Source: Phoronis australis
Taxonomy: Eukaryota; Animalia; Phoronida
Direction of reading: 5' to 3'
Assembly: GCA_002633005.1 (NCBI GenBank)
Contig: NMRA01000585.1
Coordinates: forward strand, 198,802 to 262,801
DNA length: 64,000 bases
The notes below the pieces were generated by a model. That model did no database searches. It worked only from the letters and a program-made list of their open reading frames with translations, and was not told the DNA's origin. Shown here piece by piece: positions 1 through 64,000 of this stretch; the stretch's first letter is position 1, and the number at the start of each line of letters is the position of its first letter. The position numbers were made by a program, and so were the translations under genes.

Positions 1-8
1 TTTGCCAG

Positions 9-3000
9 ACAGGGCACATGCGAAGTGGCTGCTAGGCGACATTGGTAGTGACTGAGTTTAGTTTATGCTAAATTTAACTTTTGAAAAATGCATTCACGGA
101 AGTTACCGTGTGCTCATATTCGATGCTCAAATTGCAAAACTTTTACGCTATTCTTAACTGTGATAAACTCACTGTATTGTCCTTTGTTAGTTGTTCATTT
201 GTTTCTTCTTTACTGACTATACAGATACTGCGAGTTAATTAAAACTTGGCAGCTTAAAAGGATTTCAGCGTGATAGAAAACCACAAATCACCTGTGCTCA
301 AAAATGAGTTATGAAGTGCCACCTAACTGAACACTTTGGGGCTGTTTCTCGGAGGTCTATTGTCTTCTGTCTTTTTTTGCTAAAAATCAGTGCACGGATG
401 GCTTATCCTGTTTTGTGGAATCGAACCAAGGCTGAAAGTTAGAAAATCAGTGTTCAAGTCATAGTAAAAAGTCAGAAATCCATAGTTTGCAGACTAAAAG
501 TCAAAGTCAAGGGACAAAAATCAACTTTTGACTATAGACTCTCCAAAAAACATGTCCCAGATCTCTCCGTGGCATGATTAATTTCTGGTCACTGACTTTC
601 CACCTACATGCGTTATACTATTGATTAACCGCCCCCCTCATCACCATCTCACTTCTGCATCTAGCCACAATGTTGGTTTATGTCCCCTTTTGCATTGAAA
701 GCATCTCGTTTCCTGCCTTTTGCTTATTAATCATTGATGAAGTCAATGAGTGCTTTAATTAAATTAAGTTAATTTCTATCAACAGTTCTTCCCCTGTCTT
801 ATTGATGATGTCAGTTCTTGCCATATTCTCTTGGGAGTCTGGAAGATAATCACATTCAATAAATTAAATGGTGCGAAGATTGGCAGATCCTCTGTAGACA
901 AACATAAAATCCACCGTGTAGTCCCATTTAGATGCTGTTTTTTAGATAATGTTGTTCAATGATGACTTTGTTTTTATTATTTGTTTCTGTAACCAAGTTA
1001 TGTCTGAAGAGAGTCATCAGTCACCGTTTCACTTGATTATTCTTATGGTGTTGCACGTTCTAACAGATAGACTCCGTTGTAGTAAGATAAGTTATTTTTC
1101 TTTTGTTAGCCGTGACTGTCATGAATGTAGGAAGCTTGCCTTGGTCATCTTTGACCCCAACCATGACCTTTGCCCCTGTTGGAGGTACATAATTCTTAAT
1201 ATCATTTTTCGTTTGTGTTAATTTTTAGTTGCTTACCTATATTTTGTTGTTGGCAATACATATTATTTATCTTGTGGGGTTTGTGAAGTTGCAATCTAGT
1301 CACTACTGACGGTGAATCCAAATGACACCACGATAGTTGGGATGGTATTTTATTACATACAAACTGTCATGGAATTTAGTCCATATATGATTTATATTCA
1401 GTGTGGTGTCCTTACTGATGCTATGAGCAGGTACTTGTGTCAATATTCATTGAGTTATAATTCGAGTTGTAATGTGTGGGACTGATGTCACCACAGCAGT
1501 TGTGTCACTAGTATTTTCAGGATATCCCTTTCTTTTCTCAGGCATGGCCTTCGTTGGAGCGCTCCCTCCAGCTGCTTACATGCCAGGTTGGACCTTAAGC
1601 ATTTTATTGCAGTTTACATCTGTTAGTTGATACCTAAGTCATGTTTTAATAAAGGCTCCGCAGCATATGTTTGAAGTAATTCACCAAGTATGACTATCTA
1701 GATTATTGTCAAGCTGTTTTTTGTTATGTATGGTGCATCATTCTTTCTTTATTTTGCAAGCTGCGGGATTGAGTAACCCAATTGGGGGAACACCAAACTC
1801 CCTTCTCAAACAACATTTAACTCAAGCTCGTAAGTAATGCCCTGTAGTTCATCCCCAGCTTAGCACTCACATCCAAACTGAAATAAAATTGAAGATCTAT
1901 GACTGTTTTTTCACCGCATTTGCTCCCAAGTGTATAGGAAACCTGTTGTGCTATGACTAAAACTACATAGATAAAGAATGTTGTTTCTCTCCACCAGCTG
2001 TGATGGGCTATTATATGCCGCACATGCCAGTGGCAGCTGGGGGCCAAATACAGGGAGCTGTCCCCGCCATGCCTGGTCCTATGCCAGGTATACAGCCACC
2101 CTCTTACCACATGGCCATGGTCGGCTCGGGTGTGGTACCTACGGGTGAGTAAACTCCATTGTGTTCTCTTTGGGGAGCCAATAAGGCACTCTTAATGACA
2201 ACCCACCTTCACCCTTGAAAATTTCTTGTAAAGTGAGCAGTATGTAGATACATAAAGGCTCTGTTGTTGTAGGTAAATTTTGATATCTGTGAAGAATGTT
2301 TGAAACAGTGAATGCTGTCTTGTGGGCATCCTGGTATTCGTTTATTCTTGTCAATGATTTACCAGGTCACACAGTTCAAACTGAGGCTCAGTCCATACCT
2401 GTAATCATCAAAACATCTGACAACAACGAGACAAAAGGTATTCCCCCAGTGCTAGACCTGCTGTGACCTCAATTAGTTCACTGGAGCAGCACTTTTTGTT
2501 TCATGCTTTATTGATTTGCTGAAAGCCTTTGATAGTGTTTTCACACTAAATGAGCTTGCTTTATCAAGTTGCGAGAAGTTGGAGTGTTTGATTCAGTAGC
2601 TAGTGTTTATTGTTTGTGAATACTAATAGCTGTGGTGTGCATGGTGACTGTATTTCATCTTAGTAAACAATGGTGCCATTAGTTATCTTGAAAACCTTTA
2701 AGATCTGTGCACATTTGAACTTGGAAATGTGCATATTTCCGTATTGAACACAACGTGTCCTCCATGTTAAAAATGTATAGAAACCAAGTTTAGTTTGCTT
2801 TACGCTTCAAACAAGGAATGTAATGTAGCCGATACATTTTTGTTGCACTTGTTCAATCTGAGCATGATGTTGTATTGTTTGTGGCATGAATTTCCCCTAA
2901 ATGTATCTTTGTCTTCCATCAGCCAGCATCATAGATCTGGGTAATTACTTTCCGGCTGGCTCTCCAAGTCTGAAAAGGGGTGAGTTGGCCTTTGACCATC

Positions 3001-6000
3001 TTTTGCAGTGCAGTGCTGTTAATTTGCCCCCAACTTGATATTCTCCACTAATGTTAGAATAAAGATAAGGTAAACTAGCATGATGAAATTTATGACTTTT
3101 GTTTTGATTATCACTCATGATCTCAAAGGCTTGTCACTGGCTTTAAACACTGCTTACTCCTGCATGCCTCAGCTAAGGGACGTACCCTGCAAGAACTTGC
3201 TGCTTCACCGCCCTCCGTGTCTGTCGCTTCGTCTAACCCTGCCTCTGTTGAAGACTCTGCTCCCCCTGTTGAGAACGCTCTTGATCTTTCGGCTGCTGAC
3301 GATTGCAGTGAACTAGGTCAGTGGGTCACAATTGTAGAATCCTTTTGATAAGTGTTTTGCGACTGCTGACTTCACATTTTGTCATCTTTCTGGTATGTAA
3401 TTCGATTAGTGCATCTTAAGATTTTGGCAGGTGGATTAAGACTACTCTTTCTGAGTTACCAAGCTTCCTTTCTAATATACACAACTCTTCTGGTTGTCGC
3501 TTTTAGCTTTCTACGTACCGAGAAGAGGCAAACTTGCTGTAGCCTTTCAATATTACCAAGTAATTGTGTTTTTCTAGGTAATTTGTAGCCATTTATTACA
3601 ACCAATCTTCTGAAACAAAATTAAATAAGTTTTAGTCAACGATATCTGTATTACAATAGACTCACCTTCTCTACCTTATTCCTTGAATTAAGAATTATTT
3701 TACCATCTTGACTGAGAACTCGTAGAGTTTTATAGCTGCCAGTAAAATACAATGAGTTGGTCTAGTTGCGATTGTACTTGTAAAAGTCTTGTTAGATTAA
3801 AGTTGGTTCTGCTCTCTGGATTTTGTTTTGAATGAGTTGGTGGTGTAGTATTTTTTTTTTTTTTTTGGTTGCTTACTTGTTCATAGAATATACTTGAGAC
3901 AAGCAAAAATGATGGGGGATTTTTTTACTATTCACTTGGCAAATCATGGCGCTACGAACCTTGCTTACATGCCTTTGTGCCTCTTTTCAAAAAAGCAGGA
4001 GACCATGGCTGAAATTTATTTGGGCAGGTGTTTTGTTTTTCTTTTTGGTCGATAAGCACATGCCTCAAAATGAGTCGGGGAGGGGATTACAGAGTATGCT
4101 TATTTTTGGCTTTCTATTATTTATTATGGAGATTGCTTTTTCTGATTACAGTTTGGCAGAAAGGGGAAAGGGTGAAAATTTTATGACAACTGGAGCAGAG
4201 AGCAGTTCAAATTAATTTTGTTAACTTATGACCCTGTAATGCGGCACTGAATCAATCTTACAAAAATACAGCAATGAGAAATTTGGACATTCCTTTTCTG
4301 CAGAATATCTTGTTTAGCTTGTTACTAATCCTTTCACTGGTCATTCTAGCCTCAGGATCACCAGCCAAAGCAGTGTTAAACACATCAGCACCACCGAGTC
4401 CAGGGAAATGTAAGCACTGATCAGCAGTTAGCCAACTTGGCTGTACTGCTCAAGCATTTGAAATTTAAGTTGAATTCTAAGCTTCTGTATAAAACTATGC
4501 TTTTTATTGTCTACTGATTGTTTGCATTGATTGATGATTCGTTTTCTTATTTTACAGTATAATCGTGGTCGTTTATCTTATTCTGTGTATTTCTTTTGCA
4601 AGCTATCTCCGGACGTGCCAGTCCAGCGTCCACTACGGGTGACTCAGGTGACTAGACACTCGCTGTTGTGATGTTGCATTTTATGATTTGTAGACGGCGA
4701 CGCGAGAGCAGGCCAGGACACCCCCTAGTTATGTGTGCACTACCCGTGTTTATGTTGATCGACCTGGTGTACATATTGAATGGTGGCTAGTATTTCTGAA
4801 GGTCTTTACCAGGGCTCCACAGCCCCTTTTGATGTGAGCATGACCCGGGAAAATGTATTTGTCACTGTGAATGTGTGTGGTTGGATAGAGCGAGTGCTGG
4901 CGTTTAGCCTGGTGTAAGCCAGTAAGTGTATAAATGACAGTAGAAGACTTGGTTGAATTTCTTTAGTGGGATTTTCACTTACTTGTCCATCATTTTAGGA
5001 TTTGACGGTTTTGGAGAAGTTTTACAGCCACAGAAAAATGAGCCACAGATGAAACCACAGCAGCAGAAACTATTCCACGACAACGTCGACACAAGCTTAG
5101 CGTCGCTAGCAGACAACCTAGCCATTAACCCCTCAGCACAGGTTAAAAAGTGAGTGTGTTTCTAAAGTTCATTTGTTTCCCACTTAGATTTAGCCAGTAG
5201 CGTCACAATTCTTTAGACTGTACGCAGAACTACCTTGGTATGACAGGCTTCTTAAATGTCAGGGTCAAAAGTTGAACAATTCATTCTAATGTTCCTTCTC
5301 TTTGGACCCGTTTCATCGAAAGTGGTATGCGTAATGGTAACCTACTATTTTTAAGTCTTGAGTACAACCTATGATCGAACTTCCATAGCTTACAATGTTT
5401 TGTTTTCTTTAGAACACAATATCTTATTCACGGTCACATGCCTAAAACATCCCTAGTTATGACCTATCGTATCAAGTTTGACAAAAGCAAGCTTTGGGAA
5501 TATTGAAGTAGCAACGAATTACATTCTCTGTGCGACTACCTTGTTCCAACGATGCAAGCATGCATTCTAACAGCTGATTTTGGTGTGAGCTAGATGTCTT
5601 TTCAGTTATTTTACATAATTTGACGTTTACCCTCAGACAACCTCTGCAGTGGAAACCACAGGGTGAGAAGGTGAAGACAGGGGGTGCCAACTTCCAACAA
5701 ATGAGCATGTCCAGCTCCACAACCACAGCCTGGCAACAGAATGCTGCCCCTATGATGGTGAGTGAGACAGGATTCCTACGTGCCTGGTCTATGGTAATTA
5801 CATGTACAGCGCTGCACAATTTTGCTCAAGGCTGTACAATGTAGCGCTATATTGTACAGTACTGTTCAAGATGCCATCTTAATTGATCCCAGAAGTCCAT
5901 GTTCTACAGACTCCAGTGATAAGAACACTGAAAAGGCGCTTGGCATTCTGGGTAAACTCTTCATTTTTTAAAACTACTGTAGAGATAACTAAGTTTCATT

Positions 6001-7067
6001 ATCGTAGGAGTTTCTCTTTGGGACCACACTAAGTTTCTTCCAGTTAATGATTTGGAAATGGCCCTATTTTGTTTTACCTATAAATATTTTTGTTCTGCTG
6101 GACCATCAGAGCAATAATAAATGGTGGCGATTTCTTGCAAGTGACTAGACAGTTGTGAGCATACTGCAGGTGTTGGTAAGGTGATGTCGTCCCTTTTCTA
6201 GATGCAGCCAGGTATGATGAGCTATGGGCAACCTGCAATGGCTATGCAACAGCCATACATGGTGAGTGATGGTACAATATGTTGATCATTTTATGATTGG
6301 GTTTTGTAGCTTATAGTCATGTTAACGAAAGGAACCTCGAGTGAATATGACTAAGAATACTACAATGAAAGAGCTTCAATACCCAAGGTTTTTATGAGGA
6401 AGTGACCATAACAATTTAGAATGGCTGTAAGGGTATTAGATAATGGTCTAAATTTATTCACCGTTCCAATATTTCCCAGCAGTTTTGATGCTATGCGTTG
6501 TAGATTAGTTGTACTTGCACTGTTTTTGCCAATGTTAAGTAATGATTTGCTTTTTGACTGGCCAAATGCTGTGAGTTATCTGTCACCCATCTCCATTGTA
6601 CTTGCGTCGTCTGTGTGTTATCTGTCACCCATCTCCATTGTACTTGCATCGTCTGTGAGTTATCTGTCACCCATCTCCATTGTACTTGCATCGTCTGTGA
6701 GTTATCTGTCACCCATCTCCATTGTACTTGCGTCGTCTGTGTTCTACGTGTCACCCATCTCGATTTAACTTTCATCATCTGTTTGTTATCTGTCGTCCAT
6801 CTCCATTGTACTTGCATCCTCTGTGCGTTATGTGTCACCCATCTCTATTGTACTTACATCTTTTGTCTCCAGCAGGCTGGCATGCACCCTCGTCCAGTGG
6901 GAATGCAGCCAGTTGGCATGGCGCCCATGATGATGCAGCCAATGGGAGGAGCATATCCAATGGGCATGCCTGTTCAGCCTCAGTTTGGCATGGCTGGACA
7001 GCCCATCCAGCAACCCCAACAACAGGCGACCCGGCAGATGCAGCCGAATGACCCATTTGGATTGTGA
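9..7067 (+). CDS. PICALM: Phosphatidylinositol-binding clathrin assembly protein (PICALM/AP180/lap family), 3' exons; the 5' ANTH domain lies outside the window
   Basis: Manually spliced AG/GT exons: 9-44, 1110-1184, 1542-1586, 1761-1829, 1998-2144, 2366-2437, 2923-2979, 3173-3316, 4350-4409, 4603-4647, 4999-5149, 5637-5757, 6202-6261, 6873-7067 (TGA). Phases are compatible. The C-terminus has family hallmarks: DTSLASLADNLAI, QWKPQGEKVKTGGANFQ, an M/Q/P-rich tail and terminal DPFGL. The upstream small exons are less certain. Confidence 0.88.
4999..5149 (+). CDS. PICALM: PICALM/AP180 exon (GFDGFGEVLQP...DTSLASLADNLAINP)
   Basis: cattttag acceptor and AA|gtgagt donor; matches the conserved DLDSSLA-L--NL-I helix of CALM/AP180. 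Confidence 0.9.
5637..5757 (+). CDS. PICALM: PICALM/AP180 exon (QWKPQGEKVKTGGANFQ...TTAW)
   Basis: cctcag acceptor and ATG|gtgagt donor; resembles the CALM EKKLTGGSNWQ...TTAW motif. Confidence 0.9.
6569..6866. repeat. 42-bp intronic minisatellite, about 7 copies (ctgtgagttatctgtcacccatctccattgtacttgcrtcgt)
   Basis: Direct tandem units visible; the later copies diverge. Confidence 0.95.
6873..7067 (+). CDS. PICALM: PICALM/AP180 last coding exon ending DPFGL*
   Basis: ctccag|cag NAGNAG acceptor, M/P/Q-rich peptide, TGA stop. Confidence 0.88.
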   Translation, partial: QAGMHPRPVGMQPVGMAPMMMQPMGGAYPMGMPVQPQFGMAGQPIQQPQQQATRQMQPNDPFGL

Positions 7068-8363
7068 TAGTATGTTCGCTCTTTGTAAAGTAAGTGCTCG
7101 TCTTTGTGTGTGCGTGTGACTGCCATCAATCGATTGCATTTTCATCCATCATCTTGTCATTTTGAGGAGAAAGATCATTGTTTTGCTGTTGATGATGCTA
7201 AAAGCACAATCGTTCTCGAAGCCAATGGCATATACATGTTGTGACAACCAAGGGCTGTCATCTGCTTCACAGTGGTGTGGAGTAATAGTTGCACTATATA
7301 TATGTATATATCATTGTTATGATAGCGCATAAGGTTGTCGAAGTTCGATTGTACATTAATATTCTTACAACTATCTTAAGAACTGGATAAAATATCTACT
7401 GAAGCTCTCAAGTAACCAAAATGTGCAAAGCTCGATGTATGACAGGGACACGATCTGTCATAGAGATGTCCTATAACACTTGTTGCAAATACTGCAATGA
7501 GCAATAAGCTTGTGAGCTGAAACACCGTAAGGTGCACGTATGTCATTTAGCCTGAACAAGCAGTGGTTACGATTGTGTGTTTAGCTGAACACCACAGTTT
7601 CAGAATATTTCTAATTCATTCAGTTTTATTCACTTGGACGTGTGGTGAGAACGCTGGGGTCATTTTCATGTGTGGTTTTTCATAGTTTGTTAACCAAGCA
7701 TATTATTTAGACCTGTGTTTTGTTTAACCAGGGGTGTTATTTAGAGCAATCAATTGGTGATATTGGGTTCCCGTTACTGTTATTATTTTGTATTTATATG
7801 ACTTGTGTAATCTTAGGTCCGATAAGTGAGTAATGTAGAGATGTCTATATCTTACTGATTTTATGCTAAATCATAACACCACTTAATGTATGTGTGGTGT
7901 TGAAATTAACAGTAAAAATGGCATTGTTCAGTTTTTGAAAAAGTTCAATAAGGTTTCCTCAACTATTCTAGTGTTAGTGTATTTATCAACTTGCCAGTTG
8001 AGAATGTGTTGCATTTTGGCTACTGCAAATTAGTGCTTCTAATCTTTTTTATGTTCTGGTTAAATTAATGGCACACTAAGGTTGTTTAATTAGTCTCTAC
8101 ATTAGCAACATATTAGTTCTCAAATAAATATAATATATAAGAATTGAAAATAAGGAAGTTGACACATCAAAAATGAATCTCACTTCAACCTAAAATACTT
8201 TAATGCCCTTAAATTAGTTATAAACTCACCTTTCATCACAAAAAAACAAATTTTAATTTAGACCACTTAAAATCCTGAAAGTGGTCTTGGATTGTTCCTG
8301 TCAAATTGGAGATGATTTCAGAGCTTCTGAAGACCTGTCAATCTTTACAGACTGACTTGTCAC

Positions 8364-9250
8364 GGATGTATATGGATGTATCCAAACGTGCTAGGATTTA
8401 ATGGTAGCCATGGGTACAGGCAAATGAATATGGATGTACCCAAACATGCTAAGATGTGTTGGTAGCCTTTGGTACTGCCAAATTAACATGGATGTATCCA
8501 AACATGCTCGGATTTAATGGTAGTCATGGGTACAGCCAAATGAATGTGGTTATACCAAAATGTGCTTAGAGGTGTTAGTAGCCTTGGGTACAGCCAAATG
8601 AATATGGAAGTACCCAAACATACCAAGTGTGACGGGACGTTCGTAACTTTACGCTTATTGTTATTCTTATTTAGTTGCAAATGTTCAGTTATTCTTATGC
8701 TAATGTCTTTGTTGCGCCTTTGTTACGTGGGCATGTGGGCGCGACTGTATGTGTCGGGCACTTCGCTAGCGACAGGCTTAGGAGAAGGGTGTTTCCTTCT
8801 TTTGCTTTCATGGAAAGTTGATCGTTATCATGTGCAAATTGAACTGAAACGAATGCCTGATGAGAGAAAATACATANGTTGGTAGCCTTTGGTACTGCCA
8901 AATTAACATGGATGTATCCAAACATGCTAGGATTTAATGGTAGTCATGGGTACAGCCAAATGAATGTGGTTATACCAAAATGTGCTTAGAGGTGTTAGCC
9001 TTGGGTACAGCCAAATGAATATGGAAGTACCCAAACATACCAAGATTTAGTGGTAGCCTTGGGTACAGCCAAATGAATATGGGTGAACCTAAACGTGCTA
9101 AGATATGTTGGTAGCTTTGAGTACAGTCTAAGGAATGTGCGTGTACCCAAACATACTAATATTTGTCTATAGCTTTGGGTACAGTCAAATGAAAGTGATT
9201 TCACCCAGACATGCATGATTTGAGATTTCTTAGTGGTTGGGTTCAATCAA
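8364..9250. repeat. ~58-bp minisatellite (ggtagccttgggtacagccaaatgaatatggatgtacccaaacatgctaagat..), interrupted
   Basis: Roughly 10 degenerate tandem copies, with an unrelated insert and an N at 8628-8877. Confidence 0.92.
8628..8876 (+). mobile_element. Probable LTR fragment inserted in the minisatellite, truncated at an assembly gap
   Basis: Starts TGTGACGG exactly where the repeat unit (…cataccaag) breaks; unrelated to the flanks; ends at N. Confidence 0.45.
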
Positions 9251-12136
9251 ATCAGGGCATACCCTAGGCTGAATCTCTTGAATTCTCTGGGGTACATGAA
9301 ATGGAACTTTGTTTTTTCAATCTTTTAATGATGAAAAAGTCTATTCTGACTAATAACTTGTTTTTAATAAAATACGTAGTCACTTTATCTTATAAAGATA
9401 TTTCAGCTTTAAGAGGACATTAAACCCTATTTCTTTGGTCTACTCCAGAACAGGCTCTGTCACATGCTATTGCATGTAATTAGTGTATTTCTGAGGTAAA
9501 AGCGTTACTCTCCTATACCCTTGCTCACAAAGTGAGCCCAGTACTATGAGCGGCAGCATTCTTTTCCCAAAGCCATCCAAGATTGGCCTCAAGCATTAGT
9601 CACACTTGTCCATTAAAGCGACTATAAACCTGCCTTCCACCACAAAAAACGCATTTGATTTAGACAACGTAGTGTTACGAAATTGTTCTCAAAATGGTCC
9701 TTTGTCAAACCGGTGATGATTTCTTTTTTTTGTTAGAATTGCCTCAGACAAAGCTCTTCAACTTGGGTTGTCATGGCTTTTCATTTTATGCCCTCCCTTG
9801 GTTACTTACAGGATTCTTGCTTTATTATTCCAGGTTCACACGTTCACAGCTATGTGTGATGTAGCATGCTGTTTATCATATATGTCACCGGTGTCGGACA
9901 CCAGCCTACTGAACATGCTGTACACCTTGTGGCCACGAGGGGGCAGTAGGGATGTCCTTGTACTCTCAAAGGTCATGGTGTAAAGCAAACTGAACAAAGC
10001 TGTGATTTCTGGTCACACTAAAGAGAAAGCTGTACATAAGTGTATGAATATACATTGTAAAACGCTTGATGTCTGTTTACAGTATTGTGTATATAGTGAC
10101 TAATATTCAATGTGTCCTGTGAAGTACCATGTATTAGTTTAGTATTGTTGTCATGTCATTTGTGGCGGTACATCAACTTTGATAATGAAAGTTATTATAA
10201 TTGTTGTTATTAGTACGAGTTCACATGTGTGCTGTAAATGAGAATGCTTGATGTGCCGAACTCAGGTATCCCAAAGTTTGATTGTGTCTTGTCACATGAA
10301 GACATAAAGCTGATCAGTGCTCCATTCGTTTTGTGGCTTCAAGAGTTCTGGGTTCTGGGTTAACCCACTGGAGAGTACCCCTGAAAGGTGTGACTGGCCG
10401 AGTGGAAGACCCCACGCAGAGTATATTTATCGACAATTAACTGCTCCCAACTACAGTATATTTGTAATTGTTTAGATCCATACTAGGGTCGAAATGTTAA
10501 AAAATTCAGTAGGTCATAATTTGCTGGTAATGACCTGTTGAGGAATTTTGTCTCTGGATAAAACCTAGAATGGGTAGATACTTCAAGTCTTCTGTGGCAT
10601 CGCTTTGTCAGCAATACCATACTCGAAATTTGTTATTTATTGTCGACTGTCGTTAAGGGTGAAATTTGTATGTAATGTGAGGAATCTGTCAATCTGCTGA
10701 CAACTTGCTGCAGCCTAGGCATTTTGTACAGTGCATGAAATGTGCAATTTGTGAACCAGTAGAACTATTGTTGGCCACTATTGCCTGCATAGTCGAGCCA
10801 AGATAGCTGTGTTGTGTCATTACTGTTAAGTCTCCTGGAGCATCCAGTGTTTATTGTGACTGGTGTTTCCGCCACCCTCATCATGCGTGTCAGTCTCTGT
10901 GGATCATTGGTAGTTAGTAGTTTAGTCAGTATACAATGCTTGTTTAGCGTCTACAGTTATGTCACATTCCAGGCTGCTTGCTCTGCTGAGTGGCTAGAAT
11001 ACTTAGTTACATGTTTGTGTGATGTGATTAGGCCGGATCAGAGGTATAGACGACCAGGGTAAACATTCTCTTCATTGCTTTCACGTTTCTGTCCTGTTTC
11101 TGTCGACCGCTGATTTCAGACTCATGACTTGCACCATTTAAGCCTCAGTCACACTGGCACTAATGCAAGGCTGATACGGGTTTAGTCCTGCCCTGGAAAA
11201 CTGGGAAACTAGACCTCTGGAGTTTACTTAATAGTTTTGCAAGGTAATCCAGTACTATTAAAAGTTTCTTTTTGCTAGTTTTGGTAGCAGTGTGACTCCA
11301 GCTTACATACTTGCCTGGTCCCGTGTTTCTGCCCCAGAGGTCCTTCTGGGGGGAGTGCATGATCTCTTTAACGGGCACGCTCTTGAATCTCTTCATGTTC
11401 TTTGATATCGGCAGTGTTTGCATTCTATAATTGTGCATTTTCATCTGATATTTACACAATGCACTCTGAGTTGATTTCCGAATTGGCCATAATGTTTTCC
11501 TCAGGTTTTTGTTTACATGAAAAACAAGACAATAGCATCATAGTTTGTTGGAAGTAATTCACGGATTAAGAGTCGTGAGGATGAGTTTAGGTAAAAAATA
11601 AAGTTCACAATTCAGTAATGTCTTTGTAAAAGATCAAATGACTCAAGTTATGACAGTGTCCTCAGAATCTTGGCAGGATATTGTTCCTATTTGTACTGTT
11701 GTCTCCTCAATTTGGGAAGTAAAACTTGTCAGCAAATGGTGAAGTGACCATATCGCCGTCCCAAAAAATTAACAACTGAGAATTTAAGAGTCAATGGTCA
11801 AGGCGTTTCCTATGTCACAAAGATGTTGTTTAGAGATTGGCTTCAGGTACATGGTTTAGTGATCTGGCCACCTTAACTCGATTGTGTTCAGGTTTAGGAT
11901 GTAAAGTTGCATGACTGGTTTCAGCTGTTGATGGTACAGTGTACATCGCTGATTGAAAATGGCTGGTCGTCTGAACACTGTTGTCTGTTGAAGCCACTAC
12001 TTAGTGTGTTGCAAAGTTTGTACTAAATGTGTCATTGTTTTTCGTGTATTGATTGTAAAGACTATAGTGTACAGTTGAACTATTTACTTGGATGTATAAG
12101 AAAGAGTAATTTTGTGATAGTGCTACAGAGGATTAT

Positions 12137-12142
12137 AATAAA
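12137..12142 (+). terminator. Candidate distal polyadenylation signal of PICALM
   Basis: AATAAA followed by a U-rich stretch, at the end of the T/G-skewed region downstream of the stop; a proximal AATAAA is at 8123. Confidence 0.45.
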
Positions 12143-14369
12143 CAAAACTACACCGAATTCATTTATTTTCTTTTACTGTCTGGGCAAAGCTACACAAAGA
12201 TCTTAAATAAGTTTTTAAGATAAGCTTTTGTCAGTGTTTATTAAGGATGATTTGAAAAGGAAGGGCATCAAATACTCTTGTTGTGTTGTTGTATTTTTGG
12301 TGGAAGCTTATCTGGGATGGTACAAATTTCGAAAATAATTCACCAATCATAAAGACAGATTATAACGACCGTCAATCCCGTTTTGATCAATTATGCTGAG
12401 TTGGGCATAATTGGTCCAATATGTCCATTTTTACCCATTCCGTCCATTTTTGCTTCTTGGGTCTATTTTGCTTTTTAATTCATGTTCACTTGTTAAGTCG
12501 GTTTTAATCTAGTTATTAAGCGTAGTCCATATATAACTGGTGGATTAAGACATCCATTAATTCGGTTTTTACATATCCTGAAGATTTTGCGTGTTAGGTC
12601 CGTTATAGCCCTTTAAATAGATTTCCACTCTAGTTTTGAACTTTTAGTTTTTAAGATAAAATAATTTATATTTCACAAAAGGGAATTGGAACTGCGTCCA
12701 ATTGGATGAATTATCAAATGGACATACCAGTCGAGGGGTTAAGGACCTCCCCCCGAGCCCTTAATCCCGTTTTGACCAATTATGCTGAAATAAACGATAG
12801 ATATGGAGTCTACCCATTATGTCCAATTGGACCCATTTTGTTCATATCCAACAAAAAATCTATAGCTTTGAAATGACCATACGGTGACGAGTACTGTACA
12901 TACCGGTTGATTACCGTGTTGTTAGTGTGAAAAGTTTTAATCATTTTGTCATTACTTAACATTCATCTATCATTGCTCATAGGGATTTCTGGTGAATATG
13001 TTTTGATTGTCTGCTTGATTCAGATATTCGAGGTTTCAACCATTTTAAAAGAGAATTGCAACCCCAGATGGATACTTATACGCTGGTTCAGGCGGAACTA
13101 TTGAATGGTCAATAATGAATTGACATAAGAGGCATGACACCTGCGCTTTTGATGTGATGATGAATTACATTTGCGAATAAGATTAATTTCATGGAGCCAT
13201 CGGTCAGAATACTGCATTTCCGCTACGAAAGGCTTTGAGCTAGAATACTAGGCGACAAAATACGCTTAACTTTTGACGTGTCCTGGGAGTTCTCTCCCAA
13301 AATAACGGATAGCAGTGCGGCCACTTTTTGTTTACCCCAAAGGCGATATCATGATCCTCAGTTCCATCAAGTATTGGTATAACAAAGCCGCGACGTGCCC
13401 TACCGAGACCGGCGACAACTGATTCGGCGAAATAGCCGCCCCAGATGATACTGAGGACAAAATAGCCACGCGGGACGATACCCAGTCATAATGAGTGGGT
13501 GAAATTTACTAGACCTTTCGATGGGAAACCCCCATCTGAGATAAAAGTATTTCGCGGCATGGCAGTGAATTGAGCGGTACTTGGCCTGCACTATATAAAA
13601 CAGATGGTATTTTCGACTGCAACTAACTGTGAAGGAGGACCGAAAGTCCGTGACTGTTGGAAGCACTATTTAGTCGACTTTCTGTTTCTCCGTTAATTAA
13701 GGCAAGGAGGATGTTGCGTTTTACATTGTTGAGTACGCGAAATTTTCATGAGAGACTTTTCACGTTTAATAAGTTGCACGTTATACTTTGAACTGACGTA
13801 AGGAACTGTTTTGAAATTTACAATACACACGTCTGAAGCAAAGAGTCTTACATCAATCAACATTACAGATATTCAAACACTATACGCATTTAATCAGTGT
13901 TGTCCAACGGTAAAACCAATGCCGCCTGTACGACAAAAATAACATTACAATTTATGCTACTTTTTACTGTTCTCGTTGCTCAAACAGTTGTGAAAGTGAC
14001 TGTCCAAAATGACATTTTAACATGCTTGTTTTTGAAAAAATTCACGAAATTTTTTTAAAACAGGTCATGAATTAAGGACATTTGGACAGTTAGCCTTGCT
14101 TTGGATTCGAAGTCGGCGGCCCTTCCGCAATATCCCTCAGGGATATTAAAACTTAGGAGGCACATTATTAGTAACTTGCAGTTACTTCCTGCTATTCTGG
14201 CTAAAATAAGATATTCTTCCATTTTAAGCAGTACGAACACCACAGCAACACGTTTCAACTGCACAAATTTCAATAAACCACAAATCCTAACGAATGGTGT
14301 AAATCCCCACGCCACAAATAATCGTGACTTGCACAAACTGCCACACATTTATTGTGCGCCCACACATGT

Positions 14370-15510
14370 GGCTGAATGTCATCTCTGTCCGGGCGTCCAC
14401 GGCTGTATCTCCTAAACCCCTTGCAGCATCTTATTGAAATTTGGCAGGACCTGGTGTGTTCAGACGACGACGAGTTTTGGACCGACCCGAATACCACTGT
14501 GGCCCCTAGTGGCAATTTTAGTTTTTTAGTTTGCCTATGTATCTTCCAAGTTACTTGATGGATTTTCATGAAATTGGGCAAAGCTGAAGGTTTTTAATAC
14601 GGAGGCAATGACGCTATTCCATTTTCGGACGGATTCAACGAATTTTACGCCCCCTTGTGTAATGTTACTTTTGCATCCATTTCAAGTTCTGGCGTCCGCC
14701 TTTCTATCTGCCGTCCGCGTTCAAAAGTTCATTAGAAAAATTTACAGGTGTGTTGCTGATGAGAAAGTCACGACTGACGTTGACTTTCGGACGGTTCCGA
14801 CTACTGTGTCACTCCCTAGTAACGATTTTTGCGTCTGCGGCCGAATCTCCTTCGAAGGAGCTTTGTGAAATTTGAAACTGGATCTATGATTCCTATGGAG
14901 CCATCTACAAAACAGAAACAAGAGTCGAACTGATCCAAATACCACTGTGCTCCCTAGTGGCAAAATGTTTTTGTTTACGCTTGCTGCTGTATCTTCAAAT
15001 TTCAGTACCGTATTTTCATGTATTTTCATGAAATTCAGCAAGTAGGTTTCTATTAAGGAGACGACAACGCCCTCCAATTTTCAGACTTGATGTTTTCTGC
15101 GCCACCTGGTGACCGTTTTTGATATGTTTTCGTCCGTCTTCTGGCGTCCACCTCCCTATCTGCCATACTGCTTAAAGGATCATTATGGGAATTCATACAT
15201 ATGTGTTCCTGATGAGAAGGCCACGACTGAAGTTGACTTTCTAACGGGTCCGACTACTGTGTCGCTCCTAATGGTGAATTTTTGCGTCTTAGGCCGAATC
15301 TCCTTAACGCTTTGTGAAATTTGAAAGCTGTGTTCCTATGGAGCCGACGACAAATCGGTAACAAGTGTCGAACTAGCCCAAATAGTATTGTGCCCCCTAG
15401 AAGCAAAATGTTTTTTACGTTCACCCCAGTATCTTAGGAGTTCATGAATGTATTTCATAAAATTCGGCAAATAGTTTTTTATTAAGGAGACGACAACGCC
15501 TCAACGGTCG
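14370..15510 (+). repeat. Interspersed repeat with internally repeated core (Helentron/HINE-like family)
   Basis: Recurring modules gaaatttggcaggtgtgttc…, actgtgcccctagtggcaa…, ttcatgaaattcggcaaat…; homologous to 18560-18912 and 21961-22500. Confidence 0.7.
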
Positions 15511-17642
15511 CCACTAATTTTTAGTCATCCCTCCCCGATCCTCACCAATTTTTCTTCTAGTAGTTTGTGGCCACCGTCGAAGCACCCCCCATTAGTTCGA
15601 GTAAAAATTATGCTTGCTTATGTGTCGATTGAGAAAATCTCGTATGGATACTAAACCCTGTTTTGGGCATTCAAGCTGAACCTTTCACCTGGAGATGTAC
15701 AGTTTGTACTTCTCCGATGAGATCAAATGTTCCAGTCGTTCCTAGCAGAGACCAGAAGGCTCCGATCTATTCTGGCTTATGACTGATAAAAATGTCTCAT
15801 AGTAATGAAGACTAGCTGGCTTTCCCAACAAGTGCACAGATTCGTTAACTCCATGCGATATTTTCTACTCCTAAGTGAACGGTAACGGTAGCACCTTTAA
15901 AAAGTTCACACAGCATTTTCATAGTTTTTGAGGTTTTAATTTGCTAATATGAATTGAATACCATAAAATCTAAATAAATAAACACTTTTTATGCCAAATA
16001 GTCGCGAACTTTTTAATTTTGAAGAAAAATTAGTTATTTCCAAGTTTACCGCCAAATGATGTAAAGTGTGGAAGACGTTTAGTCACTTGACAATCAAGTG
16101 CAATAGCGGAACGAAGCAAAAGGCGAGGACGATTTTGAGCGAAAACTGGGCGCAGACAGAAAGGAGAGTGGATACGGGAATCACACTACTCAAGTACTTG
16201 AAGAATCAGACAATGAATTTCTTTCCCACTTAGCGAGCTTTTTGGCCATATGAACTCGACACACTTGCAAGAGGAATGATGCAGACATATGAGCCACAAC
16301 CAACTGAACAAAATTGTGGTCAATATTCACAAAATAGACACTTAAAAATCACTGACAAGGGCTACAGTAAACCTGAATCACTCGATCGTATTCACTTTTG
16401 TCATGATGAAATGAGCACGATCCACTGGGCCAGTAGCCAGCATTGCACGGGGGGAGGGGGCGGGGTTCGAGTTTCTAGAACGGTGGACCTTTGATATTTT
16501 GCAAAGGTCGACACTGTAGAGTTTTCAGTAAGGCCCTTGACGGAGCTTAATTAAGGGAAAGGGAGATCTGTATACGCAACGATGACTCTCAGTTCTGAGA
16601 TGAGACAGAATTTGTAATAAATGAGGATAACGTGACGTTTGCTTGCAATGAACAGGACTCACATTCTGATGCAATGTGGTCCAGGAAGAGAACATTCTCG
16701 TGTTACTTACTACCAAATTTTCAAATCAGGCGCCAGAAATATTTAGTTAGCCTTTGACGCAATTTTTTATCTGGTTGTATTTTTGCGCATTACTGAAGTT
16801 TCTTACATCGCTGAAAACAGGAACAGCCCCACTATTTCGAAGGCTCACACTACTCTGAAGGTTCACTATTCCGAAGCATGCGCACATCCAGGGCCGGGGG
16901 GGGGGGGGNGGGGGGGGGGGGGGGGGGGCTCGGGAGCTTGAACAAGCCTCCCCCATTCGGCGAAGTGAGCAAAAAGGTCCGCCTGAGAAAAACGAAAACT
17001 CTGCAACAAGCAGAAAACGAGACAAAAGTCCAATTTACCGTGCTATGCTAGCAAGCCGAATATACCAGAATAGCAGATAACAAACCTATTTCCTTCTGTT
17101 TTGTTTCTTGGTCGATTTTAAGGCATTCACACCACACTACATTTTGGGAGCTCTCTCGCTGCTATATCCACGGACACGATCAAAATAAGGACGCTTTCCG
17201 GATGCTGTCAGATGCCACAACGTACTAAACAGGCCTGTCAAGTTACTGAGCCTTTGGAAACGGCGGCCCCTGTTACACTTCAACGTTCCTTTCTAAACAA
17301 ATTACACTTTTTGAAATACATCTCTGATAGTGCCCAGCAAACAGTAAAATCTTAAAAGATAAGACCTAGATAAGACACTTCTTGTACCGTTCGTGCCGGT
17401 AAAACTGACGTCGTCAGCTGAGAATTTAGAAGTGGCACCTTTTGATGGCCCTGTGGTGTGCCCGGATTGTGACATGGGGTCGGAATTTCTGGTAAAAGTC
17501 GATGAATAGCAAACCGGAATTGAGGAGTATTTAATCTACGATTGATGTCCGCTTTTTCCTACTTTTGTACTACAACTGCTTCACAATTTCTACTTAACTT
17601 TTTGTTAACAATGTGTCACCGCCGTTCTTATAACTTGCTCAG

Positions 17643-17799
17643 TTAAAAGGGAACTGTATTTTATTCTGAATAAATTCTAGATAGTTTTCTATGAATTGTT
17701 GATCAATTTCACAAATAATTCAACANGGCAAATGTGACTTTTATTTGTATGTTAGAACCGATTAACTGCAACATTATTTTGACTACAGTCCCCTTTTAA
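17643..17799. mobile_element. Small Kolobok-like MITE
   Basis: ttaa|aagggaactgta ... tacagtcccctt|ttaa inverted termini with TTAA flanks. Confidence 0.6.
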
Positions 17800-18912
17800 A
17801 GCAGCCTGAAAACTGCTAAGTTCATCATTTGTTTAGTATGAAAATCAAAACAGGCCAGATATTCGTTATTTAAAATAGTTTTATATTCTATCATTAGGTG
17901 ACGGTGTGGCTTTTGAAAAACTCATTAGAGTGCTATTTTCTTCTCTAATTTGTTTAATATGACCAGAAATGTTAAATGTGTCTGAGACAATATTTTTATC
18001 AATCATGACGCTGTGTACACGAACTCCAAATTTCGTCAATTTCACCAAATTCATTCATGGCAAATTACACTAAAATATACAACTTTAAATGCGGGAACTT
18101 TTAATGTGTGAAAAGTACTGCTATGAGTGAAGTGGAAAACGTTAAAATAAAATTGGCAGGTGAAAGAACTCAAGAAAACCAGTTTTAAAAGCTGTCCTGC
18201 AACTCAAGGCCTATTGTCTAAAGGCGCAAAATCGCAAGTTGATGCACCTGTTATTCTTTCATTCATCAAATATCCGCCGACATTTCCCTACATCAACTTT
18301 TCAAACACACTCAGTTTCAAAACCAAGCGACAAATTCCCCGGACACTAAGTCAATACATTTCGTGTTCTGTTCGCTTTTCTAGCTCCTCCGAACATGACC
18401 TTTTCATTCGTTTGACTTCTGAATCGCGTTTACATCCCTTCGTGTTTTCGGGATATTCAATGCTTATTTCTTTACAACCAGTTCACCGGTTTCCAAAATT
18501 GTTGTGTTAATCAGTCACCAAAGCCAAGAAGAGCAATCACATGTCTGGATTTTTCAATTATTTTTTGCTATTCATCGACCGCTAAAGTGGATCTTATTGA
18601 AATTTGGTAGGTGTGTTCGTATGCGGCTGACGACAGATGACGACTAGTTTCGGACTGATCCGAGTACCGCTGTGCCCCCTAGTGGAAATTTTATTTTTTT
18701 ACGTTTGTCTCTGTATCTTCGAAGTTCCTTGATGAATTTTCGTGAAATTCGGCAAATAGGTTTTTAATAAGGATGTAATGATGCCATTCCATTTTCGGAC
18801 GGACTCGACGGATTTTACACCACCTTGTGGCCATTTTTGTTATGTTTGCTTCCATTTTCTGTCGTCGTTTCTCTATATGCCATACCGCTCAAAGGATCAT
18901 TATGAAAATTTA

Positions 18913-21900
18913 CACCCCGGCCAACCCGCGACCGAGAACGCCCGGAAGGCAATCGAGAACGAGACCTTGCACTAAAAATGGAAGACGATAGTCACGTACC
19001 CGGTGAGTTTAAGTGTCATTTTCTGCTTAAATAGAGGCCACTTTGGTACGAATGTTGCACACAGAAAAGCTTCAGAGTGGAACCTTTGTTGTGGATCTGA
19101 AATAACACTTGGCTTTTGCTTATTTTTTTAAATAAAGAGCTCAGAAAGCAATGGCTTTCGGTAAAATGCCTTGCGCCTCGTAAAATCGACAATTTCTACT
19201 TAAAAAGAGACGTGTGACGTTTATAGTTTAATCGTCCCTGGTCACACCTTTGTTAGTTATGATTTGTGAAACAATTTGAGATATTTACCAATACAAGCAG
19301 GTCCTTGTGTGAGACGGCGATCGGGAACGATGTCGTTAATTCTCTATGGCGATCGTGAACGCAAAAAAAGCGATCGTGAACGTACATTTTTTTTCTCTGC
19401 AGGCCGATTCACTGTCATATCTGTGATCAACGTTTCATGGAAAGAGTAAGCCTGATGCGACACTGCGTCACAGCACGGATCTTTAACAGAACCAGTACAT
19501 TTTTGTAGTCAAGTTAAGGTAGATTTAAATGGCCATACTAAGTGTCATTGGGCAATACTTACATACAAGTGTTCTGACCAATGAGTAATTTAAATGAAAA
19601 TTTATGTCTATGATTATTGTAGAAATTGCTTTCATATTGTTGTTGATTTCCTGTGAGAGACTGTTATACTACCAATCAATCCTAAATACATTGTCTATGA
19701 TTCAGTGATGATTGGTTCGAGTTAATCCTTTATTAATCCCGACCGTACGTTCACAAGCCTACTCAAACAAAACGTCCGACGTAATGTCTGTTTATGCTCC
19801 AGCCAGTGCTGCGAAGCCTTGATTTGTGTTGAACTTCTGAGATACTTCCAGCAACTGTTACACTCGATTCAATAACCTGATGTCTCTATAGCTGGCTCTC
19901 TATTGACTATCGCTGTAACTGCTGATTCTCTTCACTGCAACTCAACTGTAGTTCTCCTGATAAACTTTCTTGAACTCACCGATTAACTGACTTGATCTTC
20001 TCTTGAACTGACGTGATCTAACTAACACAAACCCGTGCTTGTGTATTTATAGCCTAATGCATTGTTCTGGAACTTTTCATCAATTCAAGCACATTCTAGA
20101 ACTTTCCTGAATCTAACCAACTATTCTACAAACATATACTAGTCTCTAGAATATTCCAGACTGCATTAATCACTGTCATGCTAGAGTCTTCTAGAAAGTT
20201 CCACACTATACTGTAGTAAACAAATTACATCATCACTGTTCTGACCTCAGTCTTCTAGAAAGTTCCACACTATTTTGTAGTAAACAAATTACATCATCAC
20301 TGTACTTAACTCAGGGGTCATGCCAATGAAACAGAATAACAAAACAAAACAAAACAATACAACTAAAAATACTGTCAGACAATATTCTGACAACATTCCA
20401 AAAGTAATTCGTTGGAAATGTTCAATGGATTTGTTTTGTTGATTTCCCTATAAATAAATTTATATATTTTTGTAAGACCAATTTTAAGGTACGTGTGATA
20501 AAAGATTAATATTATAATAGAAATGCTATAATATTGTTGATTTCCTGTATAAATCACCACAGTATGTAGTTGAAGTGACGTTAATTACAACATGTTGACT
20601 ACGTTTTGAGAAAATCACAATATAGTATGTGTATTATAACTCAATTTTTTCAATGTCACATTAAACTCGAGATCATGACTGAACTGATGATGCAGGTGAA
20701 CTTAGGACCAATACTGCAAAACAGAAGAGTCAAACGCAACGTACATTCAAGCCACACGGTGCCACAAGTCAATCTGTTCATCTCTGTATCGATGTTATCA
20801 GTAAAACATCAGGCAAAATCCCACCCGTTTTATCAGCACACCAGTTTACACAACTTCTGGCCAATTTTTGATCCCAGACGTTTATGAGTGGGAATCTTTG
20901 AATCATCTCGTGAAGTGTTGCCGCACTCCCCTCTCTCCCCATGGGCGAGCTCATCACCATTCTTTGACTTCACTGGCTATTTTTTTCCTTTTGCTGTCAC
21001 AATTTTACAAGAAGATTCTACACTCGCTTTCATCGCGGTGCTGCAACAATTTGTTTACCCCTGGCTGACAGGCCACATGGAACAATTCCTGGGTGAGCCT
21101 TCAGTTTAGAAACCCTTATTCTCAGTGGTTTGGACTAAAAGTAGATGCCTGGCCTACACTTTTCAAAACCCTGGTCGGGTGTACCTTCACGTCGTGGGTA
21201 ACATGTTCATTGAAGCTCGCCTCACATTAACAGTGAACTTGTTTCCTGAAATGAGATTAAATTCGTTTGTGAAACTAAAATTATGCTTGAAGTACATGTA
21301 GTGCTCATGGCAATTTAATGGAAATATGCTATGTTGTTGTTCAGTTTTGATACGAAAATAACACAGTAACGACACACAGTGTGATTAATTCATTGCACCA
21401 CACTTATTTTGTAACCTTTTCACGTTTTATAAGTAAAAAGTTCATTACTTGTGGACACACCACAATGCGTTCTCGATCGCATAAACAAACACAAATTTGC
21501 GTTCCCGATCGCATAAACAAACACAAATTTGCGTTCCCGATCGCTTATCGTTGCGTTCTCGATCGCATCTTTCGAGAGAAAAGCGTCGAAAAATCAGAGA
21601 TCCTGACAAAACTACAAAAAACAAGCGTTGCGTTATATTTTCACATGTCATTTCTTCATAACTCCATGGTCAATTTATTGATTAGTGCCAAAAATAACGG
21701 CAATTTGCCAAAATGACATACAAATCACCTTTGGCTTAAGCGATGCCTCGGTCAACGTAACTTTTCTCCAGTAATTGGGAGAGACACTAGCCTAAACCTC
21801 TATCTACCCTTCCTAAATGTGTCATGTCTCTGTTTTCACATTGGAAATAAAAACAACGAATATTCATCAAATTTACTCACCTTGCCTGGCTTCGCTTCTC

Positions 21901-21960
21901 GCGCTAAATTTCGTTCTCGATCGCTTTCCGGTCATTCTCGATCGCGGATTGGCCGGGGTG
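18913..21960. mobile_element. Non-autonomous DNA transposon with long imperfect TIRs (CACCCCGGCCAA...TTGGCCGGGGTG)
   Basis: Inverted termini, mirrored GCGATCGNGAACG subterminal repeats, AATTTA on both flanks. Confidence 0.85.
19692..20325 (-). mobile_element. Solo LTR-like element with heat-shock-element array
   Basis: TGTC(T)ATGA...TCATGCCA termini. On the minus strand: several nGAAnnTTCn clusters, then TATAAATA (20044-20051), then AATAAA (~19728). Internal ~60-bp duplication. No TSD found. Confidence 0.65.
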
Positions 21961-23798
21961 AATTTAGAGATGTGTTCCTGATGAAAAGGTCACGATTAAC
22001 GTTGACTTTCGGACAAGTCCGACTACCGTGTCGCCCCTTAGTGGCGTTTTTGGCGTCTGAGGCTGAATCCTCCGTAATCCTTTGAAGGAGCTCTGTGGAA
22101 TTTGAAAGATGCATTTTTTCTATGGAGCCGACGACAAACGATAATAAGTGTCGAACTCATCCAAATACCACTGTGCCCCTTAGTGGCAATTTTTTAACGT
22201 TTACCTCTGTAGCTCTGGAGTTCATTAAAGTATATTCATGAAATTAAGGGAACAGGTTGCTATTAAGGAGACGACAACGCCTTTTCCTTTTTCCTACAGA
22301 TTTGATGTTTTCTGCGCCAACTGGTGGCCATTTAAAATTATGCTTTTGATGCTGCCTCTCTATCTGCCAAACTACTCGAAGGATCATTATGAAAATTGAC
22401 GGTTGTGTTCCTGATGCGACGTTGATATTTCGGACGTTTTCGATTATTCTGGTGCCTCCTAGGGGCAATTTTGCTTTTTTGCGCCTACAGCTGTATCTTC
22501 TTAACCCTTTGAGTTAATGTCTCAAAAAAACGAAAAAGACATGTTTTAAGACACTTATTCGAAAAATGTTACAAAGTCATTTTTGTAGGTTGTAAAGTTT
22601 TGACCATATTTTAAAATGCTATGCCAAACAGTTACCAATAAAGGCACGTGATAATCCCATTGACTGAAAGTACAAAACACAATTAAAAGGCATATTTTTG
22701 CCTTAATTAACCCACATCTCAAATTTCGCTCTCATGAGCATACGTGGTTATGAAGTGGTGCCGCAATTGCAAGGATCCGGTTTGCCAGCTGACTGCGGTT
22801 TTCTCTGTGCGCGCATCTTCAACGCCTCTACGTCGATGGTCGGAGCACATTTATAAATGTCTGGCTGCTCGAGCTCCTTCTTGTCAGTCGTTGACCGTTA
22901 CGAGGATGGCACAAGCTGGATGGACAATCAGGACTAACATCACCGTCTGCTGTATTTGCCTCTTCAGTGTAGTGGTTGTGGTGCGATGCCTGCCTCCTGG
23001 ATTCAGAGAAATCAACAAAAGACAGCGACACGGTAGGATTGGGATTTCGCCCACCATAAAAAGGGGCCAATGATGTTCACTTTTTACCGAAAGATACAAA
23101 ATCTCAGAGAATTTGGCAACTGCCAACAATATAACTACTTCGATCTACTCATGCAGACTAGATTAATCACTGATAGAATCAGTCGGCGTTTGTGACAGTA
23201 GCCCGGCAGCAGAGGTACAACTCGAGTATGAAAAATCACTGGAAGTACCTTTTAACACCATGTGGTCGAAAAAATGTGGTCTTATCATTAAAGGGCATTG
23301 CCTTCTGACAGTATATAGGTTTAAATATCTTATCTAAATATGGAAATCATGAAATCTCTCAGTAACACGCTGTGTTTAAGATTTCCTTATCATGGTAGCG
23401 CTGTGGTACTTCATAAGACTAATCTGCGTGACAACGCTGCGAACAGGTATTGTATCGACATTATCACATCAAGGAGAATTACGCAAAAGACGAAAACGAC
23501 ATCGTCCCAGAGATTTTAGGATTAGTTTCAAGGTTAGAGTAAAGGTGAGGGACGTTTAGGGTTTAATTTAAGTTAGTGTTAGGATTAGGGTTGTTCTTAA
23601 GCCGCATGCACGAGAGACAATTGTCACCGCGTCAGACATAAGATCGCAAACTAGATCAGCATGAGTCACGTACACGAAGACTGTCAAGGCATGCTCGCAT
23701 AAACAATAGCGAATGTCCAAACCACGAGAAATGCCAACTGATCACCCTAATACGCGCTATTGCGCAAACGCATTGAAGGATGACCCCAGTTGTGTTAA

Positions 23799-25520
23799 AG
23801 GAGTTTGCCACCCGATTTAATTAGTCTTTTTTACCCACTTAATCGGTCTATATCCGCCTCTTATACGGTGGACCTCACCTTGCCGAGAGCTTTCGCGTTA
23901 ACCTGTGAGGAAGGTGAGAAACGACGCAGCGACGTCAGTAGTTCGATCTGCCGTGCAGAGTGAATGTCGCTATATTGCAGTGCATCGTTCCCGCTTGTCT
24001 GAACTATGAAGCTGCGAAGAAAGCGGGTATATCGTTTTTTCGTCTTCCTCGAGAACCCGAAATGCTTAGGAAGTGGCTCGCGGTAGTGAAGAATGAAAGG
24101 TAAGCTGTTAATAGCAAGTATGAGGCCGTGAAACATCTCCGTGTCTGTAGCCGGCATTTCGTCGAAAGTGATTTCTCTGACGAATTCTGGCTTACCAAAG
24201 GACTATCCATACTTTCCGTTGCCTGTGCATGTTCACGGCGCCTCTCTAGTATTTCTTGATCAGTGTACTCCGGTTCGAACTGATAACCTTTGAAACCTAA
24301 CGTTCCGACCCGTGAAGTCTTCGTCGGATGAGCTGTTGACTAGGTCGGGTCTGGCGCCGGACGAGTTGCCATGTACGCGTTTATTATTCTACGTTTTGTT
24401 TCAAAATGAATGATTCTCATCCTAACCAATGCTTATATAATTGAAACAAAGTCTGTCTCATTAGATTTAATTTGTAATGCCTTTGGAATATTCGTCAGTG
24501 CAAATGTTTTGAGAAGCCAGCAATGAATAAACCACTGCGTTACCGGCTTTTGATGCAGGCAATAAAGGTAATTGACCGGGCACCGAGGCCGTGTGAGCGC
24601 ATTCTAATTCAGTGTTTGTTGACAGAAAGCTGGTGTGAAACAATTACACGATTTTATATGCTATGGTCACATAGTAGAATCTTTAGGCTATTTAGAAATA
24701 CAAATACAATATTCATATCAATGTTACTGTACAACCTTTGCCCTGACGGTCTGTGGAAGGGGAATCCGACTTCGCAGCCCCCGACAAGTAAGTAGATTTT
24801 CAGTTCCGTTGCTAATTTAGATAAATAATTATGTGCACATCATTTATTTGGCTCACTATTATAATCTTTTTGTGACTGGAGATTTAGTTTCCAACTCAAG
24901 CTGGTTTACATTCGTGCCAGTCCCGGTGGCCGGCCGCGACGGACCTGATCGGGTTCCGCGCCACTCAGGCCTGGATAACGAGTCAGTCCGGCCGCGACGG
25001 GCCTGATCAGGTTCCGAGTCACTGGCCGGGATAACAAGCGTTTTGTGTGTTTAGAACTCAAAAAATCACAAGCCTAGATAACACAGATATAAGTTCTCTT
25101 GTCTGTATTTCACGGAAGCATACTTTGAATTTATCTCCGAACAGACCCCAAACTCTTGCAACGCCACCTTGGTAAATTGGCCTGCCGAACTTTGTAGGCT
25201 ACGGTATGTCCAAATACCAATAAATCCGTAACAGCGAAATAAAATATCACGTTTTTATAAGACCTCGGGGGTATTTTTAAGGGTTTTACATCGAAGTTTG
25301 ATGATTTATTGGTGTTAAACGATGAATTCAGGCGATAAGCTGACACCAGTAACCCGTGTTGTGAACTGCTGAACAGACTTCGTGTGAAAGCAATGACGTC
25401 AGTGGATAATTTCAACACCTCCGTCTGCCGACAGGTGTCAGGTAACGCAACCGAACGTGCCATTATCGAGTAGAACTAACTTGATACAAAATAGGTGTTT
25501 TTTTTTGGATGGCATTCTCC
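23799..25520 (+). mobile_element. Kolobok-type DNA transposon derivative
   Basis: TTAA|aggagtttgccacc ... ggatggcattctcc|TTAA termini; contains a THAP remnant; 58-bp internal duplication at 24930-25035. Confidence 0.7.
23981..24200 (+). pseudogene. THAP zinc-finger domain remnant
   Basis: Frame reads CIVPAC…ISFFRLPREPEMLRKWL…*…LRVCSRHFVESDF, the classic THAP signature, with one in-frame stop. Confidence 0.85.
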
Positions 25521-27139
25521 TTAAGACGTGTAGTTGAAACTGGAGCAACTGATCCAGTGCAACTTGATCTACCTATCAAACCGGCCGCAGCGGTGTCACT
25601 TGCTCCTAGTCAGTCGTGTATACACACACACTTTTACTCGATCAGCTGTTCCGTGTTAGCTGCGCCGTGCCTGCTGTTTCTCATGTAAATGCGGCTTAAG
25701 ACCTTATTTATTTATTTCTGTAACGACTCCTCCCAACTAGAGGGTATGAAAGATACAAACTGTCATGAAATTACAACTACATTAAGTTTTTAATTACTCA
25801 CATGCAGAAATACATAACATAACGGTAAACAAAACTAACACCCCGGTGGCGGCCCTTGAAATTTGGACAATATCTTTTACTGATATGCGCTCATATATTA
25901 CATGTGGGTGCATATTACCTGCTGTTACAGTTTTCTAAATTATCACTTCGTTTAGGTTTCACGCAACTTTTGATTTTTTCAAGATTTAAATCATAAAATT
26001 CCTTTTTTGATAGCCCGTCATGCAAAAGGCAAACACTTAAAAAAATCTTAACAGCGTTTAATTGTACATAAACATAATAGTGAAAGTTTCGTATGAATCT
26101 GGTCAGCGGTTTTTGCGATATGATTTTTCCAAAGTAAGCTAAATTTGGGGATTTTTAAGATCCAACATAACCTTAACCATATTTAGGTATGAAAATTAGC
26201 TGTCTATACTGTAAAGTCCTAAACTTTAGAGGGCGAATGCTGATCGGATGGTAATGGGTCATCCTATGCTACAAATATGTTTCAAACCTGCTTTTGAATG
26301 GAAGTGAGTCTGCAATAACAAACCAAGTATTTCATAATTCCAATAAATGTGATCAGTTTATATGAATGAATATATTTTACTAAGTGTAAAAAAAACAATT
26401 AATCTGGCCAAGGAAGATAAAGCATGAACGTCGAAAATCAAAGGCAATGCCAAGTGATCAGTTAGTGCTTTTGATGACTGGGGGCATTTCCCGGCCCTAG
26501 CTTTTATTACTCCGGGCGTCAATTGCATTTTTACAGAATGATTTTATTTGAGCGGATTCAATTAAAGTCGATTTCCACTGACGACATGTTGTCTGGTGAA
26601 CGGACTACGTTTTCTCCCAAAACGCCACTTTACAACGCTCCAAAGCGATGTTTTGCGAGAAAATGGACCCGCCTCGAGGTCCAGCTTCACTCGAAGTACA
26701 GTCGGTCCCGCACCCTGGTGACTACCTTTAACAACTGTTTCCATTCCGTTTGCAGTTTGCCCCCGTGCCGAAGACGGTGGCCAAAAGTTCCAATGTCCCA
26801 CGATCACGAGACGAACAATATGCATAGACGACTTTGAGTTATGCAATGGTCATCACGATTGCCCAGGACGGGAAGACGAAGATCCTGGAATGTGTTTATT
26901 TTACAACGTGGTAAGCTAAACATCGGAACTCATCTCGTGGAGCTTCAAAGCTAAATCCATAATGGCTAATAAATTTCTACTGATTACGAAAAATACAACC
27001 CAAAGCATGGGCGGCACAGCACTGAAAAAAGTGTGGGCTGTTGCCCCCCCCCCAACCCCCTATGGTGCGCCACCCATGAAAAGATAACAAGAGCATATCA
27101 TCATAGAAACACACAATCTTACTTGTTTCTAAATAATAG

Positions 27140-27393
27140 CATGCGCGCACCCAAAGGGAGCTCGGGGGGCTCGAACGAGTCCCCCCATTTGGCGAAGTGG
27201 GCAAAAAGGTCAGCCCCTGAGAAACAAAAAGTCCGAGAAAATGAGACAAAAGTCCACTAAACAAGCACAAACACTCAATTCACGAGGGTGTCCCCTTTTT
27301 TATTTTATTTTTTTTAGTCCGCTTTTTGTTACCAAAAGGTCCACATCGTCAGGAATTCGAGCCTCCCCATATTGAAGGCTGGGTGCGCGCATG
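27140..27393. mobile_element. hAT-like MITE (TIR catgcgcgcaccca)
   Basis: Perfect inverted termini; related fragments at ~16877-17030, 28810-28890 (minus), 42458 and 42633; a tiny related element at 27006-27078. Confidence 0.75.
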
Positions 27394-28349
27394 AATAGTC
27401 ATATAGCAGTTGTACGCCCCGGACTGTGGGCTCTCATTGCATTAATGGTAAGAAAAATGCTGTGCTAAACCTTACACTTTGAAAGAAAATGTTCCTTTCT
27501 TATCCTCCTCAAGCATTGGAGCAAGCTTCAAAACTTTCAACTTGGAGAAATTTTTAGTAATGGTTGAAGACCTATCTTTCTGTCAAAGCTACACTTCGCC
27601 CTGTTTGGCTGGCTAAAAACGAACATTGAATTAGGCCTTTTACTCTAACAAACTCGGTGTAATAATATTCCTCACCGTGATAGGATTTGTTACCAGCTCA
27701 GGTCAAAGATAAGACGTACATGCGCCATTTTCGATTTCGCAATTTACGCTTGGCCAAACCTCAGTAAAGTCTGACAGTAATTTTTTGAGCCACTGATGGT
27801 TCCTATGGCCATAGGCCTACAGTTGACGGGAATGGAATCATGTCACTATAAAGGACCAGTATGATGCCGATTTTATGAGAGCAAAATTTTTCAATTTTTG
27901 ATTTTGGTCAATTAAAGAGAGTGGAATTTAGATTTAGCGTAAAATTCTTTCGGGCTGTGTTGCAAAACGAATTACATCCAGATTGTAAAAAATAATCAGA
28001 GCGCTCTTAACAATATCGTGTGCTCACGGGCACAGCAGTGCACTGGATACCCTCTTATACCACCCAAATGTTCATAGCAATAAAAATGTAAATTGTGTAC
28101 CAACAAGTACATGCGTGTTTATCGATAGGCCTACCGGTACGCCAACCGCAGTGCAATAATTAACGAACACTGTTAAATTATTGAACAGTATTAATTAATT
28201 AATTAAGTGCTTTTCAAAATATCAGTGAATCAAGGAAATGAAAAATGTGACAGCCGGACCAGGCACGAACCTCGCAAGCGAAAGTGGTATAGCGTGGTAT
28301 TACCTGTTAAGTTAATTGCTTTTTAAAGCATATTGAGCCCAACATCGTC

Positions 28350-29150
28350 GGGTACTTTGTTAATTGCCCAACTGTGCTGCGAAGAAGGTTTTCCACAAGT
28401 TTCCGACTTGGAAACGAATGTTCTCTTGCGCAAGTTTGTCACCATATACACAAAAACACTCCGAGTGAATTTCAAAAGTTGGAAACACCAATTTTAGTTG
28501 ATCGAAAACCACTTTTCTGTACATTCCGGCCAGAAAGAGTATGGCAGTTGGCACTAAATAGTGCTTGTGAGCTGCTCTCATTCGTTGAGGAGGTCAGCAT
28601 GATCAAGGTCTTCATCATACACACTCATAAGGTGTTCACAGTTCATGTAGAGCTCCTCAGAATCGAGTGTTTTCAATTCACTGAGGACTGAAAACAAATT
28701 TCCACTGACAGATAGTTCTTCATCTGATCCATCATTGCTGACAAGCTGCACGCTTCGCTTTCGTCATGTAATTGTTGTAGTCAATGAGTTGTGCCGAATT
28801 CCTGCCTTTTGGTGGACTTATGTCTCATTTTCTCTGTGGCGGACTTTTTTTGCCCACTTCGCCAAATGGGGGGAGGGGTGGGAGCATGCGCTTGACCACA
28901 AGGTTTCTGTTCCCAAAATATGAGCATGGAAGGTCCCAGCAGTGCGCAGAAGAGCAAAAAGGGTACAGGGGCTGAACAAAGTCAAAACATTTAACTAGAC
29001 AGCTGCTTCCACTCCCACGAAATTAAGATTGTGACCGGTACTGGTACACGGAAGGCGTTTGTTTGTAGAATCCATACACGTAGTCCTGCATAGACTCCAG
29101 ACATATTTGAAGCATTGTCATACGCTTGACCACGACAGTTTGCCAAGTGG
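28350..29150 (-). pseudogene. hAT (Tip100/ZMYM1-like) transposase remnant
   Basis: Minus-strand LANCRGQAYDNASNMSGVYAGL and PCT..GHNLNFVG motifs; frameshifted. Confidence 0.8.
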
Positions 29151-32062
29151 AAATATCTCGTTTACGAGTCGGCTCACATGAACTACCAAACGACAAGTCG
29201 TGGAAATCGACATTTCGTGAGACCGCTCAAAATAGTTCGACAAGGAGACAATTTACGAAAAATTGAAGCAAATATTATCAGAAGTAGAAATGGTCGTTTT
29301 GCATGATTGCTTTTGAAGCCTGATATTATATCATGTCATGCTTTGTCCGTCTCAAAATACCGCGTGTGGTTATATGTAGAGATAACATTTTGACCGGATC
29401 GTAGTAATATATTTCACGGTAATGGCTTACGAACTAAGCTTAAATGGCGCAAAAGTAGGTGACTGAACCGGGGCTGAGTTTCATAACAAGAATAACGCGA
29501 CGAGACTGAACATGTGCATGGCAATACCTTGAGAAGTTTTACGTGATGTTAGCCTCGCAAGTATATTGTGTCGACGGAACGGGAACCACGCGAGTTTTAA
29601 AATTCTTTTCAAATGTATGATGAAAACAATTTCAGATTTCAGTCTGAAAGCGGTGCGTTCCTGAAATTTTAAGTTAGATGAGTGCATTGGCGGCAGGTCT
29701 GCCGTGGCGATGGGAGTCACATCCTCGAATAGTTGACGACTTCATATCTACCTGTGACATAAACGCTATAGGAGTGTTTTGAAAAAACCAATTATTTGTT
29801 TTAAACTAATTATCATACTTTACTCTTTCAGGTAAATGAGAAATTGCGTCACATGACTCGATCAATTACCGAGAATTAATTAGTCCTCGGTAATCGCCGT
29901 TTTTTCTTCGTGGAAAGAAATGGGACGTCCAGTGGAGGAGGCCTTGCTGAAAACAATGACACAAGTTCATTGAAAACTTGAGAACATTTCTGCGAATCTA
30001 GCTGCTAAGAAGACGGTTTTAGCTGGCGTCTCGATGGGATTACAGTGCGACAATCAACATGAAGGGAAGTGAAGGGTTCTACCACTAGACGGAGCTAGTG
30101 AACGAGATCTACCGACGTCGTTTATCCGGCTGAATGAGAAGTCTGCAATAAATCATTCACAAACTAAAGCAAAATTACAAAACAGATGGCGCATTTCATA
30201 CGGCACTTGCTTAATTCTCATGTAGACGAGATTTCCTTAACACTAAATATCAACAACATTTGCAATAAGATTGATCAACATACTGAATATTGTTGCTTCG
30301 ACGGAGACCCCGCACAGTTGGACGAAACCGTGATTTTGTTAATTGTCAGTCATAGATCTGAATAAATTATTTTTTCCTTAAAACACAGGGAATTTCTTAC
30401 ACGTTTTTATTTCTACAGTTTGTAGGAAACGTTTGCACCACCAACAGCAATATCAGAGGCGTATCGGGGGCGTTCGAGTTGGAAAGTCTTTACGGTATTG
30501 TATGTTCCCCTAAACGGCAAGGTTTCTCACAGTACTGAACAACCATTCAATTTAAACAATTAATTCTGATTAACCAACAGGAAAAAGGTTTCACAATTTC
30601 AAGGGGGGGAGGGGAGAGGCATACATCCACCCAACCGATCTGCACCTGAAATGCACAAGTTCAGATGTGTGCGAAGTACTATCTACCTACAATCTGTAAG
30701 ATTTCCTACCTTATGCAGTGTAACAATCAAGACAAATTTAACAGTAAAGTCACACACGAGAAACGTTATTTTTGTCTGGACACGCAAAACAAAATGTCGC
30801 ATTATCATGATCGTCCATCAGTGACAAACTTTGCTAGGTGATCTAACGATAACAAAGATGATAGTAACACAAAATGCCATTCATGTTTACAAAGAGCATT
30901 GCAAAGTCAATTGTTCTTTATTATATTTCAGATGGTATTCTAATATCATACACATAATGAATAAAAAGTGTACATACATTTAAAACAAAGTCTGACAAAA
31001 TACTTTATCAACAATTAACAAAAACATATTATTTTATTTTGCAATGATCTCTAAGCACAGATTTGATCTTGATCACAAAACAATTAGGATTTCTAAACAC
31101 ATAACCTATAAATCAATAGGATGGTGCTGGGACTGAATTAAGATTATTGCAAGGCAACATAAAGCCTACAACAATACTACAGTTATTGGAATAGATAATA
31201 TACAAAACAATTTAAACAGACAATGCAAACATATTACACTATACTGTTAAAATGGAAAGTCACAAAAACACAAATTATCACAAGTCATATGTTTTCTGAA
31301 CCATTTCCTGTATCTTGACAACCCTGAGTGGGGTTTGAAATAATTACTACTCATAGACAATATTTATCACATACACTGAATCATAAACTATGAAGATGGG
31401 AAGCAAAATTTCAATCTGCCTAGAATAAGGTGCTGAGCTCTATTCAAAATTGATTTCCACTTCTTAAAATTAAAATACAATTATTTATCGGCAATCATCC
31501 ATAACAAATATTAATTACTTCACTTACAAATTCTCACAATGAAAAATAAAAATATATTAATAAAACTAGAACAACATGGTAGAACTGTGATAATACAATA
31601 ATGGCAAAATTTATTCTCATCATGGTCCATTACCCCCAATGGGCTGCATCCAATCCAGCATCAAATCTTCTATACCTGCCTGACCTTAGCGCTCACATGA
31701 CACTATTTGTAAGTGCGCATATCTCTGAATCAAGAGCTACAAACATGGGGCTATCCTGATCCCACCTAGCCTGCATACAAGCTCAAAAGAGATTAACTAG
31801 CTAAATATTCTCTAGGTTGGGACAGTCTCTAAATCTCAGACACCGAAGGCATTAAAGATTGGGACGTGTGGGGGATTTTGGCATTGTATTTTCCAAATAT
31901 CGACACAGGGCTTTGTCTGAGTCAGAAAATGGTGATAATGAATAGTCCCAGAATGATATGGTGGCCTAAATATCATAAATATCATACATATCATTATCAT
32001 TGCTAAAAATTCTTATAACACCACATTACCTACGTCATGGCACACAGTATATTCTTTTATAT

Positions 32063-35000
32063 TCAATCACACAAAAAATCTAACTGCCCTCTGTAACTGT
32101 GGCAGTTGATATATTTAGGCCTTGCTCCTGCTTGATTTCCATTAGGCTTCAGAGGCTATAAAAACACAAAAAATTCAACAAAAGACAAACAGTACACGTC
32201 TCTCATTTCATTGACTGTTGAATTTGTCAGGTGCCATATCACAAAATGAACATGCTACTAAACACCTGCACCCAGCCAGTTGCATGAAACAGTTCAAAAT
32301 GGTTCCCTAAATCTTGTGTCCTTCTTTACTCAGAGATGTAATATTTTTATCACTTTATCTTTATAATAAGCCCCTCTTTAACAAATGACATTTTTAGTAA
32401 CATAATAAAAAACGAGCCCTTAGTACAATGAAAATAAATAGGGACATGTATGAAAAATCCTCACGATTTGACTCAAAGCCAAAAACTGTCTTAGAAATGA
32501 AGCTAAAATAGCATTACAAAATACAATCAGTGTTTTCACCAGTCCAAAAAAAACCACCAGATTTAGGGAACTTAGTTGGGTCCCTATTTGGGACTGTTTC
32601 ATGCAACCAGGTACCCTGGATAGAGAGTGAAAACAACAACTCCACTTTTTCTTCAGCGATGTGCACTATAACTTTCATCAAGCCAGTATTTTCTTTCAAG
32701 ATAATACGGACTTCCTTGATGTGTGGAGTCAAAACTTAACACAAACTAGTTCGGAACTCACTATTTACCGTATTCGCCCTAATAAGCGCCCACGCCACTA
32801 TAAGTGTCCGCATGCGTTTTCAGACTTTGCTAAAATAAGCGCCCAGCCTATGAACGTGTATATACTCAAAATGCCTAACCTACAGGTCTAAAATTCTACA
32901 GTAACGTCTCCAATTGATCAATGAGATTTGACAGTCCTGAAAAAAATCATTGTGTGTGGAATTTGCAGACCACGACCATCACCGCTATGTCGGTATTTAG
33001 CCGTGACTATACACTTCAAACTTCCACCGTGCCACTTCAAAAAGAACGCAAGTTTTGCTGACCTTGCGAGGGACGTGTCCTAGTACGGTCTGGCCTTTCA
33101 GAACAGATGCAGCGTACTTGTCAAAGGGATTGTATTGTATTGTATGTTTCCCGTACAGATCTTCTCCATCAACAAGGATCCAAATTTGTTTGTTGTACAC
33201 GTGAACCGCGAATCGAAGACTAATAAAAACATGACCGGTGTTAAAGCCATGTAGTCAGGAAGCGCACGCAACATACAAGTGCCTATTCATGAAACGGGTG
33301 ACTAGCATAATATCGCAACAAAATAAATATTGGCATTAATTTCCAACAGTTTCTAACACCGTAGAAAATAAATCCGAAACTAAAAGAGGCGATCCAGGTC
33401 CTCTAAAGGATACAATTGTTTGTCAAAAAGTAGAATAAATATACGTAAATAAAACAACAAAATGGATTACTGAAATTTTCGGATATATTAACATCCATCG
33501 TCAACAGAAACAGAAATAAAGTTCAATCAAACACTATATGACAATTGACATCTGATATATCAGATGAGATCAACAAGTGCTAAATAAATCGCGTCCTGCT
33601 TTTATTACTGCTTGTGTTACGGTTACAATGCACACCTAGATCGGTACATCGGATTTACTCTGGCAAATGAACTCTGACGAAACGCACGCGCTCGCTCACT
33701 CACACATGCAGACAAACTTCAAAAACAAACATCACGTGACAAAAACATTGTGTGTTCGCCCAGAGATATTTCTCCTGTTACGGGATGCAATCTAGCACAA
33801 ATTTGGACTTAATACGCAGTTAATCCCAACTCCAGTGGCGGATTTAGAGGGGGGGGCATGCCCCCTAAAATTCTCCCAGATTCCCTCTGCCAGTTCGGGG
33901 GTGAGAATGTCTAAAGGGCAAAATCCTGGCTAAGGCTAATACTCTGCACTGGTCCCCCCAAAACACAAAATCCTGGATCCGCCCCAGGACTTCACAGGCA
34001 CTCAAAAAATCTTAGGGACGCTATTTTGAAAACTTCAGGAGGACTTCAAGTAATTGTTGAGTCGAAACTAAATTTTAATTCAAGAATTCAAGTTGACCTA
34101 TCGGCGATCGTGAGGCAGCGACGCATGAGTCGGCGAATTTTCGCCCTGGGATTTCAGCACGATTTTTTAAAAAATGATCGTAATTTAACACCTAAGTTCG
34201 ATAGCAATGTACCGCAATTTTGTAGAAAGTCTGTCATAGGTTACAGATGCGTCACAGAGCGTAAATTTGATGAATCCTAGCTTACGATTTCACCCGTTTC
34301 GGAGAACTGGTTTCAACCACTGTGTGCTATATTATGCACCCCCCTCCCGGAAGCGAATTTGTCTATGCGCCCTGGGCGCTTATTAGCGTGAATACGGTAG
34401 GCCTAGAAGCATAGTTGATTCTGGTATTTAGTTGTTCTGAAAACCAATTCAGTGATGGAATATTTTCTTAGTTTATTTTTCAAGACAAAAATTCACAAAC
34501 TACCAGCTAGTCCATTTCTTCACTAATTCATTAAAACAATGCTTAAAACATTTTTTTTCCATTTAAGACAATCACTAACAACTTTCATAAGTATTTTTTC
34601 AAAATGCAATGCTCGCATAGTATGAAGTTATATTTTTTCATTCCATTGCTACCCATAATGTTTTTTAAACTATTACAATGGTCTTCATCGTCTGAAAGTT
34701 TCACAGAAAACTTCCCCTTAATTTTCAGTTATTCTATGGAAATGTATGGCATTGCAAAACATACATTCAAACATTGACATCGATGACAGAAAAAACCAGT
34801 AGGCGGTTAGTAGTTTAATTTCTTGAAAGAATTACAAATGCCCATTTTATGTATTACATAACAAGCACATCATTACCGTATCAACTTACCTCATTCAAAA
34901 TAAGGCCCCAGGGATTTGGCAGATTTGGTTTCCTTAAGGATTCTGGCACAAAACGAAGTCCCAGCAAAAACTCTCGATCGTAAGTTCTAAGTTGCCCTAA

Positions 35001-38000
35001 AAGGTTATGTTTACACACAGTGAACAACTGAATCCTCGTCGCATGACATCATCAACTAGAACATGATCCCCACCCTTGACACGCATTTATGAATAGGCTT
35101 CACTTGCTGCATGGCTAGGGCAGATCATGCAGTGGCCAAAATTCCTTTGATATCCCAAGAGACAAAAGCAACTCGCCTAGCCTAATCTTGGTGTAGCAAA
35201 GTCTGTAAATGCTATTGCCATGTCATGAACATTGGAAGATTGAAAATAAAATCCATCCACTTTGCTTGGACCCCATTAACACAGTACAGGGGGCATGTAT
35301 CACCAGGATTGGGCTTTATGTTGAAATTTCCCAAGGGACAAAACGGCCTGTTGGGTGAGACTTGAAATTAAAATCAAGTGGCCAGGTTATGTCAAATATC
35401 AGAGGACACTCAATGGCTTTTTTGAACCACAGTTGAATTAACCTGCCCCCATTTCACTGAAAATTGACGCCTGCTGGGTTGGCTGGATATTTTGAGTGGC
35501 ATGCATATGCTTGACTTTTGAGTCTGTTCTGAGTAAAATATTGCCAGTTGTTGACCCATTGACCTACTATTCGCTAAGTCGTGGCTTTTCTCAAACCTTT
35601 ACCAGGTGCGCATGCAAAGAAGAGGAGAATTAGAAAGTATCCGAGTCAAAAAATACCTGATAGGTCTGAGGGTAAGGGTTGCTGCTGTTGTCGCGGAAGT
35701 AGAGGTGGGGGAAGTCTAACCGGTACATCATTGAAATGCCGTCTTGGCTGCTGCAAGTAAGAATGAGGTATTTTCAGAGCTGGTGATTTAACAGGAAGGA
35801 AATTCCACATGGGACGTTATCGACCACTTTGTGTATTTAGTCAAACAAATACTAAATTATAGATTTTAAATCCATGTAGAAAGTCTGCATAATTGGATCT
35901 GCCATTAGTTGGGTCACATGGCTAAGTCTTATTAGGAAAGCTAAGCAAAAAAGAAAGGAGTATTCATATTGAAATTGGGGTATCAATAACATAACTATTT
36001 ATTTGATACAAAACTTCAAGGTTAAATTTCAAAAACAAACCGTTACAGTTTTCTAAATTATCATTTACGTAATTCTCCTCAGTATGCAACTATTGCATTA
36101 GGTTATAAAGGCACATTCCTTTTCAATAGCCAATCAAGCAAAAGTGAGTTATACATTTGTGAAAACAATTCCTAACAGCTAAATAAAACATCAAGCTTCA
36201 TATGAATCTGATCAGCTGTTTCTAAAACAAGATGGCTCTGAAGTAAATTATACTTATCTAAGGGTCGTTCATAACTTTAACCAAAAAATAATTTGCATAT
36301 GAGGAAGAATTTTCCAATAACACCCCTGCTGGCCACTTCAATTTCCTAGAAATGTCTAATCAGCTTACTTAATTCCCTTAAAATTACGTAAGTGAAATTG
36401 TATTTTTAAAAAACACAACATATTATGCAGGCATCAAAGTTTAAAAAATTGACAATGAATTCCTAATTTTATTTCATGTTGCATCCTGTTTTTAATAACT
36501 GTAACCAGGTTGACAAGGCATGATGTATTTTTAATTGAGCTTCTTGCTGCATAGCAGGATAATAATGGAGAAGTGAGTGATTTTGGTTTAACAAGTACTC
36601 ATCATTTTGCTCAAGTGTATTATCCTTCAGTCAACTATCTCTAAGATCAAGAAATGCCACTAAATGACCAACCTAGTATTGATTACTGGTAGCTTAAACT
36701 GGCCCTTTTCACAAAGGGATTGAAATTAAACATAGTTATTGCTAGAGACCCTATTCAGCTGAAGAGCACCACAATCTTCATATTAAAGAAATGCCACTGC
36801 TTAGAAAGCTGGTTTTGTGACATTTCTGTCAAAAACACCAAATTTGCCAAGACACCTGGTTGCTATGGTAGCAAAAACCTGGTGATAGATTTACCTAAGA
36901 GAACGACATTGCTCTTTTTCCGATGTACAACAACACCACAACAATACAATAAGCCCATCAAAATTAAGCACTCTAAACTTTGATTGAAAGCTCATAAAGT
37001 TTGGATCTGTATAGATGAAGCTAAGCAGTTGTCTTAAACAATTTTCCCTTTAAAACAATAACTTTGAGCAGACCAAACAGTAACAAAATGCTACACAAAG
37101 AGCAAGATAGATGACTGGATTCAACTTACCTGATAGCGAGAGGTTGCTAACGGGGTGTGGTGGAATTCCAATGCAGAATCTGCTGACCTGGCAGTGGCTC
37201 TGGTAATTCCACTGGAAGATGTTGCATCATCCAATGCCTTCCCGGTCTTTGGATTTACAATAAGCAAAGGCTTACGCTCTCTTCTTGGAAGCACAGGACC
37301 GGAATATGGAGTCATTTCGTGGATACCTACAAAAAATTTAATGAGACAGTTATTCAATTGCTTATGAAATAAATGACTGTAACAGTGGTTGAACAAGAAA
37401 CTTTGTGTTATTTCAAGCATTACAATGTAACAAAATCCGACTTGAATGCATGTTCTTCTTAAATCAACATTAGTTTCTGTATGGTTTCAAGTGCGATTTG
37501 TTTACTAGTATATAATACCGTTTTTTTCTTCCTTTCTTCTATAATTAAATCATCAAAAACTCAATCCATCAAAGAAATGAAAATGATCTCTACTTAAAGG
37601 GCAAAATAATTGTTATACTCAATTCAATTTTAAAATTTTCTATACTGTACCTGGAAATAGAGATCCCATGGGAGCCTCATAGACATCATTTTGATGCTGT
37701 GGGTCCAGGTGCTGATGCACAGTGTCAACTGTATCTAACTGTGACCTTTTCTACAATCAATGCAACTGAACTTCAGTTGTATTTCATCACTAAGAAAATT
37801 GTTTAATCAGTGACAAAACTTCCCTAAACCTCAATGAAACAGAAGTTTGGGGCAAATATAAGACCTAGTCATGCTTTTCTGAAAGACACACCCCTGAATA
37901 CTAATTGAAACATTGAAAAGACGCGATGAGGTGTTGATCTGAAGTGAATTAACTGCAACTGCCGGTTTGGAAAGAGAATTTCAAACTACATAAACTCAAC

Positions 38001-39149
38001 AGTGACAATTTACTCGATTTCTAAAAAATAGATAATTATAAACAAGTTCAAATGTCATGTTGCTATATTGATGTCTAATTTTTCATCCAATGTCATAAGC
38101 CAATTACAAAATACAATTACCTTCTCACCAAACTGAACGTCTTGAGGAGATGAACCAATAGCCTCATCATTAGAATCATGCTTCAACGGATCAGCAAAGG
38201 TTTCATCAGCAGAGCTTGACCCAGTATTCCCTGATTGACTTACTGAATCCTCAGGGTACTTAAGATCCAATGGTTTGTGGGCAGTAGTCAACTTCAATCC
38301 AACTGACACATCTTCAGTTTGAACATCAAAAGCTGGTTCAATGGTACTGCACACTAGCATAGGGAGGTTAACTGCTGTCAAACGATTATGGAAATACCTT
38401 CCTTTACTAAGCCTCTCAACAACAGTTGCAGATTCACGTGTGTTTTGCACATATTGTACAGTTTTGCTCATTGTTTCCTGCTTTCCTTCCATATTGGTTA
38501 TGTTTGCAGTCATTTGGTCACGTAAGACATGCATCTTTGCTTTTAAGTCTTCTAGTAAGTCTTCCTCCATCTTCTTCAGCATGTCTCGAACTTTCTCAAA
38601 GTGTCCAGAAATTACTAAACTAATACGCTGTTCCTCCTCATTACATAAATTCAGTTGTTTGTTTAGTATTTCAACGCAGTTTGCGGTGAATTCACACTTT
38701 GGCTTGATACTCTCCAAAAGACCACCTACTTTTTTATTATTTTGTTCATCAGCAACATGAAAGTCAAGCATTTCATGCTCAGGGTGACTATCTTTGCAAT
38801 ACACACAGAGTGGTATTTCACACTGATCACAGAACATTGTGATTTCTTGTTTAGTGTGAATGGGACACATTAATGAAGAATCTTCGGAAGGAAGGAATGT
38901 TACCATGCTTTTGAAAGGAAAATTGTCTTTTAGACCACTGACTCCATCTGCTGGTACGATGGTATCTTTCTTACATATAGGACATTCAATGATTCCACGC
39001 TTCCTTGTAGTAGCAATGTGATCATTAATGCAACTTGTACAAAATGAATGTTGGCATGGTAGAACCTTGGGATCAGTAAAAACCGACAGACACAACGGAC
39101 AAGTGAGCTCTTCTCGAATTCCTAATAAAGCTGCAGTGTTGCTGGCCAT
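32063..39149 (-). CDS. TRIM (RING-B-box-coiled coil) protein fused to eIF4G N-terminal PABP- and eIF4E-binding motifs, ~539 aa
   Basis: Exons 39149-38121, 37750-37651, 37326-37130, 35750-35657, 34996-34890, 32155-32063. All GT-AG, phases 0/1/0/1/0 chain, 1620 nt with no internal stop. Confidence 0.85.
32270..32612. mobile_element. PIF/Harbinger-like MITE
   Basis: gttgcatgaaacagt ... actgtttcatgcaac inverted termini; second copy at 51178-55625. Confidence 0.75.
32768..34397. mobile_element. Tc/pogo-like non-autonomous DNA transposon carrying a HIRAN-like fragment
   Basis: TA|ccgtattcgccctaataagcgccca ... tgggcgcttattagcgtgaatacgg|TA; ORF 32997-33200 (NPFDKYAASV..GHVPRK); nested MITE 33833-33987. 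Confidence 0.8.
34890..34996 (-). CDS. Exon with eIF4E-binding motif (RTYDREFLLGLRFVPESLRKPNLPNPWGLILNE)
   Basis: ccttttag acceptor and GAG|gtaagt donor; the YxxxxL-phi motif is identical to eIF4G YDREFLL; too short for the ORF track. Confidence 0.92.
37130..37326 (-). CDS. Exon with eIF4G-type PABP-binding motif (RRERKPLLIVNPKTGK)
   Basis: tttttgtag acceptor and CAG|gtaagt donor; resembles human eIF4G1 KRERKTIRIRDPNQGGK. Confidence 0.8.
38121..39149 (-). CDS. TRIM exon: C3HC4 RING, B-box 2, coiled coil
   Basis: CPLC..PCQHSFCTSC..CPIC RING; CPIH..FCDQC..CVYC..H..H B-box; heptad region; gccATGG start; AAG|gtaatt donor. Confidence 0.95.
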
Positions 39150-39523
39150 GGCTGCAGGAACAGATTCTCCTCAGTCAATCGCCTAAATCAGTCCAGCGTA
39201 ACCCTGTGTACTGAAGCATCGAGATCAAGAGTTAACTCCATCTTGCCATTGTTTGAAACTGCTTAGTTGGAAGCAAAATGCACTAAAATTTGCAATTCTT
39301 ATGGGCAATGTTTTGTGTATCCTGTCAGCCTGTATGCTTAACACCTAGAATAGATCTTTTGTTGTGCGTCGTGTCTTATGGCAGACTGGCACTGGAAGTT
39401 AATAGACTCCACCAAAGTTTGCAGATGCCGTGGAAAAGTGGGTCCAACTCACTCAAAATCCCTTTAGTCTTGTTGTTGGACTTGCTGTTGGACAGCCCGC
39501 ACTCAACGGTCTGAGCTTGCGCT

Positions 39524-39647
39524 CTTCACTTTCTGTTTAGTGCTTGTGATAATGGCCGCCGGGATTTCCCATCAGTGGGGAATTTCCACAAATAAACCCC
39601 GAAGCGCCTTCTATTGGTAGACACCAATGAGCTATAATCTCATTGGT
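39524..39647 (-). promoter_or_regulatory. Promoter of the TRIM-eIF4G chimera: two NF-kB sites, ISRE/PRDI-like element, CCAAT boxes
   Basis: GGGATTTCCC (39561-39570); GGGAATTTCC (39578-39587); minus-strand GAAAGTGAAG (39524-39533); CCAAT/ATTGG at 39613, 39624 and 39642. Confidence 0.65.
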
Positions 39648-39652
39648 CGATT

Positions 39653-40004
39653 TGCTGTGCGTGAACTTGGAATACATCAGGAAACTTAAGTACTTCATTA
39701 AAAAAAAACACGTCCAGGTCTCTAAAAATTTGCACTATACTAAGTCAAATTACATTTTAATAAAATAACGTAAATACCAACCAACTTTTTTCAACTATTG
39801 CCGACCAAACAATAAATAATTTAACTATTCACATTCCTCCGATTCTTTGACACAAGTTACGGTAAAGGGAAAAATGGGTGATCATGAGACCAATAATCAC
39901 AAAAATTCCTTACAATAAACCTGACTGCCCAAATGAATATTCGATTCCAAGTTCACGCAAACGCGATCTTGAAGATTAAGCGGATTCCAAGTTCACGCAC
40001 AGCA
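39653..40004. mobile_element. MITE with 21-bp TIR
   Basis: tgctgtgcgtgaacttggaat ... attccaagttcacgcacagca, with GATT on both flanks. Confidence 0.75.
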
Positions 40005-40329
40005 GATTATTCCTTTTGTTTCGGAAAGAGTTAGACAAGCGGTCGCCAGGTGGCATGACCATCCTTAGGCACTTATATCAGAGACCATTAGCGTTTTGCT
40101 GTTATTGACCATTTACTTCATGAGCCGACACAAGCTCATTGTCTAACGTAGATGCGGCAGGTGAGCTAGATTATGTCCTCATGCACTGAGATGCGTTACA
40201 GATGAAAAAGCATCATCTTGGGCATTACAATCACTAAAAGCAATGCCAACTCCGGCTACTATTGAATTGGCTATTCAGGACAGTTACCTTCCTCCGCTAC
40301 GACGGGCGTGAGTGCACGGCTAACCTGCT

Positions 40330-42410
40330 AGCATAAAAATCCTAACTTAGCTACCCTTGGATTGACCCGGAACTCAAAGGCCTAATCAAGAGAAAGACCG
40401 ACTATATAAGCGCTTCAAATTAACAAGAGATCCAGCGACCCTGCAGTGTGCGAATTAAAACGTTTGAAAGCCGGGAATGGTTCAGATGTCGCTAAGAAAA
40501 TACTGGGATTATATGGAATCACTAATCATAGATACTCACTGACAACGTGAGCAAGCCCAACGAGAAATTTTGGTCTCACATAAGATCTGTAAGATCTGAT
40601 AATATTGAAATCACAACTTTAAAAGATCACGGGAGACTTGTTAGAGAGGCTAAAGAGCAAGCTGAGCTCCTCAATAAATAATTTCAAGCTGCCTCTAGCC
40701 CCAAGATAAACTTTACCTCCGACGAGTTCCATACACGATGCCCCCACGAGACACTGACGTACAGTTTCCTACTTGCCAAATAAAGCACCCGTGTCGAACA
40801 GGGTGCTGAGAAATTAATGAGGGGGCGCAATCCCCGTAAGTCTGTGAGCCCTGATAACATCCACCCACTCATTCTTAAAAGCAATGCAGTGGAACTGGCC
40901 CCAGCTCTGAACCTCATATTTGAATCATCACTTAGGTCTGACATTGTCCCGTCTGAACGAACGTAACCGTTTTCAAAAAAGGAGAAAAATACTTACCTGA
41001 GAACTACATACCTATATCACTAAACCAAATAGAGTGTAAAATGCTTGAACACATAATTGTCCACACGATGATATTATATATGTCGGGAACAACATAGATT
41101 CCGTTCAAAAATGTCTTGTGAAACCCAACGGCAGCGCTTCATCGACAAGATTAGTGAGCACATAATGGATTTTAGTAAAGCCTTCGATAAGTTAAACCAC
41201 CCCTTACTGATCCACAAATTAAACCGATACGGTATATCAGGAGCTGTTAACAACTGGATCAAAAGTTTCCTAGATGGACAACAAACTGTAGTTGTCAGAG
41301 GCAAGAAGTCGTCAAGTATACCTGTGGAGTCTGGGGTACCCCAAAGCAGTATTTTAGGCCCCTGCTTGTTCCTATTATACATAAACGATATTCCCCTTGG
41401 CCTGTCTGGTAAAATCAGACTATTTGCAGACGATACAATCTGTTACAACATTGCTAACTCGGCCGCTGACAGAGAGGCTCTGCAGACAGATTTAGATAGT
41501 CTTGCTCTGTGAGAGGACAAGTGGCTTATGACTTTCCACCCAGACAAGTGTACTGCCCTCACCCTGACCCAGAAAACGCCAAATCCATCCCTCCTCCTAT
41601 GTACTTCACAATCACACGCTAAGGTCGGTCAAGGAGGCTAAATATTTGGGCATCGCCATCTCGCATGAGCTCAAATGGTCATCCCACATAAGCAACATTC
41701 ACAAGAAAGCAAATAAAACTCTGTGGTTTCTTCTGCGAAACTTACGTACTAGCAGCCAACGATGTAAGGAGTTTGCATAACAATGGTTCGACCCACTTTG
41801 GAATACGCCTCTACTGTTGGGACCCTTATACCCAAAAAGACATCGTTGCTGTAGAGAAAGTACAGAGGAGAGCTGCTCGTTGGATCACAAGACGGTTCAA
41901 CCGTCTATCCTCTGTTGGCCCAATGTTAGAAACCGGTCCGCCCTTAATTAGCCACAGACGCAAAATCTGTCGGCTGAAAATGCTTTACCAATATGACAAG
42001 AAGTCGGTCATCATCAACTCTGATGTAGCCCCTATAGCAGATCTTACTATCTCGGGCATCTGTACCAGAAGGTCGTCCAACTATAGCATTCCAATAGGAC
42101 AGATTACAGGAAAAAGACATTCTTTCCTAGAACAGTCGCGGACTGGAATAGAGTGCCTTCACTTGATATCTTTGTCAGCAAGCTGTCTGCCTTTCTGAAG
42201 TAACAAAGTGGGGTGCCTCCATTTGGAGCACCCGCTTACTGACTGCCTTATCTGTTAACGATCTAGCTATGTTAACTGACCTCTTAAGTGACGTCAACTA
42301 TATATCCTTTTAAACCTGTTATAGTTGTTCTCGTTTTTGTTGATCTTCATTGTTATACAGTGACATAATACACTGGAGAGAGTGTGGCCACTTAAACCAA
42401 GGAGAAGAAT
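40330..42410 (+). mobile_element. 5'-truncated, decayed non-LTR retrotransposon (CR1/L2 group) RT
   Basis: DFSKAFD, SGVPQSSILGP, LFADDT, YLG and WDPY..EKVQRRAARW motifs with frameshifts and stops; 3' stem-loop and (aag)-type tail. Confidence 0.92.
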
Positions 42411-43184
42411 CCTCTGTGTGGGCCTACAGCTAGGCAGTTGGCAAACCGTGCCTCTATTCATGCGCGCACCCTGGGGGGGGGGGGGGGGGGCNNNNNTAAA
42501 CCTGTTACAGTTGGTCTCGTTTTTGTTGATCTTCATTGTTATACAGTGACATAATACACTGGAGAGAGTGTGGTCACTTAAACCAAGGAGAAGTGGGCCT
42601 ACAGCTAGGCAGTTGGAAAACCGTGCCTCCATTCACGCGCGCACCCTGGGGGGGGTGCTCGAAAGAGGCCCCTAGCTCATTTGGCGGATTGGTGAGAGTT
42701 GTTTGTACCACAATGTCCTGCCGGGAGTATGACTTTTTGATGACCGTGTCAGTGAAGTCATAAGGGTCAGCATCGGATAGGTACGAGCTAGCGCCGGTAG
42801 TTCATTCTTTTTCACACAGCGTGCAGGGTGAACTGTAGTCTGTCATCTCAGCTCGTAACTGCCGTCCGTGCGTAGTCTATGTAGGACTTAGACAAATGTC
42901 CACAAAACTGCAGATTTACCCCAGTAAAAGCATACTTTTGTGAAAGTAAAAAGACTGCAGAATTTGATTTTAACCAAGCTATATATGTATTGACAGCAGT
43001 GGTATCAATAAGATGACCAAGATTTATTTCACGAATAGCCAAAAACGTTAAATACAGTTTTCTAAAATATTTTGTTTTCGTTATCTGCAACTTTGAAGAT
43101 TTTCATATGTAAACCATACAACCCAGTCTGTTTACAAACTTCTTCGTTCATGCAAAAGTGGAACATTTAAAAATGTGGCAAATC

Positions 43185-43330
43185 AAGAATTATCCGACCC
43201 AGAAATAAACGAGTTCTCCATTGCATTTGTCGTGACATGCGAGATGGACTGATAGGCCTGAAGTCCAGCACGATTCCTTTAGGTGGACGAGTGTACCGAC
43301 GTGTCCAGGTGAAAGCTGACGTGAAGGTCA
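43185..43330 (+). pseudogene. hAT transposase (DUF4371-like) fragment
   Basis: DPEINE / VLHCICRDMRD / VDECTDVSR motif pieces across frameshifts. Confidence 0.55.
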
Positions 43331-44234
43331 TAACAGGATTCCTGGCGGGAAAATTTTGGAATCTCTTTTTGTACTTACAGTACACAATGTTCTCATGCTG
43401 GACAGTTTTTGCAAAGTAATTCGAGGAGTAACCCGAGACATTTTTAAAATATACGTCACTTACTCCATTGACTTACTCTACCCTCTGACACAGCGCTATA
43501 CCTATACTGAAAAGTTGCCCTGTGGAAACCTGGTGAACGACACACGGAATTCTGTGTGGGCATCAATGCGCATGCCTTGGTCGGAAGTGTACCGATCACA
43601 TCGCCACCACTTGCACACTCCTTTATACGCTGTACTCGGGGTTCCCTTGATTTTTGTTTACTTAGAACACTACCGGTTTCAATACATTGCACCTATTCAA
43701 GTCAAAGGTGGTCGCCAAGCCTTTCGTAGCACTATGAGAGAGTGCAGACCGTTAACTCCAAACAATGTTGCTGGGTGTCAGTCCTAGGTCTTCCCATCAC
43801 GCAAATTCGTTCAGCAAAAGGTTGAGGTATTTTTACGGCCGTGTTTACAGACATCTTTGATTAGGCCATATTCCCTACACTAGAAGTTGCAGGGAAGAAA
43901 CAGAGGCGTTTATGGGCAGGACCAGTTTACAAATTTGTAATCATACTGGGAAACTCCCACTCGATTTTTATTTCAGTGTATCATCATGACCTGTACAAAA
44001 TAGTAGCAAAAACAATGGCTGCACTTAATTCAGATTATTTAGCCGGGTCAACCAGCCAAGACATTTGCTTGGTCCTCCATGACAACTTCCAGCTTTTAAA
44101 CCAATCAAGATGTCTCAGCAAGTTGACCCCACAGAATCGGGGAAGACATATCAAATTAGAAACGTTGATAATAGAATTTTATTCACCAGAAATCCCATCA
44201 GGAGCAACACCCACAACCAGGTGTCCCAACGGCT

Positions 44235-47200
44235 TTAAATAGTAGACAATTCACTTGTGTCTAGCAAACATTTCAATTTCCTCCAGGTGGCAATCTTTCT
44301 AGTCTGTAGAATAATGTCAACAAATTGATAATGGCATTTACAGTTTATTTTAATAAACTCTTAAAACAATTCCAAGTGCACAAAATACAATGATTTATTC
44401 ACTCATCAATAGAAATATTCTTTCCACAAAAAGGTAAACAACTGTCTAAGGCCCACCCTGCCCTTGCTTCCCACATCAACTAAGTTGACAATTTTGGGAG
44501 TACTGCTAAATTCTAGAAATGGCAACTGCTTATAAAGCTACTTCAAATACACGTGAAAGAAACTATGTTCTTATTCAGACCATACAAAACTGATCTCAAT
44601 TTGTTTGTTACTGGAACGAACAGTCTGAATTTCTGGACTCCGAAAAGGAAAAGAACTAACATTTCGTTATCACTTCAGCCCATAAAATGACTCGCTGAGT
44701 CAAGTCAACCCACTGAACCTGGTCTCTAGTAATAATGAACTGCCAGAACTTCCCTAGTAATAAAATCCACTCCAACCTGAGTAAGGAACAAGTCGAGACC
44801 AGTTTTACTAAAGTAAGTGGTCATAATCAAAAGTAATTTTTGTAAGCTAAGGCAGTCTATAGTAACTTTAACCCATATCTGTCTCTTGTAGTCGTAAAGA
44901 CTGAATTATTATGGTCTTCAGTTGTTGTGACCCTTCCACACTATGCTGTAAACATCCCCTGCAAACGAGATACGGATAGATTAGGAGAAATCTTGAATTT
45001 CTCTAATGTAACCTGACGAGCCCAACTGAGGGAGGGGGGGGGGGGTGTGGGGGGGTGACTAAGCGAGTTTTTGAAGTTTTATAACTGGTCAACTGTAAAT
45101 GAAAAAAATGCCTTGAAATGTTCATTGGAAAGAAGTACTCAACATGGCATATCAGCTAATTATACAGCACCACTAACTCACAATACAAGTTGAGCCTGAA
45201 TACACAGAATCCATCCGAAAATGGAAATGCACTGCCGTCACCTGAATAAAACCTACTTTTGAATGTCATGAAAATCCATCAAGAAAGTCCAAAGATACAG
45301 AGGCAAACCTAAAAACATAAAACTGCCACTAGGGGACACAGAGGTAGCTGGATTGGTCTAAACTTATCCTCATCTGCTTAGCAGTGTACCCCAGACAGCA
45401 ATATGCGACCACATGTACATAAAAATAATGCCCACAAACTACAACCTCATTCATATGAAGTGCAAACTCATTGATATAGCACAAATCGTTTGATGAGTTG
45501 ATTTGAAACAATTTTACTACTAATCAAGGCACCAACAATAACTACAATTCATGCTACTATTAATCAGTACATTCTTTCATAGAACAAAGAGCTACAGTGC
45601 CCAATGGACAAGTTATCGATTCAAATAGGAACACATTTGGTAAATCTTGGTTGCTAACAATAGAACACAACTCAGTCTGTCAATGTCATTGCAATCGTGA
45701 AAACTTATTGCCACAAAATGAGGGGAACAACCTCTGAAACATACAGCACAAAGACATGGGCCACTCGCACCCAGACGGTGAGAGGGCTGAAAGCTGCAAA
45801 AGTATCAATCGTGCGGTGTACAAAGATAACAACTGTGAACAGAAGGTGAAATAACACACATCAGTGTACACATGCATGCACATTGTAAATGTTTTAAAAG
45901 TACAAACCTTCTCTTTCTTTGCTCTTTCCAAACTTTGCTGAGCCAAAATGGACTTTTCCTGAGCTTCTTTGGCAGCCTCTTGATGAATCTGAGCAATTGT
46001 TTTGGGGTTGTTGTCTGCCCGCCTTGGTACCCAATTATTCTGCAGAAACATGTCATTGAAATTCATAAAGAACTCAAGCCAGCTGCAATTTTTTTTTCTC
46101 TTTTCTGAAGTATCAATCATAATTAGACACAGACACCATGAAAGCATCCTCCTGCAAAAAGCTAAGGTGTCAAGAATAGAACATGTTAGTCAGAAACAAC
46201 GTTGTCAAATAAACAACATCTAAGACAAACCTGCCGCAACTCTATGATGTCTTGTAACAAGAATCTTATCCTAACACCCGTTTTTCGCTGCGTCACAATT
46301 TTTTCCATCTGCTGGAAATACTGCTCAACCCTAGGCTGCAAGCAAAAAAAAACAATTAATATTACTTGTAGAAGCTACAAACCCACTTTTGTCACCAAAG
46401 TAACTTTTCATTTACATCACACATCATTAAGAAATTAGTCTCAAAACATTTCTTATTCGAAACAGGTGTGATTCACGGGGTTAGAAAGAAAAAACTAGCA
46501 CATTGTTAATGTTTGAGAGACAAAGCCCTGCAAGTGGCATTTTATTTGCTGAGTCTGGTCAACAACAAACTGTCAGTTCTTTGCAAGACCACAAATCCCT
46601 TCTCCTCTGAATGAAGAACGAGATGAAAGCGGTAAAAGTGATCTGAACCAAAACTAAGTTAATTTGACAAGATTTAATGCTGCTTTTACATTCATTTTTT
46701 TAACAACTAAAACACAAAACAATAATACCCCACAGTTGAAAGATACCAGTTGTGCAGAGAAGTGCTTATAAATAAAGAATGGGCCAGAGTTCAACAAAGT
46801 AACAGTTGAATCTCAAAATGCTGGCAAACATACTTTTGAAAATTTATCAAAACCTGAGAAATGTTGGACTTGTGGACTGAAGAGCATTTCCTAAGTACCA
46901 GATGCATGAACATTAAGATCGGGCCAAAACTCAGGAACATACAATAGAATCTTAAACTGCTGATGGTATGCATAACAGCACTTGAAAATCCAACGTTTTA
47001 CATCTAATCAAAATCCTTTTTGAATCAGTTGCACACAGAAGAGAATTTCCTACATGAAAGTGTAAAATGGGACAAAATTCCGGAAAAATACAGGTGAATC
47101 ACAAAATGCTGACAATTCGCATTTTTGAAATTTGGTTGAAATCCCCGACACATGTAGGAACTGTGTACAGAAGAGTATTATTCTTCACACAGAAGCACAG

Positions 47201-50200
47201 ACAAATGGACAGAATGGCGCCTACCATTACCATATCTCAGTTGCTGTTGGCAGGGAATAACAGGATTTATAACAATTCCTCAAAGCAGATGTGACACAGG
47301 GAACAAGTTTCGAAAATGTCAGCTGACCTGCGTCAGTTGTGTTCTCTCACTTTTCTGTTCCGACAGCTGTGCTAAATCACCAGGGGTCAGTTTCAAGAAA
47401 AATTATTTGGTCTTACACTACACAAAAATGTTTCCTGGAAAATAACTAAAACTCACTTTTAGTAAAACAACAAAATCTGAGAATATACCCACCATGTTGG
47501 TCACTGAGAAAATTTATGCAAATTATTTCCAGGCTATGATGTTTTAATAATTACATAACCGAACCTCCAATGGGGCTATTTGGAAAATCTACAATAACTA
47601 GAGGGCGTGCGTGTACTAGTGGTGATAGATTAACAGCCTCGATTTCGCGAGCCCTTTAAATACATGTTGAAATGGCTTGCAGCCGTGCCAACTGAATCTG
47701 AGATTGCGTAAAAAGGGTGCTTCTAAGAGAGGAAGTAAGCACGACCTCATACAAAGGTAAGGTTTGTGATTATTTTTATGATTATTCAATGATTATTCTA
47801 CCGATGTCTGTTAACTGAGGCACTCGCCGATGTCGACTTCGCGGCAGTCAGTCGCCAGCCAGAGTCTGGTTAATCTTTGTATGTTGTGATATGTGATACG
47901 ATACTTGACCTAGCAATCGGGATCTTTTCGTACATCAAAGCATTATTATTGTTTGGAATGATTTCTAAAAGTTTATCAGTGGTTATCTCTTCCTGGTGAC
48001 AGTTACATCAATCAATGCTGAATGTTTATGCTGTCAACTCGATACAGGTTAATGAAGATTACAATCCAATCCGAATGTTAAAGGGTACGTGAGTGATAAA
48101 TATCCATTGCATTAGACTATTTGTTTACTTCCTATCATTATGTCTTCTGCAAATCTATTACACGTTGAAATGGAAATCTATCACGTCAGTTTTCACGTAA
48201 CCTTTGGTTTTTAGGTTTGAAGGCTTGTACCGTGCAGAGGAGATATGCATCGCTTCTGCACCGTCCCTGAATGGACAAAAATTGGTTTTTAGCATTTGAC
48301 TGCAGCTAACCAACAAGATCTTCCCATCCAGTGCAGATCTGTTGTCAAAGCCTACTTTCAATATTGGAGACAACGAACAAAGCCTTTGAAAAGGAACAGC
48401 TATTTTTAAAGTCATTTTGTTAAATTACTTATTCAGGTCCCGAGGGGGGATTGGCATGGGGGGTTGTAATATTTGGTACAACTGAATGTGTGGAAATAAC
48501 AGGTAATACATGTTTGGGGAAAAGAGCATGGTGAGGTAATTCTTAACCTTCACGAAGTCCCTTCAAGTTGATTTCATGAAACTGTTTTGCTACTTGTATC
48601 AATTGTAAAACCACGAAAATATATTACATTTTCCGAATTCACAGTGACTGAATAGTCTTAACTCATGCCTTGAAATGTTGCAAGTCGTTATAAATTCAAA
48701 TGACTGCCATTTTTGTGAAAATTGCATTTTTGATGGTGCCTTACGATTTGTAATTACTCTTAAACAACAGAAAGATTATCCATCATTTTTAAATGACCCA
48801 AGTCTTCATATCTTCTATTAGAAGAAAAACGGTTCCCTCAACCTTAGGCTAGAAGTATGCTTGACAGACCCATGAACCTGTAATCTGAGTTTAAAATTGC
48901 TGAAAGTATCAAAATTAAAAAGGCTTGAAAATGGGTAACAAAGGTTTGAAGTTGTCTCAAAAAACTTGTATATTTTACAGACAAGTGATGCGTTTAAAGA
49001 ATTGTTATGGCTAGGGATAAAAAATAAAGACACAGTTTTATGCAATACTCATTATATACACCCTTGGTTTCTGAAAATAGTAATTATTTACTTTTATGTG
49101 AAACTGTAGACCAATCACCATATATTTTTGAAAAACAGGGATAACATTTTTGATCCAATCTGGAGTACTTAATTATTCATATTTCAATATTTGTTCCAGG
49201 TGCAGTGACATTTTAAGACCACTTCAAGCTGTATCATAGACAAGCTTTGTTACTCCGTTCTCTTCCCACAGCACTTCCACACACCAGCAGTGCTGCATGG
49301 CACAATGTGCAAGTCAGTGGCCCTGGAGAAATGTGAATCGCAGTACTAAGTTACCATAAGACAATGTGCCAGTGGAGTGTCTGTGTATCCAGACGAACTA
49401 TATCTGACTGCTACACAAATAAGCCTTGTTGGTGAGGATGCCCTTTCATAGGCAATGAGTCATGTGTGGACAATAGCTTATTTCCTTTCCTGGAAGAAAC
49501 ATGAGGGACTGAAGCTAAAGAAGACCTAGTCACACTCTGGTCTAGTTCAGAGTCTGATTTTGGGCTCAAAACGATTCAAGTGATATGCTGCTGTGTTTAC
49601 CTTCAAGGGTCTAATTGTGGATGTTATTGAGGCTGAATGAGGTTACATGAAAGAAAGCCACGTGTTGAAACTGGACCTTTTTTACAAGCGCTTCTATAGG
49701 CCATTGAAACTAGAACCCAGTGAAATGAAAGCCAAAAGCTGAGTGACATTAAATTTTCCTTTCAGAAGAAAGGCTTTATACTATTGGTAAAAACTTTTCA
49801 ATTTGGTACAGATTATGGGGAAATGACATTCAGTGACTGCATCGATTGTCTTATTGTATGTTTTCAATTGTAGCTAGCTGGATAAGAATCTGCTATGCAC
49901 AAGATTCGAGAATAAACAATTATCAGTGTATTTAAAAACAAATGGCAAACTGAAAAAGCACAGAAAGAAACAACATTGCGAGGGAGTCCATAATCAGGCA
50001 TATCAGGTGCTGAATTTCTGAATTACGTTCAATTCTCTCAGGTTATTGCTGAAGGATTGCTTTTCACTTTGTCCAACGGTGAAATAGATGGTCAGGCGGT
50101 TGGTTTCAGTTGTTTTTTCTTGCCTGTAACAGAATAGAAATATTAGCAAATTGTAAAAGAAAAGACAAGACAAAACTACTTTTGTAAGGCAGAACATACT

Positions 50201-53200
50201 TGACATTTCATCTTCATGTTTATGTGTAGAAACTAATAACCTTTGTACCCAAGTCTTATTTAATATCTGAATTAAAATATGTGAAACAGGCTAAAAGTGA
50301 TTTAACAATGTGTATTTTTCATGACACTTAAAATGTGCTTCTGATCTCAACAAGTAAAATTCATTCTAGGTGTCAATTTTTTTCCAATGCAATGTTACGA
50401 CATTTACTGAATTAAGGCTTATTCATGTTAATTCGATAACTGAGCTGGTGGTCCTGGGGGTGGGGTCCACGATAAAATAAGGAAACTCACTCATCTAGAG
50501 AATTTTATTGGAAACAGCATAGTTTTGAAGAGAAACTGCTGTGAAAAAGTCACTCTTGACTTCTGTGCATCACGTGCCATACACCTCTTATTTTGGGAGC
50601 ACTCCCACCCAGGACAATATGAATATGTGCTGCTAGCCTACCCGGCATCGGGTGAGTTTCCAAAAAGAAACACTCAGTTTCACTCAATAAAACTGTTATT
50701 CAGTGGGGTAACTGGTGGGGATAACATCACCGAACGATGTTGATAGAAACTGATTGCTAAAAACTTACCAAGTAATGTTGTGTACTCTTCGAATGGAACT
50801 GTGCATAGTCATAGAGCACACACGGGGCTTCAGCATCCACACACTTTTTGTCAGTTAGTTGACCCTGTTGACCGCAATTGTCCACGAATATAGTAACCTT
50901 AGGTCTTTTGAGAATGTGTGGCCACCTGTCGAAGACTTGCACCAGGGAAATTAGCAGTAATAAGGCTTAGCGCGACGACGTATTTTGACAAAAATTCCAT
51001 CTTTTACCAGTTGTTTACATGCAGATAGCCACGCATGCGCAATTCAATCACCACTAGTACAGCAGCGACACCGCGAGGAGAATTCTCCGAATAGCCCCAT
51101 TGGAAACTGTGAAGTGAGAGCATAAGACTAAATTTCTGTCTTGTCTTAAATTCACATTTTATGAAACAGGCCCCAGTGGCCGGTTGCATGAAACAGTCCT
51201 AAACAGGGACTCAACTAAGGTCCCTAAGCCTTTTTGTGTATTTGTGTCTTTATGGACTAACAGATGCAATACTTTTTCTATCATTTTGTCTTTATTATGA
51301 GCTTATGAGCTCCTCTTTGATAATGGCATTTTTTAATATAACTAAAAACTGAGCCCAGAGTTCATTGAAAATATATGGGGACTCAGTCCTTAAATTGGGG
51401 GAGTTGCATGAAAAGATCCCTAATTACTTTCGAAAATATTGACAATTCAACACAAAGAACACTCTCGATTTGCATCAAAATCAGAAGTTGACTTAGTAAT
51501 GAAACTGAAACAATACAAGAAAGTGCAATCGATGTTTTCACAAGTTCAAAAACACGCAGCAGATTTAGGGAACTTACCGTAAACGTTCGGGTTAACACCC
51601 TGGGCGGTTAAATTGGCAAACCCAAAAAATCGGGGGTGGGCGGTTAACCAGACATGGGCGCTTAAACGTGAAATTTCAAGAAATCCAGGGTGGGCGGTTA
51701 ACCGAACATATTACGACAGGCAACCGCCCTGGGCGGTTAATCTTACCTCGTACTCGGAACGCGTAGAACTTTTCAAAGAGCGTTATTGTCACGTCGCCAC
51801 ATGACGGGAAAAATGTCATAACAGTGGATGATCCCAACAAAGATTCTCTTGCCCTCAGATTAGTTATTCACTATTAAATTTACAGAATTGCTGAGTAATA
51901 GCCCCGTGGCGTCCTGCGGTCTTGTTACTTTGCCCTCAAGAGAGCAGACGACCAGTGACCACGCAGCCTCTACTTGGATTGCAACTATTTCAAGATGTGA
52001 CCTTGTTAAAGTGCGCGCGTGCAAGATTCACGTGTTGCAGAGGTCACAGCAGACATCAAATTTATGGTTACATTCTCGTACTGAGCTTCCAAGTTCATAG
52101 ACCCTATTCACGCCGACAGGAGGCGCGTTCCAAAACGAGGCTCGCTACGATAGCTCTGTTAGCTCATCGGCAAAGTTCTGTTTCAGTCCGTGTTGTTCCG
52201 CGAACGACTAGAAAAAATACGGACGTGCAACTGTCTGCTTTACAATCTCTAAAGACGTTGAGATTTGGAAGCGTTGGGTCGTTGCCATACGCCGCGACGA
52301 AGCAAAATATGTCCGTGTAAAATTTATAAATGTTTTCGAAAAGTTAGATCATATTTTGTCGCATCTCGGTCAGTTGTCAAGCATCATAGTAACGACCAGA
52401 GAATGCGCCAGCCAGGCTGTGTTTTCATGACTACAGATTTAGGGGTTTAGGGGGGGGGGGGCATGGCCCCTCTANGGGCATGGCCCCTCTAAAATTGTAT
52501 CAGATCCCATTTTAGAGTTCGGGTGCGAATTGCTGATTAGCACACGTGCGCAACCAGGGGGTCTTGGGGGGGGTGAATAAACAACGCATAGGCGCTGAAT
52601 GAACCCCGTTTACCGTTTTTTCTCCAAAAAGGACAGGGTCCCCAATCCCTCAAATTTGGGACCCAATATCGGCCCTATTCCCCTCTCAAAAGTATTGAAA
52701 TATCACGCGAAATTCCCCCCACGAGGCATGCCCCTAGTGAAAAATCTCTCTGAGTTCACTTCACCTGTAACCACACAGGTGACACTTTTTAATAGCACAA
52801 AAGGCTACTTTAAATTGAGACAGAGCCTATGAGCGCTTGCTACAGGGCGGGGGTGCTATTGATGGTGATCGGGAGGTAGATTGTTCCTGCCCTCACTCGG
52901 CGAAAAAATCGCCTCTCAGTAGGCACCTTTCCCCTCGGATGAACGAGGCCCTGCAGAAACATGATAACTATGATTGCATTGTCCAGTTAACTGAAATTGA
53001 GTTCTAAAACGAGGTTATGTTTTGGACAAACGAATTAGGTGTTTTAATTTTAAAATTTAACTTGGTCCAGATTGATATTTGAAATCTAACACATGAGATA
53101 GACGTAAGAATTATTACAACCGAGAAAGCAGAATTGATGGTCAAATAATTTTTGCTTTCAATTACGAGCCTGGTTTTTTATTTTAATAAAAAACTATTTA

Positions 53201-56200
53201 ATAACATCAATTATTCTTTCAGATCAATGACAAATCAACTGTTAGTCCCAGTGAGTGCATAGCCATCAGGCTATGCTTGATGTTAATATTCTTGATCAAC
53301 AAATTAAACCAGATGTGGCTAATCCACCACTGTCAACTCGTCAACAATACAAGCAGATGACCTGGTCCGCGTAGAAAGTATTTTGATCAACAATTTACAA
53401 GAAAAAACGTAACCCTGCATTCAGCATAATAACTAATCCATAACACTACGATCGCCTCAATTTGGTCATGTTTACGTTTCATGTTTCAAACCTAGTTTTC
53501 CGAAAAAAATTAAATCCTTTAGTCAGACAACTCTTTGGCGCCTTAACTTGTTCTCTAATGTAATTTTCTACGTCTCTGTGGTTCATTGTCGACACATCAT
53601 TAAAATTTAATATCCAGGTTGGACTCGAAAGACCTGCTATTTAACTCACGCAATGTCTACTTTCGCTTTGTTTATCGCAGTGAGCCTCGCTTTGGATTTT
53701 AATGTCCGCCGCGTGAATAGGGTCTATAGTCTGAGAGCAGTTTTAAAATTAGTTGTAAGAAAAGTTTGAAAAACTTAATTCAGATGTTTTTTGTGTTTAG
53801 GATGTTTATAGTCGAAACGCCGTGATTCAATGGCATTTTCAGCGTATAGTTCTGCGGCTAGCTATTTTATCTCGACCGCCCGGCATTGCTCACTTGCCGT
53901 TGCGCCAAACATGCTCGGCAAAGAACTAGGCCTAAGACAAGAATCGGGGTTAAGCGGCTGTGAGCCACTCGTCAATCAAGAATAAAATTTCGAGCCAAGA
54001 CATAAATATGTGATAAAACGCCACAAAACAGCGATGTTTCAATTCATTCTTAAACGATCACCTTACCAAACTTCGTGGTGGAAAAACATTTATTTTTCAT
54101 GCAAGATGTCCAGATTATGCTATTATATCACTTGCAATATCGCACTGCGGCATTGTTCGGTCCCGCTGTTAGCGTGCAATGTCTCAGTCGACTGATAATC
54201 GTGACTTGGAAATGCCGTCAAGTAATATAACGGCCTCTTTCAATATATGTGCCTACGTGTGAGTCACCTGTCAATCACAAGTTGGTGTCAAGGTAACATG
54301 CACTGCAAACTGTGGGAACTTGCGCACGTGCACCAAAATGACTACAAAGTCACACATCAAAAGAGAATAGCCCTAAGTAACAAAAAACGGGCGTGACTAT
54401 GTACTTTTAAGCTGTTGTTACGAAAGACCCAGTTCTTTACGATATTCCTCCGTTGCCAATGTTATCCAAAACTGCGATGTCAAGTCTATTCCGATATTTC
54501 CCGGCTCGATGCTCCCTAAGCCCATGCCCATAGGTAGCTGCGTGCATCTCCTACCCACTATCGCCAATTTTCAGTCAGTCTACGTCGTGGATATTTCAGA
54601 CTCGAATGGTAAGAATTTTTGTTCAGGCTGAAACTGGCCAATGTATAAACAAATTTATTCTGGATGGCGAAAAAGGGGATGTGGAAACGATAACTGAATT
54701 CACACTTATGCTTATACGTGGGGGCTGACGCAAGAAATAGTAAAGAACAGCCAGCGACATTAGTTAAATCTGCTAATGCCAGTTTGACTGAGATGCAATA
54801 AGCGAAAAACAAAATTTGACTAGCAGTTTTTTATTACCTCAAGATCATATACAAACATACATTATTGCCAACCTTTGAATTCAGAAATCGATAGGCAGCA
54901 ACAAAATCGGTAACCCATTAAGGCACTTGTACTGTCTCTTCGGTCGCCACACACCGCGAAAGTTACATTCATCAAAACATTGAGAATTTGACATCTTTCC
55001 GTGAGTTGTGAGATTTGCTCAAAGTACGAGAGCTTCCCACCTTAATAGAATTTGGAGGGTTGGCAAAACCATTGTCACATTTCTGTGACCTTATTTTTTC
55101 GAATATGTGATTTATCTAGTGCACTGCAAACGGAAACTCAGCGCGACAGACAATGTCACTGAAAACGGAGGTTTTGAAGCCGGCGACGTTCTTCAACTTT
55201 GCAAATATGGGAAGAAAATAAAGAGACAAAAACCTTCAAGTATTATATTTTGAAATGAGTCCATGACCCTAGACAATAACTCGTTACTTGTATTGTAATT
55301 CACATTGCTAAACCACCGTCTGGGAGGCCCGGCTCTTTGCGCTCACTGTGATAATCGATCTTTTTCTAAAAGTTGGGGAAGCGCGTTTCCTTAGCACTGG
55401 GCGCTAAATCTTCATTCCTGAAAGTCGGGCATGGGCGCTTAACCGAGAGGTGGGTGCTTAACTGGAAATCTTCAAAAATCGCAGGGGTGCGCTTAACTGA
55501 GCAGTGGGCGGTTAAATCGAAAATCCACCTAAAGTAGGGGGTGGGCGGTTAACTGAGCATGGGCGTTAACCTGAACGTTTACAGTAGCTGAGTCCCCATT
55601 TGGGACTGTTTCATACAACCAAGCACAGAACACTTCTCCAATTTCAATCCCAGCCCAGGCATATCGCAATTTGACCTTTGACTCCAAAAATGAGGCTTGA
55701 AACAGTTAAGGCCAAGAAAAAATAAGCATAATTGATTCTGCTCTGCACCTGACTCGTTTTGTAACCTGCGCCTAACTGTTCAAAGAAAAATTCCCATCCT
55801 CACTGTTTTTAGTGAAGTTCCTTTTCTATGTTTTCAAAAAGCTACAAAAAAGTATCTAAGAAATTTTTTTTAAAACGAATTAGCTTGGCAACTCATCAAC
55901 AATCAACTATTTCATGACCTTAATTTGATTTGGTTTTGAATCGCAATGGTCACATTGTGTGACATGCTCACATCACACTTTTGGTTAGAATTCTTAATTC
56001 CGTTGTAATAAACATGGATCACATAGTTCCAAATATTTTTCGCAGCAATATATAAGTATGCCAAATTGACCAAAATAATTTTAAGTCACTAAAAAACCAA
56101 TACATCTGACTTCAACTGACCTTTGCTTTTTCATGATCTATATCTTTCCCTATAGTCATTAATAGCCTGCACAGACACTCCAAGCTGTGTTCATCCATGG

Positions 56201-59200
56201 ACTTCAAAAGTTTGTGCAAACAGTCATGCATGATTGCTTCTGTCAACATCTTTAACTTGAAGAGCTCTCCAATGAATCTGTGGGCAGAATTATGATGGAT
56301 TTAGGTCATGCTTCATCTAGAGGGTTATATACTCAACTTAACTTTTCACAGCTATTTTTTCAAAAGAAAATTTGCCAATGCCAAATAAATTTTGAAGACG
56401 TGAATAACATACTCTAGGTTGTAATCACTGAAATGCTCTAAAATTATTTGTCGATTTTCATGACATCATAGTGTTGAGGCATGGTATTCAAGATTTCAGG
56501 TGAAAAATACCATCTTTTTAATGAAGGGTATTGGTTGTAATTCACAGCTGCAAACCCTAGTACAACGCACGTCTCTCGTTTGACATTCCAAGCCCGGTCA
56601 TAATAAAATCAAAATTGTTTTGAATTTGAGTCAAATAAACCAAGACGACGAACAGTTTTAAGAGGCTGTTATATCAATCACAAATCAATGGGTACGCAAT
56701 TCATTAAAAAACTCATACATTTGAAAAAATTGGCCGCCTATACTAATGTAGGGTCCCTGGTCTTCCCTCACTTCTGGGCAGAGGCCCTCTATATTAATAT
56801 AGGAGCCCAGGTTTTTGGCAGCCTCTCATAATACTATAGAGGGTTCCACTCTTCCATCACCTTAGGACATGACCTCACAGAAAGCACTGCCGCCAGGCGA
56901 CAGAATGTTTATGACTGTGGCACTACCAGTGGCAAGTTGTTTTTTGAAACCACAGTTGTATCTCCTAAGTCCCTTACAGGATATTTGTACTTTATGATAA
57001 GAATATTCATTACATCCATGTTATGGTCACACGGAAAGTTCAAGGTCTTTGCTGCTTACAGTAGGACGGTAGATTTACCTAATGTGTGCCAGCGATCTCC
57101 GCTTGATTGTGTACATTTTTTCTTCCCAGGCTGCTTCAAGACTTTCCGTTGCAACCTCCTAGGGTGAAAAAGAACAATGTCATGAGACTTTCATCCTCTG
57201 CTAAGTGGTCTAAGGCAAAATCAGATCAAAATAAAGTTAATAAAACATTTGGACGACCAAAACTGAAAACTTGAGTTCAAGGGGAAGGCTGACATTTTTT
57301 TGGTTTTGTTTCGACTCAAAATTCAAATCTTGCACACATTTTAGCACAATTTTTCTGGCCCTTATACAAGACTATTACTTAGGGACACTATCTGTTTTGA
57401 CGCTGAAAAAAATTTCTTTTTGTGGGATCACTGTTGAATGGGATAATGTCATTTGATATGAAAGGCTTGAAGTTAAAGCAAGCTTTTGATGCTTCCCTTA
57501 GTATGAAAATGGCAGCTAACAAGGGTCACATTCGGAAAAAGTTTCAAGACTTCAGCTACTCAATCATTAATCAAACAATCAAATTATTTTTTTGTTTTCA
57601 GCTGAAGGTTCTTTAATGACAATTCTTTGATAGCTTGATGGGTGGTGGCTCGTTCCGAAGTCCCTCGTGTCAGGGCAACATCGCGTGTAGAAAGGAAAGT
57701 TGTAGATTTTGAAATTGATAACTGCAGTCAGTGGTTTGCTTCAGACTATCATCAGCCAACAACAGCTTCAAAGCAGTTTTGACAATGTGGACCAGACAGG
57801 TTATACAAAATGGTGTTCGGATTAGTGCAGTGAACCTCTTGATTCTCAGCAATGGTTTATACAACTTGTCACCGTTACTTGAGAGACAGTGATAATGGCT
57901 GTGCTAACATACTGCAACATAAACTAGAAGAGGAGTATACAATGCAAAACATTCTTACGTGCATGTGAGCAGATCCACCCTGCACTAACCTTTGGTTCCA
58001 TCTCATCTACATCCTTTTCAAACTCTCGCTGACACCTACTCAGTAGCAGCTTGCGGAAACCAATAATTTCATTTGGTTTGTCTTTTGACGGCACTTTTAC
58101 CTTGAAGCACAATATGGAAAGCCTACTCAACAATCACACTTTATTGTGAAGAAACTAACAGAACAAGGAAAGCAGGTAGCCTGATGTAAACAGCCTAGGC
58201 AATAGTCACTTACATAGGGTCCCGTATTTGAGAACCAGTATGATGCTTGTTATGCACAAGCCAATATTCTCTTTAGAAAATTTCACGTGCTCTTTTGCAG
58301 TTAAAACGAAACTTTTCAACTCCTTTTACTTCCCCATTTACACTGCCCCCTTGTGGTGGAACTTTAAAGTCATCAACCTTCAACAAGCTTAATACGTCTT
58401 ATCACAATACATTTAAGCATTTCTCGAGTTACTCCAAATTTGGGGAACTACAAGAATCTATACTCTACATAATTTTCAGTGTTGTAAGGCTACCCGGCGT
58501 AACCTTAATCCCAGTTTTATGACTCGCTTGTGTCAATCTTTAATCCTATAATCTTTGCCATCAACCAGTCTACCTTATATTTTCACTCACTCATTCATCT
58601 GTTGTGGATGCATTCACTTTTTACTGTTTATATGTAGTTCTGTTATTATAATCTTTTTTTGGTGTAATTTTATCTTTCTTTCATTAGATTATTCTGTATT
58701 GTTTTGTATGTGGACAACAGTAAAGTTCGCAGTATAAATATTCATTCATTCATTCACTCAGTGAAGAAAACGGGTTCTCAAAATGCGCAATCACTGTAAG
58801 TGACCGTTACCGAGCTTAATTATTTCTGTAAATATAGTGCAGATGTTGTGATATGAAATCTGACAATTGCTACAAATATGGTCGACTTTTACTGATACAT
58901 TAAATTCTTAGATCTGTTTCAGTAGTTTCTGTTGACTACTCCCAGTCTTTTCTGTGCAACAAATACAAAATGTATTGATGAAGCACAAGACAATTTTCAG
59001 AAAAAAAAAAACAAAAAAAGGGCGCAGGTGGCCTGATGTCATTTGTGGAGCATCAGACGTACGCAGGCCTCATGGTTGGGCCCATTGCACCAAACACCTG
59101 AGCTAAAAACACGAAAGCCCCGTTGTGGTTCTTAGTGAAGGAAGTGTTCAAGTCTGCCTGTCCCCTTTAAGAAACAGACAGACTTTTCCACTTATCGTCA

Positions 59201-61336
59201 TGCATTATATAGACAAAAACAGGCACCAGTATGTTATATTCATATTTGCACCATTTGTCTTGAATTTCCTTACCTCAAGATAGTACTAACTTCTAGGCTT
59301 GGAAACAACTGATAGATTGTTAAGGCCATGCCTGGTGATAAAATGACACACTGGCTCAAGCTAGCTCAAAGAACCTAGTCTCAATTAACTGTCAATTCAT
59401 TTCAAGACCAAACACCACTTCTCTTCTGAATATGAGGAACAATTCGAGACCAATAGAAGGGTAAATAGTCTGAATCAAGTTTTTTTGACTGAAAAGGCAG
59501 TGCACATTTATAGACCTTGCAAGGTCTTCACAGGTATTTAAATACACCAAATCATACACTACTCACATGCTCTTACTTTTGGTTATCTTACGCATTCAAC
59601 AGTTAATAATTTGTGGAGACATAATAAGCACAAAGTCAACCTTCACTCACCTGCATAAGATATTTGCATAAGTTTGCATAAGCTACACTGTAAAGCGGTT
59701 CTTTAATGGCCTTTTCAAACACAAGATCTACAGTGCCTAAGAGTCTCTCTTCTGTGTCGATGGTCTGGTCAAGAAGTTGGGTGACAAGAGATGAGAATTT
59801 CGTTGGCGTGAGTTTGTTTAGAATACTTCGCACTTTCCTGAACAAATCCTGTAAAATGCAGGACATGGCTTTTAAATTTTAAACAACTGCACAACAATCC
59901 GATATGCCAGTACATATAGCACTATGGCATCAAACTGTAAACAAACAAAAAATTATTTAGCACTATTATCAGCCCGTGATAGGTTCAAAGAACGAGGACC
60001 TTGTGGTTGCACACTTACAATTTACAGCTTTTCACTCAGAATATAATCTACATTCATCTGTGTGTTTAATCATTACAACCTCCTGATCAGTTAAACCTCA
60101 GACAACAGTGGTGTCCATCACAAGGATAAAAATCAGTTTATAAATATATATAAATCTCAAACTGGCATAGAAATGTATATCACAAACATTTCTAAGCCTG
60201 GTCAGCACATTGTTGAACATTCTCGTGGTCTCAATTTGTACAGCCCCATGAATCATGTCACTTACCTACCACGGTTCAAAGAGTTACTAAAACCCAATGG
60301 AACTACACTTTCATCAAGGGGTGCCACAGAGATATATGGCACGCCACTGTTGACCACAGAACACAAACCTAATGCATAGGTGTCTAATTTTTTATTGTAT
60401 TTCTTCAGGCAAACTAAGATCCTAACCAAACTACTTTTCACAAGCGAACATCAATTTCAGAAGTTAAACAGTTTTGAAAAATCACCAAGTAGTTGTAGTC
60501 CACACTCCACAATATTTCGATTAATACCTGGTAATCTTTGCCCGTTTATAAGTGCTGTCCTTCAAGTCATCACTAATGTCAAGAGCGTCAATGATAAACA
60601 GTCTTTTGATGACAGCTGTTCCTACTGTGAAATATGGGACAAGTTTCAAATGGCTGAAAGGGAGAACACCTCACAAAATATAATGAAATACCTCAGTTTT
60701 AATGACCTCTGAGTCTTCTTGCACATTCATCATGGCACTTCTAATTCTCCAGGGGTTCTCAGCATGGTGAAGTTGCACATTGTCCATGGGCAGAGTGATC
60801 GCCTTTGGGCCCCAGTCCCGCTCTTCAGATCGCCTGTCACCTCCCATACTTTTCTGGCAGCGATGGCTTTCAAATCACAGAACAGAGAAACGACAGTTCA
60901 CTGATAGTGGACTCAAAGAGACCGTACACTACAAATACTCGATAAATAGTCTATTCTGACACTACCCAAAACATCAACTCCAACCCCAAAATTCAGGGTG
61001 GGTTTGATGACCATGCCTAGGTGACACTGGACGACAGGATCAATACAAGACTTCTGTCTGGCACTCTCAGGCTCAGATTGTAGGCTAATTGAGGGCTGAT
61101 TACAGGTGCCTTTGGCTAGTGCCGTGGCTGTGCCTGTGTCAAGAGTCAGACAACACGACTAGTATTGTTCTCAGTAAATTGAACTCAACAGTTTCACACT
61201 GCGCCCGTGGACTTCACACTCTACCAGGGCCATGGGGGCTTACAGGCCTTAGCATTACGTAAATTCTATTTTAGAGTCGTTTTCAAGACGAATAAACACA
61301 AGTTTGTGCTTCGGTAATGTCTTACACTTCCGCCAT
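44235..61336 (-). CDS. Truncated eIF4G paralogue consisting of the MIF4G (HEAT-1) core only, ~345 aa
   Basis: Exons 61336-61326, 60866-60692, 59848-59651, 58100-57990, 57158-57079, 56277-56121, 46335-46231, 46039-45908, 44303-44235. All GT-AG and in frame (1038 nt). Motifs [62 protein letters not shown]. The first and last exons are the least certain. Confidence 0.85.
45908..46335 (-). CDS. eIF4G MIF4G C-terminal exons (46335-46231 and 46039-45908)
   Basis: [10 protein letters not shown]…[14 protein letters not shown] and [22 protein letters not shown]. Confidence 0.93.
51577..55584. mobile_element. Tc/pogo-like DNA transposon derivative with gggcggttaa subterminal repeats
   Basis: TA|ccgtaaacgttcgggttaacaccc ... 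gggcgttaacctgaacgtttacag|TA. Confidence 0.8.
52097..53727. mobile_element. Nested TIR element (ISL2EU/PIF-like termini)
   Basis: atagaccctattcacgc ... gcgtgaatagggtctat. Confidence 0.7.
56121..56277 (-). CDS. eIF4G MIF4G exon ([19 protein letters not shown]...[12 protein letters not shown])
   Basis: Near-identity to the metazoan eIF4G motif; canonical splice sites; missed by the ORF track. Confidence 0.95.
59651..59848 (-). CDS. eIF4G MIF4G exon ([15 protein letters not shown]...[10 protein letters not shown])
   Basis: ttttacag acceptor and CAG|gtgagt donor; clear MIF4G start of metazoan eIF4G. Confidence 0.95.
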
Positions 61337-61433
61337 GTTTATTGTTAGCTAGCGTCATCTATTAGTCGAAATGCAAACTAACTGATAGGGACTGGCATGA
61401 AACTCAAAAAATGAGGACGCGCAGCTAAATGGT

Positions 61434-61612
61434 TGTGATAACCGAATGTATCAACTAAAACGATCACATTTACGATATATGTATTTATTAGCACAACTAT
61501 GAGTATACATGTGTTCTGGCCAACAGCCAGACCCGAACTGGACCACGAGGTCTCTAACAACTTGACTAGACCGTCGAAGACACGCCCACTACATACTAAG
61601 ACAGTTACCTCA
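61434..61612 (-). mobile_element. 3' LTR (179 bp) of the Gypsy element
   Basis: Minus strand TGAGGTAAC...GTTATCACA, preceded by the polypurine tract aagaaaaggggag; internal AATAAA. Confidence 0.85.
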
Positions 61613-64000
61613 ACTCCCCTTTTCTTATGCTTGAACTACCTACAAATCCAATCTACTCGGGGGTTTTAATACACGCCCCGAACGACGCAATCCCCCGCCG
61701 GAAACATCAGTTCCGCTAACAGTGTCCGTTTGGCCAGGTATATGAGCCGACTCAGCCCCGAACGCGTCCCTGCAAACCTCCGGCTCAGCCTCAGCCACAA
61801 CACAGTCATTCACTATGGGTAACAAATGATCAATGTGGCGACGCACCACACATTGGTCATCTGACTGCAACTGGTAAGAGACTGGACCAGACCGATTCAC
61901 AACAGTAGCCTCTAACCAGTCATCACCACTGGCGAAATTTTTCGCCAACACTCGATCACCCGGCACGTTGAAAACACGATCACGCGATTCTTGGTCATGT
62001 GACAGTTTCTGCGGAAACTGTTTACTCGCGACCTGCCTGGTCTCATGGGCCAAACGTGAACGCATTTTCCGACGATGCAATATCTCGTAAGGCGGTTCAC
62101 CAGTGGTACTATGCGCGGAGTCAACCGGTACTACATCAACATTTTGTTTAGTCTAGTGTTCAAAGTTCCGCCTTGATCTTCTTCAACCCGTCTTTCATAA
62201 TCTGGACACTAGAGCTCGCTCGCATAGACCATTAGACGCCGGATGGTGGTGCGACTAATATCTGTTTCACCATATTACTTCCAGAAAATCTGCAAACTCC
62301 ACACTAGTAAAGCATGATCCATTGTCACTCACTATCATACGGGGTACACCGTGATCACCAAATGACCGCCGGTCGCGGCCGACGACGATGAATGGTTGAC
62401 GTGCACGTCAATCCATTTTGATTTCGCATCAATGACCACTAATAACATATTTCCCTCTATCGGGCCAGCGTAATCGACGTGTAAGCGTTACCAGGGTTCA
62501 CCAGGTTCTGTCCACGAGTGCAAAGGAGCTTCTGGCGGCGATTTACGACACTGGCAGCACTCGGAACAACCGCGCACCAATGACACTTTCTATCTCCTTG
62601 TCTAGATTAGGCCACCAAACATGGGATCTTGCCAGGGCTTTCATTCGTGAAATGCCCAAATGAGCTTCATGCAGCTCATTCAAAACACGAGAGCGGAGCG
62701 ATGGGGGTATCACCACGTACACGACATCCCCACAACAAACAACTATCTTACTCAATTCATTGCAACGGTAGCTCGGTACGGACGGAATTTGTCATCGCAT
62801 GCGTTGTCTGGCCACCCAAATTTTACAAAATGTAACACTTTCGACAACGTTGGATCCCTTGCAGTTAAGCGTTTCACTTCGTGTACATTGCTCCGACGTA
62901 TTTTCCAGTTGACCCTTCAACCAATTTACGTGGCCTGGGATTTTAGAATTCTTTGGAACGTCGCTGGCGGGCACTGAAACGACTGAGGCCGTCAGCATTT
63001 GCTAATTTCTCACCCGGTTTATATTTGATGGTATACTTGTACGCCGCGGCTGACAAAATCAGAGACCAGCCCTTTACCTGTCAGATGCCATCTGTGGTAT
63101 AGCTTTATCCGGGCTAAAAATGGTTAGCAATGGTTTGTGGTCCGACTCGATTGAAAATTCCTGTCCATACAGGAACTGATTGAAATGTTTGAGTCCAAAT
63201 ACTATCGCAGACCCTTCTTTATCTAACTGACTGTAGTTCTTCTCGGCTGTCGTTAACTGAAGTTCGCGACACCATCGCTGAACGTGTGCGAAATAACAGC
63301 ACCAAGGCCATACGGCGACTGGGCATCGCATGCCAACACTATAGGTTTGGACTGATCAAAATGAGTCAACACAGTCTCTGACGACAACATAACTTTAGAC
63401 TCGCGGAAAGCACGATCTTCGTCCTGTGACCAAGTCCACGCTACGTTTTTAGGCCTACGTAGTAGCCTATACAACGGTGCCAATGGGGTGGATGCCTTCC
63501 GTATGTATTTACCATGATAGTAGTTCACCATATCCAGGTACGTTCGGAGCTCAGTAACGCTTCTCGGTACGGGGGCGTCACGAATCGCACGAATTTTCTC
63601 ATCCGTCGGATGTAGTCCATCCCTATCTATTCTGTGCCCCAAGTATACAATTTCATCTTGCAAGAAATATCCTTGTTTAAACGCAAACCAGCGTCTGATA
63701 GTTTAGGCAGCACAGTTCTTAAATTTTCAAAGTGTTCCTGCCTGTTTTTGCCCGTGACCACAATGTCATCCAAATATACCACTACTCCAGGTATACCTTG
63801 CAACAATGTATCAATGGCGCGCCCGGCTGCCAAATACTCGGGCTCGAGTGTATTCCAAAAGCAAGACGGTTGTATTGATACAACCCCCGGTGGGTATTAT
63901 AGTCAAATGTTCCTTTGACGGCTCGTCCACCGACATTTGCAAATATGCATTACTCATGTCCAATTTTGAAAATTGAACGCCTTGTCCAAGCTTCGCCTGA
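61434..64000 (-). mobile_element. Ty3/Gypsy LTR retrotransposon, frameshifted pol (RT-RNaseH-integrase); continues beyond the window
   Basis: YLDDIVV, YLGHRI, LACDA..YGLGAV, NYSQLDKE, SDHKPL, HEAHLGISRMKALARSHVWWP, HVDYAGP and SDNG motifs. Confidence 0.97.

Follow-up and report, generated by a model that had tools for sequence, protein, structure and literature searches.

TRIM proteins normally end in one of a small set of folded domains; the regulators of eIF4E are mostly sequestering proteins. The question raised by the locus of Phoronis australis considered here is whether a TRIM ubiquitin ligase may carry, as its C-terminal part, the segment by which eIF4G docks onto eIF4E. The whole stretch of DNA analysed (64,000 nucleotides of contig NMRA01000585.1, hereafter the window, to which all positions refer) contains on its minus strand a TRIM exon, for which in-frame splicing to five small exons, two of them with eIF4G-like motifs, was originally predicted. 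With a probability of roughly 0.5, we suppose that the gene encodes a lineage-specific TRIM protein, in which the eIF4E-docking exon of eIF4G would serve as the substrate module and which would act as a 4E-BP-like repressor or as a ligase. The arguments are given below.

The gene model comprises six exons, all on the minus strand (39149-38121, 37750-37651, 37326-37130, 35750-35657, 34996-34890 and 32155-32063). All five introns have AG/GT ends, their phases (0, 1, 0, 1, 0) match, and a single open frame of 539 amino acids plus the stop runs through the six exons; the predicted in-frame joining thus agrees with ends, phases and frame, but no junction-spanning read was seen, and an open frame by itself is weak evidence for a fusion. 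The two peptides on which the prediction was built are both found, the one at 37282 and the other at 34988. A group of three CCAAT boxes, two of them forward and one reverse (39613..39646), likely marks the promoter of the TRIM gene. The donors of the model lie at the 96th-100th percentile of the GT sites of the window, and the acceptor of exon 5 at only the 63rd in the same splice-site scoring. Exon 1 (38121..39149) encodes the whole tripartite motif and a disordered acidic tail (aa 1-343) and has a phase-0 donor at 38121 and a phase-1 donor at 38129, the second of which allows an in-frame bypass of exon 2. The latter (37651..37750) is a possibly skipped linker with no detectable homology, and exon 4 (35657..35750, with an alternative acceptor at 35747) is a Pro/Gln-rich linker. 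Their GC content is above that of the introns (0.46 for exon 2 vs 0.32 and 0.27 in the introns on either side; 0.53 for exon 4), and their splice scores are no better than those of chance bridging exons, exon 2 being 4th among 16 candidates and exon 4 the top of 43, yet close to the chance median. The coding part of exon 6 (32063..32155) gives 30 amino acids and then TGA. Its likeness to eIF4G is not significant, and its identification with the eIF4G exon that follows VVLDK was rejected, as 626-1609 of 2000 shuffles scored equally high. The 3' UTR (30400..32062, with AATAAA at 31615, 31038, 30922 and 30411) extends at least to 30400, which is the edge of the stretch covered by the RNA mapping and hence a lower bound. 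As foreseen, the protein ends without MIF4G: the stop lies in exon 6, and strong MIF4G matches occur only at 45900-59900.

The TRIM identity of exon 1, the starting point of the original prediction, is well founded. A C3HC4 RING finger (38973..39101; PF13445, E 2.5e-10, aa 17-57), a B-box (38766..38873; PF00643, E 1.3e-7, aa 93-128) and a coiled coil (38373..38762; a helix at aa 130-240 and a return helix at aa 243-259) follow each other in this order. All eight zinc ligands of the RING are present (C17, C20, C32, H34, C37, C40, C56 and C59), and those of the B-box (C95, H98, C107, C110, C115, C118, H122 and H125) are invariant or nearly so in a 58-row alignment. The TRIM_CC match is weak (E 0.019, below the cut-off); in the AlphaFold2 model built from this alignment (mean pLDDT 81.6; a single-sequence run gave 46) the coiled-coil helix is about 110 residues long with pLDDT of about 90. 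The fold of the exon matches TRIM28, TRIM2 and TRIM21 (rmsd of 1.3-1.6 A for the RING of TRIM2), and in the ESM Atlas it leads to generic TRIM clusters. To judge from the sequence, this part of the fusion is fast-evolving: its best single-domain-set relative shows 28% identity over 244 columns. By analogy with TRIM proteins in general, the product would form a homodimer through the coiled coil, and the intact RING, taken with the same general knowledge, suggests E3 ligase activity. NHL repeats occur in 17 of the 26 top TRIM relatives scanned, and the Pfam search gave no NHL match in exons 1, 3 and 5; descent from a TRIM-NHL protein is unsupported, since a quick tree places the TRIM exon in no supported NHL clade.

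Of the eIF4G-like exons, exon 5 (34890..34996) is the most informative. It contains a canonical motif YDREFLL (Y at 34982), a KP linker and a non-canonical stretch LPNPWGLILNE, as the original prediction held. Its PDB matches at E<=10 are only chains of human eIF4G1, three in number and led by 5T46_B (E 8.7e-4), that is, eIF4G and not 4E-BP; against a profile HMM from 22 eIF4G variants it gives E 9e-8, the next best being 0.22; and with the eIF4G of one further locus (L004) it shares 52% identity over 31 aa, the non-canonical part included. The phase-0 donor lies 93 nt past the Y codon vs 96 nt in both genomic eIF4G loci (L001 and L002). A match so far beyond chance, the eIF4G1-only structural matches and the shared intron position bear out the eIF4E site in both its canonical part and its non-canonical one, and exon 5 is, on sequence grounds, a true eIF4G exon by descent. 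Neither exon 3 nor exon 5 matches a Pfam family at E<=0.1 (the 4E-BP family is PF05456). As the motif is intact, binding of eIF4E by the tail of the fusion is likely.

The PABP site of the original prediction was overstated. Exon 3 (37130..37326) carries, from 37282, a degenerate PABP-site motif of the eIF4G type, RRERKPLLIVNPKTGKAL, which ranks first of 35,775 by PSSM and is probably eIF4G-derived; but the HMM gave E 6.8 or no match, which is not significant, the PDB search no match, and the ESM Atlas no usable match for the exon. The C-terminal half of the motif reads ALDDATS vs ITEEIM or LTSEIL in the references, so that the conserved hydrophobics are gone. Binding of PABP by the fusion is accordingly doubtful on this reading of the motif, and, the hydrophobics being lost, a clamp on cap and poly(A) stands on weaker ground than binding to eIF4E alone. 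The two motifs follow each other as in eIF4G, on the same strand, at a distance of 88 aa vs 182-535 aa in the references (30 of the 78 long ones), as if spacer exons had been lost and the motif exons retained.

Expression was assessed with stranded RNA from three raw runs of the same species label, 18-19% of each being sampled and read as binned depth. Sense depth is 1.6-2.2 upstream of the TRIM start (bin 39264-39817) and 3.3-9.8 over exon 1; in run X6 it falls to a mere 0.04 where exon 1 ends and through exon 2. The exon 3 bin has a sense depth of 0.54, 0.55 and 0.71 in the three runs vs 0, 0 and 0.03 in the intron bin that follows; the resulting coverage of exon 3, about 1.5-2x, amounts to only about 2, 2 and 2.6 read-equivalents. 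The 1.6-kb 3' UTR is transcribed in sense only (0.5-3.1, antisense 0-0.04), at 0.20, 0.21 and 0.74 of the TRIM depth, and peaks in the run with the least depth over the TRIM exon. The case named beforehand as contrary to the fusion was that TRIM transcripts end at a read-through stop at 38055. This stop (38055..38057), reached if intron 1 is retained and giving a rival short TRIM isoform with ATTAAA at 37807, is real; as the main isoform it is disfavoured, the summed depth of the bin behind exon 1 being 2.0, where read-through to ATTAAA should give 11.0 and splicing 4.0. The check for reads across the model junctions, also proposed beforehand, found none among the 15 listed of 218 joints, these being dominated by repeats and poly-G and the depth being thin. 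A fused TRIM-eIF4G transcript quite likely exists, and it is probably one of several isoforms.

Upstream of the TRIM gene, and adjoining it, lies a truncated gene of the eIF4G1/3 type on the same strand (44941..60866), with eight in-frame exons and a complete MIF4G domain, its 5' part falling outside the window. It is absent from the original prediction, bears on the origin of the fusion and supplies a rival splice partner. It is expressed, its stop lies five codons past the start of the last exon, it has poly(A) signals at 44399 and 44354, and the depth of the last exon (20.9, 15.6 and 4.4) tracks that of its other exons (23.6, 20.6 and 5.8) in all three runs. The C-terminal parts of five references found no MA3 or W2 in the window at E<=1, and 78 long references found no MIF4G match below 45900. 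The adjacency of this gene argues for a partial tandem duplication of eIF4G, and we infer that the fusion originated from it with capture of a TRIM exon. TRIMCyp, the fusion of TRIM5 with cyclophilin A, arose by retroposition; the captured eIF4G part contains introns, which argues for DNA duplication rather than retroposition.

No orthologue of the fusion emerged from the searches among relatives, metagenomes and eIF4G loci. The TRIM search returned five distant TRIMs and, among the best 150 of 10,820 relatives, none that is close. None of 154 TRIM proteins matched any exon of the model or any MIF4G exon at E<0.2 or carried the motifs, and exons 2, 4 and 6 (30-33 aa) matched none of them at E<0.3. 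The RING family was found in none of the 120 listed MIF4G matches (of 3106), the RING pattern in none of ten eIF4G loci, and a metagenome scan with the TRIM exon gave nothing in 202 stretches; exon 5 as a query, a weak search, gave none in 21 candidates. A relative of the motif was absent from all 27 viral contigs, which has no bearing on a bait function either way. The statement that no TRIM class uses eIF4G motifs stands for the relatives examined and the accessible literature: by title or abstract no published TRIM-eIF4G fusion was found, and the supplementary domain tables of invertebrate TRIM proteins could hold one.

The same data admit other explanations. The protein may be a stand-alone TRIM without a C-terminal domain, the eIF4G exons being the remains of a duplicated gene that enter minor, unselected transcripts only. 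Tripartite-only TRIMs are common (PMC2533329), the 3' exons stand at 20-74% of the TRIM depth and at 20-29% in two of the three runs, the PABP motif has decayed, exon 6 is unlike eIF4G, and neither an orthologue nor, among the joints listed, a junction read was seen. We nevertheless consider this unlikely, for past the donor of exon 1 the depth falls far short of what read-through would give, the 1.6-kb sense 3' UTR is transcribed, exons 3 and 5 retain open frames and CAG/GAG|GTAAGT donors, and the canonical and non-canonical residues of exon 5 have been kept though the spacing around the exon has shrunk. An antiviral decoy like TRIM5-cyclophilin, whose eIF4G segment would bait viral proteins for ubiquitination or signalling by the TRIM part with little effect on host translation, would be in line with the fast evolution of that part, the modest expression and the drifted PABP motif. 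Fusions of a TRIM with cyclophilin have separate origins in owl monkeys and in fly (PMC2533329), the NSP3 protein of rotavirus attaches to eIF4G in the region of the PABP site (PMC3169606), and eIF4G is a cleavage target of several viral proteases (PMC12709193). The best-kept part is, however, the face predicted to bind host eIF4E, and we regard a decoy as improbable.

Two further explanations would separate the TRIM exon from the eIF4G exons. Exons 2-6 could be joined to the MIF4G gene (donor 45908, phase 0), or have their own promoter, giving a permuted, Mextli-like eIF4G, in which MIF4G would precede the eIF4E motif, with the TRIM gene nested in it. Joining 45908 to 37750 preserves the frame and loses neither motif, an unnamed protein (P0156) has MIF4G domains followed by a C-terminal 4E-type motif, and the depth of the 3' UTR does not follow that of the TRIM exon. 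This arrangement is nevertheless very improbable: the MIF4G gene has a last exon of its own, tracking its other exons, and its own poly(A) signals, the 3' exons track its depth even less than that of TRIM, and the TRIM transcripts would still need an end, read-through being disfavoured. Finally, the eIF4G N-terminal and MIF4G parts lie in the wrong order amid many repeats, as would result if the assembly had swapped the halves of one ordinary eIF4G gene around TRIM. We find such an artefact hardly credible, since each of the two parts has a stop followed by a transcribed 3' UTR, the window lacks detectable MA3 and W2, and the motif spacing is unlike that of ordinary eIF4G. Moreover, 35187-39120 is covered by a single DNA contig that differs in one letter and has single-copy depth, and 34265-35212 by a second that differs in none, both at depth 45-46; they overlap by only 26 letters, and their run may be the source of the assembly.

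Returning to the preferred reading of a TRIM protein with an eIF4G docking exon, a single-exon TRIM module lies in frame upstream of eIF4G N-terminal exons and is likely spliced to them. The product is predicted to dimerise and to bind eIF4E via eIF4G's own motif. Lacking the MIF4G domain by which eIF4A, eIF3 or the ribosome is recruited, it would act on cap-dependent initiation as a 4E-BP does, by blocking it, and so likely damp translation; it would likely also attach ubiquitin to eIF4E or to proteins next to it. A bolder version, a new TRIM class whose receptor is the eIF4G docking exon and which, as a degrader, brings the RING to the eIF4E of capped mRNAs, perhaps also to PABP or viral eIF4G-docking proteins, beside the complementary MIF4G-half gene, is put forward only tentatively.

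TRIM proteins are divided into classes C-I to C-XI, of which class V has no defined C-terminal domain (PMC3503706, PMC2533329). The fusion resembles the TRIM/RBCC ligases in its RING, its B-box and its coiled coil, ordered in one exon with intact ligands, and a Pfam scan would assign it to class V; unlike theirs, its tail consists of eIF4G linear motifs and not of SPRY, NHL, PHD-bromo, MATH, ARF, filamin or FN3 domains, a class absent from the accessible parts of both sources. The N-terminal part of eIF4G binds PABP and eIF4E and the middle part eIF4A and eIF3 (PMC12709193). With metazoan eIF4G1 and eIF4G3 the fusion shares the canonical plus non-canonical exon, its 3' intron position and a PABP-like motif in the same order, whereas it lacks MIF4G, MA3 and W2 and differs in its TRIM N-terminus, degenerate PABP motif and shortened spacing. 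Like the 4E-BP-type repressors (4E-BP1-3, Thor, Cup, 4E-T; PMC8558276), it has YxxxxL-phi with a downstream non-canonical stretch, YDREFLL standing at aa 479 of 539, and no initiation scaffold; its motif is, in contrast, copied from eIF4G, in which the non-canonical part is a weaker binder than its counterpart in 4E-BP2 (PMC8558276), and sits on a predicted dimeric E3 ligase. TRIMCyp and the fly CG5071 (PMC2533329) likewise combine a tripartite motif with part of a housekeeping gene captured from the host, whereas the piece captured here consists of intron-containing disordered motif exons. TRIM-family proteins that repress translation via a cap-binding protein are represented by Brat, a TRIM-NHL protein acting with 4E-HP (PMC13733232), and by PML, an inhibitor of eIF4E through its RING (titles of references in PMC8558276 and PMC3763552); the fusion has no NHL, and its predicted contact is the eIF4G exon, not NHL or RING. 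Mextli, which binds eIF3 and promotes translation (PMC13733232), also has eIF4G-like parts in a non-standard eIF4E-binding protein, as is predicted here, but the fusion has no eIF3 scaffold, and only the permuted rival model resembles Mextli.

The reach of the finding is limited at present, the proposed fusion being known from one species, with no orthologue found and its junctions unseen. If true, it would couple ubiquitination straight to the cap complex via eIF4G's own interface, and would exemplify how a duplicated eIF4G can give rise to a 4E-BP-like repressor, with an intron position that still records the origin. As the fusion gene lies beside an expressed, complementary MIF4G-half gene, the locus would hold roughly the two fragments into which viral proteases cut eIF4G, as separate genes: a ligase-armed cap blocker and, possibly, a cap-independent scaffold, encoded separately in P. 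australis.

The candidate gene lies on the minus strand in animal DNA rich in introns, and its TRIM exon (exon 1, 39149-38121) is followed, as originally predicted, by five small ones: exon 2 (37750-37651), exon 3 (37326-37130), exon 4 (35750-35657), exon 5 (34996-34890) and the coding part of exon 6 (32155-32063). Together they form a single 539-aa frame, with AG/GT at their ends and phases that match from exon to exon; both peptides quoted in the prediction were found in the window. Scored with generic splice frequencies, the donors rank at the 96th-100th percentile among GT sites on the minus strand of the window; the acceptors, in model order, reach the 82nd, 92nd, 99th, 63rd and 99th percentiles. 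Exon 4 ranks first of 43 and exon 2 fourth of 16 in-frame bridging candidates by splice score. However, random stretches score equally (medians -0.9 and 5.4 vs. 0.8 and 6.6 for exons 2 and 4), so the in-frame path is little proof. The GC content of exons 2-4 (0.46, 0.49 and 0.53, while none of 30 intron windows exceeds 0.41) supports these predicted exons as real. The predicted fusion does not hinge on exon 2, since a second exon 1 donor (38129) allows a direct in-frame join to exon 3 (503 aa), and further in-frame routes also retain the eIF4E motif. Exon 6 does not resemble eIF4G significantly. On the minus strand, the stretch 39150-39250 contains the starts of two short ORFs upstream of the TRIM (about 39248 and 39240) and, two bases ahead of the TRIM start codon, an AG acceptor; the gene may therefore have an intron in its 5' UTR or be under uORF control.

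The RING/B-box/coiled-coil identity of exon 1 was confirmed. Pfam matched the RING (E 2.5e-10), the B-box (E 1.3e-7) and, weakly, the TRIM coiled coil; all zinc ligands are present and are invariant or nearly so across a 58-row alignment. The closest PDB structures to the AlphaFold2 model (mean pLDDT 81.6; RING, B-box, helix 130-240, return helix, disordered tail) are TRIM28, TRIM2 and TRIM21. The exon appears to have its own CCAAT promoter, and the tripartite motif has been described as frequently encoded in one exon (PMC2533329). No close relative was found among the best 150 of 10,820 matches; the best identity among 57 aligned rows was 28% over 244 columns, and in the tree of aligned relatives the exon fell in no supported clade.

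Exon 5, expected to carry the canonical and non-canonical eIF4E site, comes from eIF4G. In the PDB its sequence matches nothing at E<=10 but human eIF4G1, in three chains, the best with E 8.7e-4; an HMM of 22 eIF4G motif variants, run over 2909 six-frame peptides of the window, matched it with E 9e-8 (next best 0.22); and uninterrupted eIF4G frames match it through the non-canonical part (52% over 31 aa for the reference eIF4G locus L004). The donor occupies nearly the same place: phase 0, after LNE, 93 nt past the Y codon, vs. 96 nt, after LDK or LEK, in 2/2 genomic eIF4G loci, the offset being one linker codon absent from exon 5. Although YxxxxL-phi by itself has been considered too frequent to be meaningful (PMC3763552), exon 5 carries weight because an entire homologous exon is involved.

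The proposed PABP site in exon 3 is the weaker of the two. RRERKPLLIVNPKTGKAL tops 35,775 stop-free windows (28.6 vs. 22.3) by a matrix built on 5 plus 16 reference motifs, and shares strand and eIF4G order with the eIF4E motif, but HMMs gave E 6.8 in one search and nothing at E<=10 in another, the PDB sequence search gave no match, and the motif is altered (D to N, then ALDDATS for ITEEIM / LTSEIL). Ile140 and Ile142 of eIF4G are reported to pack on PABP RRM2 (PMC3169606); two hydrophobic positions, L and I here, would correspond to them. The motif is probably homologous to the eIF4G site and possibly weakened. It lies 88 aa from the eIF4E motif, vs. 182-535 in the 30/78 long references showing all motifs.

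Three stranded RNA runs bearing the same species label were mapped over 30400-47000 (18-19% of each used), with strand calibrated on the exons of the neighbouring MIF4G gene (9.94 vs. 0.03). Depth on the TRIM exon is 7.8, 5.4 and 3.3. Sense depths in the bin of exon 3 are 0.54, 0.55 and 0.71, dropping to 0, 0 and 0.03 in the intron bin that follows, and 30400-32061 is covered by sense RNA only (0.5-3.1). Counting against the fused transcript, run X6 shows a depth of 0.04 across exon 2 and the end of exon 1. The bins of exons 4 and 5 were set aside because repeats confound them. The RNA-seq check yielded sense depth on the TRIM exon, exon 3 and 3' UTR but no model junction among the 15 of 218 read joints listed. 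We consider it quite probable that an mRNA from the TRIM exon to exon 5 exists.

A stand-alone TRIM with the eIF4G exons as relics seems unlikely. It is favoured by the 3' UTR/TRIM depth ratios (0.20, 0.21, 0.74) and by an exon 3 signal of about 2-3 read-equivalents per run, but the bin behind exon 1 has a summed depth of 2.0 vs. 11.0 expected from read-through (stop at 38055) to the ATTAAA at 37807, and 4.0 from splicing to exon 2, which argues against the read-through ending named in the original prediction as its refutation. Somewhat less likely still is a TRIMCyp-like viral decoy, and a permuted eIF4G, its 3' exons joined to the upstream MIF4G gene, is improbable. Misassembly is the most remote reading: one DNA contig covers 35187-39120 at single-copy depth, which lowers its likelihood, though the DNA run behind that contig may be the assembly's source.

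The neighbouring expressed gene, directly upstream on the same strand (60866-44941), is eIF4G-derived too, of eIF4G1/3 type. Its eight GT-AG exons share a reading frame whose product is 55-58% identical to vertebrate eIF4G (about 310-330 columns compared) and includes a complete MIF4G (Pfam). The frame closes just behind this domain, five codons into the last exon; MA3 and W2 regions taken from five references had no match in the window. Last-exon depth (20.9, 15.6, 4.4; the bin includes some repeat) follows that of the internal exons (23.6, 20.6, 5.8). It has SLAHIRF where references have SLGNIKF/SIGNIKF, and a ~12-aa deletion within the MIF4G insert; a role as a scaffold, either cap-independent or dominant-negative, is possible. 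The 5' part of the gene lies outside the window, beyond an LTR element, whose broken remains (61640-63896, minus; RT, RNase H and integrase zinc-finger matches) precede the first visible exon. Because two truncated eIF4G derivatives adjoin, we infer a partial tandem duplication of eIF4G, with a single-exon TRIM giving the start of the second copy. Between the two genes lies a reverse-transcriptase fragment (41072-42198, plus; PF00078, E 3.9e-15), probably of a LINE. Elsewhere there are copies of a dispersed repeat family, 69-79% identical to one another (14461-15500, 18598-18914, 21960-22419, 45207-45376), a 58-bp unit in two arrays (8366-8621, 8880-9193), and a 42-bp tandem array (6569-6860) ahead of Met/Pro/Gln/Gly-rich plus-strand exons (2018-2150, 6840-7067) that end in NDPFGL-stop, have no Pfam match and presumably resemble an endocytic adaptor C-terminus.

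None of 154 TRIM proteins among the matches listed has eIF4G motifs; NHL occurs in 17/26 scanned TRIM relatives and MIF4G in 0/26. Conversely, a RING family was found in 0/120 MIF4G proteins among the matches listed, and a RING pattern at 0/10 eIF4G loci. Scanning metagenomes with this TRIM exon gave no match. Among the top-ranked matches covered, the orthologue search returned neither close relative nor fusion. Two database proteins are unusual: P0156 (1050 aa; two MIF4G-type regions, an MA3 match, an eIF4E-type motif near the C-terminus) is, by its domain order, a shuffled eIF4G of another organism, and the eIF4G3-like halibut P0155 (1507 aa; PF02854, PF02020, PF05456 and PF02276 together) either has an unusual architecture or stems from merged gene models.

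The fusion product is, on all features tested in the predicted protein, a TRIM; as an eIF4G it was rejected, being without MIF4G (as foreseen), MA3 or W2. The N-terminal part of eIF4G is described as binding PABP and eIF4E, and its middle part eIF4A and eIF3 (PMC12709193), while 4E-BPs are described as repressing by competition for the same eIF4E site through canonical and non-canonical motifs (PMC8558276). A protein that carries the eIF4E exon but lacks this middle part would tie up eIF4E unproductively. TRIM proteins form dimers; a dimer of the fusion would display two eIF4E motifs and could in this way make up for eIF4G's weaker non-canonical site, while the intact RING would bring ubiquitin transfer close to eIF4E. 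We give this RING-bearing, 4E-BP-like mechanism a probability of roughly 0.5. The fusion would likely act like a RING-armed 4E-BP. In line with the original prediction, in which no TRIM class was known to use eIF4G motifs, this putative architecture, seen so far in one species, was not found described in the literature searched, mostly titles and abstract openings.

Follow-up and report, generated by a model that had tools for sequence, protein, structure and literature searches.

The window, the whole 64-kb stretch of Phoronis australis DNA that was analysed, holds two intact neighbouring minus-strand genes, here called A and B, which carry complementary, non-overlapping pieces of eIF4G (Table 1). 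The locus lies next to a PICALM-like gene. The stop codon of gene A lies 5792 nt from the ATG of gene B, and across the 13 exons of the two genes both open reading frames and every splice site are intact. The pieces stand in an order permuted relative to native eIF4G, and profiles found no MA3, W2 or eIF3e-linker exon within the 64-kb window (best E 1.3 and 0.32), so that an earlier note, made from the letters of this DNA and describing two same-strand genes about 5 kb apart, in permuted order and devoid of MA3 and W2, proved accurate in these respects. Both genes yield minus-strand transcripts, present for each in the same three RNA runs (X1-X3, raw reads under the same species label, conditions unlabelled; a further contig, X4, came from Logan), which answers the objection, raised in that note, that either might be untranscribed.

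Table 1. Exons of genes A and B, with positions counted within the window.
Feature	Position	Strand	Content	Evidence
A exon 1	60692..61340	-	~490-nt 5' UTR, ATG 60847 in strong context, residues 1-52	depth, joint 59847/60691
A exon 2	59651..59848	-	MIF4G start, human 760-824	Pfam PF02854 E 2e-11; joints
A exon 3	57990..58100	-		PDB eIF4G1 E 7e-9; joints
A exon 4	57079..57158	-	long helical insert 12 residues shorter than in human eIF4G1	joints
A exon 5	56121..56277	-	MIF4G	Pfam E 2e-15; joint 56277/57079
A exon 6	46231..46335	-	MIF4G end	A-type loose end at 56121 (X3)
A exon 7	45908..46039	-	post-MIF4G helix, human 989-1032, first half of eIF3c/d-binding subdomain	PDB eIF4G1 E 5e-7
A last exon	44180..44958	-	five codons, stop 44943-44941, 3' UTR with AATAAA at 44399 and 44183; 3' end approximate	
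B coding exon 1	38129..39149	-	RING (C3HC4), B-box, long coiled coil, beta hairpin, disordered linker; phase-1 donor 38128	transcribed
B exon 2	37130..37326	-	PABP-site-like motif RRERKPLLIVNPKTG	shuffle test
B exon 3	35657..35750	-	Pro/Gln-rich spacer	splice sites, frame, depth
B exon 4	34890..34996	-	eIF4E motif YDREFLLGLR, then linker and non-canonical segment	contig joint to exon 5
B last exon	30900..32155	-	30 codons, stop 32065-32063, 3' UTR with AATAAA at 31615, 31038 and 30922; 3' end approximate	X4 contig records 1 and 2, depth

Transcription of gene A starts at about 61340, and its eight coding exons, bounded by GT-AG sites, encode a 318-aa open reading frame with RNA support at 6 of the 7 junctions. 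The joints between exons 1-2, 2-3, 3-4 and 4-5 and the last joint, 44957/45907 (18, 21 and 3 reads), were found in reads, 56121/46335 is backed by the loose end in X3, and 46231/46039 is absent among the joints listed. Exon 1 is unspliced, with read coverage unbroken from about 61340 to 60692, and of the joints and loose ends listed none falls on the AG at 60866; since the reads run through this AG, gene A likely does not extend upstream and is unlikely to be the 3' half of a gene starting outside the window. Five upstream ATGs (61336, 61255, 61233, 61014 and 60974) lie in the 5' UTR, and many upstream ATGs are a layout typical of stress-translated mRNAs.

Over about 300 aa the product of gene A shares 57-61% identity with vertebrate eIF4G1/3, and Pfam MIF4G matches 3 of the 7 exons scanned. 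Assignment to DAP5/eIF4G2 was rejected, as DAP5 scores 52 bits against 84 for eIF4G1/3 in exon 2 and 36 against 81 bits in a further comparison, and the C-terminal domains are missing. By its sequence, gene A is a MIF4G-only gene of the eIF4G1/3 type, with no eIF4E site, MA3 or W2 on its polypeptide and with a first exon, stop codon and 3' UTR of its own, just as the earlier note had described one of the two genes. It covers about human residues 704-1037, with 682-703 and 1038 onward missing, and thereby lacks the eIF3e subdomain and part of the RNA-binding stretch 682-720. Of the positions in human eIF4G where mutations have been used to examine eIF4A binding, 4 of 5 keep their residue (the equivalents of S767, T773, Q783 and D982), as are 7 of the 8 side-chain contacts to the EMCV IRES and the conserved helix past human 1020; with so many contacts retained, the idea that gene A escapes viral IRES binding finds no support. 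Human eIF4G 653-1053 recruits ribosomes and is fully active without the eIF3e subdomain, whereas 653-1020 fails, and activity is lost on cutting the N-terminus beyond 686 (PMC7470955). Gene A falls between these active and inactive laboratory fragments, and its helix beyond 1020, together with the activity of 653-1053 without the eIF3e subdomain, means that it may be a working core. As the viral cleavage product p100 comprises the whole C-terminal part of eIF4G, the ribosome-recruiting power of the shorter gene A product is uncertain, and we predict an eIF4A binder with poor ribosome recruitment.

Another eIF4G-type paralogue is expressed, as loose ends in the RNA reveal. Over 30 codons (three 30-nt loose ends, counted manually) gene A is separated from it by 13 silent changes and 5 replacements, which points to long-term purifying selection. 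Between haplotypes gene A shows, among the variants listed, 13 replacement and 7 silent differences (pN/pS 0.48, p 0.16 against neutrality), and it differs at 43 columns that are invariant across 8 vertebrate homologues.

Gene B, with its ATG at 39149, encodes 503 aa in five exons on the minus strand and has no MIF4G. Its RING and B-box exceed the Pfam cut-offs (B-box PF00643, E 1e-7), the coiled coil reaches E 0.019 with TRIM_CC, under the Pfam cut-off, and the zinc ligands of RING and B-box are all intact, those of the RING being invariant or nearly so in an alignment. The structure model contains a 110-residue helix (residues 130-240, pLDDT about 90), its best fold match is the TRIM28 RBCC, and its RING fits that of TRIM2 with an rmsd of 1.5. 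As modelled, exon 1 is shown to encode an RBCC fold and hence a member of the TRIM family, and gene B is likely a ubiquitin ligase. Exon 4 matches human eIF4G1 (5T46_B, E 9e-4) and is the sole match to the eIF4E-site profile among 2909 six-frame ORFs of the window (E 9e-8); its motif fits both YX4L-phi and the extended form YX(R/K)X2L-phi-X2(R/K) defined in PMC6061780. The PABP site, judged with vertebrate models by basic residues leading into I-x-x-P and then a hydrophobic tail, is moderately supported, its score being reached by 1-54 of 5000 shuffles of the B tail (8 homologue cores); its profile match ranks 5 of 2909 ORFs with E 4.3, there is no PDB match, and the motif lacks significance without prior focus on it. 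The last exon bears no significant likeness to the linker that holds the protease sites in 34 homologue segments (best 80 of 1000 shuffles, median 820).

The splice 38129/37326, which would join the TRIM exon to the eIF4G exons, was not seen among the joints listed, which are dominated by poly-G artefacts, the TRIM frame passes the donor and runs to an in-frame stop at 38055, and the depth of 2.67 over the X1 bin 37676-38259 is above what the exon explains. These observations would suit a stand-alone RBCC gene ending at 38055, with the eIF4G exons spliced to gene A or to a different first exon. We consider this highly improbable, since the GTGAGA donor at 38128 gives a phase-1 GT-AG join through which the frame stays open in exon 2, whereas phase-0 donors lead to stops; the intron contains no AATAAA, none of the gene A exons ends in phase 1, and read depth is similar over the B exons. 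The open join and the similar depth make the fusion likely, and a Logan contig joins exons 4 and 5. The earlier description of a gene with PABP and eIF4E sites fused to a TRIM is therefore borne out for the eIF4E motif and for the RING, the B-box and the coiled coil, and more cautiously for the PABP site and for the fusion splice, which was not seen directly.

The two genes part in the linker that follows the eIF4E site, where 2A and L proteases cut eIF4G (681/682 and 674/675, PMC12709193), which supports the likeness to a viral cleavage boundary pointed out in the earlier note. Its proposal of tandem duplication with reciprocal exon loss fared less well. Searches of the window by tblastn, blastn, tblastx and profiles found no decayed exons, and blast-type and profile comparisons of A with B found homology limited to dispersed repeats, so that reciprocal exon loss would have been traceless. 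An opened circular fragment would give the same gene order and would need no additional losses. In either case the adjacency of A and B is explained by origin alone. A single misassembled eIF4G is an unlikely source of the locus and was rejected, because A begins with a first exon of its own and ends in a separate stop and UTR, B ends in a last exon of its own, and expression of a further paralogue is seen.

We propose a model, which we favour tentatively, in which gene B encodes a TRIM ligase with an eIF4E clamp that competes for eIF4E and ubiquitinates it, and gene A an eIF4A-binding core that recruits ribosomes poorly. B would dimerise through its coiled coil, presenting two eIF4E clamps and two PABP-site motifs. 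As it has no eIF4A or eIF3 module, it would act like a 4E-BP, competing with eIF4G for eIF4E, and it may also ubiquitinate eIF4E, PABP or their partners. A may sequester eIF4A or serve a few structured mRNAs. Under this model the two would be lineage-specific, fast-evolving initiation regulators with separate promoters, not necessarily forming one switch. They probably regulate translation in stress or immunity, as suggested by knowledge of the TRIM family, the upstream ATGs and variable expression in the unlabelled samples.

The earlier note had instead envisaged a two-component switch in which eIF4E is taken out by B while A provides a functional core for cap-independent initiation, both induced together as a genetic copy of 2A/L action. 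The complementary, non-overlapping and adjacent parts, their presence in the same three runs, the break in a protease-sensitive linker, the eIF4A contacts and helix past 1020 kept in A, and its five upstream ATGs all fit such a switch. Scaled depths in X1-X3 were 23, 20 and 5 over the last coding exons of A and 6.6, 3.0 and 3.5 over the TRIM exon of B, a ratio of about 3.5, 6.8 and 1.6; as these differ from run to run, the levels of A and B do not track (n = 3, conditions unlabelled), and the expected co-expression holds for presence in 3 of 3 runs but not for level. Furthermore, A is shorter than p100, being without part of 682-720, the eIF3e subdomain, MA3 and W2, a DAP5-type short eIF4G already serves cells in this way (PMC6337596), and adjacency follows from origin. 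Intact, transcribed, complementary genes with eIF4A residues kept give the switch partial support; we regard it as unlikely. Equally unlikely is its strongest form, a picornaviral trick hard-wired in an animal genome, in which a TRIM with the eIF4G grips on eIF4E and PABP would destroy or sequester the cap machinery while the neighbouring uORF-controlled MIF4G gene sustains translation of selected mRNAs, the two making up an inducible change from cap-dependent to cap-independent translation.

A somewhat less probable alternative is an antiviral bait, in which B would display the eIF4G segments seized by viral proteins and ubiquitinate these proteins while A holds IRES RNA and eIF4A in a dead-end complex. 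TRIMCyp sets the precedent of a hijacked host factor in place of a TRIM C-terminal domain (PMC11764967), viral proteases prefer eIF4E-bound eIF4G (PMC12709193), and A combines its retained IRES contacts with high replacement polymorphism; against this, the last exon of B is not significantly like the cleavage-site linker, and an intact eIF4E motif would engage host eIF4E first. It is quite improbable that the genes are relaxed leftovers of a partial, permuted eIF4G duplicate, transcribed but drifting, with the TRIM using eIF4G exons as a tail. The pN/pS compatible with neutrality, the departures at invariant columns, the failure to find orthologues and the weak expression of B in the RNA runs would suit drift, but the integrity of both frames and all splice sites over 13 exons, the 13 silent and 5 replacement differences from the paralogue, and the fact that, out of a long disordered stretch, B retains precisely its two short motifs speak against it.

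Of 2448 candidates, 2 matched the TRIM exon of B, at 32-33%, and at least 150 representatives lie at 22-46%. The eIF4E-site and PABP-site profiles matched 0 of 151 related TRIMs, and Pfam MIF4G matched 0 of the 56 relatives scanned (56 of 80 with at least 450 aa). The large homology searches, which queried single exons of A and B, found no orthologues of the locus genes in protein searches and no relatives of the eIF4E exon, a weak negative given the shortness of the motif; no TRIM-eIF4G fusion was found in the protein and literature searches.

TRIM22 reportedly acts on eIF4E, and B would share with both TRIM22 and PML a TRIM scaffold directed at eIF4E. PML acts on eIF4E by its RING on a distinct dorsal site (PMC11185188), whereas B carries the eIF4G clamp as captured exons. 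The eIF4E-binding repressors, including the 4E-BPs (PMC6061780), resemble B in having a YX4L-phi motif with a lateral-binding segment and no eIF4A/eIF3 module, for which reason competition with eIF4G is expected of B as well; they differ in that the motif of B is a match to eIF4G itself, lies downstream of a PABP-site-like motif and is carried by a RING/B-box/coiled-coil ligase. In TRIMCyp the TRIM C-terminal domain is likewise replaced by a host factor that viruses exploit, but there it is a retrotransposed CypA binding capsids (PMC11764967), while the eIF4G part of B is in four intron-separated exons. DAP5/eIF4G2 and C. elegans IFG-1 p130 (PMC6337596) are, like A, host-encoded eIF4G forms without an eIF4E site, but A is of the eIF4G1/3 type, has no MA3, W2 or eIF3e subdomain either, and stands as a gene in its own right next to the N-terminal motifs. 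The picornaviral 2A/L products and the MIF4G-centred HIV-protease fragment p50 (PMC12709193) share with A and B the division in the linker after the eIF4E site. At this locus, by contrast, the genome itself holds the split, neither end of A reaches as far as the fully active core 653-1053, and the N-terminal part comes with a ligase.

If the model is true, nature would have encoded in B a degrader or blocker of the cap-binding factor, a TRIM built with an eIF4E clamp, an architecture absent among the 151 related TRIMs and in the literature searched. B would test whether invertebrates shut cap-dependent translation by a dedicated ligase beside 4E-BP and eIF2-alpha kinases, and A, as a natural truncation between active and inactive fragments, what ribosome recruitment minimally requires. 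In its permuted, non-overlapping arrangement the locus also offers a clear case for scaffold modules being redistributed into new genes. Finally, Mextli, which promotes translation, places MIF4G before an eIF4E motif on one polypeptide, the same permuted order as at this locus, although in our case A ends with a stop and 3' UTR of its own.

The split eIF4G locus proposed in the earlier note is real and unusual: gene A encodes the MIF4G region with its own stop, gene B carries an eIF4E motif, and both are transcribed. Gene A, on the minus strand, specifies a 318-aa protein from 8 coding exons, which aligns with vertebrate eIF4G1/3 at 57-61% identity across ~300 residues and scores higher with these than with DAP5. 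Three raw RNA runs (X1-X3) and one set of assembled contigs (X4), all under one species label, were used. Reads connect exons 1-2, 2-3, 3-4, 4-5 and 7-8, an A-type loose end (the unaligned tail of a read at an exon edge) in X3 backs the 5-6 junction, and the 6-7 junction is absent from the joints listed. Since read depth is unbroken from ~61340 to 60692 in exon 1, and the AG at 60866 has neither joint nor loose end among the rows listed (74 loose-end rows lie beyond these), gene A likely begins at ~61340, with a 5′ UTR of ~490 nt; its last exon contributes 5 codons and the stop. The lack of MA3/W2 exons also holds, as MA3/W2-region and eIF3e-linker profiles match none of the window's 2909 six-frame ORFs. 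The 5′ end of gene A carries AACATGGCGG, presumably a YY1-like site.

The large exon of gene B holds a RING, a B-box and a 110-residue helix with every zinc ligand present, and the fold matches of its model are the TRIM28 RBCC and TRIM RINGs. Exon 4 carries YDREFLLGLR, which meets the extended eIF4E-binding consensus (excerpt of PMC6061780), matches human eIF4G1 in structure 5T46 and is the sole match in the window to an eIF4E-site profile. Exon 2 carries the PABP-site-like RRERKPLLIVNPKTG, with 8/15 identity to the best vertebrate PABP-site core; its score is reached by 1-54 of 5000 shuffles when cores were chosen with a self-written motif, and unfocused searches gave no match to it. All three raw-read runs show low-depth transcription of gene B, and one contig bridges exons 4-5.

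The best-supported mechanism, which we place a little short of an even chance, has a TRIM repressor or ligase directed against eIF4E next to a fast-evolving core that binds eIF4A. Gene B belongs by structure to the TRIM proteins and by analogy would most plausibly work in the manner of the 4E-BPs. TRIM22 reportedly blocks eIF4E-eIF4G binding. PML targets eIF4E via its RING (excerpt of PMC11185188). No TRIM-eIF4G fusion occurs among the 151 TRIM matches listed or in the eIF4E-exon searches, the protein sets being without a close relative of gene B's TRIM, or in the literature searched, which covers few subscription journals; in both cases the absence is weak evidence.

Gene A covers ~704-1037 in human eIF4G numbering, both ends being taken from alignments. 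From the residues mutated to probe eIF4A binding (S767, T773, Q779, Q783 and D982; excerpt of PMC7470955) it retains equivalents of all but Q779, which is replaced by Ser. In the tethering assays of the same excerpt eIF4G 653-1053 is fully active and 653-1020 inactive, and activity is lost on N-terminal cuts past 686. Gene A has the conserved helix past 1020 but is missing roughly half of the stretch 682-720 that binds RNA, and its first 20 residues include 4 basic and 4 acidic. It is also without the eIF3e subdomain 1052-1104, essential according to one review (excerpt of PMC12709193) and dispensable according to the tethering paper (PMC7470955). Gene A is thus predicted to bind eIF4A, and its ribosome recruitment may be weak. 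It resembles the short eIF4G forms (excerpt of PMC6337596), yet is neither DAP5 nor full p100.

Loose ends of reads over 56121-58102 reveal at least one further eIF4G-type transcript, ~88% identical to gene A exon 3, whose peptides by hand translation are more canonical (VKRRSLGNIR, AYANMCKYLM, PRVDQYFQQM). At 58035 it accounts for 47/75 reads in X1, 68/87 in X2 and 0/1 in X3; as it is abundant in X1/X2 and nearly absent from X3, it may represent a further member of the family with variable expression rather than the housekeeping gene. The upstream peptide in X4 differs (ANMCKCLLE vs ANMCKYLMQ), which may reflect two such paralogues or gene conversion. In X1 and X2 gene A is present as a haplotype that departs from the window at many sites (44500-44930, 60700-61300) in all reads and has 10 nt inserted in its 5′ UTR at 61143, and X3 is nearer to the window sequence.

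The host two-component cap switch of the earlier note would have genes A and B act in coordination. Both are expressed in the same three runs, but their levels are not parallel (scaled depth in X1, X2 and X3 of 23, 20 and 5 for gene A exons 6-7, and 6.6, 3.0 and 3.5 for the gene B TRIM exon), three samples without condition labels being weak evidence, and we consider such a switch unlikely. An antiviral bait is somewhat less likely again; 7 of the 8 eIF4G side chains contacting the EMCV IRES (excerpt of PMC10462655) are conserved in gene A, and TRIMCyp is a TRIM that captured a host factor (excerpt of PMC11764967).

That the genes are relaxed leftovers we regard as more doubtful still. Gene A haplotypes differ, after removal of 2 paralogue-derived sites, by at least 13 replacement and at least 7 silent changes, giving a pN/pS of 0.48 that among the coding sites of the variants listed (40/127 and 40/118) is well above 0.1 (p 6e-4) and indistinguishable from 1 (p 0.16). 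X1/X2 reads depart from the window at every haplotype site counted, and could derive from a very close paralogue. Against the further transcript, a hand count over three 30-nt ends, a small sample skewed to divergent ends, gives 13 silent and 5 replacement changes, which suggests that purifying selection has acted on gene A. Least probable of all is that the TRIM exon and the eIF4G exons are not fused: the phase-1 donor of gene B keeps frame into four small exons, so that splicing to the eIF4G-type exon 2 is likely from sequence. The joint itself is absent from the joints listed, which are dominated by poly-G artefacts. Two poly-C runs draw thousands of poly-G reads, and the depth peaks and joints there are artefacts.

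Tandem duplication with reciprocal exon loss, the origin first suggested, may have occurred but would require several clean deletions; neither decayed exons nor A-B homology other than dispersed repeats was detected. We infer that an eIF4G fragment, from the PABP exon through the post-MIF4G exon, may have formed a circle that then opened at a point separating the eIF4E exon from the MIF4G exons; a single such event would account for the permuted order, the absence of overlap and the truncation at both ends. TRIM-NHL and filamin-type TRIMs, frequent among the matches of the TRIM exon, have N-terminal halves similar to it, and an exon of this type likely provided gene B's start. The TRIM clusters nearest to it in the protein atlas are mostly molluscan, a hint of marine invertebrate DNA. 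The GC content of the window is ~39%, and gene bodies are CpG-poor.

Features of the window surrounding and within genes A and B
Feature	Position	Strand	Remark
3′ exons of a gene with Met/Gln/Pro-rich tail and DPFGL	~1500-8100	+	presumably PICALM/AP180-like; possible synteny anchor
Tandem repeat, 42-nt unit	6527-6904		
Tandem repeat, 58-nt unit	8286-9270		
Short fragment	28300-28770	-	presumably hAT transposase
Short fragment	33000-33260	-	presumably HIRAN-type domain
Phase-1 donor of gene B	38128	-	
Several upstream ATGs	39150-40100	-	before gene B main start, as before gene A's
Broken reverse transcriptase fragments	40680-42200	+	between genes A and B; presumably LINE-like
Poly-C run	42472-42490		
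Four-N assembly gap	~42491		
Poly-C run	45030-45055		
Short fragment	52210-52450	+	presumably THAP domain
5 upstream ATGs	60848-61340	-	gene A 5′ UTR
Broken pol fragments of a retrotransposon, interrupted by stops and frameshifts	61640-64000	-	directly upstream of gene A promoter; presumably Gypsy-like
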